Positions 1 through 64,000 of a DNA stretch of 64,000 bases are shown piece by piece. Below the pieces are notes generated by a model that did no database searches, was not told the origin of the DNA, and was given only the letters and a program-made list of their open reading frames with translations. The DNA is from Phallusia mammillata (lineage: Eukaryota): the NCBI GenBank assembly GCA_965637545.1, contig OZ281497.1:22320001-22384000 (forward strand). Direction: 5' to 3'. Numbering within the stretch: the first letter of the stretch is position 1; the number at the start of each line of letters is the position of its first letter. The position numbers were made by a program, and so were the translations under genes.

Positions 1-175
1 ATGATACCACCAGGCATACTTCTGTACCATTTACTTATGTAATAGTGTTAAACAAGTATTTATTTGGTAAGAGCATTACGTTTTGGAACCCATCACTTTA
101 TTTAGGTTTATATAAGTTGACAACATTTACAGTTTTGCTGAGACAAATAAAACCTTCCTTTTGTTTTGTGTAAAG

Positions 176-3100
176 GTGGAATCCTATGACTCAGCAAGAA
201 CTGACGATGAAGATTCATTACTCGGCACTCCTTGTATGAGGGATCTTATACACTTGGCTGGTGTGACATTGGGCAAACGTAGAGCGGCCAGAAGAACAAA
301 CATCATGAAGGAAAAGAAACATGTCAAGGTAAATCATCCCATCGAAAAACAATATCAATTAAAATTTGGTGCCAGGTCTAAGTTGCTATTGATAATAAAA
401 ATTGAATAAAATGGTGCTACAGATGTTATTAGATACTTAGGTATAGGATAGAGTGGATAGCAGATTGAGGTTAGCAATAATTTGAACATAAGTTACTTTG
501 CACAGGCCTCGTCTACAAAGGCTACAACCACTCATTTGGTGGCCGAAATTATGGAGCAATTTTTTCAAGGAACCGTGGATGCTTCTACTGGAAGCAAAAT
601 TAGAAGACGAAGGTGTGTAAAAAATAAGATCCAACATCTGTAAATGCTTGGTTATGAAGAGAAATCCGTTATGTCGTTCGATGGATGTGACATCATACCC
701 ACGGGCGCAACTACTGTTTTCAACCCTACTGATAATCTGATTTTTGTAGCTCCCTATGCTTCATCAATAGCACTGACACTCGCAACATTTCATATGTTAA
801 ATTATGTTCTTTTTTATGCGTGTCTGTTGCCATTTGGCACTGTAACAAAAATGCAACGCTTTAAGCTCAGCTTTGGGCATTTCAAGGTAAAATCTATGGC
901 CTAGTCGAATCTGTTTATGTTTGCAGGTGCGGCGTTTGTGAAGCCTGCCTTCGGCCAGAATGTGGAAAATGCCCTGCATGTCGTGACATGGTGAAGTTTG
1001 GTGGAAAAGGAACAGCCAAGCAAACCTGCGTACAGCGGAAATGTCCGAACCTTGGCATCGAACTGGACGACGAACCGGAACCTGAACCGGAAATAGATGA
1101 CGTCGCGGTCCCGGAAAAACCCAAGCAGTCGCCTCACAAAGCAGTAAAAGCAAAGAAGAGCATCAAAGCCAAAGCCAGGTGGAATGGCGAATCGGTTTTG
1201 TCAAATAAAACATGCTCGTTTTATGCCTCGGTGCAGTTGGGCGAGAACTCCTATGATGTTGGAGACTGTGTATCAGTGCTTAGCGACACTCCAGAGAAGC
1301 AACCGTTTATCGGACGCATTGTTTACCTATTTGAAGAAGAGAGCAGTGGAGAGAAAATGGTTCACCTTGATTGGTTCCTCCGTGCCACTGAGTCAATCCT
1401 CCAAGAGGTGGCAGATCCTGGAGAACTACTTCTTGTTGACGATTGTGAAAATGTAGGAGTGGAGTGCATACATGGGAGGGTGGAAGTCTTTCACCGTTCC
1501 CCTCATCCAGATTGGTTTGCGATTGGAGGAGTAGCTGATGATCGCAAGTTTCCAAAATGCGACGGTGTGTCAAGTTTCTTTTACCAGAAGTGGTACGACA
1601 GCACTTGTGCTCGCTTTTTAGACCCTCCTGTAATGCAGATCCCAGATGATGTGGACTATTGTCCTGCCTGCGATCGCCACAACGCTAAAATCCGCGAAGC
1701 AAATCCAGTGGCAAGAGATGAGCTCCGCTCCGAAGACACCAAGGTTTACTATGGCAAGGCCACCAAAGACGGTGTGGAGTATTGCATTGGAGATTGTGCG
1801 TATCTGCCGGTAGAGGCTTTTTCGTTCAGCAACAAGTTGAAGACGCCACAGAAAAAGCAACTTCCAAAGACGATAGACGAGATTGATGAAGATGAATATC
1901 CTGAATATTACAGAAAGGGTAGTTATGTCAAAGGGAGCAACGAAACAGTAGCAAAGCCATTTCGAATTGCCAGGATCACTTCAATATTCTGCAACAACGT
2001 GAAAAAATCGGGGGCCAAGATAAACATGACTGTCACCAAATTTTATAGACCTGAAAACACGCACAAAAGTGTCAAGTCAACTTACTTTTGTGATCTGAAC
2101 CTGTTGTATTGGACGGATGAAGAAGTAACCCTGGATTTTGACTTGGTGGAAGGTAAATGCCGTGTTGAATGTGAATACGATCTTACAGTTCCTCCAGCCG
2201 AGTATTCACGCAACGGCGCCGATCGTTTTTACTTCAGCCAGGCTTATAACGCCAAAGAAAAGGAGTTTTATGACCCTCCAATGCAGTCCAGGCGCACTGG
2301 TGTGAAACAGATGATTCAAGATGCACGCCGCTCTCAAACCAAAATGACCAAACTCACTAAGGTAAAACTGACCAAAGCAGGCGTCAAAAAGGATGTGGAG
2401 ATGATAGAAGAACCAGAGCAACCGTTTGGGAAGCTCCGTTGCTTGGATGTATTTTCTGGTTGCGGTGGTTTGTCTGAAGGTTTTCACCAGGCCGGGATTA
2501 CTAATCCTGCCTATGCTATTGAGTTGTGGGAGCCAGCCGCTCAAGCCTATCGCCTAAACAACCCTGGAGCTACTGTTTTTACAGAAGACTGCAATGTGCT
2601 TTTAGAGATGGTAATGACCGGACAGGAAAAGAGCAGTTGCGGACAAAGGCTGCCACAAAAGGGGGATGTTGATCTCTTGTGTGGAGGACCGCCTTGCCAG
2701 GGTTTTAGTGGCATGAATCGCTTTAACTCGCGCGAGTATTCTCGATTCAAAAACTCACTAGTGGTCTCTTACCTATCCTACTGCGACTACTACAGGCCTC
2801 GTTTCTTTCTGCTGGAAAACGTACGTAACTTTGTCTCGTACAAGAACTGTATGGTGCTGAAACTAGCCCTAGCTTCCCTGCTACGTATGGGCTACCAATG
2901 CACGTTCGGTATTTTACAGGCAGGGCACTACGGTGTTGCACAGACCCGTCGCCGTGCAATTATTCTTGCCGCAGCCCCTGGCGAGCAGTTACCGCTCTAC
3001 CCAGAACCCCTTCACACTTTCTCAACCCGCGGAGGTAGCTTGTCGGCCCAAATTGGCGACCAGCGCTACTCGAGCAACATCAAGCGTCTTACATCGGCGC

Positions 3101-3855
3101 CTTTCCGTACAATAACAGTCCGAGACACGATGTCGGATTTGCCGGAAATTCCTAACGGCCACGCAAAGCTCGAGATATCCTATCGAGGGGAAAGCGAAAG
3201 TCAGTTTCAACGCATGATACGCGCTGGAGGTTACCAGGCGGTTCTGCGCGACCACATCTGTAAAGAAATGAGCCCATTGGTCGCAGCTCGTATGGGTCTC
3301 ATTCCACGCCTTCCTGGTTCCGATTGGCGCGATTTACCAAACAAAGTCGTCAAGCTATCTGACGGTTCCATGACGAAACTCCTACGTTACGACTACAAGG
3401 ATAAGAAGCAAGGTAAAAGCTCTACGGGGGCGCTACGTGGCGTTTGCTCATGCGCTGAGGGAAAATCATGTGACCCGTTGGATCGCCAGTTTAACACCTT
3501 AATCCCGTGGTGTTTACCCCATACTGGAAATCGCCACAACCACTGGGCAGGACTGTACGGACGTCTTGGGTGGGACGGCTTCTTCAGCACCACTGTAACT
3601 AACCCTGAACCTATGGGCAAGCAAGGGAGGGTTCTGCATCCTGAACAGAACCGCGTGGTTAGCGTAAGGGAGTGCGCCCGTTCTCAAGGCTTTCCCGATT
3701 CTTACCGCTTCTTCGGCACTATTTTGGATAAGCACAGGGAAGTTGGAAATGCTGTTCCGCCACCGATGGCTAAAGCTATTGGTCTTGAGATAAAGAAGTG
3801 TCTTCAGTGGAAAGCATCAAGGAAAATAAAATCCGAAGAATTGCCTCAAAACTAA
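176..3855 (+). CDS. DNMT1: DNA (cytosine-5)-methyltransferase 1, 5'-partial. Exons 176-328, 506-612, 927-3855
   Basis: Spliced translation gives [22 protein letters not shown], a CXXC finger ([35 protein letters not shown]), two BAH domains and intact MTase motifs: I (LDVFSGCGG), IV (GGPPCQGFS), VI (LLENVRNF), VIII (QTRRR), IX ([14 protein letters not shown]) and X (GNAVPPP). GT-AG junctions keep the frame. Confidence 0.97.
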
Positions 3856-4802
3856 ACCCATAAGTGTACATATTAAGCAAAGCTACTTTGGGTTTGGGAC
3901 ACAAAGATGTATGTTGCGCTTAAATTGGTTGTGTCTTGATGAATTTGATCTTACTGTACACATCTACAGTGGTTTTGTATTTAAGTATAAAGAGGCCCAA
4001 AGTGTAGTATGTACTGGTCTATTGGTGTGCATTAAAGCAACATCTCCTACTCTTCCTTTGCACATTAAAATTTTCTCAGCTAAACACTGCCACTACAGTA
4101 TGTTGTTACAATGCTATAAATTATGTTTTGACAATGTGCATTGTTTTAAAAATGCATCCATAGCGTTCTTATTACATTTTTTGTCACCAGAAACATATTT
4201 TTGTAAAGTTATTGACTAATGCTGCACTACAGTTTGTTTGCCTTATTCACTTGTTGTGTTGTTGCTTGGTATATTATTTCATGTTCCGTTGTGTTATATG
4301 GGTGTTACTGTACAATCTAAAATTGATACAACTCTCCCAAGAACTTGTGAACTTGTATTTGCTCAAGTAGATGAAAATAAAACACATTTTCTGTGCTATT
4401 TAACAGTTTGGATAATAATTATCTGACAAAATTTGTCTTTGCTGTATAAATGTTACAAATCCAATTGGTCGTTTTTGTTTAATTTACTGGTTTCTGACCT
4501 TCCTTTTTTCAAAAATAATCAATTAAACTAAATTACGAAGTGTGATTGTTTATTGTACTGTAGGCACATCTAAGCCTCATCTGCTGTTTATACACAAATG
4601 AATGAAGTTTCACACACAATTAAATTATCCACATCATTGCTTTACTCTACGAGAAAGCATTTGGCATAGTTGGGCGCAATACAAGCAATTACAAAAAGGC
4701 ATGATAACATTTCAAGCAACAAGTCCACACATACAGCCAAAAAGGTGGTTTTAAAAATGTGATTGCATAATCTACAAATTAGAAATGCAGGGACAGAAAG
4801 CT

Positions 4803-7238
4803 TCAGGGATTCATCATATATGTTTTCCACTGTTTATCATTTCTGCTATATGAAACATAACAAACATTTGATTTACCAAACTTGTCAGCTAACACACTGG
4901 CAAATTGTAGAAGCGACGTTCTGGCTGTTTTGTCAACAGCCAATCCCGAAATATAACTGTAGTTCAAAGCACGTTTCAACACACCAGTTTTTATGTGAAG
5001 ACTTTCAGCCTCACACTCAAGACATGTGTAGTCATGTAGCAATGAGTCATCATTTCGAAGGGTAAAAATTACAGATTTAGGTGAACCAAAAATGATTTTT
5101 TCTGAGGGAATTGACAGTGGTTGGATATCTGAAACTCCAGTAAAGGTTCTAAAAATTGCACGATCAGCTTCAAACCAATCACTTGCAACGCGATTTCCTT
5201 CTAAATCAACTTTCTCTGTAAAGCCTGTTATGTTTGTGTTAGTTGTTGGATGAACTGTTGTGTGCCAAAGAAATCCCTTCTCAAAGCTACCATCCAAAGA
5301 GTAAAGGATCCTATTGCCACAAGGAAACCTGTTTGACTCCGGAGTCAATGCTGAAAATCCAAAGCAGTGCTCAGACACTTCAACACCTTAAAACAACATT
5401 TTGTTAAATACAAGTTGTTTTTGTTTATGTCCATAAAACATGCATTTGAGTAGATTACTAACTTGGATAGACCACATTGTTGACGCTGATGGGGCACTCT
5501 TCAAATGGAGGTATGAATGATGAAAGTTCTACCATGTTTCTCAGTTTACCAGGTTTATTCTCCATTGTTGGTTTACATGCTTCATCTGAATCCTGTTCAG
5601 CATTTAGTTCAATGAAATCAATGCTGTTCTTTTCCAAATAATCAACCACTGTCACATTTGAAAGATTTTAGTCCTAAGTTTTAAAGTTGATGCAAATATT
5701 TCTTATTACCATCATTAGCTGACCAGCGTTTGCTTGGGTCTATATCCCAACACGATTTCATGACATGATACAAAGTTTCGAACATAGACTGCATCACTTC
5801 TGATAACATTTGTTGCCTTATTTCCTTAAGTCCTTTTTGTGGCTTTGTTCCATTGTTTTTCATTGCAAACAAGAGCCCATCAGGAACTTCATATTCTGAA
5901 AATGGGATTGTCTTTGTGATGACCTCATACACCACAATAGCGAAACTGTATGTCAAAAACAAGTTATCAGGTAATGTTTTTAGACGTACAAGAAAATACT
6001 TATACCTGTACATATCAGCAAGAATCCTGATGTTTTCCGTTTCTGGAGCTGCATACCTGACTGTATATTGGCGACTTGAAGGAACTTCAGATGTGCTTGT
6101 ACTAAGACCAGTTTGACGAATAATATTGGCTGCACCGAAATCAGCTAATTTTACCACTAAATCATGGGTGACAATTATGTTTTCGGGTTTAATATCCCCA
6201 TGGCGAAGCCCACGTCCTGGCTGGTAGTTGTGTAGATACTTCAAAGCCAAAGCCAGCTGGTAAACCACTTTTATGCGATTATCCCAAGGTATTTCAAAAT
6301 CATTAGTGTGCAAGCAGCATTTCAGAGTCTTTCCTTCTACATATTCCATTATAATAGCCACATTGGTTCCCCATTTTGTCAAGCCCAACACCTCTACCAC
6401 ATTTTTATGTTTGACACGGACCAACGAGTTTATCTCTGTCAGAAAGCTACAAAAAAAATAAACAAGTTTTCTATTTGTTAATGGAGTGCAAAAGTTACAT
6501 CTTTTGTGATCCTATACCCGACAAAACAATTTTTCATGTTGAAACAAGTAAAACACAATACATACAGCTACATGTTCAATGACAAGAAGGGTATGATAGA
6601 AATTTCGCGTAAATATCCATTTAACTTGGAATCAAACTCATCTCCTCCAAAGCATAAGCTAAAACATTTTGCAGCAACAACTTGATTGCGTCCTTTGATC
6701 AGGCATTTTCTTACTGCAGCATAATTTCCTTTGCCAATAAAATATTTATCCCGATAAGAGCTGGTCACCAAGTTACTTGCTTCATACACCTTTGCTCTTT
6801 GTGAAACACCAGAAACATCAACCTTTGGTGTGAAAACAAAAGCAAAAAAAATTACCAAACACCCACGTAAACCCAGCCAACAATTGCAATTACTCTATAA
6901 AACTAAAAAGATATAATACTGAAATTTTGACACGTTAGTTTCTGATTTTAAAGTGTTTTAGCGCATAACCAAATAAACATCTTTTTATCATTTTCTGAAT
7001 TATTACAAAACTATTTTTGTATTTTTTTCATTTTGTAACAAAATTTTGTTTAGATATAATTGACACCACACTGTTTTATGGAGAGTCACACCTTCACCTT
7101 TTTACAGTCTATGGTGTAAAACGTTGAATATAGGCTATATATATATAAAAGCAAGTATACGTGCTTTATGCAATAGGTTTTGTGTAACTAAAACTTCTGA
7201 TATGGTTTTAAACAATAATGACTTACCTCCATTTTCAT
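4803..7238 (-). CDS. TKL (RIPK/IRAK-like) kinase type A, copy A1 (divergent). Exons about 7238-7227, 6822-~6620, 6446-6006, 5945-5710, 5648-5463, 5386-4803
   Basis: Motifs IGKGNYA, VAAK, FLTE, HGDIKPEN, DFG, YAAPE, DMYSFA, CW..DPSKRW, followed by a linker exon and a ~190-aa C-terminal exon. Splice sites match paralogs except the exon-2 donor, which is uncertain. Confidence 0.8.
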
Positions 7239-7800
7239 TGTGTCCTTGCAACTAGGAATGGTTGACATTTTAAATGTCGAAATGCAGTTTTTTTGAAACA
7301 AAACTCTGATAGAATGTAACTCACTGCCAGTTTACCAAATTAAAAGCCCAACTTAACTTAATGTAATTTAGTAGTGAAACATTTCTGACTTCTGTCCTCA
7401 AACGTAACAATATGAACATGAAGCTGTTGAGATGAGAGACTGAGAGTGAGACTAGTCACTGGAGCATTTGGATTTCGCGCCATTGAACAAAACAAACACA
7501 TCGACTCACGGTGTTTACTGAGCCATGACTTTACCGTGAGCAATTTTTTTCCAATGTGTAAGTTTTTTTTCCACATCTACCTAAATATGTTGCCTTCTAA
7601 GCTGGAACAACCTATTAGCCCTGTTTGATGTTTTTGTTCTCCTTTTAAAGTTTAAAGATTTTGAGACTTTCTTGGTCTCTTCGGCGTTTAGTTTAGTTGA
7701 ACATCTAATTCTTTTTACTGAAAAAAACATCATAAAAATGTTTTGTGTTTTTATTTGAAAATTTTTAATAAAACAATAGTCACAATGCACATTGAACTAC

Positions 7801-10050
7801 TTAAATTTGGCGGCTCTCCTTGTAAGGGTAAAGAAATTCATCCAATCCCACTCGATCTGCTACCCGACTGGCATCAGGAATCTTAATTGAGCTTACAACA
7901 CTAGTATCCATTTTGTCACCCAGTTCCTTCTCAATTATTTGACTAAGTCTTTTCTCCACTAAAAATACATCAGTTTTCAGAATCGTATGTTAATGAGAAC
8001 CCGATCCTAATCTTGGCCACTATGTCAAATTTTATTTGCATTCAATTGTGATTGTTGAACTTTTTCATAAAATAGTAAAGATACCAAAAACTTTGGACAC
8101 CAAGTCAAGTGTGAAATCAAGCATGAACACCAAACTAAACAAAAGAATATACCTTCAATAATTTTTGGTCGATCAGTTGGATTTTGTGACCAGCAGGATA
8201 CAATCAGAGGTTTCACAGGATCATCATTGCTAATGTGTTCCATGTTAGGTCGTTGCCCATTCATAATGGCAACAAGCAACTCCTGCTCGTTCATACCACG
8301 AAAGTCATTATACGCCAATTTTGCTGTTAAAATTTCATATGCCACTACAGCAAAACTGCAAAAAGTGAAATTTTCAGTCCATTAAACATTAAGATAATCA
8401 ATTTTTACTTCACATTCTTATGATTTGGAAACTAAACAGGCAGAATCAATTGTATTTTGTTACGTAAAAAACTCAACACAAAGAACAAAATATAGTTAAC
8501 TTATCAAAAAAATCCACCTGTACACATCCCTTTCATGGTCTTTGTATCCTTCTCCGCTCAAAATCTCTGGTGCAGCATATAAAAGAGTGTGGACCGTGGA
8601 TGTGTCCAATGTTAAACTCGATGACTGGCACCCAGTTGCTGCTCTGACATTTGCAGCCCCAAAATCAGCAAGCTTCAAGGCAAATTGTGGGGTAATTAAA
8701 ACATTACTCGATTTTATATCACCATGATTAATCTTTTTCTGAGAATCAACTGTGTGCAAATGTTTAATGGCTGCAGATAGTTGATGTATTAACTTCAAGC
8801 CAATACTTCTTGAATAATCGATTTTGTCTCTGATTATTTTTTCCAAGTTTATTCCACCAACATATTCAAGTATAAGTCCAACATTGCTGTTCCATTTGGT
8901 AACACCATAAACCTCCACAATGTTGGGGTGGTTTAGCCGTGGTATAACATTTGCTTCTGCTTTAAACCTTTGAAGAAAGTATAAAGACACCATTTTAATT
9001 TGGAGTCAACCTGCATTAAAAAAAGATTTAAGTTCTGCATTAGTTTTAGTTGTAATTTTCAGCTCAATGCTGGTCTCATAAACAATACAGTCTTTGGTTG
9101 TTCGTGTCCCACATTATTGCTAGTGACCATTTGTCCATTTGCATAAAAATAAAATAATGCAAACTTTATTTACTTATAAGCTACAAAAGGTACAGTAATA
9201 CAACTATAGAAATTTACTAACTACTGGACATACTTTTGAGGCAATCCAGTTCTTTTCAACAGGGCTTAGACTAGTTAGCTTTCAAAACATAAAAGTTCAC
9301 TAAATACCCTTGATTTAAAGGTATGCCAAATTTGTTTTGTTGATTGTCTTGTGCTAAAAAGATCACCAAGACAACAGTAAAAACAAAAACCACTTCCAAG
9401 TCAATGTCTCTGACATACAAATTGACCAAGCACTTGTTTTCATGCTTGGACCTTGTACGGTAATTTGCTTCCTGTTTGAATAGCCCCAGCAGGGCAATAT
9501 CACCCACTTTAGGAAATGGTTTAGTCTATGGTTGAGTAATCTGCACAAGATGGGGACTTTTAAAATTATTTCCAGACCAACATTTTAACCCAAAAACATC
9601 TGGTAACTTTAAGTTTTGAACAAGAGCAAGACACACAACACATAGACAGAGGTTTTGAATTTTTTTTAAAAACTCCATAAATTTATTCACTTTAATATGC
9701 ATTTCCAAATGCTGCAACCTGAAATTAACTTACGATTTCCAGCTAGACATCATTTCTTCAGGAGTGCCAATCAGTGGAATACACTTAACAGCAACTTCTC
9801 CCAACCTGTCGTGGAAGCAGCGACGTACAGCACCAAAACTCCCAGACCCAATGTAATCCATTTTATTATGACTGGTTTTCAAATCGTTTGCTGGCAACTC
9901 AGGCAAATCATGTGGCAACTGGCTCATCTATAAATCAATATAAATTATAAATCAACATAAATTAACTATTATGCGGTGTAGTTTATTTCAAACCGAGCAA
10001 CTTATTCTTACCAAGCACCTTTCCAAAACTTCTGGTTGAACCGACGCCAT
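7801..10050 (-). CDS. TKL kinase type B, copy B1 (divergent, kinase plus short tail). Exons 10050-10012, 9927-9734, 8967-8518, 8355-8153, 7958-7801
   Basis: Motifs IGSGSFGAV, VAVK, FKAE, HGDIKSSN, DFG, YAAPE, DVYSFA, CWSQNPTDRP; tail RVGLDEFLYPYK then stop. Canonical splice sites keep the frame. Confidence 0.85.
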
Positions 10051-10244
10051 TTTCAATGCTGTGTAGTGCTTCACTGCTTGAGTGCTTGCCTACTGCTAGG
10101 TCTGGCGTTTTGTAAACAAGGTTTAGCTCCCACCTCTCAGTTAACTTTTCCGCCTCAAGAAATGTTCAACAATGCGTTAAATGTATGCACACAAATTCTG
10201 TGCAAACTGCAGACTTGGTTAAAAAACTTCTACATTAATTTAAC

Positions 10245-12646
10245 CATAGTCTTTACATACCCTAGTCTGAAAGCGCACATACATTAAAAGTGGGAAGCTA
10301 CGCCATCTAGCGGTGGTGTGGCACTTTTGCAGGCTACAATGGAATCGGCATTAAGAAAAGACGCTATCGATGCGTTCTGTTCGATTTTTTTTTACTTGGT
10401 CAGCCTTTAACTCATAAAAACGAAGCGAATAAGTTTTATTTTAAACTATATGTGATAAATTGTGTGTTTCAAACCTTATATGTCGCATAAAACTGAAATA
10501 TTTGACTAAGCAAGTATATCGACCAGGCCCACCTAAGTCTTTTTTACCTTTCTAAAGGTTCCAACATTAATTGTAACAAAAACGTTATTTAAAGTGTACT
10601 CCAATATTAAAAGTTTCTTGCAATACACAATTTAAGTTGGTTTGCTGTTAACTAACCTAAAAAATATTGTCCATTATGAAACAATCGGATTGTCTTTATT
10701 ATCTATAACAATGAACCACATAAACATTTCAAAGCACTTAATAAAAATCGACAGATTGTAAACAAAACGAAATTTTTCAACTGGAAATGAAAATGAGTAA
10801 TAATAGAGGCAATTAAGTACTGCCCAATACCAGGCTGTTAATTGCAATTCATCACAAACAAAAAATGTGAACTTGCTTAAAATTCCACATGGCCAAAACA
10901 AGGGGAGATATGGTGTTGATACAAATGATTGGGCTAAAATTTTTTTAAAGGTTATGTTCTATTATCGCGATCCCAGCAACAACAAGTTCAAGGACAGAAT
11001 TAAGCAAGGCAAAGCATTTATCTGTAGTTTACATTTCAATAAAGATGACATACAATCAACAACAAAACGAAAATGGATCAAGTTTGGTAGACTACCATCC
11101 CAAAATTTACCACAGAAATGCTTCACTAAATCAATTTCTTCCAGAAGAATCATTAAAAAACATGAGTTACCCCTAAAAATAAACATCAACTATGAATCAC
11201 TTGAGAATTTAAGAATCAGCCTTTAGAGCTGGTGCAAAAAATCGATTAGGAATTTAAAAAAGGCATAATGAATGATCAATCTATATACTGTTCTTTCTTA
11301 AGTGGAACCTGTCGAACAACTGTTTTTATGGGAGTCCCCGGTATCAAATTGTTGTTAATGAAGATCTCCAGTTTCTTTGCTTTATTGAAGGCATTCCTCT
11401 TCCAACCAACCATGATTTTTATTTAAATACACTCACAGGTCCAAATGCCACCAATATTCAATTTTTTTTCTAAAGTCCCTTGAAACATATTGCTTGTGTC
11501 CCGGATATAAAGAAGTTTCAAAACCTTCAGAGTGGGTTTCAGTTACCAAGTATAAACAAAGTTTTGGTCAATTTCCAGAAGTTGTTAACAGGTAAGGTCA
11601 TCTACAAAAAAATATTTTTACCATTTCCTTCTGTAATACACAAATATTTAAACATTTAACTAATATTCTGACATAGGTTCATGGCACATGACTTCAATAT
11701 TGCTGTGAAAAACAAGATGTTTAAATTGTTTAAACCTTGAGCTCAATGAGGCAAGGGCCATGGAAAGAATGGAAACATTTAAAAAATCAGTTTAGTCATT
11801 AAAAGGAAAGCATCGATGTAATGCAGAAAAACTGAAGATTCCACTTATTAAAAAAAATATACAAAAAAAATTGTTAAAACTGTAAAGGCTAATGAGATTT
11901 TTTCTTTTGAAAATGAAAAATTGGCAAGTGTTTCAATGTATAGATATGTACGAATGACAGCATATTTCAACTCTCACAGATGTATCAGAGAATATCGGGA
12001 AAAAATACAAAAAACTAAGGATTTCAAAAAGCCTTTGAAAACAAAAATACATGGTAGAAGAGTGTTTTAATGTTGTTTCTTGTCTCTCTGTAAGCCTTGC
12101 TTTACAATGTGTGTTTGTACATAATTTATTATTAAAACATTTAAAATACTTACTGCAATAACTAGTTATTCTTGTGGAGTTTAAGTGCACAGATAAAAAA
12201 CAAGTTACTTTTTGACAGTTTAACACAGAAACAAACTTTGTAGTTTCAAATGTGTCTAATATACTTTAATACAATACCAACCGTTTTTACTGAATGGTCC
12301 ATTTTGACTCTCACAGATAAGTTACTTTATTCAAAAAGTAAACGGTACATACAACGCGTTATGTTTAGCAAACTAAATTGGCAAAATCTCTCAGAAAGAT
12401 TGCTAGCTACTGGCGAAGGGAGATGTTCCTAGTCAAATGAAGGTGCATTACAATTTTACAGAAAAAAACTAATACAATAAAAAAATTACCAAATATCTCA
12501 CTTAAAACCCGCTAACCACGCGTTTTCTCCATACCGATTCCATTGTAGCTTGCAAAAGTGCCACACCACCGCTAGATGGCGTAGCTTCCCACTTTTAATG
12601 CTGTTTTTGCCATTGCGCTTTCAGACTAGGGTATGTAAAGACTATG
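10245..12646. mobile_element. THAP-domain DNA transposon relic (P or Kolobok superfamily) with nested terminal inverted repeats
   Basis: Outer 33-bp TIR CATAGTCTTTACATACCCTAGTCTGAAAGCGCA flanked by the direct repeat ATTTAAC. Inner ~61-bp TIR AAGTGGGAAGCTACGCC... (10288 and 12594) flanked by TTAA on both sides. Contains a THAP-like ORF. Confidence 0.8.
10867..11510 (+). pseudogene. Degenerate THAP-domain transposase fragment
   Basis: ORF 10867-11226 contains FICSLHF..D.....KRKWIKFGRLPSQNLP, resembling the THAP C-terminal signature. A broken continuation (EGIPLPTNHDFY...LETYCLCPG) follows. Confidence 0.6.
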
Positions 12647-12753
12647 ATTTAACATATTTTATGTAGGCATTTAAGTAGCAATATTAAATCAGCGAGTGCT
12701 ATAGACACCAAAATTTAAATTATAAAATCAGTAAGCGCTTTTAGACACAAGAT

Positions 12754-12850
12754 TTTATTGCTCAATATTTGTAGTTTTTTGAAGACCGGTCCGCGATAAA
12801 ATTTTAGTTTCAAAAACGGTCCGCAGTAGAAAAAAGGTTGCCGACCTCTG
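12754..12850. mobile_element. 3' fragment of the hAT-type MITE also seen at 17301 and 63488
   Basis: Shares the sequence tttgtagttttttgaag..ccggtccgcgata...aaaaaggttgccgacc(t/c)ctg. Confidence 0.6.
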
Positions 12851-12913
12851 GTATAGCCTACCGCAGGTAAAAACGCCTTTTTGGTGTGGAAAAGCTGGGA
12901 CTACCATTTAGAT

Positions 12914-13444
12914 CAGGGGTCACCAAACTTTTTTCATTGCGGGCCGGATAAGTTTAATACTAATTCGCGCAGGCCGCACACATTACATACCCTAGCGCCG
13001 TCTTTCCGAACTTAGCCCGTGAGGCGATTTTTGTAAGAGCGCCAAGATATGGTCTTTCATCTTTCTACAATCCCATTTAAAATCTGGTGATGTGACTGTT
13101 AAATTATACAGTTAGTCGCATATTACCAGCAATGCTTGTATATTACGTCACAAGTGACAAAAGAAGGCAATTGTTTGTGCACAATTAACACTTATAGTCT
13201 TGTCTGTGACGTAACAAACCGGATCAATTTCTTTTTGGATCAATTCTTGGCGCTGAAATCCTAAGAAATTATGTAATAAAAATTGTATGTATCGCGAAAG
13301 GCTAACTTTCGTACGAAGTAGATAAATTTTCAAATGTTACAAGTTATCGATACGATTTGTCAAACCAAAAAATGTGGTCGCGGGCCGGATGAAATGACCT
13401 CGAGGGCCGGATCCGGCCCGCGGGCCGTAGTTTGGTGACCTCTG
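12914..13444. mobile_element. hAT-type MITE, ~530 bp
   Basis: TIR CAGGGGTCACCAAACT / AGTTTGGTGACCTCTG with a perfect 8-bp TSD ATTTAGAT. Confidence 0.9.
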
Positions 13445-14818
13445 ATTTAGATAATACGACGATTTTTTGAAGGGGTTTACCATTGGATAAAACGACTCCA
13501 AACTTTTGAAAGAGGAACCTAATTGAGAGCCACAACGAGGGTTTTTGAAGGTTGCTGTAGTAATTCTTGGCCACAGTCACCAATTGCAATTGCACTTTAT
13601 AACCCTTTTTCTGTAAAATCGTGCCACCAATGCAGCCAGCTACCCCCAAATAGTAAGTTATAAATGACATTCTTGTTCCACTTTGTTTACTATAGGTTTG
13701 TTGTGTTAATTACCAACTGTAGAAATCAAGCATTGTGCCAATTCTACCCTTCAGTCTGTTGAATAAGAGCGGTCAGTCAGGAAACGATTTTTGACCTCCA
13801 GTAAACCAAATAGAACGTATCACAACCACAAAACAGTCTAATAAATCCAACTAACAGCACATAAAATTATCCACTATAAGTCAATAACACAATTTGGTAT
13901 ACACTGAACACTGACTCAGATAACGCTGCAACAGAAAGTACACTACACGTGTTGAAACAAAGAAAACTGTAGTTTTGTCGTAACAATTAAAGTTTGGCAA
14001 AACTGTCCAACGGCGGGAAAAGTTTTTCTTACCAATGGTTTTTGTCAACTGTTCATTTTCTCATAATTAACGTTCTATTGCAATAACGATCTACGCTTAT
14101 CGTTTTGATCAACAAAATTACAAGCTTTTTCCACCAAAAAGGGGTTTTCTAACACAAGCAAATATAAGTGCAACCACCAACTAACATTTTGGATGTTACT
14201 TAATAGATGTGCGCCATAGTTTGTGGAAATGTTAACAATTGTTCATACGTGCGTCGGTTTATACATTAAGAACGCAGCCCATGCCTTTAATTTATATCAA
14301 GTTCGCTTTAGTTTTACTTTGTCATACAAAATAAACTGTTTAATTGAGCTATTTAGTAGTTTAGGTTTTAAGAAGGATAAACAAATGCAAAGAAATACCA
14401 CAAAGTAAAATTGTTCAATGAAGAGTATCAGGAGGTTTCTGCTTGATTAGCACGCGAAGAAGGAATGTGGTTGGTTACACGCACCAACAATTTGTGTGCT
14501 ATAACAAAATACTCTACGACTAACAACAGAGGTGTAACCACTGCAACATCAAAAAGAAAGTAAACTTGTTACCGATATCGCTACAGAATTAAGGATAAAA
14601 ATTACCTCCCTTTTACAAGTGGTAAACAAGGCGAATTAAACTCGCCCGTTCCGTTGTTAAGATGTGTACAAAATTTTGCAGGTTCTTTTCGTTAAACAAA
14701 ATGCAAAAAAATGCACGATGGTATTTCTCACTTAACGAATACTCAACAGAAAAGTACTGAAGGGCAAAAGTATAGTTGCATGGTGAACGCGCAACACCGG
14801 GCCAACACGACGTTCGTT

Positions 14819-17759
14819 TTATGCAGTCACCATAGATCTTCTCCAGTTTTCATCATTTGTGCTGTACGATACAAAACGTACATTTGATTTACCGAACTCC
14901 CCACCTAACACAAGGGCAAATTGCAAAAGCGTCAATCTAGCTGTTTTGTCAATAGCCAACCCTGAAATATAGGGGAAGCTCAGGCCACGCTTTAGCACAC
15001 CAGTTTCAATAGAGACCTTTTCAGCATCATAGTAGAGATATGTATCGTCGTCGTTTATCGGTAAGTTATCGTTCCGAAGTGTAAATATTACAGATTTGGG
15101 AGAACCCAAGTTAACATTCATCACCGGAACTGGAATTTGTTGAATTCTTGATGATCCAGTAAAGGTTCTAAAAATCGCACGGTTAGCTTCGAACCAATCG
15201 CTTGGTACACGATTTCCCTTTAAATCAACTTTCTCTGTGACACCCGTTATATTTGTGTCAGTTGTCGGATTGACTGTCGTGTGCCATAAAAATCCCTTCT
15301 CAAAGCTTCCGTCAAGAGAGTAAAGCATCTGATTACCGAATGGAAAACTGTTTGATTTGCTTGTCATTGCCAAGAATCCAAAACAGTGCTCGGACACTCG
15401 ACCAACTAAAAATTAGTAAAAAATATAGTTCGTAAGCAGATTTTGTTTCTGGTGGATGTGTTGATGAGACCTTTGCGTAACAAACACGGACATAACTTTC
15501 AGCTTAAATGATAAGAGAAATATAAACCTCGGTTGTCGTTGTTGACAGAGAGCCTGGATTGGTGTTGTTGTATTGCGTTGTGAACAGAGCACTCTTCAAA
15601 TGGAGCTGTGAAAGATGAAAGTTCTGCCATGTTGTATCCATCAGGCTGATAAGGTACACACTCCTTTGGTTGGTTTTGTTCTATGTCTGGATCTTGATTG
15701 GTATTGAGGTCCATGATATCCATACATCTCTTCTCTATAAAATCAACCACTGCCAAAAAAAAACACATCTTAGCGTTAATTTGCTCAAAAAAACTTAACA
15801 GATTCCCACACGTGCTACCAAGTGACTAACCCTTATTGGCTGTCCAGCGTTTGTTTGAATCTACATCCAAACATGATTGCATGATTTGATGCAAAATGTC
15901 AAATATACATTGCTGCTCTTTTGAGGACATTTTTTGTTTGATTTCATCAAGTCCTTGATGGGGTTTCGTTCCGTTTTGTTTTAAAACAAACAAAACTTGC
16001 TGAGGGACGTTGTGTTCTGAGAATGGGGTTATCCCTGTGATGATCTCATAGATGACAATAGCAAAGCTGAACACCAAAAACAAATAAGCAGTAGTTAACA
16101 TTTGTACAGTATATGTATTAATAAACTTTTATACCTGTACATATCGCCAAGTAGAGTGATGTTTTCCGTTTCTGGAGCTGCATATAATATCGTGTATTGG
16201 CTGTTGGAAGGAACTTCAGATGTGCTTGTACTAAGACCAGTTGCACGAATAATATTGGCTGCACCAAAATCAGCTAGTTTTACTACTAACTCTCGGGTCA
16301 CAATTATGTTGTCTGGTTTGACATCTCCATGACGAAGTCCATGTCCTGGTTGGTAGCTGTGCAAATACTTCAAAGCCAAAGCGAGCTGGTAAACCACTCT
16401 CATGCGATTATCCCAAGACATTTCATCGTCGCGCAAGCATTGTTTTAGAGTCTTTCCATCTACGTATTCCATTATAATGGCCACATTGGTACCCCATTTG
16501 GTCCATCCAAACACTTTAACTATGTTTTTATGTTTGACACGAACCATCGAGTTTATCTCGGTCAGAAAGCTACAAAAACGATATGTCATAAACAGGTGTG
16601 CATGAAGCATTAAAAAATTGAAATCCAATAGCAATACCTGTTTACCTGAAGATGAATAAAAATCAAAGTACAATAATCCCTACAGTTATAATCGGCTCAG
16701 ATTTTTTGGTTCGGGCTTTAGTTTACATAGGATCAGTGTCGGATTAAGAGTCTGCTGGCCTGTTGGTACATTTTATAAGTGGCCCGAAAATCAGGGTTGT
16801 AACTAAAAAAGAGAATTAGAATTATCAGATTTTTACTGATTTTAAAGTGGCCTGGATTTTTGACTGGCCTGTAGGCACGTGCCTACTTTGCCTAATGGTT
16901 AATCCAGCACTACATAGGCTATAACGGGCCTTTTCGGGCCTGACGACACTTCACCTTTTACCAACTTCTAGGCCTAACCCTGGATTAGTTTCGAGATTTT
17001 ACTCTCGGGCTCAGGCCGCAATTTCGAGACCACTGTAAACCAGCAACAAATTTTTGTGCAAATACTCATTCAAAATAGAATCGAATTCATCTCCTCCAAA
17101 GTATATGCTGTAACATTTTGCAGCCACGACTTGATTGGATCCTTTGATTAAACATTTTCGAATCGCAGCGTTTTTTCCTTTTCCGATCAAATAATCTTGG
17201 TTGCAAGTGGTCACAAAGTCACTTGCTTCAAAAAGTTTTGCTCTTTGCGAAATGCCGGTTATACTCTCCTGTAGCAACACAAAAGTTATGATTTATAGTC
17301 CATTGGTCGGCAACCGTCGGCCCAGGAGTTTGCTACCGGGCCGTCTACTTTTCAGGTGACATGCATTAAAACATTTTCCCCATGTATTCTGGGAATGATA
17401 TACTAATTAAGGCATTTTCATTGCTGAACATTTGTAGTTTTTTTGAAGGCCGGTCCGCGATATAATTTGAGTTTAAAAAACCATCCGCAGTACAAAAAAG
17501 GTTGCCGACCCCTGATTTAGACAATATAGTAACATTAAAAATTATATAAAATCAACACAGTGCAGTATATCGAACATAACAGGTGCTCTCGTCTCATCTA
17601 AATGGGAGAACGGATCTTTTTGTTTGCCGACATTTTGAACGTGACGTAAAACACTGTAGGCTATAGGTGGCTAATGTTTGCTTTTATTCCAAAAGGCCCT
17701 TACTTAAACTGAGACTTCAAACGTATTAAAATACTAATGTGACTTACTTCCATTTCCAT
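14819..17759 (-). CDS. TKL kinase type A, copy A2 (apparently intact). Exons 17759-17748, 17268-17066, 16569-16135, 16066-15831, 15749-15528, 15405-14819
   Basis: Starts MEME|ESITGISQRAK; motifs IGKGKNA, VAAK, HGDVKPDN, DFG, YAAPE, DMYSFA; 192-aa C-terminal ORF. All junctions are GT-AG and in frame. Confidence 0.85.
16734..16912. mobile_element. hAT-type MITE in A2 intron 2
   Basis: TIR CAGTGTCGGATTAA / TTAATCCAGCACTA; near-TSD CATAGGAT / CATAGGCT; absent at the equivalent site of A4. Confidence 0.7.
17301..17514. mobile_element. hAT-type MITE (GGTCGGCAACC family) in A2 intron 1
   Basis: TIR CATTGGTCGGCAACC / GGTTGCCGACCCCTG; right flank ATTTAGAC; paralogous to 63488-63678. Confidence 0.75.
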
Positions 17760-18669
17760 AGTATTCTTGCAAAATATACCAGTGGAAAAGCAAATATCTA
17801 AATATTTAAAAACATTTAACTGAAACACTGTTGTCTATATTCCACTACCCAAAAATGCAATATTTCAAAATAATACAGGTGGTCCAAGCTTAGCTAATAT
17901 AAGTTAATGTTTTAAAAGTCCTTTATGTTGTCTAATATTTAAATCATTTCTGTCCCAAACGTAAACACTCCAACGTTTAAAATGCTTTTTGCCCAAATGG
18001 GTAATGCGCGCCATCCAGGTCTCGTTTTTTTCCTTTCCCTTCTCTCTTTTCCCCCTCTTTTTACCCACTTTCCCCAGGGACGAGAATAACGTTTCCCAGC
18101 TTTTGAAAGTACACGGCGCCATTATTCGTTGTTAAAATGAGACACGGTGTTTATTCATCCATGACTTTTTCACGCTTGAAAGTAAGTTGTGTAATATCCA
18201 ATTTCGTTGTTCACGTAAATGATCAAGAACATTCTGAAGATTATATATTTCTCTAATGTTTTCAACGGTACGTTTTCTTAAAAGAAATGATTTTGTTCAA
18301 ATGTTTCAAAACAAAAGCCTCATTTCTTTCTTTTTTTGCAACAACAATAGATCAAAACAATTTCCCGGTAATCCGGCTTTGTGCCATTACCCAACTTTGA
18401 AATACAATGCTCTACTTTGCAGGATAGTTACGAGATTATGCAAGTGTATGCAGTTTAAACGCTTTACGGCACGTTTACCACGTTTTAATTAAACTATACT
18501 GCGCGGTGGCACCTTACACTTTTCCAAAGAAATCTCCGTTTTGATACACAAGGATGCATATTTTATTACAAATAATCATACAAAACAAAAACAATTTGCA
18601 ACGAAGGTTGCTATTTTTCGTTGTTGGTCGTTAACGCATTCAACGTGAAACCAACAACGCACATGAAAG

Positions 18670-20221
18670 TCAAACCACGATCTGCTTGTAAGGGCGAAGA
18701 AACTTATCCAATCCTACGCGATTCGACACCTGACTAGGTTCAGGAATCTCAAACGTGGCCGTCTCATTGGTTTCCATTTCGTCACCTGATTCTTGCGCAA
18801 TGATGCGTCGAACTTCTTCTTTCACTGTAAAAGACAGAACACATTTTATGTTGACCAAAATTCGTCACTACAAATAAATGAAAGCGTGTACATATGGAGT
18901 TTAAATGGAAATCTTAAGCCTTACTATGATTTAATAACAAACGACAGATTCTTTGGGAAACATATACCGTTTATAATCTTAGAACGATTGCTTGGTTTCT
19001 GCGACCAGCAGGATACAACTATTGATTTCATCGGATCATTATCATCAATACGGGAAACATCTGGTCGTCGTCCATCTTGAATAGCGCGAATTATTGCCAA
19101 ATTGTCCATTCCAGAAAATTCATCACTAGCCAGTCTTTTCGTGATAATTTCATATGCCACAACGGCAAAACTGCAAATGATTTAAAGAAGCGTACAGTTT
19201 TTGCAATAGATTAATTACGTATTTCTATGAAAAAATCTTTTTTAAACTTTCAGGTGTGTTGATGTGGCTAAAACTGTTTGGTTTGAAAAACTATTTGCTG
19301 TTTATAAGTATCAGCTCACCTGTATATATCCCTTGTTTGGTCATTATATCCTTCCCCATTTAAAATTTCAGGCGCAGAGTACAGAAGAGTGTGAACCGTG
19401 GATATATCCAGCGTCAAACTTGATGACTGGCATCCAGTTGCTGCTCTAACATTGGCGGCACCAAAGTCAGCAAGCTTCAAGACAAATTGTGGTGTGATTA
19501 AAATATTGCTTGCTTTTATATCACCGTGAGTAAATTTCTTTTGGGAATCGAAGGTGTGCAAGTAGCTAATAGCGTCTGATAGTTGATGTATCAACTTCAA
19601 GCTAATACTTCTTGAAAATCGAATTTGTTGGTCTTCGATCAAATTTGCCAAGTTTTTTCCACCGACGTACTCAAGTATGAGTCCGACGTTGCTGTTCCAT
19701 TTTGTAACGGCGCATACCTCTACGATGTTTGGGTGGTTTAGCCTTGCTAATACATGTGCTTCAGTCTTAAACCTAACAATACAAACAAAAGCATCGACCG
19801 ACCATAACGAAAAAAACACGGTTGTTGTTATATTTTATTAAGTTACATCGTATTTTTGTAGGTTGAATTTGTGACATAATTTTTAGCAAGCATAAAATCT
19901 GCAAGAAATTGTTACTTACGACTTCCAGCTAGAAATCATATCTTCGGGGGTGCCAGTCAGTTCAGTACACTTCACAGCAACATCTCCCAACCTGGCGTGA
20001 TAGCAGCGACGCACAGCACCAAAACTCCCAGACCCAATGTAATCCAGTTTATTATGACTGGTTTTCAAATCGTTTGCCGGCAACTCCGACAATTCATGAG
20101 GCAACTCGCTCATCTGTAAATCAACAAAACTTATCTGTTTGCATTATATTGGATTTTAAATAGAGTAAATTATTCTCACCAAGCACTTTTCCATTTCCAA
20201 TTGGGTTTGCGCTGACGCCAT
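18670..20221 (-). CDS. TKL kinase type B, copy B2 (apparently intact). Exons 20221-20180, 20113-19920, 19772-19320, 19170-18968, 18824-18670
   Basis: Starts MASAQTQLEMEKCL|MSELP; motifs IGSGSFGAV, VAVK, HGDIKASN, DFG, YSAPE, CWSQKPSNRS; tail RVGLDKFLRPYK. Confidence 0.85.
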
Positions 20222-20812
20222 TTTCACTGTCGCAATTTTGTGACGCTTTGTCTGGCCTTTTGTCTACAAAGTAACCTGAAGCCGATGTGGTTTTGCAACT
20301 ATTGGAGTGCAATACAGTACCTTGGAAATATAAACTTCGTGACAAGTAACTCTATTTTTACCGAGTCTTGTATATTTGAAAATTGAAATTGCGTTTGTAT
20401 CAATATTATTGTAGCCTATCACTGGGCATAATTGTAAAATGAGGATTTAAATTCTTGTGTGTTTAAAACCCTACAGGTGTGGAACATGTATTTCGAGGGT
20501 TACGCTTTAGTGGTCATGTATATAACGTTGCCTTGTTACCTGTAGAACTGGCAAAGCCTAAATTAAACTGATTCATAAAGCACTGTGAATATTTCTGTAC
20601 CTACAGTTGAATGATTTGGTAATGAGTTATATAAATCTATATTTTTAAATGTTTAATTAAACCTAAGATTCAAAAGTTTGATTTTTGCAGGCCTTATTTA
20701 TTTGTAAAGATTGTTGTTTTTCTGTTGACTGTTTTGTGACTTCAGTTTCAACTCTGCTTGAATTGAATGATAAAAGTTTGTTGGACTGTAACGACAAATT
20801 GATGTAAAAGCA
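20222..20812. promoter_or_regulatory. Putative bidirectional promoter between B2 and C1
   Basis: About 590 bp separate the divergent ATGs; homologous intervals occur at 39154-39772 and 55624-56453. Inferred from gene layout only. Confidence 0.5.
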
Positions 20813-21637
20813 ATGCAAACTGATGTAAGTTTACAAACTTCGCCTATTTTTTACGTCTTGTGTGAAATGTGTGTATGGCAACCGCAATGAATTAATAAAA
20901 TAAGAAAAGATGCTTAATATGTTACCTATGCAAGCTTTTAACTGTTGTCATAACTGTGCTCATAAATAAGATGTTGTATAGTAAAGATGTTTGCTGGTTA
21001 CAATTCGACGCACACAAAAAACGATAGTACTAATTAATTCAACCCTTTTCCAACCGGAGTATATATTGTTTCATAAATATATTTAACGTGGACCGCAAAT
21101 TGCTTGAGAAAATCGTGTGGGGACCGTTATGACACAACATACAAAAGTTTGAGAACAACTGTACCAAAAAATCTCGCTAATCTAGAGTAGAGGTTCTCGA
21201 ATGTTTTTCAATAGGACCCAAGTATTTTAAAAATCTAATTTTATGACTGTTTTCGACCCATAGATATATGCAGTTTTATTTCCAACAGAAATAGGCGTGT
21301 CAAAACAATTTTCATGTAACCCAGGTTAGGGTCGCGATTAATACTTTGAGAAACACTGGTCCAGAGGACTGTATCTACTAGGTGTTGCATGTTGTAATTG
21401 ATGGCTGTTCATGTTGTAAAATTGGTTTAGGCCGATTTGCTGGGAGTTTCGCAAAGAGTACCCAAGATTTCAGCTGATAAGTTGGTTACTAGTTGGAATT
21501 CAAAAGATTTTCTCGGTAAAGGTGGTTATGCTTGTGTGCGAAGGTGCGAGTACAACAACGATTTTTGTGCTGCAAAGTGCTACAGCCTTACATTTACCAG
21601 TGATGAATTGCAAACTAAAACTAATGGGTAAACTGAC

Positions 21638-24600
21638 TGTCACGGTTTGCCTGCCTTGCATACACGTGAGAGTTCGGACACCTTACTTCTTAACTTGTTC
21701 TGTTGTATTTTATATCAAGCCACACAGTTACAACACGTGGTGTTTTTAACAACTCAATAATAGAATGAATGTCCCGTATGTAAACAGCATCACACCACAT
21801 ATCGGCACAATCAGCTATGTGACGTAACAACGGTATGACGTACAACGAAGGGAAAAAGGCAGAACATTACTGTAAGGCAGCACATTACATTACTGACACC
21901 GTTGAATATGTGACATCACCCCCCATTTTAGGACAAAATTTCAATTTTCGACAAACACAACAACACAATTCAACGACTTTGTCACATAAACGTTTAAACA
22001 TCAGGCAATCTACTCAAAAAGTCAGCACCAACATTGTCGCGACCTTTTATGCTTTCAAACACAATACGATAGTTTTGCAAAAACATGGCCCACCGCATCA
22101 CTCTGGAATTCAAAAATTTGGCGGAGTCAATATACACCAATGGTTGATGGTCGGTTTGTAACTTAAATTCAACACCATATAAGTACAATTCGAACTTGCG
22201 AATCGCCCACACAATAGCTAAACACTCGCGTTCAATAGTGGAATAATTTCGTTCCGGCGAGCTCAATTTGCGACTTGCATAACGAACAGGGAACAACTTG
22301 TCGCCGTGCTTCTGTAATAGAACGCACCCAATGCCGACATCTGAAGCATCCGTACGCAAGACAAACTCCTTGTGCATGTCAGGCAGACGCAGAATTGGAG
22401 CTTTCGACAAACTCACTTTGAGTGCTTTAAATGATTCTTCTTGAGCAGCACCCCAGTGGACGTTATTCTTTTCGCCCTTTTTCGTTAGCTCCGTCAATGG
22501 CGCTGCAATTGTGGCATAATTCTGAACGAAGTCGCGGTAATATCCGGTTAAGCCCAAGAAGGAACGCACCTCAGTCTTGTTGACTGGTCTGGGTGCTCTC
22601 TGTATCTTCAACATGTTATCGTCGCTCATTCCCAGCTCATTGAATTTAACGGAATGTCCCAAGAAACCGACCTCCGTCGAAGCGATCAAACACTTGGAAG
22701 GCTTTGCTGTTACCCCCGCATGACGAAACCTTTCCAGAACCGCTCGAAGTACGGACAAATGCTCATCCCACGTCTTTGTGTGCACTATGACGTCATCAAT
22801 ATAGCTTTCCACCTGTTCCAACCCATGGAGCAATTTCCGCATGGCTCTCACAAATGTTGCGGATGAATTCATCATCCCGAAAGGCATCTTTGCAAACTCG
22901 TAGGTGCCCCCATGTGTCACAAACGCAGTCTTATAGACATCAGATGCTGCAACCGGTACTTGCCAATATCCCTTAGCCAGATCAATAGTAGAGAAATACT
23001 TGTCTCCACTTAATTTCCCAAAAATCTCATCTGCAGTTGTCATCGGCTCGGGGTCAAATAATGTGATCTTGTTCAATTTTCTGTAATCAACACAGACCCG
23101 ATTCGTGCCGTCTTTCTTGCGAACCACAACCACCGGTGAGGCGTACGTCGATTGTGATGGTCGAATGATACCGAGCGAAAGCATATTCTCTAAATCACTG
23201 TTTAGCTCGTCACGCAACTTGTACGGTACTGGGTACGGCTTCGAACGTACAGGCTGGTTGCTTGTCAAATCTATCCTATGTTCCACCAAGTTTAAACTTC
23301 CTGGAACGTCACAAAACACTTCTTCGAACTCCTCAACCAATGACTTCACTTCTTCTCTCTGGTATTTCTCCAGTGATTCACCATATTTCACGTCCCTCAC
23401 AGTTTCATTGGCCGAAGTACAAACACACTCGATCAAACTGGATTCGTCTTCCAATCCCGAATCACCAACTTCGCCAACAGCACTCACGACCATGCCTTGG
23501 GCAAATTCCTTATTCCTGTCAAAATATTTTTTCAGCAGGTTAGCATGCAGCACCTTTTCTTTGTTTCCGATCTCAAGTTTGTAGTCGTTGACTCCACATT
23601 GCTTGAGAACCTTGAATGGACCCTTCCACTGCATCAGTAATTTGTTACTGTCATTCGGCAACAGAACAATCACCAAGTCACCAGGGGAAAAAGTACGTCG
23701 CTTCGCTTTTCTGTCGAAGTACTTCTTATACCGGTTCTGTGACTTTTCCAATTCTTCCTTTACTATCATAAAAGCTTGCTCCATCCTTTCACGAAGTTCA
23801 AAAACATATCTGTAGCTGGTCAACACATCTTCATCCGTATCTGGATTCGACCACATTTCGCGTAGAACGTGCATTGGTCCCCTAACAGTTCTCCCATACA
23901 ATAATTCAAATGGGGCGAAGCCGGTTGATTCCTGAGGCACCTCGCGATATGCAAACAGCACAGCATCAATATAACGGTTCCACTGCGTTGGTTTGTCGCT
24001 GCACAGTCGTTTTAACATTTTCTTTAGTGTCCCATTAAATTTCTCCGTAAGTCCATTACATTGTGGATGGTAAGGTGTCGTGCTCAAGTGCTTTATTTTC
24101 AGCAGGCGCTCTATTTCTTTCATGCAGTCAGACACAAACTGTGTCGAGATCACTTAAAATTTCCTCGGGCATACCGATTCGGCTGTAAATGCTGACCAAC
24201 GCTTCTGCAACAGCTTCAGTTGTAATCGATTTTAAGGGCACTGCCTCGGGGTATCTCGTAGCGTAGTCAACTAGCGTTAATATGTAGCTGTGACCAGATT
24301 CACTAGCAGGCTTTATCGGCCCAACCAGATCCACCGCAACCCGCTTAAAGGGGACGTCAATCACTGGCATGCTTTGTAGAGGCACTTTCGACACTGTACC
24401 TTTGCCCACTGTCCTTTGGCACACATCACAGGATCGGCAAAACCTTTTAACATCTTCTCTAAGTCCTGGCCAGAAAAAGTTGCTCATGATTTTGTCAGCA
24501 GTTTTGTTGACGCCTAAATGACCACCCATGATTGAGTCGTGAGCAATTTCCAACGTTTTCAATCGCAATTTAGTCGGCACGACCAGCTGTCGAATCCACT

Positions 24601-26566
24601 TTCCATTCCGCATTTTCGGGTGACTGACAAATCTATACAGTAACCCGTCTTCTTCGCAGAAGTATGACTTATAATCCCCCTTTTGACGAATCTTTTTCAT
24701 TTCCCAAATCTTCTTCAATGTAGTGTCGTCTCTTTGATGTTTTCTGAACTCTGCTTCATTCGAAGCTGGCCATTCTGTTTCTTTGGCAATTTTCAAAGGC
24801 TTTGCATCTCTGTTGAATCTTCCCTGGGCACGAGTAGTCACAGCCGACACCTCAACACTTAATTCCATAGGGTTGTCAGGACCACGCGCGCCATCCACGT
24901 TGCCGATCACCAAATCGTGGATCGCATTCTCAAGACATAGTGCTTCGACATATCCAGATAAGTAAGGCGTCTTCACTTTAATCTTCGCTATCGGGGCTTC
25001 GAGTACAGTACCATCTAAAAGCTTCACATAACCCACCTCTTCAGTAAGGTCTTCGTCGCTCACAAACTTCCGCTTGACAACAATTCCCGTGCAGCCAGTA
25101 TCACGTAGGGTGTCAACCACGAATGAGCCTACATATCCTTTTTTCACTGGCAACCTTTTTGCCTCTGGTGTCTGGTCGCACTTATTACTCAATGTGGAAC
25201 GTTGTCTTTTGATAGATGCCGCCGCTGCTGACTGCCCCGAACCTTGAGACTTGGGCAACGTCACTCTTGCCCTGCAATCTTTCGCTAGATGCCCTGTTCG
25301 GTTACAGATGAAACATCTACGAAAGTTATTTGGCGGCCCCTGCATGCGACATTCTTTTGCCTGGTGGCCTGTCTTTTTACACTTAAAACACACGCCTTCT
25401 CGATTTTCTTCCTTGGCAGGTTTCTTTCTTTCTTCTAAAGTCGCCAAAGTCGCTTCATGTGCATTTAAGAATTGATCAGCAATTGCAGAAAGACCAGTGA
25501 TGTCTTTGGGAGCATTTTCTTTTAAATGTACAGCCAGACTGCTTGGGCAAGACTTTATAAATTGTTCCTTGACGAACAGATCCCGCACTCCATTCCTGGA
25601 AGTGCCACACCCTGCCATATCAATCCACTTCCCCAAGTAATTCTTCAAGCGTACTATGAATTGCTCAGAGCTCTCTTCTGCTTGAGGACGCGCTTCGCGA
25701 AACTTTAGGCGATACCCTTCTTCTGTCAGGTCGTATCTATTAAGCAAAGCTTGCTTCAACATATTATAATCATTCGCTGACTCGTCAGACAATCGCGAAT
25801 ATACATCAAGGGCTCGACCAGTCAGCAACGCACTTAATGAAGTTGCCCAGTCGGCCTTATCCCATTTACTCACAGCAGCAAATCGCTCAAACCGAAGCAG
25901 GTAGCTGTCTATTTCATCCTTGCCGTCAACAAACGTCGGTAACTTATAACTTGACTTTGCTTGCACAACAGGGTTTGCCACACTCGCAGCAGAAATCTCT
26001 GCCAGATGAATCTCCATCTTCTTGAGCTCTAGCTGGTGCGCCCTTTCTGCCGCTTGAGATTCCAGATGTCTCGCTGTCTCATCTGCTTCGAGCTTTCTTT
26101 CCTCAGCTCTTCTAAGCCGCTCATCTCTTTCCAAACTCTGTTGTTCGTTTACGAATTCTTTCAGTTTTTCGCCTTCTAGGCCTAACTGCTGTCCAGCTGC
26201 AATTAATCGGTCAATGGAAGACATAGCCTGATATAAGCACTAACAAGTTCTGTTTGAAGTGAAAGATAATCCCGGACGAGCCCCCAGTTGTCACGGTTTG
26301 CCTGCCTTGCATACACGTGAGAGTTCGGACACCTTACTTCTTAACTTGTTCTGTTGTATTTTATATCAAGCCACACAGTTACAACACGTGGTGTTTTTAA
26401 CAACTCAATAATAGAATGAATGTCCCGTATGTAAACAGCATCACACCACATATCGGCACAATCAGCTATGTGACGTAACAACGGTAAGACGTACAACGAA
26501 GGGAAAAAGGCAGAACATTACTGTAAGGCAGCACATTACATTACTGACACCGTTGAATATGTGACA
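21638..26566 (-). mobile_element. Gmr1-type Ty3/Gypsy LTR retrotransposon, full length, with one frameshift
   Basis: 278-bp TG..CA LTRs at 21638-21915 and 26289-26566 (one mismatch seen); 5-bp TSD CTGAC / CTAAC; PBS at 26269-26286; polypurine tract next to 21916. ORFs 24128-26224 and 21994-24153 encode Gag with two CCHC knuckles, protease (LRDTGC), integrase (HHCC, DDE, GPF), then RT (YIDD) and RNase H (TDAS). Confidence 0.95.
26269..26286 (-). promoter_or_regulatory. Primer binding site complementary to tRNA-Pro
   Basis: Minus strand TGGGGGCTCGTCCGGGAT begins 2 nt after the 5' LTR and matches the eukaryotic tRNA-Pro 3' end (ATCCCGGACGAGCCCCCA). Confidence 0.9.
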
Positions 26567-29500
26567 CTAACATTGTCTCGTTTAGATGACCTGTTTTTTG
26601 TAACTCGACGATCTATATGTGTTTTGTAATTCAGGTTTCTAACCGAAGTAAACTCCTTGGCCCGAATCAACCACAAACATATTGTAAAAGTGTTTGGATA
26701 TGCCATTTGGAAAACGTGCAACGTGGCAATTATCATGGAGTACGTGAAGGGGAAAAATCTAAAATTCTATTTGCACCGAAATCCCAACCAGGAAATACCT
26801 TGGCCGATTCGGTTAAAAATTGCTTACCAACTTTCTTTAGCTTTGCAGTATTTGCACAATTATGAGCCAGACCGTGCACTTCGTCATGGAGATGTCAAAC
26901 CAGAAAACATAATAATTACCAAGGAATGTGTGCTTAAATTAACCGATTTTGGGGCGGCACAGATTATTAGAGCCACTGGTCTTGACACAAGCACATCCGA
27001 AGTTCCTACCACTGGCCAGTCAACAATATTATACGCACCCCCCGAAGTTGGAAACCTAAATGTGCTTGGCGACATGTACAGGTATTGGAAAATGTAAAGA
27101 GTTTTCATTATGTTATAATCTTATCATTTCAGCTTTGCCATCGTGGTTTATGAGATTATACCAGGATCACTCCATTTTCGGAGTGTGACGTTTCCCAATC
27201 ACTCTTGTTCTTATTAAAACAAACCGGGAAAAAACCCACGAAGGGACTTGATGATGTTGGGTCCACTTTGATGTCGACGTTGCGACCTATCTATAACGGT
27301 CTGAGGCACATCATGGAAAATTGCTGGGATCAAACTCCAGAAAACCGCTGGACTGCTCCACAGGGTGACTACTGCGTTGTAATGCTGAAAAAACAACTAA
27401 GTTTATTTAGTAATACAATGGATATGCTGTTTTACAGTTGTTGAATATTTGGAAACAAATTTTATAAGCCAGCTTATGAGCGAAGTCAACGGAGATCTAT
27501 TTGAGCATTTTACCGACACTAGTCTTGAAAGAAATGACGAAAAAGTTAAACTGTCGAGGTTTAACGTTTCGTTCCAAGATTGTCCCAGACCAAAAACCAA
27601 AGAAGGTATCCAAAATTTCTGAAAAAAAGCACACTTGAACCGGCTTAAATATTTGCTTCAATTTTACAATCTTACCTATTATGCTTTCAAATATTTTAAT
27701 TATTAGCACCAATAGCAGTATCTCTCTATTTGGCAATTATAAAAGTTCTTTAAAAAAAATTACTTTTAGTAACGCCAGTTAGGAACAAAATAATTTTTAA
27801 AACGTTTACAGCGGTGTTTTTGAAAGTATTTCGACTACAATAAACTTGCCTTTGTTTAATAGTGCCCCATCGGAATGACATGCGTCATATGCCATCATTC
27901 TATGGTAAGTAGATCTAAACATTACACTATTGTTTTGGTTTAAGAACAGTGTGTAAAATAGTTTAAAAAATGAATTCCAAAAAATAATTGTATTCCTCTC
28001 AAAACGATCACTGAACTTCCCAATGACTACAGAGTTTTTTTCCTGGTTTACATCGTTGGTCTTTCGCGGCTTGCAACAGGAATGAAACCAGGAAGAACGA
28101 TATATCAAACTTTAAGTGAAGAAAATTGGAGAGTTTTCATAGATGACAATCAAGGCACTTTCATCACTGGCTTCATAGACAAAATCAGTACCTATGATAT
28201 GGTAGCCACTACCGAAAATATCCTGGGCTCTTCAACACATTTTTCCGAGTAGCACTGTTTGTAGTATCACAAGTATGTAATTCTCTCCTATCGGTGATCT
28301 AATGGTGTGCCATGTTGCCTTTGCACTTCGAAATGACTCGCAATTTTTGTCACAGGTTTGTTCCAATCATTTGCCTAGGTGTAAACGAACAGGTGAAATG
28401 ACACATAAATATACTTCAAAATGCAGTAAACGCCCCAGAAAATTATTTTGGTCTTGAAAACGTTAGATTTGTACCCACTGCGCAAATCCAGCTGCGTTCT
28501 GCGTATTGGCTCATAAACAGTGCTTTATATTAATCAATCTATAGAGAATTAGCAAAGAACTAAAAATTCCAATATATTACAAAGTATATTGAGTAGTGTC
28601 GAGGTATAAAAATGTCCCTGGTTGCTGTGTTCAAGCACAAACTTAAAAGCTTGATGAAAATCGAAATGACCTGAGAGCAAAAAACAACAACAGCGAAACC
28701 CTTTTATTCCATCGTTTTAATAACCACTTATTATTTTAATAACCACTGCTTTTGTATAGTTTTTTTTTGCCCTCTCGTTTCCACACTTTTTCTCATCATT
28801 GTTCCATATCGTTATTGTTTGACGTATCGTTACTGTTTTACTGGCAAACTGAGCCGTTTTCTTCAGTTGCTATTGTAATGATGATGACAGATGTGGTCTG
28901 TCATATGTGTATATGTGTGCAAGTTTTTATCAACTTTTTTGTAGTATTCTTATGTAGCCTACTTGGTCTTTGCGTCATGAATTCAAAGACTTATTTTCGC
29001 TCATTTAACCATTCACAGAGTCAATTTGTTAATAGCTTGTTTTTACCGCTATAGCACGCTTAAATAAACAACTGCGAATTAAAAAAGCATTTTGATTTTT
29101 GCCTGTTAAATCCATTCCGCAGCAAACAGAACCGTATTTGTGGGAAAAACTATTCTGAGTAATCTATAGGTCGTGCAATTCAATATGCAAACGTCAGTAT
29201 ATAACGTCGAGAATTGTATCCTCTCAGGAATGCAAAATCACTGTTCCAGTTATTGTACAGATGAGTATGAAGTTTATTCTACAGTATTAACTTTCGCACC
29301 CTGTACGTATTGACAATAAACAAGCTTCCTGTATATTTCCGGTGATAGTTAATTTGGGTGATTTAGGGAATGTTTTAAGTAAGGTATTGCGTTTCGTGAC
29401 ATAAAGGCATTCTCTTGCATATAGTTATAGACGTCATGCATAAAGATTTCACAGAAATGTTAGTTTTTTCAAATGTGATTAACAATGTATAGTAGTAAAG

Positions 29501-30564
29501 TGGTTTCCATGTCATTTCTGTTTTATGTGAACTTAAAAACATCGGGTGCAAAGCCTTTAAATTAAAATTATTGATCAGATATATGTCCACTCCCAGCTAA
29601 ATAAAATCATTAAGCTGGCCTCGCCTTGGCACAAGGGTGAACAAGTTAGTCGAACGATCCTACTAACTTATTTATCCACATTTGATACGCAAAACACACG
29701 CGACCACCTTTTGTCTCATGATCAGTGAAGCGTATGGTAGGTCTATGTTGTAGTAGGCTGTAAAGTTACACCTGAAGTATTAATTTTTTTTCGAGATGGC
29801 GGTCTAAGCGACTGGCACGTCTTTTTTTGTCACAGATCGTTTTTTCTGTTTTCGTTAGGGTCGGCCGAAGTAGTTTTTAATCCGATATCATTACAAAAAG
29901 TACCGCTATCTGCCCGAGACCATGTGCTTTAGTGACTACATATGAAAATGTTTGCGTTAAAAAATTGGACCAACGTTAAAGAATGCAAGGTGTGTTGTTT
30001 AGAGCCAATTTTAGGTGTTGCTCTGCGGGTCTGCATTAACGATTCCAAAGTCGTGTTTAATCTTCATTTGCAAACCACTGCAACGGCATAAACGTGATCC
30101 AAAAACATCTCAGTTTCAGCGGCAATTACTTTACAAAGCAAAATGGGCTTTATTTGAAACGTGGATCACTTTTATTTTATAGCACGGCGTAACAATCAGT
30201 TAATTTCTCGTTATTAAAAATGCTGATAAAGCAAACAGCAAAGGTCCCAACCAGACAAGGAGTGTCAAATGACTTTTTAAAAAATCATGTGGCAGAAACT
30301 GCAGACAGAGGCACGTTTTACTTCTGTAAAAAATGCATCGATAGGCCTATTTGCCCCGATACCGTCAAAGTATCGGACGAGCACAGATACCGTCATGGTA
30401 TATCGATGAACAGTACAACCCTAGCCAACCCTAGTGTTGATCACACGTACATACATTAATTTAATTTCAGTTTAATTGTTATTTGGGCCACCGTGCGTTT
30501 ACCCATTGTAGGGTGCAGACAATTTAGGTACAGTATTTGCAGAAGTTCAGCACTTGGTCGCAGC

Positions 30565-30776
30565 CAATGTTTCTCTATCGTGTTGCAGCTCCCTAACTAT
30601 TAAGTAATTAAATATTTGTACCAAAACTGTTGGCAATTGTTGTGAGTTTATAACTTTGAATTGTTGCAATGTCTCAGTCCCATTATTTCATCGAATTGCC
30701 TTGTTGCCTATAATATAATGTACTTGACGATCAAACCAAATCAAAAGGCGACCTACCTTCCATTTGAGAAGCACTG
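30565..30776. mobile_element. Degraded hAT-type MITE
   Basis: Ends TTTGAGAAGCACTG followed by GTCTAAAT; the left terminus CAATGTTTCTC is degenerate and no matching TSD was seen. Confidence 0.4.
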
Positions 30777-31769
30777 GTCTAAATCAACATGGTAACGTGA
30801 CATAATATTAACTGCGTACGTTCAATGTCAAGCAAGCGTAACAGAGGAGCCGGCAAAAATAGACGTTCGTTTAATTTTCAGAAGGCATAAAATTAAGGAG
30901 TGTTTTCTGGCTTCCTCAATCAGCTACAATAGATTAATTGGATGTGTCCTTTTCCGTGTTATCGACAAGCGCAGATAGAATAAACTAATTATTCCACAGC
31001 GGAACAAACCTTTGAAAAGGTCAGGTCGTATAAAATTTGCTCAGTATTTTTAGACCTAAACAGACAGATGTAATAAGTGCAATAAGCTGTTATTAAGTAG
31101 TTTTCGAAATACCTTGGTCGTTTGTAATTTTCATATTTTATCACCAATTAGTGTTCTTCCACCAGTTGATACAATAGAGCTTGTTTACATGGCTGTCCCG
31201 TTGTTGCTTGTTATGACAGAAAACAGTGTTTTGATCGATTTTTAGACGGTAAGCAGATATAGTATATCAGATTTTTTTCCGCTACAAATATGTGGAATGG
31301 AAGACTCGAAACTAAACAAAAAAAGTAACACGGTAAAGTTAAACTGTTTTGCTTTTAAAATCTCCCTGCTTAAAACCAGCAGAAGTGACACCTACAAACA
31401 CTTTTGTTTTGCAATAAAACTCCTCTTATATCACTTTTTTCAGAACACAGACTTTTGTTAAACCCGATGATAAATGTGAGGAGTTTAATATCATTGCTTG
31501 GCTGCGCAGGTACGACTTGCTTTTTTGTTTTCTTTTACAATAACACATAGACATGGCATGGCTGTATTTTTTCATGTGGAAAAAATACGATTTTTTAAAA
31601 GATCGTTTAAATTTTGGACGGAACTTTTAGCCGGGTTATGTTTGGTCCGAATGTTGATTTGAAGGTTTAATAAAAACGGGTCTAATCTGGAATTTAATCT
31701 GCGTCAGGGAGAAATGTTAAAATGTACTCAAAAGTCAGAAATTTAAGAAAAAAATATAGATATACTATG

Positions 31770-32641
31770 TGTTTCGACCTATTATCTAAGAATTTATTCG
31801 ATTAGAGTGTGAGCTAATCGGGATTGTCAAGTGAGTATTGCTACGTATTAAAATAGGTCGCTCGTGAGTTCTATTTTACCGCTGTGATGAGTCTTATTTA
31901 TTCTCAGTTGCCTATCCTGAAGTAAAGTGCAACGCCACTGCATTTTATATGGTTAGAATTATATTTAGCAAAAGACCGGATCAGAAATTTAGCAAAGAGA
32001 CACGAAATTCAGCTAACTACTACGTAAACGAGAAATGCACAGTGGAGTTTTTACTCCAACTCTTACAGTTCATATATACTGAAAACGAGAGAGGAATGTT
32101 TGAAAAAGGAGAGAGAAAAGCATTTACTCGAGAGAAGAAGTTCTCAGTTACACTTGAGTTGGCACCGATAATTCGACTTTAGTTTGCAGTTCTTGCGAAT
32201 CATAAAACATTGCGTACAATCCAAATACTACGAAATCGCGTTTTGAAAGACGTTGATCTAAAATATAAAAGGGATGAGGGTTCCGAGTGTTTATGGCGTT
32301 TGTGGCTATTAGTGTGACCAAGTTCTTGTTGCTTATTTCAAATGTTCCTTTGACTTATATACCGTGTTATGTCATAAAATGACGTAACACCATTCCCCCG
32401 CTTTAAAGGAGACTCGCAGAGCCTATATAGCTGGCACAGTCTTGAGAGTGAACTTTTCCAACAGCCAAACCTCTAAACCTCGCAAAACGGTCGTTGTGTC
32501 TTTGGACGTGTTATCGATAACATATCCTTAGTCATCGATTCCATACAGGGACTCACTTGACAATCACGATTAGCTCACACTCTAATCGAATAAATTCTTA
32601 GGTAATAGGTCCCAACATTTCTGTCATAAAATGACGTAACA
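31770..32641 (-). mobile_element. Deleted and internally inverted LTR retroelement relic
   Basis: 620-bp TG..CA LTR (32389 to 31770) preceded on the minus strand by a purine tract; inverted copy of the LTR 3' end at 32553-32618; 20-bp LTR start at 32622-32641; 5-bp TSD CTATG on both sides. Confidence 0.75.
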
Positions 32642-33250
32642 CTATGAAATTAATGTACCAACGGAGAAAGTTTCTGGTAGTTAGCTACAACCGCGTCTAT
32701 ACCATGAAACGTAAAGAGGTAAACTGGCGGCGCGCAGGTTAACGCACAAGGTTACTGTTTCGTTTAGCAGTGTGTTTATGCGCGCGTAACAATACCTGTT
32801 TGTTTGTTGCTAGTTGTCTAACATTACGCGTTAAATACACAAACAAAAGTCCGCGTTTCAAGAAAACACAACATTCGATGCTACGTGGGAACGTGGGAAA
32901 TTTCGTTTGCTTTAACTGTATACCATAATATGCAAGGAACTAACTAACAACAAAAGTCTAATGTCGTGAGATATAAAAACGTTTTTTACAGTGGCATTTT
33001 ATTTCAAATCTAAGAAGGGCGGCTTGCAGTGTTTTTTTTTTCTGTGACAAGTTGAAATTGGTTCAAATAGTTTTTAGAGTGGCAAAGGTTGGTGACCCGG
33101 ATATATGTGATAGTGAGAGTAGTAAGCTTAGCCTAATAAACTTAACTAAACAGAAGCCTACGCAGAAAGTTAATTGACAAGGATCAAAAGATCGAATCCA
33201 ACGTTTTCTCGTGTCGCCGTCCGTGTGACTTCCGAATATTCTAAATTTAT

Positions 33251-33898
33251 TGGGTAACACAAAAAGCAGAAAAACAGAAAAGTGGGAAAAGCAGGAAATC
33301 AACACTAAAAGCAGAAAAAGGGGTAATTTGTGTTTTCTAAAAGATGGAAATAATAATTGCAGAAAAACAGAAGAGTGAAATTTCTTGTTTCATAAGATTT
33401 CAAAATACAAAAAAGTAGAAAAATGGGAAATGTTTCTTTATTTGTTTCTTATGCCATTCTAACTCGTTAAAACATTTGAAAACCAATCTAATAGCATTCT
33501 CCACATTTGCATCGAAATACAGAAAACAGAAAAATGGAAAATGCTTCTTTATTTGCTTTTTATGCCGTTCTAATTCGTTAAAAACATTAATAGAAATAAA
33601 GAAACATTTCCTGTTTTTCTGTTTTCGACACAATCAATGTAGAATGCTATTAGTTTTCCTTTCAATGGTTTTTACGAGCTGAAAAGGCATGAAAAACAAA
33701 TAAAGAAACATATCCCGTTTTTCTGCTTTTCATATTTCGAAATCTTATAAAACAAGAAATTTTACTTTTTTCCTGTTTTTCTGCAATCTTTTCCCTTTTT
33801 TAGAAAACACGATTTTCTGCTTTTTCTTTCTTTTCTGCTTTTAGTGTTGATTTCCTGCTTTTCCCGTTTTTCTGTTTTTCTTCTTTCAGTGTTACCCA
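33251..33898. repeat. ~650-bp imperfect palindrome (foldback-like element) with internal ~100-bp subrepeats
   Basis: Termini TGGGTAACAC / GTGTTACCCA; arms are reverse-complementary to the centre (~33585); flanks AATTTAT / AGTTTAT. Confidence 0.75.
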
Positions 33899-33943
33899 AG
33901 TTTATTCCGCAATAGAAGTAATTGGATCGCAAAAAGGCTAACC

Positions 33944-34346
33944 CAACGCTTCTCAAACTGGGGTCCGCGATCCTTTAGGGCTCCTTGAGGCAATTTTGCG
34001 GGGACCGCAAAAAGCTGGAAGTAGTTCTATGTTCTAATTTAGCGTCAGTTTGTGCAACTAAATAATAAGTTTAAATCAAAGTGAAATTGAGAATCGACCG
34101 TCTCCATTGCCAAACATTTCATGCCAACTAACAAAAATGCAATTGTGCGCGTGGTAATGTTTTTGTCTTGTCTGTATTGTTAGATTTGGATCATTATGCT
34201 ATGTAGAATTTTACATAACTAGCTAAAATCCTGCAATCAATCTTCCTTTGTCTGAAAAACACATTCAGGCTTAAGGACCACAAGCCCTCGAAATAATGGC
34301 AAAGAGACCGTTTAGACAAATTAACGAAAAAGTTTGAGAACCACTG
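33944..34346. mobile_element. hAT-type MITE, degraded
   Basis: Termini CAACGCTTCTCAAACT and AGTTTGAGAACCACTG. Confidence 0.55.
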
Positions 34347-34476
34347 GGTCAACGCAACTGAGATACATTCTGTCAGGGATTGTGTATCATAAAATATGAC
34401 AACCCTAGTTTAGTCCAAATGCTCATGGAAAACTTGTTTCAAAGTATTTCAAGAATATGTTGTATGATTGTTTTAG

Positions 34477-36504
34477 GATGATTTATCGGAAGTCTCCGGG
34501 AGAGTACGCAAGATTTCAGCTAATGGGTTGGTTATTAGTCGAAATTCTGATGATTGTCTCGTTAAAGGAGGTTATACTTGTGTGCGAAGGTGCAAGTACA
34601 ACAACGATGTTGTGGCTGCAAAGTGCTACAGCTTAACATTTAGCGGCGATGAATTACAAACTAAAAGTATGGGGTAAGCTGACATTGGAGTCTTGTTTAA
34701 ATGACTTGTTTTTGCGGTTCAATGACCTATATGTGTTTTGTAATTCAGGTTTCTGACAGAAGTAAACTCCTTGGCCCGAATCGACTACAAACATATTGTA
34801 AAAGTGTTTGGATACGCCATTTGGAAAGAATGCAACGTGGCAATTGTCATGGAGTATGTGCAGGGAAAAAATCTAAAGTCATATTTGCATAACCCGAATA
34901 GAAAAATAGCTTGGCCAATTCGGTTAAAGATTGTTTACCAACTTTCTTTAGCTTTAAAGTATTTGCACAATTATGAGCCAGAACATGCACTTCGTCATGG
35001 GGATGTCAAACCAGAAAACATAATAATCACCAAAAAATGTATCCTTAAATTAACCGATTTTGGAGCGGCAACATCATTAGATTTAGAGCCACTGGTCTTG
35101 ACACAAGCACAACCGAAGTTCTATTGACTGGGCAGTCAACCATATTATATGCTCCTCCTGAAGTTGAAAACCTAAATGTGCTTGGTAACATGTAGAGGTA
35201 TTGAAACTCTGGGAAAATGTATTTGCGAAATGTATGGTGTGTCATGTTGCTGTGTAAAAAAATAGTTGTTTTATTATAGTTTTGTTGTAATCTTAGCGTT
35301 GCAGCCTTGTCATGGTGGTTTATGAGATCATTACAATGATCACGCCATTTTCGGAGTGTAAATGTCACCCATCAGTCTTATTAGCATCAAAACAAAACGG
35401 GAAAAACCTACTAAGGAACTTGATGAAGTCGGATCCAATTAAATTCCCAATTGCAACCTTTCTACGAAGGTCTATTGCATATCATGAAGAAATGCTGGGA
35501 TAAAACTCCGCTGGACTGCTTCACAAGGTAACTACTGCGATGTAATGCGAGTAAAATTACAATTTACCGATACGATGGATGTGCTGTTTAACAGTTGTTG
35601 AATATTTTTGAAGCAAATTTTAAAAGCAAGCTTGAAAGCGAAGTCGACGGAGATCTATTTGAGCATCTTACCGATATCAGTTTTGAAAGAAATGATGAAA
35701 AAGTTTAACTGTCGAGGTTTAACGCCCCGATCCAAGATTGTCCCAAACCAAAAACCAAAGAATTAGGTAACCAAAATTTTCAAAATAAAGCACACTTGAA
35801 ACGCCTAAATATTTGCTTCAAGTTTACAATCTTTTATGCTTTTAAATATTTTAATTATTAGCACTAACAGCAGTATCTCTCTATTTGGCAATTATAAAAG
35901 TTGTTTTAAAAAATATATATTTTTAGTAACGCCTGTAGAAAAAAATATTTTTTAAAACGTTTTCAGCGGTGTTTTTTGAAAGTATTTCGACTATAACAAA
36001 CTTTCCTTTGTTTAATAGTGCCCCATCGGAATAATTTTATTGACATGAGTCATAATTCACTAGCTCCCATACGTCGTATACCACGATTTTGTGGTAAGTA
36101 CATCTAAACATTACAGTTTTAATTTGGGTAAAGAACAGTGTGTAAAATAGTTAAAAAAATAAATTTCAAAAAATAATTGTATTCCCCTGAATAAAGTATG
36201 GAATCCCTTAAGTTCCCAGGGAGTACAGGGGGTCTTCCGTCGCAAAAGCGCCGTTACACAAAACCACTGGCGACCGGATTTGAAACCAGGAAGTACGATA
36301 TATCATACTTGTGATGAAGGAAATCGGTTGAGAGGTTTTATAGATGGTAATCAAGGCACTTTCTTCACTGCTCAAATAGACAAAATCCATACATATGGTA
36401 TGGTAGTCCCTACAGAGATAACCGAAATGCCCTTGGCTCTTCAAAGCATTTTTCCGAATGGCTATGTGACTGGTATCAATTCTTCGAAATTCTCTCACAT
36501 GTAA
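34477..36504 (+). pseudogene. TKL kinase type C, copy C2 (multiple lesions, first exon not found)
   Basis: G-loop degenerate (VKGG); HGDVKPEN and DFG present; frameshifts after DFG, in exon 4 and in the last exon. Confidence 0.85.
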
Positions 36505-37649
36505 TGATACCAGGTTGTCTTTGCACTTCAAAATATCCGCAACTTTTGTCACAGAAATAGGTTTGTTCCAATCATTGCCTTGGTAGGTGTAAACGTTAAT
36601 AGGTGAAATGACGCATGAATATTCCTTCAAATGTGTGCGTATGTCTTTTCACTCTTTACCAAATGTAGTAAATGCCGTGGCAAACTAATTTGGCCCTAAA
36701 AACGTTAGATATGTAACCCAAATAAGGGAATCAAACAAGCACGAACTTTAAAGCCTGATGAAAAGCAAAATGAACTAAAATTAAAACACAGCGAATCCTG
36801 TTATTTCACCGTGTTAACAACCAGGTATGCCAATATTGGCATTTGTATGTAGTTTTTGCCCTTTCGTTTCCACACTTTCTCATTGTTTCGTATCGTTACT
36901 GTTTGACGTCCCTACTGGCAAACTGTACCGTTTTCTGCACTTGCTATTGTGATGATGACGACTGCTGTGGTCTGTTATATGTGTATATGTGTGCAAACTT
37001 TTAGCAGCTTTTCAGTAGTAATCGTATGTACTTGATCTTTGCGTACTGAATTCAAAGACTTAGTTGAATTCAAAGATCGCCCTTTTAGCCATTCACAGAG
37101 TCAGTTTGTGAATAGAATGTTTTTACCGCAATAGCACGCTTGAATAAACGACTGAGATTGTTTTTGCTTTGTGCCTGTTGACCATTTGACATTTTACCTC
37201 TGTTGCATCACAACGGGATTCAAATGTCACAATGCATTTTGGTTTGTCGCTTAAGAAGAACTTTTTCAAACAGGTTTTATGCTATTTTAAAACGCCAAAA
37301 TTTTTAAAACCACTCGTTCGTTTCAAATCGCAATTTATCAATTCGTTGTGCGCGAATTAAGACAGTGTCGCGGATCCCCGGTTAAAATACATTGCTCTAC
37401 TCGAAAGGTTTACTGGCTTACGCGAGTATATACAGTTGGAATACCACAGCATGTACATCACGTTTGAATTAAACTATATTGGGCGGTGGCACCACAAATA
37501 TTGTCAATGAACGCTCGGTGTCAATACATAAAGATGCTTATTTCATCACAAATAGTCATACAAAGCAATTTTTGGTAAAACGATTTACTGTTGTTTGTCT
37601 ACGCTTTTAAAGCAGAACCAACAATATATACATGAAAATCAACTTTTAA

Positions 37650-39153
37650 TCATTTCGAAAGGGCGAAAAACTGATCCAATCCTACACGATTCGAGGCCTG
37701 ACTGGGTTCAGGAATCTCAAACGTGGCTGTCTCATTGGTTTCCGTTTCGTCACCAAATTCATCCTTAATGATGCCCCGAACTTCTTCTTCCACTGTAAAA
37801 GACAGAACACATTTATGATGACTACAAGAAAATGAAAGCGTGTACACTTGGAGTTTGAATGGAAATCTTAAGCCTAACTATAATTTAATGACAAACACTA
37901 GATTCTGTGGGAAATACCGTTTTTAATCTTGGGACGATTGCTCGGATTCTGCGACCAGCAGGATACAACTATTGATTTCATCGGATCGTTTGCATCAAAA
38001 CGCTCCGCATCTGGCCGTTGTTCATCTTTAATCGCACCGATTAATGCCAAACTGTTCATTCCAAGAAAGTCATCACTTGCTAACCTTTCCGTTACAATTT
38101 CATATGTCACCACGGCAAAACTGCAATATATTAAAAACGGCTGTGCATTTTTTGTAATCATTTGCTCGCTTTGAAAATACAGCTTTTTAAAACAGTTTCA
38201 TGTGTTTGTAAGCACACTAAAAAACTGCTGTGTGTTTTGTAAAAATATAGCTCACCTGTACACATCCCTTGCGTGTTCATTATATCCTTCCCCATTTAGA
38301 ATTTCAGGCGCAGAGTACAGAAGAGTGTGAACTGTGGATATATCCAGCGTCAAGCTTGACGACTGGCATCCAGTTGCTGCTCTAACATTGGCGGCACCAA
38401 AGTCAGCAAGCTTCAAGACAAATTGTGGTGTGATTAAAATATTACTTGCTTTTATATCACCGTGAGTAAATTTCTTTTGGGAGTCGAGGGTGTGCAAGTA
38501 GTTAATAGCTGCAGACAGTTGGTGTATCAACTGCAAGCCAGTGCTTCTTGAAAATTGAATTTGTTTGTCTTTGATCAAATTTGCCAAGGTTTTTCCACCG
38601 ACGTACTCAAGAATAAGTCCAACGTTGCTGTTCCATGTAGTAACAGCGCATACCTCCACGATGTTAGGGTGGTTTATCCTTGCTAATACATGTGCTTCGG
38701 TCTTAAACCTTTAACAATACGAAACGGAAACATAAACTGTCCGGAATAAAATAAACCGTAGTTGTGTTTTACATTTTAGTGCAATGTTTTCATGTTGGAT
38801 TTTTGATATAATTTTGGTAAGTATAAAATCTGCAATAAAGTGTTTACTTACGAATTCCAGCTACAAATCATATCTTCGGGGGTGCCAGTCAGTTCAGTAC
38901 ACTTAACAGCAACTTCTCCCAACCTGTCGTGATAACAGCGACGCACAGCACCAAAACTTCCAGACCCAATGTAATCAACTTCGTTAAAACTGGTTTTTAA
39001 ATCGTTTGCCAACAACTCCGGCAATGCATGAGGCAACTCGTTCATCTGTAAATCAATAAACCTTATCTGTTTGCATTATATTGGATTTTAAATAGAGCAA
39101 ATTATTCTTACCAAGCGCCTTTCCATTTCCACTTGGGTTTGCGCTGACGCCAT
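37650..39153 (-). CDS. TKL kinase type B, copy B3 (apparently intact). Exons 39153-39112, 39045-38852, 38708-38256, 38120-37918, 37792-37650
   Basis: Same motifs and splice phases as B2; tail RVGLDQFFALSK. Confidence 0.82.
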
Positions 39154-39772
39154 TTTCACTGTCGCAATTTTGTGACGCTTTGTCTGGCCTTTTGTCTGCA
39201 AAGTAACGTGAAACCGATGTGAGATTGTAAATATTGCGTAAGGGTGATACAGTGCACTAGAAATATAAACTTTGTTACAGGTAACTCTATTTCTGCCGAG
39301 TTTTTCATATTTACAAGTTGAAATTGTCTTTGTATAAATTTTATTCTATTACACAACATGACTGGAAAATAAGGTTTATAACTTGGCTTTTAACTCTTGT
39401 GTGTTTAAAACCCTACAGGTGTGGAACTTAATTGTGTTTCTAGGGTTACGAATTAGTGGCCGCTGTGTGTAGGCTATCGATTTATTACCTGCCGACTAGG
39501 AAAACTTCATTTAAATTGATAAATGGGGTAATAATTGCGTATAGTTATGTAAGCTACAGTTGTGTATTGTTTTGACTTAACAATTTGCATTTATTTTTCA
39601 AATGTTTAATTTAGCCCAGCTGCTTCAAAAGATTGATGGCTACAAGAAATATTTGTACAAAGTTGTTGTTTTCCATTTGACTATTTTTCAAGCGTCAACT
39701 GTGCACCAAGCGAAAGATAAAAGATTTGATAAAAGATTGCTGAATCGGAAACGATAAATTAATGTGCAAGTA
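39154..39772. promoter_or_regulatory. Putative bidirectional promoter between B3 and C3
   Basis: About 620 bp between the divergent ATGs; homologous to 20222-20812. Confidence 0.5.
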
Positions 39773-42106
39773 ATGCAAAGTGATGTAAGTTTACGCAAAA
39801 CTTTTAGACGTGGAGTCACTTTTTTCCCCTTTTTAAATAAACGAAAACCGTACATTGTAAGTAAAAAGTTTTTAATTTCCTTGTGTGTACATGCACATAA
39901 CTGTATAATATTATTGGACATACTTGTGTTCAAAAAATTATTGTACTTCACTTCGTTTCGATTAAAATTTGACATAAAAACAATGAAAATAAAGAAGCTT
40001 TGTCTAAATCTAAAGCTATTTCAGGGTAATTTTTTGAATACTTGTATGTTTTGGGGTGGTTTTAGGCTGATTTACCGGAAGTCTCGCAAAGAGTACCTAA
40101 GATTTCAGCCGATGCATTGTTTACCAGTCGGAATGCAGATGACTTTTTAGGTAAAGGAGGTTATGCTTCTGTGCGAAGGTGCAAGAACAACAACGATGTT
40201 GTGGCTGCAAAGTGCTACAGCCTGACCTTTAGCGGCGATGAGCTACAATCTAAAACTAGTGGGTAAGCTGACATTGAAGTCTTCTTTGCATGACCTGTTT
40301 TTCCTAATTTGGCGACCTATATGTGTTTTGTAATTCAGGTTTCTGACAGAAGTAAATTCCTTGGCCCGAATCAACTACAAACATATTGTAAAAGTTTTTG
40401 GATACGCGATTTGGAAAATGTGCAACGTGGCAATCATCGTGGAGTACGTGCAGGGGAAAAATCTAAAATCCTATTTGCACCAAAATCCCAAACAGGAAAT
40501 ACCTTGGCCGATTCGGTTGAAAATTGCTTACCAACTTTCCTTAGCTTTAAAGTATTTGCACAACTATGAGCCAGGACATGCACTTCGTCATGGGGATGTC
40601 AAACCAGAAAGCATAATAATCACCAAAAAATGTGTCCTTAAATTAACCGACTTTGGGGCGGCACAGATCATTCGATCCACTGGTCTTGACACAAGCACAT
40701 CCGAAGTTCCAGCGACTAGGCAGTCAACATTATTTTATGCACCTCCCGAAGTTGAAGACCTAAATGTGCTTGGCGACATGTACAGGTATTGAAACTCGTA
40801 TTTGTGTAATGTTGCTGTGTGAAATATTTTGTTATAGTTTTGTTGTAATCTTAACGTTGCAGCCTTGCAATGGTTGTTTACGAGGTCATTACCAGGATCA
40901 CTCCATTTTCGGAGTACAAAGTTGTCCATCCAGTCTTGTTTACTTTAAAACAATGTGGAAAAAACCAACCATGGAACTTGATAATGTCGGCTCCACTTTG
41001 ATGTCAGAATTGAAAACTATCTACGATGGTCTGAGGCACATCATGGAAAATTGCTGGGATCAAACTCCAGAAAACCGCTGGACTGCTTCACGTGGTAACT
41101 ACTGCGGTGTAACTCGAGTAAAATCACAATTTACTAATACAATAGATGTGCTGTTTTACAGTTGTTGAATATTTGGAAACAAATTTTATAAGTCAGCTTA
41201 TGAGCAAAGTCAATGGAGATCTATTTGAGCATCTTACCGACTTTAGTTTTAAAAGTAATGGAGAAAAAGTTAAACTGTCGAGGTTCAACGCTCCGTTCCA
41301 AGAGTGTCCCAGACCAAAAGCCAAAGCAGGTAAACAAAATTTTTAAATCAAGCACACTTGAAACGCAATAAAAATTTGCCTTAAGGTTACAATGTTAGCT
41401 ATTATGCTTTTGAATTATTGAGTTATTAGCACCAATAGTACCAATAGCAGTATCTCTCTCTCTTTGGCAATTATAAAAGTTGCTTTAAAAATTTATATAT
41501 TTTTGGTAACACCACTTAGAAAACAAAATGTTTTTTGAAACGTTTTTAGCAGAGTTTTAATGAAAGTATTTGGCTATGATAGACTTCTTTTGTTCAACAG
41601 TGTCCCGTCGGAATAATTATATTGAAATAAGTCCTCATTCACCAGCTCCAATGCGTAATACGCCATGGCCTTATGGTGAGTAAATCTAAACATAACCCCT
41701 ATTGTTTTAGTTAAAGAACAATGTGTGTAATAGTTTACAAAAGTAAATTTCAAAAAATAATTGCATCCCTCCCTCTCAAATAGGCATGGAATCACCGAAC
41801 TTCCAAGTGAATACAGGGGGTTTTCCGTCGCAACGGCACCAGTTTACAATGATGACTCACCGCTGGCGACAGTATTTGGAACCAGGAAACACGATATATT
41901 ATAATTTTAGTGAAGGAAATCGATGGGGAGTTTTCATAGATGGTAATCAAAGCGGTTTCGTAACTGGCTTCATAGACAAAATCAATACATACGATATGGC
42001 AGTTCTGACCAACACATCCGAAACGTCCTGGGCTCTTCAACGCATTTTTCCGGATGCCAATGTTAAAAATATCAAATTATCTAATTACACCCCATCAGTG
42101 ATCTAA
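39773..42106 (+). pseudogene. TKL kinase type C, copy C3. Exons 39773-39784, 40066-40262, 40339-40785, 40863-41094, 41162-41329, 41784-42106
   Basis: Complete exon set, but the catalytic loop reads HGDVKPES (Asn to Ser) and an A-run near 40960 is 1 nt short, shifting the frame. The frameshift could be a homopolymer assembly error. Confidence 0.7.
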
Positions 42107-44707
42107 TGATGTGCCATGTTGCCTTTGCACTTCAAAATGACTCGCAACTTTTGACACAGGTTTGTTTCAATCATTGCCTAGGTGTAAACGTGAACAGGTG
42201 AAATGTCACATCAACATTTGTCAAATGTGTGTTTTGGCGCTGAAAATGTTAGCCCAAGTGAGCAAATCCAAAATCATGCTGCAAATTTGCTTTAATACGG
42301 TAAATTACTAGTCAATCTTTAAAAAATTAACAAAGAAGTAAAAAGCGCAATATATTACAAAGGATATTGTCACGAAGGGTGCAGAAATTTTCAAAAGCCT
42401 CACTATTGCTTTGCTCAAACACGAACTAAAAAACTTGATCAACAACCCAATGATCTAATTCAGTGGTTCTTAATGTTTTAATTCCGGGCCGAACGTCTAC
42501 GCTATTTTTCAGCCGTTGGTCGAACCCCAATAACGTATACATTCTGGATCTTTAACCCAGCATTTTGTTTTGTGTGTCATAATTAACTTGACCCAACATA
42601 GTGGTAACAGATACTGTTTGTCATTTTGTTAAATTCTGCATGATAATACAATCAGCTTGTTTCACGATAGCTTTAATTCCGGCATTTTTTATAGCAATTG
42701 TGCACAAACATGAAAAAGAAGAAGTAATTGGTTTTGCTGCCAACTTAATTTCGTTGTTTCTCGGCTTATGAAAAAATCGACTATTTTAGCTTTAAAAGCT
42801 TATTTATCGGATAACAATCAGAATGCGGTCTTTAAAAAATCGATTATGTTGGCCAAAAATAGTTATTTACTTTTGTAAACAATAATGTTTTTCAAGTTTA
42901 TTGCGAATATGTAATGCGCGACTGCTTTTAATGTACCGTGGTTCAATTTCAAAGAGGTTCTCCAGTTAACTACCTTTGTCAAGATTTTTAGAAAGATCAG
43001 AAATGGTAATTTGTGTTTATATGATCAGTTTACTTTCGTTTGTGCACATGTTTGTTAAAAAAAAGTAAAATTAAACCTCGGTTGAGAAACAAGAATAAAA
43101 GCAGTGTTTTGGGGTCCAGCGGCTCTGACCTTGCGGTCGATTTCTTGCCCCACTTGGGGACTTTTTAAAATTAATGGCATTCATAAACTTGTCGCTCTAT
43201 AGCGCCGTTGTGCGTTTGCTTGTAGTTCATTTTACTGCATTTGTCAAGCTTGGTAAAAAATTTGTTTGTGTTTACATGATTTCTTGCAGCTGTGTATACG
43301 TTTGTATAATAGTAGAAATTTATAGAAAACACAAAATACAATTTTTACGTGTCTAAATATGTCCATATGCATTAGCGTGACTATAAACAATATGGACCGC
43401 AATGTTCCAAAACAGGAGACCGAACCCAAAGGTATAAGCGATTTTTTTAAGTCGGATAGTTATCAAGGTGAAGCTATAAATGCGACAGGGTTTTATGGAA
43501 AGCGCGAACAGGCTTTTGACTGGGTTCAAGTCCAAAGTGATAAAATTAGAAAACTATATTGTAACATGTAGGGGCAGAAAGTACAAAAATGTCCACATAA
43601 TCCCTTGCTTTTAAACAAGAACTCAAAAAATTCAATGAACAACAAAACGCGAGGGAAAGAAGAAAAAAACAAATTTCATTAGCAAGATCTGCATTTGTTT
43701 AAACAGTTTTTGTGCTTTCGTTTCCACAACTTGTCTCACCATTATTTTCGTATCGTTACTGTAGAAGTTGCCACTGACATCATAGTGGCGATTTTTTAGT
43801 TACCAGGGTATACACAACGTATGGTGATGACCATGGCGGGAAAAAGTGGGTAAGTTGGGAAGCTCCTTCCCGGGAAATTGGTCGTTCTCGAGGGAAATTT
43901 TTATTGGCTGTTTGTCTGACAGGTGGATAAAAAGTCGATAAACATTGCGGTAGAATAACATAACTCCGGCAGCTACTATTAGTTAGCTAAAACCGACGAT
44001 ATCATGATGCGTGGTGTGTCTATATTTTAAGGTTGCAGCGGCGCGCAGGTTAATACAGTGCGTGAGGTATATGTGTAGGCGTAGAGTTTAACAAAAATCC
44101 TGGGGGTGCGACTTTTGATAATCGGCGCCCATATCAACACCATTTACAGTTTCTGTACCGTATCGGACCAAATACCAATACATTTTGCGGGTTTTAGCCT
44201 GTAGTTACTATCACATTATTTTGCAAATAGTTACTTGACACAATTTCTTTATGTGGTTGTGACGTTTGTTGTGCATCTTATAACATATGCACGTACGGAA
44301 CGAACGATTTGCCGAACGGAACGAACGATTTAAACGCTCATTCAGTTTTTAAGCAATTTTGTTACGGCGGGAAATAAGAGTAAAAGCGATTCACGTTTCA
44401 AATATAGCCGATTATGTATTGTTAACACCTAAACGGAGGTCACCTTGCATTTGATAAAGGTTAGGACAGGGGTACGTGTACCCCTTGGGGATACCAAGCA
44501 CCAAAGCAGGGGGTGCGACATGTAGGGTGAAATGATACTCTATTTGGGCATATTTGTGAAGAATGCTTACCAAGTTACTTTGTTATATGTCTTTGACTTA
44601 TTGTTTTACCAACTTTCAGGCCTAACCCTGGTTTAAAATTCAACGGATTGGAGCTGAGTTTCGAGATTTTACTCTCGGGCTATAGCAACAAAATTCTGTT
44701 TAAATAC

Positions 44708-45458
44708 TCATTTAAATTGGACTCGAGATGGTCTCCTCCAAAACATATGCTGTAACATTTCGCAGTCACAACTTGATTGGATCCTTTGATCTTTGATTGA
44801 CATTTTCGAATCGCACCGTATCTTCCTTTTCCGATAAAATGATCTCGGTTGCAACTGGTCACAAAGTCACTTGCTTTAAAAAGTTTTGCTCTTTGCGATA
44901 CACCAGGTATACTCTCCTGTAGCAACACAAAAGTTATGATTTAGACCAGTGGTTCTTAACCTTTTTTCCTTGCTGCACCCCTTTCAAATCACTAACCAAT
45001 TTTCGCACCCCCTTTCAAATCACTAACCAATTTTCGCACCCCCTTTCAAATCACTAACCAATTTTCGCACCCCCTTTCAAATCACCAACCAATTTTAGCT
45101 CCCCCTTCTGTAATTGCTTAAATGGAATAGACCTAACCAACCTTAATGATTCAGCATCCCCGCACCCCCTAGGAACAGTTCTCGCACCCCTTGGGGGTGC
45201 GTGCACCCCAGGTTAAGAACCCCTGATTTAGACAATATAATAACATTAGAAATTAGATAAAATCAATACTAAGTGCCGTATATTTAACACTACAGGTTGC
45301 TTCAATCTAAAAAATAGGAGAATAGACCTTTCTTGTTTTGAACGTGACGTAAAACACTGTAGGCTATATTGTTTGATCTTATTCCAAAAGGCCCTTACTT
45401 ATACTGAGGCTTTAAACTTAAGCTTATTAAAATATTGGTGACTTACTTCCATTTCCAT
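44708..45458 (-). pseudogene. TKL kinase type A, copy A3, 5' fragment (exons 1-2 only)
   Basis: MEME micro-exon at 45447-45458 and exon 2 at 44916-44708 (IGKGRYG, VTAK). Homology to A2 and A4 ends near 44600 and no later exons were found. Confidence 0.8.
44947..45225. mobile_element. hAT-type MITE (GGTTCTTAACC family) with a ~31-bp internal tandem repeat, in A3 intron 1
   Basis: TIR CAGTGGTTCTTAACCT / GGTTAAGAACCCCTG; perfect TSD ATTTAGAC; reverse-complement of the element at 55909-56125. Confidence 0.9.
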
Positions 45459-46244
45459 AAACCAGTTGAAAAGCAAATTTCTAAATATTTAAAAACAATT
45501 AACTGAAACAGTGTTGTCCATATTCCACTACAAAAAGAATGCAAGATTTCAAAATTAATACAGGTGGTCCAAACTTAGATAATATATGATAATCTTTTAA
45601 AAGTACCTTATTTTGTCTAAGTTAGTATTTGAATCATTTCTGTCCTAAACGTAAACACTCTAGTCTAACGTTTCAAAGTACATGGCGCCATTAATCGATG
45701 TTAAATTTCGACTCACTGTGTTTATTCATCCATGACCCTTTCCCGGTTGAAAGTAAATTGTGTAATATCTCAGTTTCGGTGTTCACGTATATGATCAAAA
45801 ACATTCTGAAGCTTATATATTTTTTAATGTTTTCAACGGTACGTTTTCTTAAAAAAAAATGATTGTGTTAAAATGTTTCAAGACAAAAGCCTCATTTCTT
45901 TCCTTTTTGCAAAAACAATAGATCAAAACAATTTCCCGGTAATTCGGCTTTGTGCCATGACCCAACTTTGAAATACAACGCTCAACTTTGCAGGCTAGTT
46001 ACGAGATTATACAAGTGTATGATGTTCAAACGCTTTACGGCACGTTTACCACGGTTTAATTCAACTATACTGCGCGGTGGCACCTTGCATATTTCCAAAG
46101 GAATCTCCGTTTTGATACACAAGGATGCATATTTTATTACAAATAATCATACGAAACAAAAACAAATTGCAACGAAGATTGCTATGTGTTTGTCGTTGTT
46201 GGTCGTTAACGCTTTCAACGTGAAACCAACAACGCACATGAAAG

Positions 46245-49200
46245 TCAAACCACGATCCGCTTGTAAGGGCGGAGAAACTTATCCAAGCCCACGCGGATAG
46301 AAGCCTGACTGCGTTCAGGAATCTCAAACGTGGCTGCCTCATTGGTTTCCATTTCGTCACCTGGTTCTTGCGCAATGATGCGTTGAACTTCATTCTCAAC
46401 TGTGAAAGAGAATACTCTATTCATATTGACTTAAATTTACCATGAAAAAAAGCATATATATATATATAACATTAAGCTCTACTGTGATTTAATAACAAAT
46501 ACCAGACTATTGGGGAAACATGTACCCTTGATAATCTTTGGACGATTATTTGGATTTTGCGACCAGCAGGATACAACTATTAATTTCATCGGATCGTTTG
46601 CATCAAAACGCTCCACATCTGGTCGTTGTCCATCTTTAATCGCACCGATTAATGCCAAATTGTCCATTCCAAGAAAGTCATTACTTGCTAATCTTTGCGT
46701 TACAATTTCATATGCCACCACGGCAAAACTGCAAAAGATTTAAAGAAGCGTACAGGTTTTGCAATTGATTAATTACGTATTTCTATGAAAAAAGCTTTTT
46801 TAAACATTCAGGCTTGTTGATGTGGCTAAAACTGTTTGGTTTAAAAAACTATTTGCTGTTTATAAGCATCAGCTCACCTGTATATATCCCTTGGTTGGTC
46901 ATTATATCCTTCCCCATTCAAAATTTCAGGCGCAGAGTACAGAAGAGTGTGAACTGTGGATATATCCAGCGTCAAGCTTGACGACTGGCATCCAGTCGCT
47001 GATCTAACATTGGCGGCACCAAAGTCAGCAAGCTTCAAGACAAATTGTGGTGTGATTAAAATTGTTACATCGCCTTGTACATATGTTTATGTTTTCTGTG
47101 TTTCCCGCCAGTAGCCTTGATTCGTGTGTATGACGCAGTGTTGTGCAACCTGATACATTGTCTGGCACACTATCGGTGATTGTGATGTCACAACTTTGAC
47201 ATTGTTTATTGGTATCACGTCTTGTAAGCAAGACCGCCTCGTGTTTATTAGTGACTGGAACTTACAGCGTCTGCATGCGTTTTTTAACTGGTCATTTATG
47301 TTTGTTTTTTATGTAACAAACAGGAAAATTATGCTGTTTAGAAACTGAATCGTCCAATGTGTGACTTGTATATTTAGTGATCGGTAAGCATATGTTTAAA
47401 CCTTGTTGTGACCTTTTGGATTTGAATTTATATGAAACCTGTATTCAGACGTGAATTCCGCCGTCGTCCAACCCCGTGTTATTCTGAACCGAACTGTGTT
47501 ATTCCGGTAAGATTATTGTTGCTTAAGTTTGCCGTCAGTCACTAGTGTGATTAAGTGATGTTTATATGTGATGTTATTAGATGCTGTGTTTACAGACCTT
47601 CTACTGATCGCTTGCATTTAAACGACTCCAGTCCTTTAATAGTTTGGTAAGCGTAAATGTCATTGAAATTCTCCTTCTGTTGCCTTGTCTTAATTTGAAC
47701 ATTTTTTGTAGAAACCGCCTTTTGACCCCTTGTACTCGCCGTGCTGCCATACTCTCGAGCGCCATCTTTCGGCTATATTGTAAAATAAAGAGTTCGTTAT
47801 ATAGCTGCTGGCGTCTTGGAGTTTGAGCGCAAGGAAAGGCGCGTTAAAGACAATTTTAGGAACACAAGCGATCGCCCCTGTTGTGCTGTCTGGAGGCGCA
47901 TGGAGTCACGCCTTCCGATAATTAAAGACAGCGCAACATCGTTTCAAACTTCTGGACACTTGAACACCCACGGCTTGTTGATTGACGTCAAGCATGGAAA
48001 ACTTCACAATGGAAACTGACAAAGGCGCCATTCCTGCGCCTGAGTCACATGACTCACTCTCCACTGTCGAAATCACTGACAAAGACAAAATTTCCAGTTA
48101 TACATACGCTTGGCAACAAGCTTGTTTGCGAGTTGAAGAATTAATGCTAAAAACCGAAAATGTCACCCTCGTAAAGGAGTTTGTTCTAGTGATTGAAAGA
48201 ACCTTCAGCGATCTCGTCGCCGCGTATGCCCCCTTTGAGGAAGGTAACGAAGCCATGTCTCAAGCACGACGGGCATGCCAACAGGATAAACGTGAACTGG
48301 ATTCCCGTGTACAGGAATGGTTCGTAAACGTCGAGAAATCCATGGGTCGCCACGAAACTCGATCGAGTTACACGTCCAGCTCCCATCTCGGTTCGGCAAG
48401 TACTCGCACGTCTGGTTCGACGGAAAGTTGCCGAAAAGCTGCCAGGGTACGGATGCGCGTAGCTCGCTTGTCGCGACAGCAACTCGACGAAGATGTCGCC
48501 TTAGAGACCCAACAAGCTGACATGCAAGCCGCTTTCGCTAAGCAGCAAGCCGCTTTCGAAAAGCAGCAGGCCGCCATCGATGCCAAACGAAGAATAAAAA
48601 ATAGGGACAATGAAGTCGCGTTGGCCGAAGCCGAGTTCCTTGCTTGGGACGAAGAGTTGGAGAACGAAGGTAGACCGGTCGTGCACAAACCACAGATTAA
48701 TGACTTGTCGCCACCGGTTGCATCACTTGGCAATTGTTCCAGGGAGCCCGTATATTCTCCACCACGTTCATCCGCTGGGGCCCAGACTCCGACAAATCCC
48801 GTAAAAATGTCACGCCCGCAAATTTCGAAAATGGATATAAAGCCTATACTTGCTCCTGCTGTTGTTCCACGTGTCGAAGGGTCGCGTACCGATTCCGACT
48901 CATATCCTCCATACATGTACAAACCGCGTGCTTCTTCCCCGCCTCGATGTGCTTCCGACACCGATTTCGTTCAACAACAAATAGTTCTGCCTCAGCCGGC
49001 CATCAAGAAGTTCGACGGCGACCCGTTGAACTACTGGTCGTTTGTTCGAGCCATTGAGTCGCATGTTCATCGCAGAACAAAATCCGAAGAATCGCGACTA
49101 GTTTGCTTGCTTCAATACTGTGAAGATTCTGTTGCTGACAAGCTCGAAATCTACAGCAAGGATGCAGTCTCTGGTTACTCTAAGGCGCTTTCCCGACTGT

Positions 49201-52200
49201 ATTATGATTACGGTCAACCACATATTGTTGCCAATGCTTGCGAACGCCGGTTAAAGCGTTTTCCGCCCGTTAGACAAGGTCGACCAAAGGAACTTATGAA
49301 TTTTTCTGACTTGCTTGAAAAATGCCGTAGTTCTCTGGAAGACAGCCAAGAGTTCGCAAGTTTAAACTCACTAGATGCGTTGAAGCAACTCATCCGGAAA
49401 CTTCCATTTCAGCATCGAGAGAGATGGGTGGAACACTCTTTCCAGGTGCTTGAGGAAACCGGGAGACAAGCTGGATACCTTGCGTTTACAAGTTTCGTTG
49501 TGCGGTGCGCCCGTGTTGCCAATTCACTGTTTGGGTCCGAAGCGGTCTACGAAGTCGTGCGCGAAAAAACGCCAATCGAGCCAAAACGGAGTTCAAGAGC
49601 CGCTACGTACAACGTCTCATCATCGAAGTTTAACAGGGCACGTTCTGACACACCGCCTGTTCCCGCTCCGTGTTGTGTCTGTTGTAAACTGTCACATGAT
49701 TTGTCAACGTGCCCGGACTTCGGCAAAATGACCTTACAAAAACGTCGCGAGGTTGTAACCTCTAATGGCCTTTGTTTTAAATGTCTTTGTTCAGGGCATC
49801 GTTGCGGAAATTGTCCCTGTCGAGAATCGTGCTCCGTTGAGGGTTGCATTAGCACCTTTCATCATACGAAGCTGCATGGTGCATTTCAAAGGAAACAGGT
49901 CGTCGGAAATGATGAGAACCCTGTCATGGAAACGACTACCCAAACGGTTTCTAGTATGAAGGCGTCCACCAGTAACTGCGGAGTCTACCTCAACGTCGTG
50001 CCGGTGAAAGTCAGACATAACGGTATCGAGGTAAATACGTATGCCTTCCTGGATCAAGGCTCTACTTCAACATTTTGCGAACAACGACTAATTGACAAAC
50101 TCGGCCTACAGTGTAAGGGTCGAAAAATATGCTTAAGCACGCTTACCGATCAATCTCGAGTGTATCAAGGTTCCACGATCTCTTTCACTGTTACTCCGCT
50201 TGGTGGAGGAAAACCTCTGGTCCTTAACGAAGTCCTGTCTATTGATAAAATTCCTGTATCGCCAAATTGCTTCCCTACGCCAAATGTTCTTCACAAATAT
50301 CCACATCTCCAAAATCTAAACCTGCCTTATTTGGAAGGAGGAACAGTCACGATTCTCATAGGCGCTGATGTTCCTGCAGCCTTTAACGTGCTGTGTACGC
50401 GTTCAGACCCACAGGGGGTCCGTGTGCTGTAAAAACCCCTCTTGGCTGGTCACTCTTTGGTCCTACATTTGATTCGTCCGCCACAGATGAGGCTCACGTT
50501 CGATACATGAAAGTGGCCCGGGTCATGCACCAACAGGCGGTCAAGTGTCTGTGGGAAAACGAATTTGGTGACGGGACCTCGGTATTCGATGCGCCTACAT
50601 CCAGAGAAGATCGGATGGCATACGACTTAATGAAAAGGTCTGTCAAACACCGCGATGATCATTTTCAACTTCCGTTGCCGTGGAAGGCTGGGCTAGAAAC
50701 GCTACCAGCCAGCCGCACAATGGCTGACAAACGTCTGGCCAGTTTAAAAGGACGGTTGTTACGCAACGAAGACCTCTGTAAAAAGTATGTAGATACAGTG
50801 CAGACCTGCATATAAAGAGGTTATGCGGAAGAGGTCCCTGAAAAAGAAATATCTATTGGCAAGCACATCTGGTATTTGCCACACCATCCCGTGTTTAATC
50901 CCCATAAGCCGGACAAGCTGCGTGTTGTTTTTGATTGTGCTGCTCAGAGTAAAGGAGTATCCCTTAATGACAGTCTTATGCAGGGTCCTGACTTGGTGAA
51001 TAACTTGGTAGGAGTTCTGACCCGTTTTCGAACACATCCCGTTGCCCTAATTGCCGACATTGAGGCAATGTTCCATCAGGTGCGCGTGGAACCCACTGAT
51101 CGCGATGCTCTCCGTTTCCTGTGGTGGCATGATGGGAATTTGAGCTGCTCCCCGACACCTCATCGGATGAAAGTGCACTTGTTTGGTGCGACATCGTCCC
51201 CTAGCTGCGCTTCTTTCTGTTTAAGGCAAACTGGGGAAGAATTTGGCAGTGACTTCGACAGTCGTGTTCGTTCGACTGTTCTGCGTAATTTTTACGTTGA
51301 TGATTGTCTAACATCTGTTGACAGTGCAGATGCTGCGATTGTTGTTCGTCAACAGCTAAAGGATCTGTTATCCAGAGGAGGATTTCGCCTTACGAAGTGG
51401 CTTTCTAACGAAACTCTGGTTTTAGACTCAATTCCCGAGGATGATCGTGCGAAGATTGTAAAATTACACTGTCTTGACGACACGACGCAGCAACGAGTCC
51501 TCGGGGTGCATTGGTCCGCGTTCGATGATGTATTTGGGTTCAAAATTGAACTACCGAGGAGGCCACATACGCGCAGAGGAATTCTCTCGACTGTCAGTTC
51601 ACTATACGATCCACTGGGATTTGTTGCTCCTGTGGTTTTAACTGCAAAATTGCTACTGCAGGAATTGTGTAAACTGCAGTTGGATTGGGATGATGATGTT
51701 CCTGAAATGGTTTCATGTCAATGGAAAAAGTGGCTCGATGACCTTCCGAATTTGCGTGACGTTGCCATCCCACGCTGCTTTAAGACATTGGTCTTAAGGG
51801 CACCACTCACATACGAGCTGCATCATTTTGCCGACGCTTCGAGGTTAGCATACGGCGCTGTGTCATATATGCGAATCGTAGACGGGAACAGAGCAGTCAA
51901 ATGCTCATTTCTTATTGGAAAATCCAGACTGGCTCCGCTGAGTACCACGACAATCCCGCGACTTGAATTGACCGCCGCTGTGCTTGCTGCAAAACTTGAT
52001 CGCTTGATGAGAAAGGAACTGGACTTGCCAATTACCCGTTCAACCTTCTGGAGTGATTCCACTGCTGTTTTACATAGCATCCGTAATGCTACGAAACGTT
52101 TTCCTGTGTTTATAGCCAACCGTTTGGCCGAGATAGAGAGGTTGACTGACGTTTCTCGCTGGAGGTACGTTCCAACTAAAGAAAACCCTGCAGACGATGC

Positions 52201-55200
52201 TTCCAGAGGATTACCTGCCACATCTTTCGTCGGGTCATGTCGCTGGTTAAAAGGGCCGTCGTTCCTTTTGCAGTCGGAAGAAAATTGGCCTGTGCAATCA
52301 GTGCCAACCCCTGAAGTTCCCGAAGAATTTAAGCCTCTTATCGAAAGGACTGCTGGGTCTTTTGCAGTCGATGTTTCAAGATCGACTTTTTCTGTTGATC
52401 GCATTGTCCAGCATTACTCAAATCTGCATCGGCTAAAGAAAGCAGTGGCTTGGTTGATCAGATTTAAGGCTTATCTGAGTCCTGGGATGAGACAGTCAAT
52501 CAAAAGCACTGCTCTTGATGTGTGTGAACTTGAAAATGCTGAATTGGAACTTGTCAAGTATGTGCAACGGAAACACTTCGGCTCACTGCTATCGTCTTTG
52601 ACTCAACGAGGCTGTCCGAAAAGGTCCGATTGCAGTTCCGCAGTGTACAAGTTAAACCCTATCCTCAAAGATCAACTCATTCGTGTTGGAGGGCGTTTAG
52701 CAAAGGCTCCTGTTGACTACAATTCCCGCCACCCTGCAATTCTGCCTGATCCTTCACATCTTACTGACCTATTGATTCAGGCGCACCATGAAAGCGTTGG
52801 ACACTCTGGTTTAGCGCACACTTGGACATCTATTAGAAAAAAATACTGGATTGCAAAGGGCGGCGTTGCTGTTCGTCGCGTTCTCGGAAGATGTTTGCCC
52901 TGTCGTCGTCGCAGTGCTAGACCAGGACAGCAAATGATGGCTGATCTACCACCGGCTCGTCTTGGTGTTGCTGAACCTCCGTTATCAAATGTCGGAATTG
53001 ATTATTTTGGACCATTTTTGGGGAAACAAGGGCGCAGTGAAATTAGACGGTACGGCTGCATATTCACTTGTCTTACAATCCGTGCTGTACACTTGGAAGT
53101 CGCCCACAGTTTGTCTACCGATTCGTTTATTACTGGTCTTCGTCGTTTCATCGGGCGCCGTGGAGCACCCGTTCACGTCTACAGCGATAACGGCACAAAC
53201 TTTGTTGGCGCAGAGCGCATCCTGCGAGAGTCACTACGAGACTGGAACCAGTGTCAAATAACTGAATTTCTCCACCAGAAAGGAACGTCGTGGACTTTCA
53301 ATCCCCCTGCTGCGAGCCACATGGGTGGTGCATGGGAACGGATGATACGGTCTGTTCGCCGAATCCTGTCTTCAATTACGTCCTCCCAAGTGATGACCGA
53401 CGAAGCTTTGGAGACATTGCTTGTGGAAGCTGAGGCTATAATCAATTCTAGACCCCTGATACCTGTTAGGTTTGATCACAGGGATGAAGAACCGCTGACC
53501 CCGAATCATCTGTTGCTGATGAGAGGTTCCCCGAATATGCCACCGACAATTACCGATGCGAAGGACTGCTACACAAGACGTCGTTGGCGGCAAGTACAGT
53601 TTCTAGCCGACCAGTTCTGGCGCCGATTTGTGCAGGAGTACTTGCCCGCCGTTGCTACTCGTTCCAAATGGCACGAGAGCCAGTCGAACTTTAAGAAGGA
53701 CGACATCGTTCTACTGGTTGACGATTCAAAATAAATGCCGTTCAAGGTGGTTGATTGGACGCGTTGTCCGAACTTATCCCGACGAATCTCAAAAGGTACG
53801 CACTGTGCTCGTACGGACGAGCGGTGGTGTGCTCCAACGGCCGATCGCCAAGCTTTGCCGCATCGTTGATTCTGACGAGAGCTTAACACCGACCTCGCCG
53901 AGCATTCGCAGCTCGGACTGCTAGATGGAAGCCAAATTGAGTTTTCATAACAATAACTGTCCGACAAGAAATCATCGCCTCATTGCGATGCACGCGCGAT
54001 TGGCGATGTTGTGTTTGAAAAAAATGTGTCACGTTGTTCCCACATTTTGGGTGGGAGTGTTACATCGCCTTGTACATATGTTTATGTTTTCTGTGTTTCC
54101 CGCCAGTAGCCTTGATTCGTGTGTATGACGCAGTGTTGTGCAACCTGATACATTGTCTGACACACTATCGGTGATTGTGATGTCACAACTTTGACATTGT
54201 TTATTGGTATCACGTCTTGTAAGCAAGACCGCCTCGTGTTTATTAGTGACTGGAACTTACAGCGTCTGCATGCGTTTTTCAACTGGTCATTTATGTTTGT
54301 TTTTTGTGTAACAAACAGGAAAATTATGCTGTTTAGAAACTGAATCGTCCAATGTGTGACTTGTATATTTAGTGATCGGTAAGCATATGTTTAAACCTTG
54401 TTGTGACCTTTTGGATTTGAATTTATATGAAACCTGTATTCAGACGTGAATTCCGCCGTCGTCCAACCCCGTGTTATTCTGAACCGAACTGTGTTATTCC
54501 GGTAAGATTATTGTTGCTTAAGTTTGCCGTCAGTCACTAGTGTGATTAAGTGATGTTTATATGTGATGTTATTAGATGCTGTGTTTACAGACCTTCTACT
54601 GATCGCTTGCATTTAAACGACTCCAGTCCTTTAATAGTTTGGTAAGCGTAAATGTCATTGAAATTCTCCTTCTGTTGCCTTGTCTTAATTTGAACATTTT
54701 TTGTAGAAACCGCCTTTTGACCCCTTGTACTCGCCGTGCTGTCATACTCTCGAGCGCCATCTTTCGGCTATATTGTAAAATAAAGAGTTCGTTATATAGC
54801 TGCTGGCGTCTTGGAGTTTGAGCGCAAGGAAAGGCGCGTTAAAGACAATTTTAGGAACACAAGCGATCGCCCCTGTTGTGCTGTCTGGAGGCGCATGGAG
54901 TCACGCCTTCCGATAATTAAAGACAGCGCAACAAAAATATTGCTTGCTTTTATATCACCGTAAATAAATTTCTTTTGGGAATCGAAGGTGTGCAAGTAGC
55001 TAATAGCGTCTGATAGTTGATGGATCAACTTTAAGCCAGTACTTCGTGAAAATCGAATTTGTTTGTCTTCGATCAAATTTGCCAAGTTTTTTCCACCGAC
55101 GTACTGAAGTATGAGTCCGACGTTGCTGTTCCATTTTGTAACGGCGCATACCTCCACGATGTATGAGTGGTTTAGCCTTGCTAATACATGTGCTTCAGTC

Positions 55201-55623
55201 TTAAACCTAACAATACAAACAAAAGCATGTTTTTTACCTTTTATTACATCGTATTTTTGTAGGTTGGATTTGTGACATAATTTTGGCAAGTATAAAAATC
55301 TGCAATAAAGTGTTGACTTACGAATTCCAGCTAGAAATCATATCTTCGGGGGTGCCAGTCAGTTCAGTACACCTAACAGCAACTTCTCCCAACCCGTCGT
55401 GATAACAGCGACGTACAGCACCAAAACTCCCGGACCCAATGTAATCCACTTTATTATGACTGGTTTTCAAATCGCTTGCTGCCAACTCCGACAATTCATG
55501 AGGCAACTCGCTCATCTGTAAATCAACAAAACTTATCTGTTTGCATTATATAGGATTTTAGATAAAGTACATTATTCTCACCAGGCACTTTTCCATTTCC
55601 ACTTTGGTTTGCGCTGACGCCAT
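46245..55623 (-). pseudogene. TKL kinase type B, copy B4, exon 3 interrupted by a BEL/Pao element
   Basis: Exons 55623-55582, 55515-55322, 55206-54934 // 47062-46878, 46728-46526, 46399-46245. The insertion follows YGDIKASNI. Confidence 0.9.
47063..54933 (+). mobile_element. BEL/Pao LTR retrotransposon, full length, defective
   Basis: 876-bp TG..CA LTRs at 47063-47938 and 54058-54933 (four transitions seen); 5-bp TSD AAAAT; purine-rich tract before the 3' LTR. Gag (KFDGDPLNY, Cys/His knuckles), protease (FLDQGST), RT (RVVFDCAA, ADIEAMF, FYVDD), RNase H (FADAS) and integrase (HHCC, DYFGP, SDNGTNF) lie in ORFs 47982-50432, 50393-50815, 50876-53734 and 53628-53924. Confidence 0.95.
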
Positions 55624-56453
55624 TTTCACTGTCACAATTTGTTACGCTTTGTCTGGCCTTTTGTCTGCAAAGTAACGTGAAACCGAAGTGTTTTTGCAAC
55701 TTTTGAAGTGCGATACAGTACATTGGAAGTATATAATTCGTTACAGGTAACTCTATTTCTGCCGAGTCTTATATATTTAAAATTTAAAATTGTGTTTGTA
55801 TTAATATTATTGTATCACTGGACATAATTGTAAAATGAGGATTTAAATTCTTGTTCTTTAAAAACCCTGCAGGTGTGGAACAAGTATTTCGAGGGCTATG
55901 CTTTAGTGCAGGGGTTCTTAACCTGGGTTGCACGCACCCCCAAGGGGTGCGAGAACTGTTCCTAGGGGGTGCGGGGATGCTGAATCATTAGGGTTGGTTA
56001 GGTCTATTCTATTTAAGCAATTACAGAAGGGGGAGCGAAAATTGGTTAGTGATTTGCAAGGGGGTGCGAAAATTGGTTGGTGATTTGAAAGGGCTGCAGC
56101 AAGGAAAAAAGGTTAAGAACCACTGCTTTAGTGGTTATGTATGTAACGTCGACTTGTTACCTGTAGAACAGGCAAAGCTTAAATTAAACTGAATCAGTTT
56201 AACTGATTAACTGATTCATAATGCAGTGTGAATATTTCTGTACCTACAGTTGTGAATGATTTGGTAATGAATTATACAAATCTATATTTTTAAATGTTTA
56301 ATTAAAACTAAGATTCAAAAGTTTGATTTTTGCAGGCCTTATTTGTAGCGATTGTTGGTTTTCTGTTGACTGTTTTCTAATTTCAGTTTCAGCTCTGCTC
56401 GAATTGAATGATAAAAGTTTGTTGGACTGTAATTCCAAATTGATGTAAAAGCT
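55624..56453. promoter_or_regulatory. Putative bidirectional promoter between B4 and C4, with a MITE insertion
   Basis: Homologous to 20222-20812 apart from the MITE. Confidence 0.45.
55909..56125. mobile_element. hAT-type MITE (GGTTCTTAACC family)
   Basis: TIR CAGGGGTTCTTAACCT / AGGTTAAGAACCACTG; perfect TSD CTTTAGTG; absent in the B2-C1 interval. Confidence 0.9.
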
Positions 56454-59111
56454 ATGCAAACTGATGTAAGTTTACAAACTTCGCCTATTTTTTATATATT
56501 GTGTGAAAATGTGTGTATGGCAACCGAAATGTATTAATAAAATAAGAAAAGATGCTTAATATGTTACCTATGCAAGCTTTTAACTGTTGACATAACTGTG
56601 CTTATAAATAAGATGTTGCATAGTATAAAGATGTTTGCCGGTTACAATTCGACGCACACAAAAAACGATAGTACTAATTAATTCAATGCTTTTCCAACCG
56701 GAGTATATATTGTTTCATAAATATATTTAGCGTTGACCGCAAATTGCTTGAAAAAATCTTGTGTGGATCGTTATGACACAACATACAAAAGTTCGAGAAC
56801 AACTGTACCAAAAAAATCTTGCTAATCTAGAGTAGAGGTTCTCGAACGTTTTTCAATAGGACCCAAATATTTTAAATTCTAATTTTAACATGTTTTCGGC
56901 CCATAGATATATACAGTTTTATTTCTAACAGAAATGGGCGTGTCATAACAATTTTCATGTAACCCAGGTTAGGGTCACGTTTAATACTTTGGGAAACACT
57001 GGTCCAGAGGACTGTATCTACTAGGACCTAGTAACTAGATGTTGTTGTAATTGATGGCCGTTTATGTTGTAAAATTGATTTAGGCTGATTTGCCAGGAGT
57101 TTCGCAAAGAGTACCCAAGATTTCAGCTGATGAGTTGGTTACTAGTCGGAATTCGAAAGATTTTCTCGGTAACGGAGCTTTTGCTTGTGTGCGAAGGTGC
57201 AAGTACAACAACGATGTTGTGGCTGCAAAGTGCTACAGCCTAACATTTAGCGGCGATGAATTAGAATCCAAAACTAATGGGTATGCTAACATTTGAGTTT
57301 TGTTTAAATTACCTGTCTTTCGTTGTTCGACGACTTATATGTGTTTTGTAATTCAGGTTTCTGGCAGAAGTAAATTTCTTGGCCGGAATCAACAACATAC
57401 ATATTGTCAAAGTGTTTGGATACACCATTTGGAAAACGTGCAACGTGGCAATCGTCATGGAGTACGTGCAGGGGAAAAATCTAAAGTTCTATTTGCACCA
57501 TAACCCGATTAGGGGTATACCTTGGCCAATTCGGTTAAAGATTGCTTACCAACTTTCTTTAGCTTTGAAATATTTGCACAATTATCAGCCAGATCATTCA
57601 CTTCGTCATGGAGATGTCAAACCAGAAAACATAATTATCACCAATGAATGTGTGCGAAAATTGACCGATTTTGGGGCGGCACAGATCACTGGAGCTACTG
57701 GTCTTGACACAAGCACATCCGAGGTTCCTACGGCTGGCCAGTACTCAATATTATATGCTCCTCCCGAAGTTGAAAACCTAAATGTGCTTGGCCACATGTA
57801 CAGGTATTTAAACTCTGGGAAAATGTATTTGTGAAATGTAATGGTGTGTCATGTTGCTGAGTAAACCAAAAAATGGTTGTTTTATTATAGTTTTGTTGTA
57901 ATCTTAACGTTGCAGCTTTGCCATGGTGGTTTATGAGATCATTACCAGAATCACACCATTTTCGGAGTGTAAATGTCACCCATCAGTCTTATTAGCATCA
58001 AAACAAAACGGGAAAAAACCTACTAAGGAACTTGATGAAGTTGGATCCAATTTAAGTTCCGAATTGCAACCTTTCTATGAAGGTCTAATGCATATCATGA
58101 AGAAATGCTGGGATAAAACTCCAGAGACCACTGGACTGCTTCACAAGGTAACTACTGTGATGTGCGAGTAAAATTACAATTTACCGAAACGATGGATGTG
58201 CTGTTTAACAGTTGTTGAATATTTGGAAATAAATTTTAAAAGCCAGCTTGAAAGCGAAATTGGCGGAGATTTATATGAGCATCTTACCGACATCAGTTTT
58301 GAAAGAAATGATGAAAAATTTAAACTGTCAAGGTTTAACGCGCCGTTCCAAGATTGTCCCAAACCAAAAACCAAAGAAGGTAACCAAAATTTGTGAAACA
58401 AAGCACAATTAAAACGGCTTACAAAATTGTTTTGGTTTACAATGTTAATTATTATGATTGCTACATTTTTTAAAATTAGAATCAATAGTACCAGTAGCAG
58501 GATCTCTCTATTTAGCAATTATAAAAGTTGTTTTAAAAATATATATTTTTAGTAACGCCATTAAGAAAAATAATATTTTGAAACGATTTCAGCGGTGTTT
58601 TAATAAAAGTATTTCGACTATGATAGACTTTCCTTTGTTTAATAGTGTCCCGTCGGAATAATTTTATTGAAATGAGTCCAAATTTACCAGCTACTATACG
58701 TCATATGCAATGGCATGCTGGTAAGTAGATTTTACATATTTATTTTTTTAGTTCAAAAACACTTTGTAAAATAGTTTACAAAAATAAATTTCAAAAATAA
58801 TTGTACCCCTCTCAGATATGGGATCACTGAACTCTCCGGTGGGTATGTGGGATTTTCCGTCGCACCAGTTTACAATGAACATTCACATCTGGCGACCGGA
58901 TTTGAAACCAGGAAGTACGATATATCATACTTTTAGTGAAGGAAATCGGTGGAGAGTTTTCATAGATGGTAACCAAGGCACTTTTGTCACTGGCTTCATA
59001 GACAAAATCAATACATATGATATCGCAGTCCCGACCGACACATTCGAAATATCCTCGGCTCTTCAACGCATTTTTCCGAGTGCCAGTGTCGGTAGTATCA
59101 CACTTATTTAA
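56454..59111 (+). pseudogene. TKL kinase type C, copy C4. Exons 56454-56465, 57084-57280, 57357-57803, 57916-~58148, 58212-58379, 58816-59111
   Basis: Motifs LGNGAFA, HGDVKPEN, DFG, YAPPE. Subdomain IX Asp is His (GHMYS), and a 1-bp deletion near 58125 (GAGACC vs GAAAACC) shifts the frame at the kinase end. Confidence 0.7.
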
Positions 59112-59505
59112 TTCCATCCCATTGGTGATTTAATGGTGTGCCACGTTGTCTTTGCACTTCAAAATGACTCGCAACTTTTGTCACAGAAATGTTCCAATCA
59201 TTGCCTAGGTGTAAACGTTAACAGGTGAAATGGCACATAAATATTCTGTCGAGTCTGTGTATAAGTTCACTCTTTACCAAATGCCCTGTCAAACTATTTT
59301 CGCCAAACGTTAGATTTGTAACCCACTGCGCAAATCGACCATATTTTGCAATTAAACGGTACTTATGTATTTGTTCGTAAACGGTATGTTAGTCAATCTA
59401 TAGAGAATTAACAAAGAACTAAAATTGCAATATATTACAAAGTATGTTGTTACGAGTGGCGTAGAAATGTAAAAATGTCCCCTGTTGCAGTGCTCAAGCA
59501 CGAAC

Positions 59506-60023
59506 TTAAAAGCCTGATGAAAAACAATGCAATATCTTGAGCTCGCATAGCGCATGGGTCCAATAAAAGCTATTACAGGGTACGTTGTAAACCCCTGCAA
59601 ACTGTCGCGACTCCGCCGTCTTTTGGTGCCATAAAGACACGGCAATGCAAGTCGCCGAGCGACCAAAAATGTTTGTGCTGGGCCAACGGAACAGTTTGCC
59701 CGTAATATCATTGCGTGTCGGCGTCATCCAATGTGGCCGTCTGTTGATGATTCCACTCTCGTAACGGACGTGTTTGGTGTCCGGAATCCACCTTCCGTCC
59801 ACCCAGGCTGTTGGAACACCACCCTGTTTCTCTTCCTCCGTAAAAACCGTATTAAAAAATTTGATGGCGGTTTTAAGCTTAATGCTGGTGTCTAATACTG
59901 CTAGGCGTCCACCCACTTCGTCTTCGCAATACCGCTTGGCGCTGTCGTATCGAAACATGTCTTCTGTCGCGTATTTAAAGCAGGAATTTTCGCTTGAAAA
60001 GTGAAACCCATCTGGACAGGACG
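59506..60023 (-). pseudogene. Orphan C-type lectin domain exon
   Basis: After an acceptor TTTAG the exon reads SCPDGF..SENSCFKY..YDSAKRYC..GGRLAVL..WVDG..TCIAV..NVPCNS..ALCE, a CTLD Cys/Trp pattern. No upstream leader exon was found. Confidence 0.75.
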
Positions 60024-61813
60024 CTAAAAATAGTTAAAACATAGCTATTAGATATGCAAACATAAAGCCAGTTTTATTCAAAACAACATGCGTTAAAAAT
60101 AACCTGAGAGTAAAAAAGATAGCGAATCATGTTATTTCATCGTTTTAATAACTACTTGCTCCAAAATTTGCATTTGTCTAATTTTTGCCCCTTCGTTTCC
60201 ACACCTTATCTCATCATTGTTCCGTATCGTTTCTGTATGACGTCCCTCCTGACAAACTGAACCGTTTTCTTCCTTTGCTATTGTAATACAACCTATGATG
60301 ACTACAGCTGTGGTCTGTCATATTTGTATGTGTTTGCAAGTTTTTTTGCAACTTTTCAGTAGTAATCGTATGTACTTGATCTTTGCGTTATAAATTCAAA
60401 GACTTAGTGGCGCTCTTTTTAACTATTTACGGATTCAGTTTGTTAATGGATTCTTTTTGCCGGTATAACACTCTTTAATAAACGACTGAGAATTTGCTTT
60501 TTGCACGTTGAATTAATTCAGCCTGGAAACACATGGACGAATATGAAAACCGTGTTTGTGAGAATCTATTTTGAGTAATCCATGCGTAAAATAAACGTCA
60601 GTATGTAACGTTGTGAATTGTATCCTCTCAGGAATGCGAAATCACTGTTGCAGTTATTATACATATGAGTGCGTAGTTTATTCCACACTGTTGACTTTCT
60701 CACCCTGTACGTATTGAAAATAAACAAACTTCCTGTATATTATGCCAGTGATAGATAATTTTGGTGATTTAGGGGATGTTTTTCAATTTAAGACGAACCG
60801 TAGTAAAGTATTGAGTTGGAAATCTGTTTCGTGAAGTAAAGGCAACCTCTAGCAGAAAGTTATAGACGGCTTGAGTTTATAAAAATTCCGCAAAGGGCTA
60901 GTTATTTAAATGTGATTAACGAAGCAGCAGTAAAACTATTTCAATGTCATGTCTATTTTCTGTATGCTTAAAAACATAGGGTAAATCTTCTCCACTGTTC
61001 ATCATTTGTGCTGTACGATACATAACGTACCTTTCATTCACCGAATTTTAGCTTACGCAAGGGCGAATTGCAAAAGCGTCAATCTAGCTGTTTTGTCAAT
61101 AGCCAACCCTGAAATATAGTGGAAGTTCAGGCCACGCTTTAACACACCAGTTTCAATGGAAACATTTCCAACCTCGTCAAAACCTGCATAGTCGTTGTTT
61201 ATCGGCAAGTTATCGTTTCGAAGTGTAAATATTACAGATTTAGGGGAACCTAAATTAACATTCATCACCGGAACTGGAATTTGTTGAATATTGAATAATC
61301 CAGTAAAGGTTCGAAAAATCGCACGATTTGTTTCAAACCAATCGCTTGGTACACGATTTCCTTTTAAATCAATTTTCTCTGTAACACCCGTTATATTTGT
61401 ATCAGTTGTCGGATTGACTGTCGTGTGCCATAAAAATCCCTTCTCGAAGCTTCCGTCAAGAGAATAAAGCATGCGATTGCCGGATGGAAAGTGGTTTGAT
61501 TTGCTTGTCATCGCCAAGAATCCAAAGCAGTGCTCGGACACTCGAACTACTAAAAAATTAGTAAAAAATCTATTTCGTATGAGTAGATTTTGTTTCTGGT
61601 GGATGTGTTGATGAGATACCTTTGGCTAACAAACACGGACATTTATAACTTTCCGCTTAAAAGGTAAGAGAAATATAAACCTGGATTGTCGTTGTTGACA
61701 GAGAGCTTGGATTGGTGTTGTTGGATTGCGTTGTGAACAGAGCACTCTTCAAATGGAGCTATGAAAGATGATAGTTCTGCCATGCTTTATCCATTGGACT
61801 GATACGGTACGCA

Positions 61814-61998
61814 TATTTCCAAAATGTTTCCGAATTCGAACAACAGGGTATTTTTAGCCAATCACAACAGCGGAAACCTGCGGGTTGTCGTTACGTCACG
61901 TCTAGGTTGCTAAGTGGTGACTTTAACTTCACTATTATCGACGGTTCAAAGTTTTTTGTCAGTTTTGATTTAAAAATACGTTTTGCGGGCCAGAACAA
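61814..61998. mobile_element. 185-bp insertion in A4 exon 5
   Basis: Flanked by the 8-bp direct repeat GGTACGCA; absent from A2; no TIR visible. Confidence 0.6.
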
Positions 61999-63487
61999 GG
62001 TACGCACTCTCTTGGTTGGTTTTGTTCTTTGTCTGGATCTTGATTGGTATTGAGGTCCATAATATCCATACATCTTTTTTCCACATAATCGACCACTGCC
62101 AACAAAAAAACAACAACATCTTAGCGTTAATTTGCTAACGAAACTTGACAGATTCCCACACGTGCTACCAAGTTACTAACCCGTTTTAGCTGTCCAGCGG
62201 TTGTTTGAATCCAAATGCCAACATGATTTCATGATTTGATGCAAAATGCCAAATATACATTTCTGCTCTTTTGTTGACAATTGTTGTTTGACTACATCAA
62301 GTTCTTTTTGAGGTCTTTTCCGTTTAGTTTTAAAACAAACAAAATTTCCTGGGGAACGTCATTATCTGCGAATGGGGTTATCTGTGATGATCTCATAAAC
62401 AACAATGACAAAGCTGTGTTTGAAATAAACAGGTATTAATTTTTATACATTACATGTAAGAACCTCATAACTTACCTGTACATATCACCAAGTACAGTGA
62501 TGTTTTCCGTTTCTGGAGCTGCATACAATATCGTGCATTGACTGTTGGAAGGAACTTCAGATGTGCTTGTACTAAGACCAGTTGCATGAATAATATTGGC
62601 AGTACCAAAATCAGCTAGTTTTACTACTAACTCTCGGGTAACAATTATGTTGTCTGGTTTGACATCTCCATGACGAATTCCATGTCCTGGTTGGTAGCTG
62701 TGCAAATACTTCAAAGCCAAAGCGAGCTGGTAAACCACCCTCATGCGATTATCCCAAGACATTTCATCGTCGCGCAAGCATTGTTTTAGAGTCTTTCCAT
62801 CTACGTATTCCATTATAATGGCCACATTGGTTCCCCATGTTGTCCAGGCAAACACTTCAACTATGTTTTTATGTTTGACACGAACCATCGAGTTTATCTC
62901 GGTCAGAAAGCTACAAAAACAATACGTTATAAACAGGTGTACATGAAGCATTAAAAAATTGAGATCCAATAGCAATACACGATTACCTGAAGATGAATAA
63001 AAATCAACTTAGTACAATAATCCCTACAGTTATAATCGGCTCAGGCTTTTTTTTGTTCAGGTTCGGACTTTAATTTTACATATAGCTATAATGGGCTTTT
63101 TCGGGCCTGACGACACTTAGTTTTATCAACTTTCAGGCCCAACCCTGGTTTAAAAATCAACGGATTAGAGCTGAGTTTCGAGATTTTACTCTCGGGCTCA
63201 GGCCCCAATTTCGAGCGCACTAAGAACTATAGCAACAAAATTATGTTTAAATACTCATTTAAATTGGACTCGAGATCGTCTCCTCCAAAACATATGCTGT
63301 AACATTTCGCAGTCACAACTTGATTGGATCCTTTGGTTAGGCGTTTGCGAATCACACCGTATTTTCCTTTTCCGATCAAATAGTCTTGGTTGCAAGTGGT
63401 CACAAAGTCACTTGCTTCAAAAAGTTTTGCTCTTTATGAAATGCCGGTTATACTCTCCTGTAGCAACACAAAAGTTATGATTTAGAC

Positions 63488-63678
63488 CAGTGGTCCGTAA
63501 CCGTCGGGCCGAGGAGTTCGCTACCGGGCCGTATACTTTTCAGGTAAAATGCTTTAAAACATTTTGCCCTATTAAGGCATTTTCATTGCTGAACATTTGT
63601 AGTTTTTTTGAAGGCCGTCCGCGATAAAATTTGAGTTTAAAAAATCGTCCACAGTACAAAAACGGTTGCCGACCCCTG
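63488..63678. mobile_element. hAT-type MITE (GGTCGGCAACC family) in A4 intron 1
   Basis: Termini CAGTGGTCCGTAACC / GGTTGCCGACCCCTG; perfect TSD ATTTAGAC. Confidence 0.85.
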
Positions 63679-64000
63679 ATTTAGACAATATAGTAACATT
63701 AGAAGTTATATAAAACCAACACAGGAAGTGCCGTATATTTGACACAACAGGTTGCTCCCATCTAAATAGGAGAATAGACCTTTTTTGTTGGCCGACATTT
63801 TGAACGTGACGTAAAACACTGTAGGCTATAGGTGGCTAATGTTTGCTTTTATTCCAAAAGGCCCTTACTTAAACTGAGACTTCAAACGTATTGAAATAAT
63901 AGTGTGACTTACTTCCATTTCCATGGTATTCTTGCAAAATATACCAGTGGAAAAGCAAATTTCTAAATATTAAAAAACAATTAACTGAAACACTGTTGTC

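Follow-up and report, generated by a model that had tools for sequence, protein, structure and literature searches.

Does the dense group of protein kinase genes at this Phallusia mammillata locus represent a cassette of three functionally linked kinases (A, B and C) that was amplified as a unit, as a preliminary description had proposed, or a gene family in rapid turnover? The window, that is, the whole stretch of 64,000 nucleotides analysed here, was searched by tblastn with its own kinase exons and with two public P. mammillata proteins, P0001 (A-type) and P0052 (B-type). Twelve kinase genes or fragments were recovered in the order A1,B1 / A2,B2,C1 / C2 / B3,C3 / A3,B4,C4 / A4 (Table 1), and their order, orientation and spacing were as described before; the earlier end coordinate, 63924, proved to be the A4 start codon. 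An A gene lies behind a B gene on the same strand three times, with 562, 910 and 786 nt between the B stop codon and the A start codon (0.55-0.9 kb in the preliminary description), and B stands head-to-head with C, also three times, the B ATG and C exon 1 being 0.9-1.5 kb apart.

Table 1. Kinase loci and retrotransposons in the window (positions count from its first nucleotide).
Feature	Position	Strand	Description
A1	4803..7238	-	RIPK-like kinase with orphan C-terminal domain; 554-aa ORF, 6 exons
A1 exons	7238-7227, 6822-6617, 6446-6006, 5945-5710, 5648-5463, 5386-4803	-	Model built against P0001
B1	7801..10050	-	Intact ORF, 347 aa, 5 exons; tail motif VGLDEFLYPY
A2	14819..17759	-	Intact A-type gene, 564 aa, 6 exons; no internal stop
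A2 exons	17759-17748, 17268-17066, 16569-16135, 16066-15831, 15749-15528, 15405-14819	-	
B2	18670..20221	-	Intact B-type gene, 348 aa
C1 exon 1	21431..21628	+	Found by tblastn with P0001 residues 5-73; severed from C1 body by the LTR element in intron 1
Ty3/gypsy-type LTR retrotransposon	21638..26566	-	Within C1 intron 1
C1 body	26632..~28560	+	Pseudogene: kinase exons 2-3, linker, degenerate C-terminal domain
C2	34480..~36700	+	Pseudogene
B3	37650..39153	-	Intact ORF, 344 aa; tail motif truncated (VGLDQFFALSK, then stop)
C3	40066..~42300	+	Probable pseudogene
A3	44692..45458	-	A-gene stump: start exon 45458-45447, exon 1 ~44922-44692; exons 2-5 deleted
B4 3' half	46245..47062	-	Rest of exon 2, exons 3-4, stop codon
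BEL/Pao LTR retrotransposon	47063..54933	+	Interrupts B4 kinase exon 2 at about codon 171
B4 5' half	54934..55623	-	Exons 0 and 1, start of exon 2
C4	57084..~59380	+	Best-preserved C copy, yet frameshifted
A4	60977..63924	-	Pseudogene; DNA 88% identical to A2

The A-type proteins (about 560 aa) consist of a kinase domain, a linker bearing the motif VxLxxFxxPF and a 190-aa orphan C-terminal domain, and the B-type proteins (about 347 aa) of a kinase domain and a short tail with the same VxLxxFxxP[FY] motif at its C-terminus; the two lineages are about 34% identical. At the splice junctions, the peptides encoded by the A and B models agree with P0001 and P0052. These two proteins, with identities of only 87% to A1 and 93% to B1 respectively, may derive from other units or from divergent alleles. 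A2, B1, B2 and B3 are cleanly intact, with every intron GT-AG, and A1 is intact save for one non-canonical splice donor: four of its introns are GT-AG, and intron 1, between the second and third coding exons, begins with AT rather than GT. The VAAK/VAVK lysine, the alphaC glutamate, HGDxKxxN, DFG and APE can all be read in the translations of A1, A2 and B1-B3, so that the catalytic residues are intact in the models of both types, whose products would be active kinases. The ratio dN/dS is 0.19-0.36 among B pairs and 0.28 for A1 against A2 (0.25 in the kinase, 0.23 in the orphan domain and 0.75 in the linker). As judged from these ratios, both types are under purifying selection and the orphan domain is as constrained as the kinase; together with the existence of P0001 and P0052, these values point to A and B as functional genes. 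Some five of the 12 copies still look functional and seven loci are visibly broken.

Several kinds of damage were found among the broken copies. A4 carries -2 and -1 indels and an in-frame stop in exon 3, with a frameshift in the C-terminal exon. B4 was interrupted by a BEL/Pao element with 876-bp LTRs (99.5% identical), TG..CA termini, a 5-bp target duplication (AAAAT) and Peptidase_A17, RT and integrase domains; without the element it is an intact 348-aa ORF, 87% identical to B2, and the insertion is clean and recent. The Ty3/gypsy-type element in C1 has 278-bp LTRs (99.6% identical), TG..CA termini, a near-identical 5-bp flank and gag, zinc knuckle, integrase, RT and RNase H domains, and self-blastn homology of C1 runs on across its insertion site. 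None of the four C copies in the window is free of frameshifts or stops. C1 has a -1 frameshift in exon 3, and several out-of-frame indels and a 33-nt deletion in its 3' exons; C2 has a +5 nt frameshift after DFG, a TAC>TAG change at the exon 2 terminus, a single-nucleotide loss in exon 3 and further indels in the 3' exons. C3 shares with C2 the -1 in an exon 3 A-run, the weakest case among the C lesions, and lacks 8 nt in its last exon, and C4 has a 1-nt deletion seven codons upstream of the exon 3 terminus, which removes the subdomain-XI arginine and shifts exon 4 out of frame. In kinase exon 2, dN/dS among the C copies is still 0.22-0.35, which implies that C died recently or that gene conversion or assembly indel errors contribute. 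C is a younger offshoot and sister lineage of A and does not form a third class.

Self-blastn showed that homology continues through the intergenic DNA between units: 18102-21630 matches 45671-47062 plus 54934-57283 at 88-89% identity, and 14833-17835 matches 60982-64000 at 85-88%, indicating that multi-gene blocks were copied rather than single genes. The histories of neighbouring genes within these blocks are not congruent, since B2 is nearest to B4 (88%, with a common promoter 89% identical) whereas the C1 body and C4 share only 76% identity, and the copy nearest to C4 is C2 (82%). Simple amplification of a whole unit, as first proposed, is therefore not supported. The array would comprise at least six units that arose as multi-gene blocks of about 10 kb were duplicated again and again. 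Unequal exchange, deletion, decay through frameshifts and retrotransposon insertion would have come afterwards, a history of classical birth-and-death evolution. That part of the preliminary description holds good, given the frameshifts, the deletion stump and the two young LTR-retrotransposon insertions.

The recurrent order and orientation, with the short B/C and B-to-A distances each seen three times and B/C intergenic DNA that is 89% conserved between units 2 and 5, would be expected of an obligate, co-regulated three-kinase relay or partner set, in which a bidirectional promoter would serve both B and C, A would be transcribed together with the B upstream of it, and the whole would be amplified as a functional cassette. 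Conserved order is, however, predicted by block duplication alone, which weakens this reading, and the repeated A-B-C order is probably in the main a by-product of such duplication. Moreover, no C copy has escaped disruption whereas A2, B1, B2 and B3 have stayed intact, the last of these with no A partner; C is a sister lineage of A of recent origin rather than a distinct class, and the neighbouring genes have incongruent histories. The functional module is thus not supported, and an obligate three-kinase set is considered very improbable; the locus reads as a fast-turnover gene family rather than a proven three-kinase machine. The opposite extreme, that the whole cluster is a graveyard whose intact ORFs are young duplicates still awaiting decay, could draw on the seven broken loci, the non-canonical A1 donor and the lost end of the B3 tail motif. 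It is scarcely tenable, since comparisons of A1 with A2 and of B1 with B2 or B3 give dS of 0.74-0.98 at dN/dS of 0.19-0.28, much too diverged for the ORFs to have stayed open by chance; the canonical introns of the four clean copies and the public proteins of both types also argue against it.

It is also conceivable that A and B form a heteromeric sensor-helper pair, the orphan-domain kinase A acting with its same-strand neighbour, the kinase-only B, in the manner of RIPK1/RIPK3 or of plant paired immune receptors, with C dispensable. In each of the two units whose A is intact, the B just upstream is intact as well (A1/B1 and A2/B2), purifying selection acts on both types, the post-kinase motif is common to them, and the family's two public proteins from Phallusia are nearest to unit 1 (A1-like and B1-like). 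Yet the adjacency is inherited from duplication and B3 persists intact without A, and such a pair is unlikely.

The array kinases belong to the TKL group of eukaryotic protein kinases and have an RIPK-type N-terminal kinase domain. P0001 matches Pfam Pkinase at 1.6e-45, and the top Foldseek matches are BRAF, RIPK1, RIPK2 and TAK1. Against solved structures the family profile found RIPK1 as its best single-domain match (7e-54, 185 bits), followed by RIPK2 (1e-50), RIPK4, RIPK3 and then IRAK4 (3.5e-43), and a search with a single exon ranked the structures in the same way; RIPK-likeness here denotes this ranking of matches and not a phylogeny with reference kinases. The catalytic loop reads HGD in every A, B and C copy, making the kinases non-RD (no arginine before the catalytic aspartate), and in a 28-sequence family alignment H163 is invariant and D165 nearly so. 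No RHIM core tetrad ([IV]Q[IVLC]G) occurs in A1, A2, B1-B3, P0001 or P0052. No death domain was matched in Pfam, even at E<=10 for the C-terminal parts, nor were a CARD or ankyrin repeats, as only kinase models were returned for P0001 and P0052 (precomputed domains for the latter). No hydrophobic segment of transmembrane grade was found either, and the lack of such a segment, of a death domain and of a RHIM supports the cytoplasmic architecture that had been supposed. In the tree, A and C together form one long-stemmed clade and B another, both with 100/100 support. The best database matches include no Ciona or Clavelina orthologue of either clade, and none that is one-to-one for A, B or C, which upholds the claim of lineage specificity. 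The further claim that this is not a described family stands in part: a literature search found no paper on the Phallusia A- and B-type proteins, but the kinase domain is RIPK-like and both public proteins had been automatically named "RIPK1-like". We read the locus, with a probability of roughly 0.7, as a block-duplicated, birth-and-death tandem array of cytosolic, RIPK-like, non-RD Ser/Thr kinases of the TKL group, in which A and B are old lineages and C is dead in this window.

Like the array kinases, vertebrate RIPK1, RIPK2, RIPK4/ANKK1 and RIPK3 are cytosolic proteins with an N-terminal TKL-group kinase followed by a C-terminal interaction region, and public entries of the family are automatically named RIPK1-like, RIPK2-like and ANKK1-like. 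The array kinases differ from them in lacking the RHIM tetrad, death domain, CARD and ankyrin repeats, and in having the HGD catalytic loop, a post-kinase motif of their own and the orphan C-terminal domain. A survey has reported no true RIPK1 (kinase + RHIM + DD) in tunicates (PMC12119088). IRAK/Pelle proteins are also TKL-group kinases of innate immunity, but IRAK4 is a weaker structural and sequence match, below all four RIPKs, and the array kinases lack the N-terminal death domain of that family.

Nearer relatives were found in Clavelina lepadiformis and Ciona intestinalis, labelled 'uncharacterized', 'RIPK1-like' or 'RIPK2-like', with an HGD kinase like that of the array (28-37% identical) and VxLxxFxxP[FY] after it. 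The motif, in the form [VIL]x[LIVM]xxFxxP[FYW], lies about 30-40 residues after the kinase in A1, B1, B2, B4, P0001 and P0052; A2 has the variant AELSSFTAPF, and B3 lacks the P[FY] end. Among 155 relatives it occurs in 14 Clavelina and Ciona proteins against 0.95 expected, always at about the same distance from the kinase. In an AF2 model with a mean pLDDT of 84 the tail scores about 86. The motif may dock back onto the kinase in cis. Tandem amplification is also seen in these relatives, Clavelina having a 15.4-kb repeat and Ciona the remnant of a second kinase, whereas their C-termini (Kelch propellers, TPR, a second kinase, Ras/Roc and possibly Sushi) are unlike that of Phallusia.

No other member of this wider ascidian family carries the Phallusia orphan domain. 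In A-type proteins it gave no Pfam match at E<=10, the sole rows (E 0.12-0.17) coming from a C4 exon fragment and lying far below the cutoff. For the domain of A and C no PDB profile match and no homologue in a 5.8-billion-protein set were found, and there was no match in AFDB clusters or the Atlas; a feature search of the Atlas gave nothing usable, and all its structure matches had TM <= 0.41. The AF2 model of the domain reaches a pLDDT of only 54, with VIA Z <= 4.1; no known fold was recognised, and the model is too poor for a new fold to be claimed.

By analogy with other RIPK, IRAK and non-RD kinases, the family would act in innate-immune or cell-stress signalling, the C-terminal domain supplying specificity. 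Non-RD kinases are tied to innate immune signalling across kingdoms (PMC8463890), and an immune role of the array kinases may accordingly be envisaged. Plant resistance proteins of the tandem-kinase or kinase-fusion type (for example Lr9, Pm13, WTK4) combine a cytosolic kinase with varied integrated domains and are clustered, with rapid turnover (PMC10260399, PMC11297308, PMC13478195); they are an unrelated lineage, and the likeness is an analogy of working only, not of membership. A speculative and rather unlikely extension would be that ascidians, lacking a true RIPK1, use clade-specific cytosolic "kinase-fusion" sensors, each with a non-RD RIPK-like kinase, a self-docking VxLxxFxxPF tail and an interchangeable recognition domain (Kelch, TPR or the Phallusia orphan domain), which undergo tandem birth-and-death much like plant tandem-kinase resistance genes, with Phallusia A and B as a sensor/helper pair.

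Tunicates are the sister group of vertebrates. A tunicate-wide, tandemly expanding group of RIPK-like non-RD kinases with swappable C-termini is a concrete candidate for filling RIPK-type signalling roles in these animals. As a natural case of birth-and-death evolution the array itself is a clean one, its retrotransposon insertions inside a kinase gene being dated, and the orphan 190-aa domain and the conserved post-kinase motif provide two specific, testable handles on the family.

The tandem array of RIPK-like non-RD kinases at this locus is real, specific to the lineage and half decayed; it is set in eukaryotic DNA with a GC content of 35-40% and short GT-AG introns. The closest database proteins are two P. 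mammillata entries, the A-type P0001 (CAB3265597.1; 87% identical to the A1 model) and the B-type P0052 (93% identical to the B1 model), each automatically named "receptor-interacting serine/threonine-protein kinase 1-like". Using these two proteins and the window's own kinase exons as tblastn queries, all twelve loci were recovered in the order and orientation given in the preliminary description. The two spacing patterns that it had pointed out, each seen three times, were also found: A genes start 562, 910 and 786 nt behind the stop codon of a B gene (0.55-0.9 kb had been claimed), and B genes stand head-to-head with C genes at 0.9-1.5 kb.

The kinase exon of A1 matched RIPK2 (4e-15), RIPK1, BRAF, TAK1, RIPK4 and IRAK4 amongst solved structures, while a family profile of 28 sequences ranked RIPK1 (7e-54), RIPK2 (1e-50), RIPK4 (7e-47), RIPK3 (3e-45) and IRAK4 (3.5e-43); a JAK entry outscored RIPK1 in this ranking only through the summing of its two kinase-like domains. 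Foldseek matches of the B-type AF2 model (pLDDT 84) were TKL kinases. All catalytic motifs are present, and since the catalytic loop reads HGD these are non-RD kinases, a class linked to innate immune signalling (PMC8463890). As had been stated from the sequence, the array kinases have no death domain and no hydrophobic segment of transmembrane grade. Neither a CARD nor an ankyrin repeat was found in them, and a search for a RHIM-like tail gave no tetrad in the A and B models, P0001 or P0052. The array kinases are therefore RIPK-like by sequence ranking, yet fall outside RIPK1-4 membership, which fits a published survey in which true RIPK1 was not found in tunicates (PMC12119088).

The B genes have five coding exons and the A genes six, the first of the latter being a 12-nt start exon, ATGGAAATGGAA/GT. 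The state of each locus is listed in the table, the C lesions having been read from DNA alignments of the C copies.

Kinase loci, mobile elements and other open frames in the window, in 5' to 3' order
Feature	Position	Strand	Length	State or content
DNMT1-type ORF	988-3855	+	955 aa	One intronless frame at the window start; DNMT1 C-terminal half: BAH (two stretches) and C5 cytosine methyltransferase domain
A1		-	554 aa	Open ORF; non-canonical intron-1 donor AT
B1		-	347 aa	Open ORF, every intron GT-AG
THAP-like ORF	10867-11226	+		Weak THAP domain (E 0.0045, under the Pfam cutoff)
A2		-	564 aa	Intact ORF
B2		-	348 aa	Open ORF, every intron GT-AG
C1		+		-1 in exon 3; 3' exons with many out-of-frame indels
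Ty3/gypsy-type element	21638-26566	-		278-bp LTRs 99.6% identical, TG..CA ends
C2		+		+5 after DFG; TAC>TAG at exon 2 end; -1 in exon 3
B3		-	344 aa	Open ORF, every intron GT-AG
C3		+		-1 in exon 3 A-run, same as C2; -8 in last exon
A3		-		Exons 0 and 1 alone remain
B4		-	348 aa	Interrupted in kinase exon 2 near codon 171; with the BEL/Pao element omitted, intact ORF, canonical junctions and intact tail
BEL/Pao element	47063-54933	+		876-bp LTRs 99.5% identical; 5-bp target duplication AAAAT
C4		+		-1 seven codons before exon 3 end
A4		-		-2 and -1 indels and a stop in exon 3; last exon frameshifted

The intron-1 donor of A1 (6617-6616) reads GG/AT, and GT is present at the same site in A2, A4, C3 and C4. 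Another GT lies 45 nt downstream, the use of which would add 15 residues just before helix alphaC (one below the 16 codons gained, as the codon at the junction is rebuilt). B3 is otherwise intact, but its last exon (37650-37792) ends in ...VGLDQFFALSK*, so that the P[FY] end of the family tail motif is missing. The deletion in C4 removes the subdomain-XI Arg and shifts exon 4 out of frame; with the lesions in the other copies, all C genes within the window are therefore disabled. Of the twelve loci, no more than five can encode full proteins: A2, B1, B2, B3 and, questionably, A1.

Two of the C and B loci carry mobile elements. The Ty3/gypsy-type element, lying within intron 1, separates exon 1 of C1 (21431-21628) from exon 2, and carries gypsy-type domains (Integrase_H2C2, RT_RNaseH_2 and SH3_Tf2-1) in two overlapping ORFs (26224-24128 and 24153-21994). 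Its integrase precedes RT and RNase H, a copia-like pol order which we take to be that of Gmr1-like deuterostome gypsy elements. The BEL/Pao element is young, with long open frames of 816 aa (DUF1759, gag-like) and 952 aa (Peptidase_A17, RT, integrase). Since B4 is intact once this element is omitted, the insertion alone killed the gene, and did so recently; the two kinase pieces, at 46.5-47.1 kb and 54.9-55.2 kb, belong to a single B gene split by the element. The THAP-like ORF falls within the 4.8-kb gap between B1 and A2, the expected site of a C gene, and is possibly a transposon remnant in its place. A C-type-lectin-looking ORF at 59506-59958 was rejected, having no Pfam support, and the DNMT1-type ORF adjoins the array directly upstream.

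Whether the A-B-C cassette was amplified as a unit, as had been proposed, can be weighed from self-blastn of the window, in which similarity between units extends beyond the exons. The stretch 18102-21630 (B2, promoter and C1 exon 1) matches 45671-47062 and 54934-57283 at 88-89%, 14833-17835 (A2) matches 60982-64000 (A4) at 85-88%, and the spacer that follows C1 (28664-29547) has its counterpart in the C4-A4 spacer (60097-60982). Homology running through intergenic DNA means that multi-gene blocks were duplicated, so block duplication is confirmed; simple amplification of the whole unit is not supported, the neighbouring genes having no common history. B2 is closest to B4, their promoters matching at 89%, but the body of C1 is only 76% identical to C4, which is closest to C2 (82%). 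The units have also lost different members: C2 stands alone, B3 and C3 have no A, and A3 is a stump. A three-kinase functional module is not supported by these differing histories and losses, and block duplication by itself yields the repeated order. Only one functional pattern survives, the intact or near-intact A1 and A2 each lying directly behind an intact B.

Between A1 and A2, dN/dS was 0.28 for the whole gene (dS 0.74), 0.25 for the kinase, 0.23 for the C-terminal domain and 0.75 for the linker, and B pairs gave 0.19-0.36. By these ratios A and B are being maintained, and the C-terminal domain of A, which resembles no recognised family, is under constraint as strong as that on the kinase. 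Values for kinase exon 2 of the C copies (0.22-0.35, dS about 0.3) suggest that the deaths of the C genes were recent and independent; the A-run deletion of C2 and C3 is the sole lesion common to two copies. The C values may also owe something to gene conversion or to indel errors in the assembly.

The orphan domain of A gave nothing usable in Pfam (E<=10), in a PDB profile search, in a word-index search across 5.8 billion proteins (residues 352-550), in the ESM Atlas by features or structure, or in shape comparisons of its AF2 model with VIA wide, the AFDB clusters and the Atlas. That model is poor (pLDDT 54, built from six sequences) and at odds with AFDB's model of this protein (TM 0.20). 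No support was obtained for a degenerate SH3 domain. On metagenome contigs (ENA ERZ25067582), P0044 (L002:10001-13648) and P0021 are each a single intronless ORF joining an N-terminal kinase of the array kind to CHB_HEX and a GH20 chitobiase/hexosaminidase; a relationship of the orphan domain to CHB_HEX proteins was rejected, BLAST and phmmer against two relatives with this combination of kinase, CHB_HEX and GH20 showing no similarity.

Apart from P0001 and P0052, no protein in an exhaustive HMMER search exceeded 41% identity, word-indexed searches with these two returned only the queries and unrelated kinases, and literature searches yielded no paper on the family. The motif VxLxxFxxP[FY], found in A about 30-40 residues past the kinase and in B at the C-terminal end, occurred in 14 relatives (0.95 expected) at a constant position. 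Named carriers are Clavelina lepadiformis and Ciona intestinalis, with four more from ENA or Logan assemblies. Their C-termini vary (a Kelch propeller, in a clade common to Clavelina and Ciona, TPR, Ras/Roc, a second kinase or, possibly, a Sushi domain), and some may be fused gene models. In the B-type AF2 model, the tail (331-350) has a pLDDT of about 86 and the preceding linker (321-330) a lower 74, from which we infer that the motif may dock in cis on the kinase.

The maximum-likelihood tree placed A and C in one clade, with C sister to A, and B in a separate one (100/100 support for each); identity between A and B is only about 34%. Both clades are long-stemmed, within an unresolved polytomy with other ascidian lineages, and neither has a Ciona or Clavelina orthologue among the best database matches, in agreement with the lineage-specificity first proposed. 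The A-B-C order was absent from the loci that surround distant relatives (~30% identity) in Ciona and Clavelina; the metagenome matches P0016 and P0044, both intronless ORFs, are uninformative on synteny. At the Clavelina lepadiformis locus (L005, OX392443.1, 21.24-21.26 Mb), a tandem repeat of 15.4 kb, 95-99% identical between copies, contains a family kinase, a caspase (Peptidase_C14) fragment and unrelated genes of 341, 301 and 265 aa without a Pfam domain. In Ciona, a second kinase remnant lies behind a kinase-Kelch gene. Taken with the Clavelina repeat, this makes tandem turnover seem a family trait.

Birth-and-death evolution, also put forward at the outset, is well supported. Of the types in the array, A and B are living and C is dying. 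A partnership between A and B, and an immune role for the array kinases, are hypotheses.
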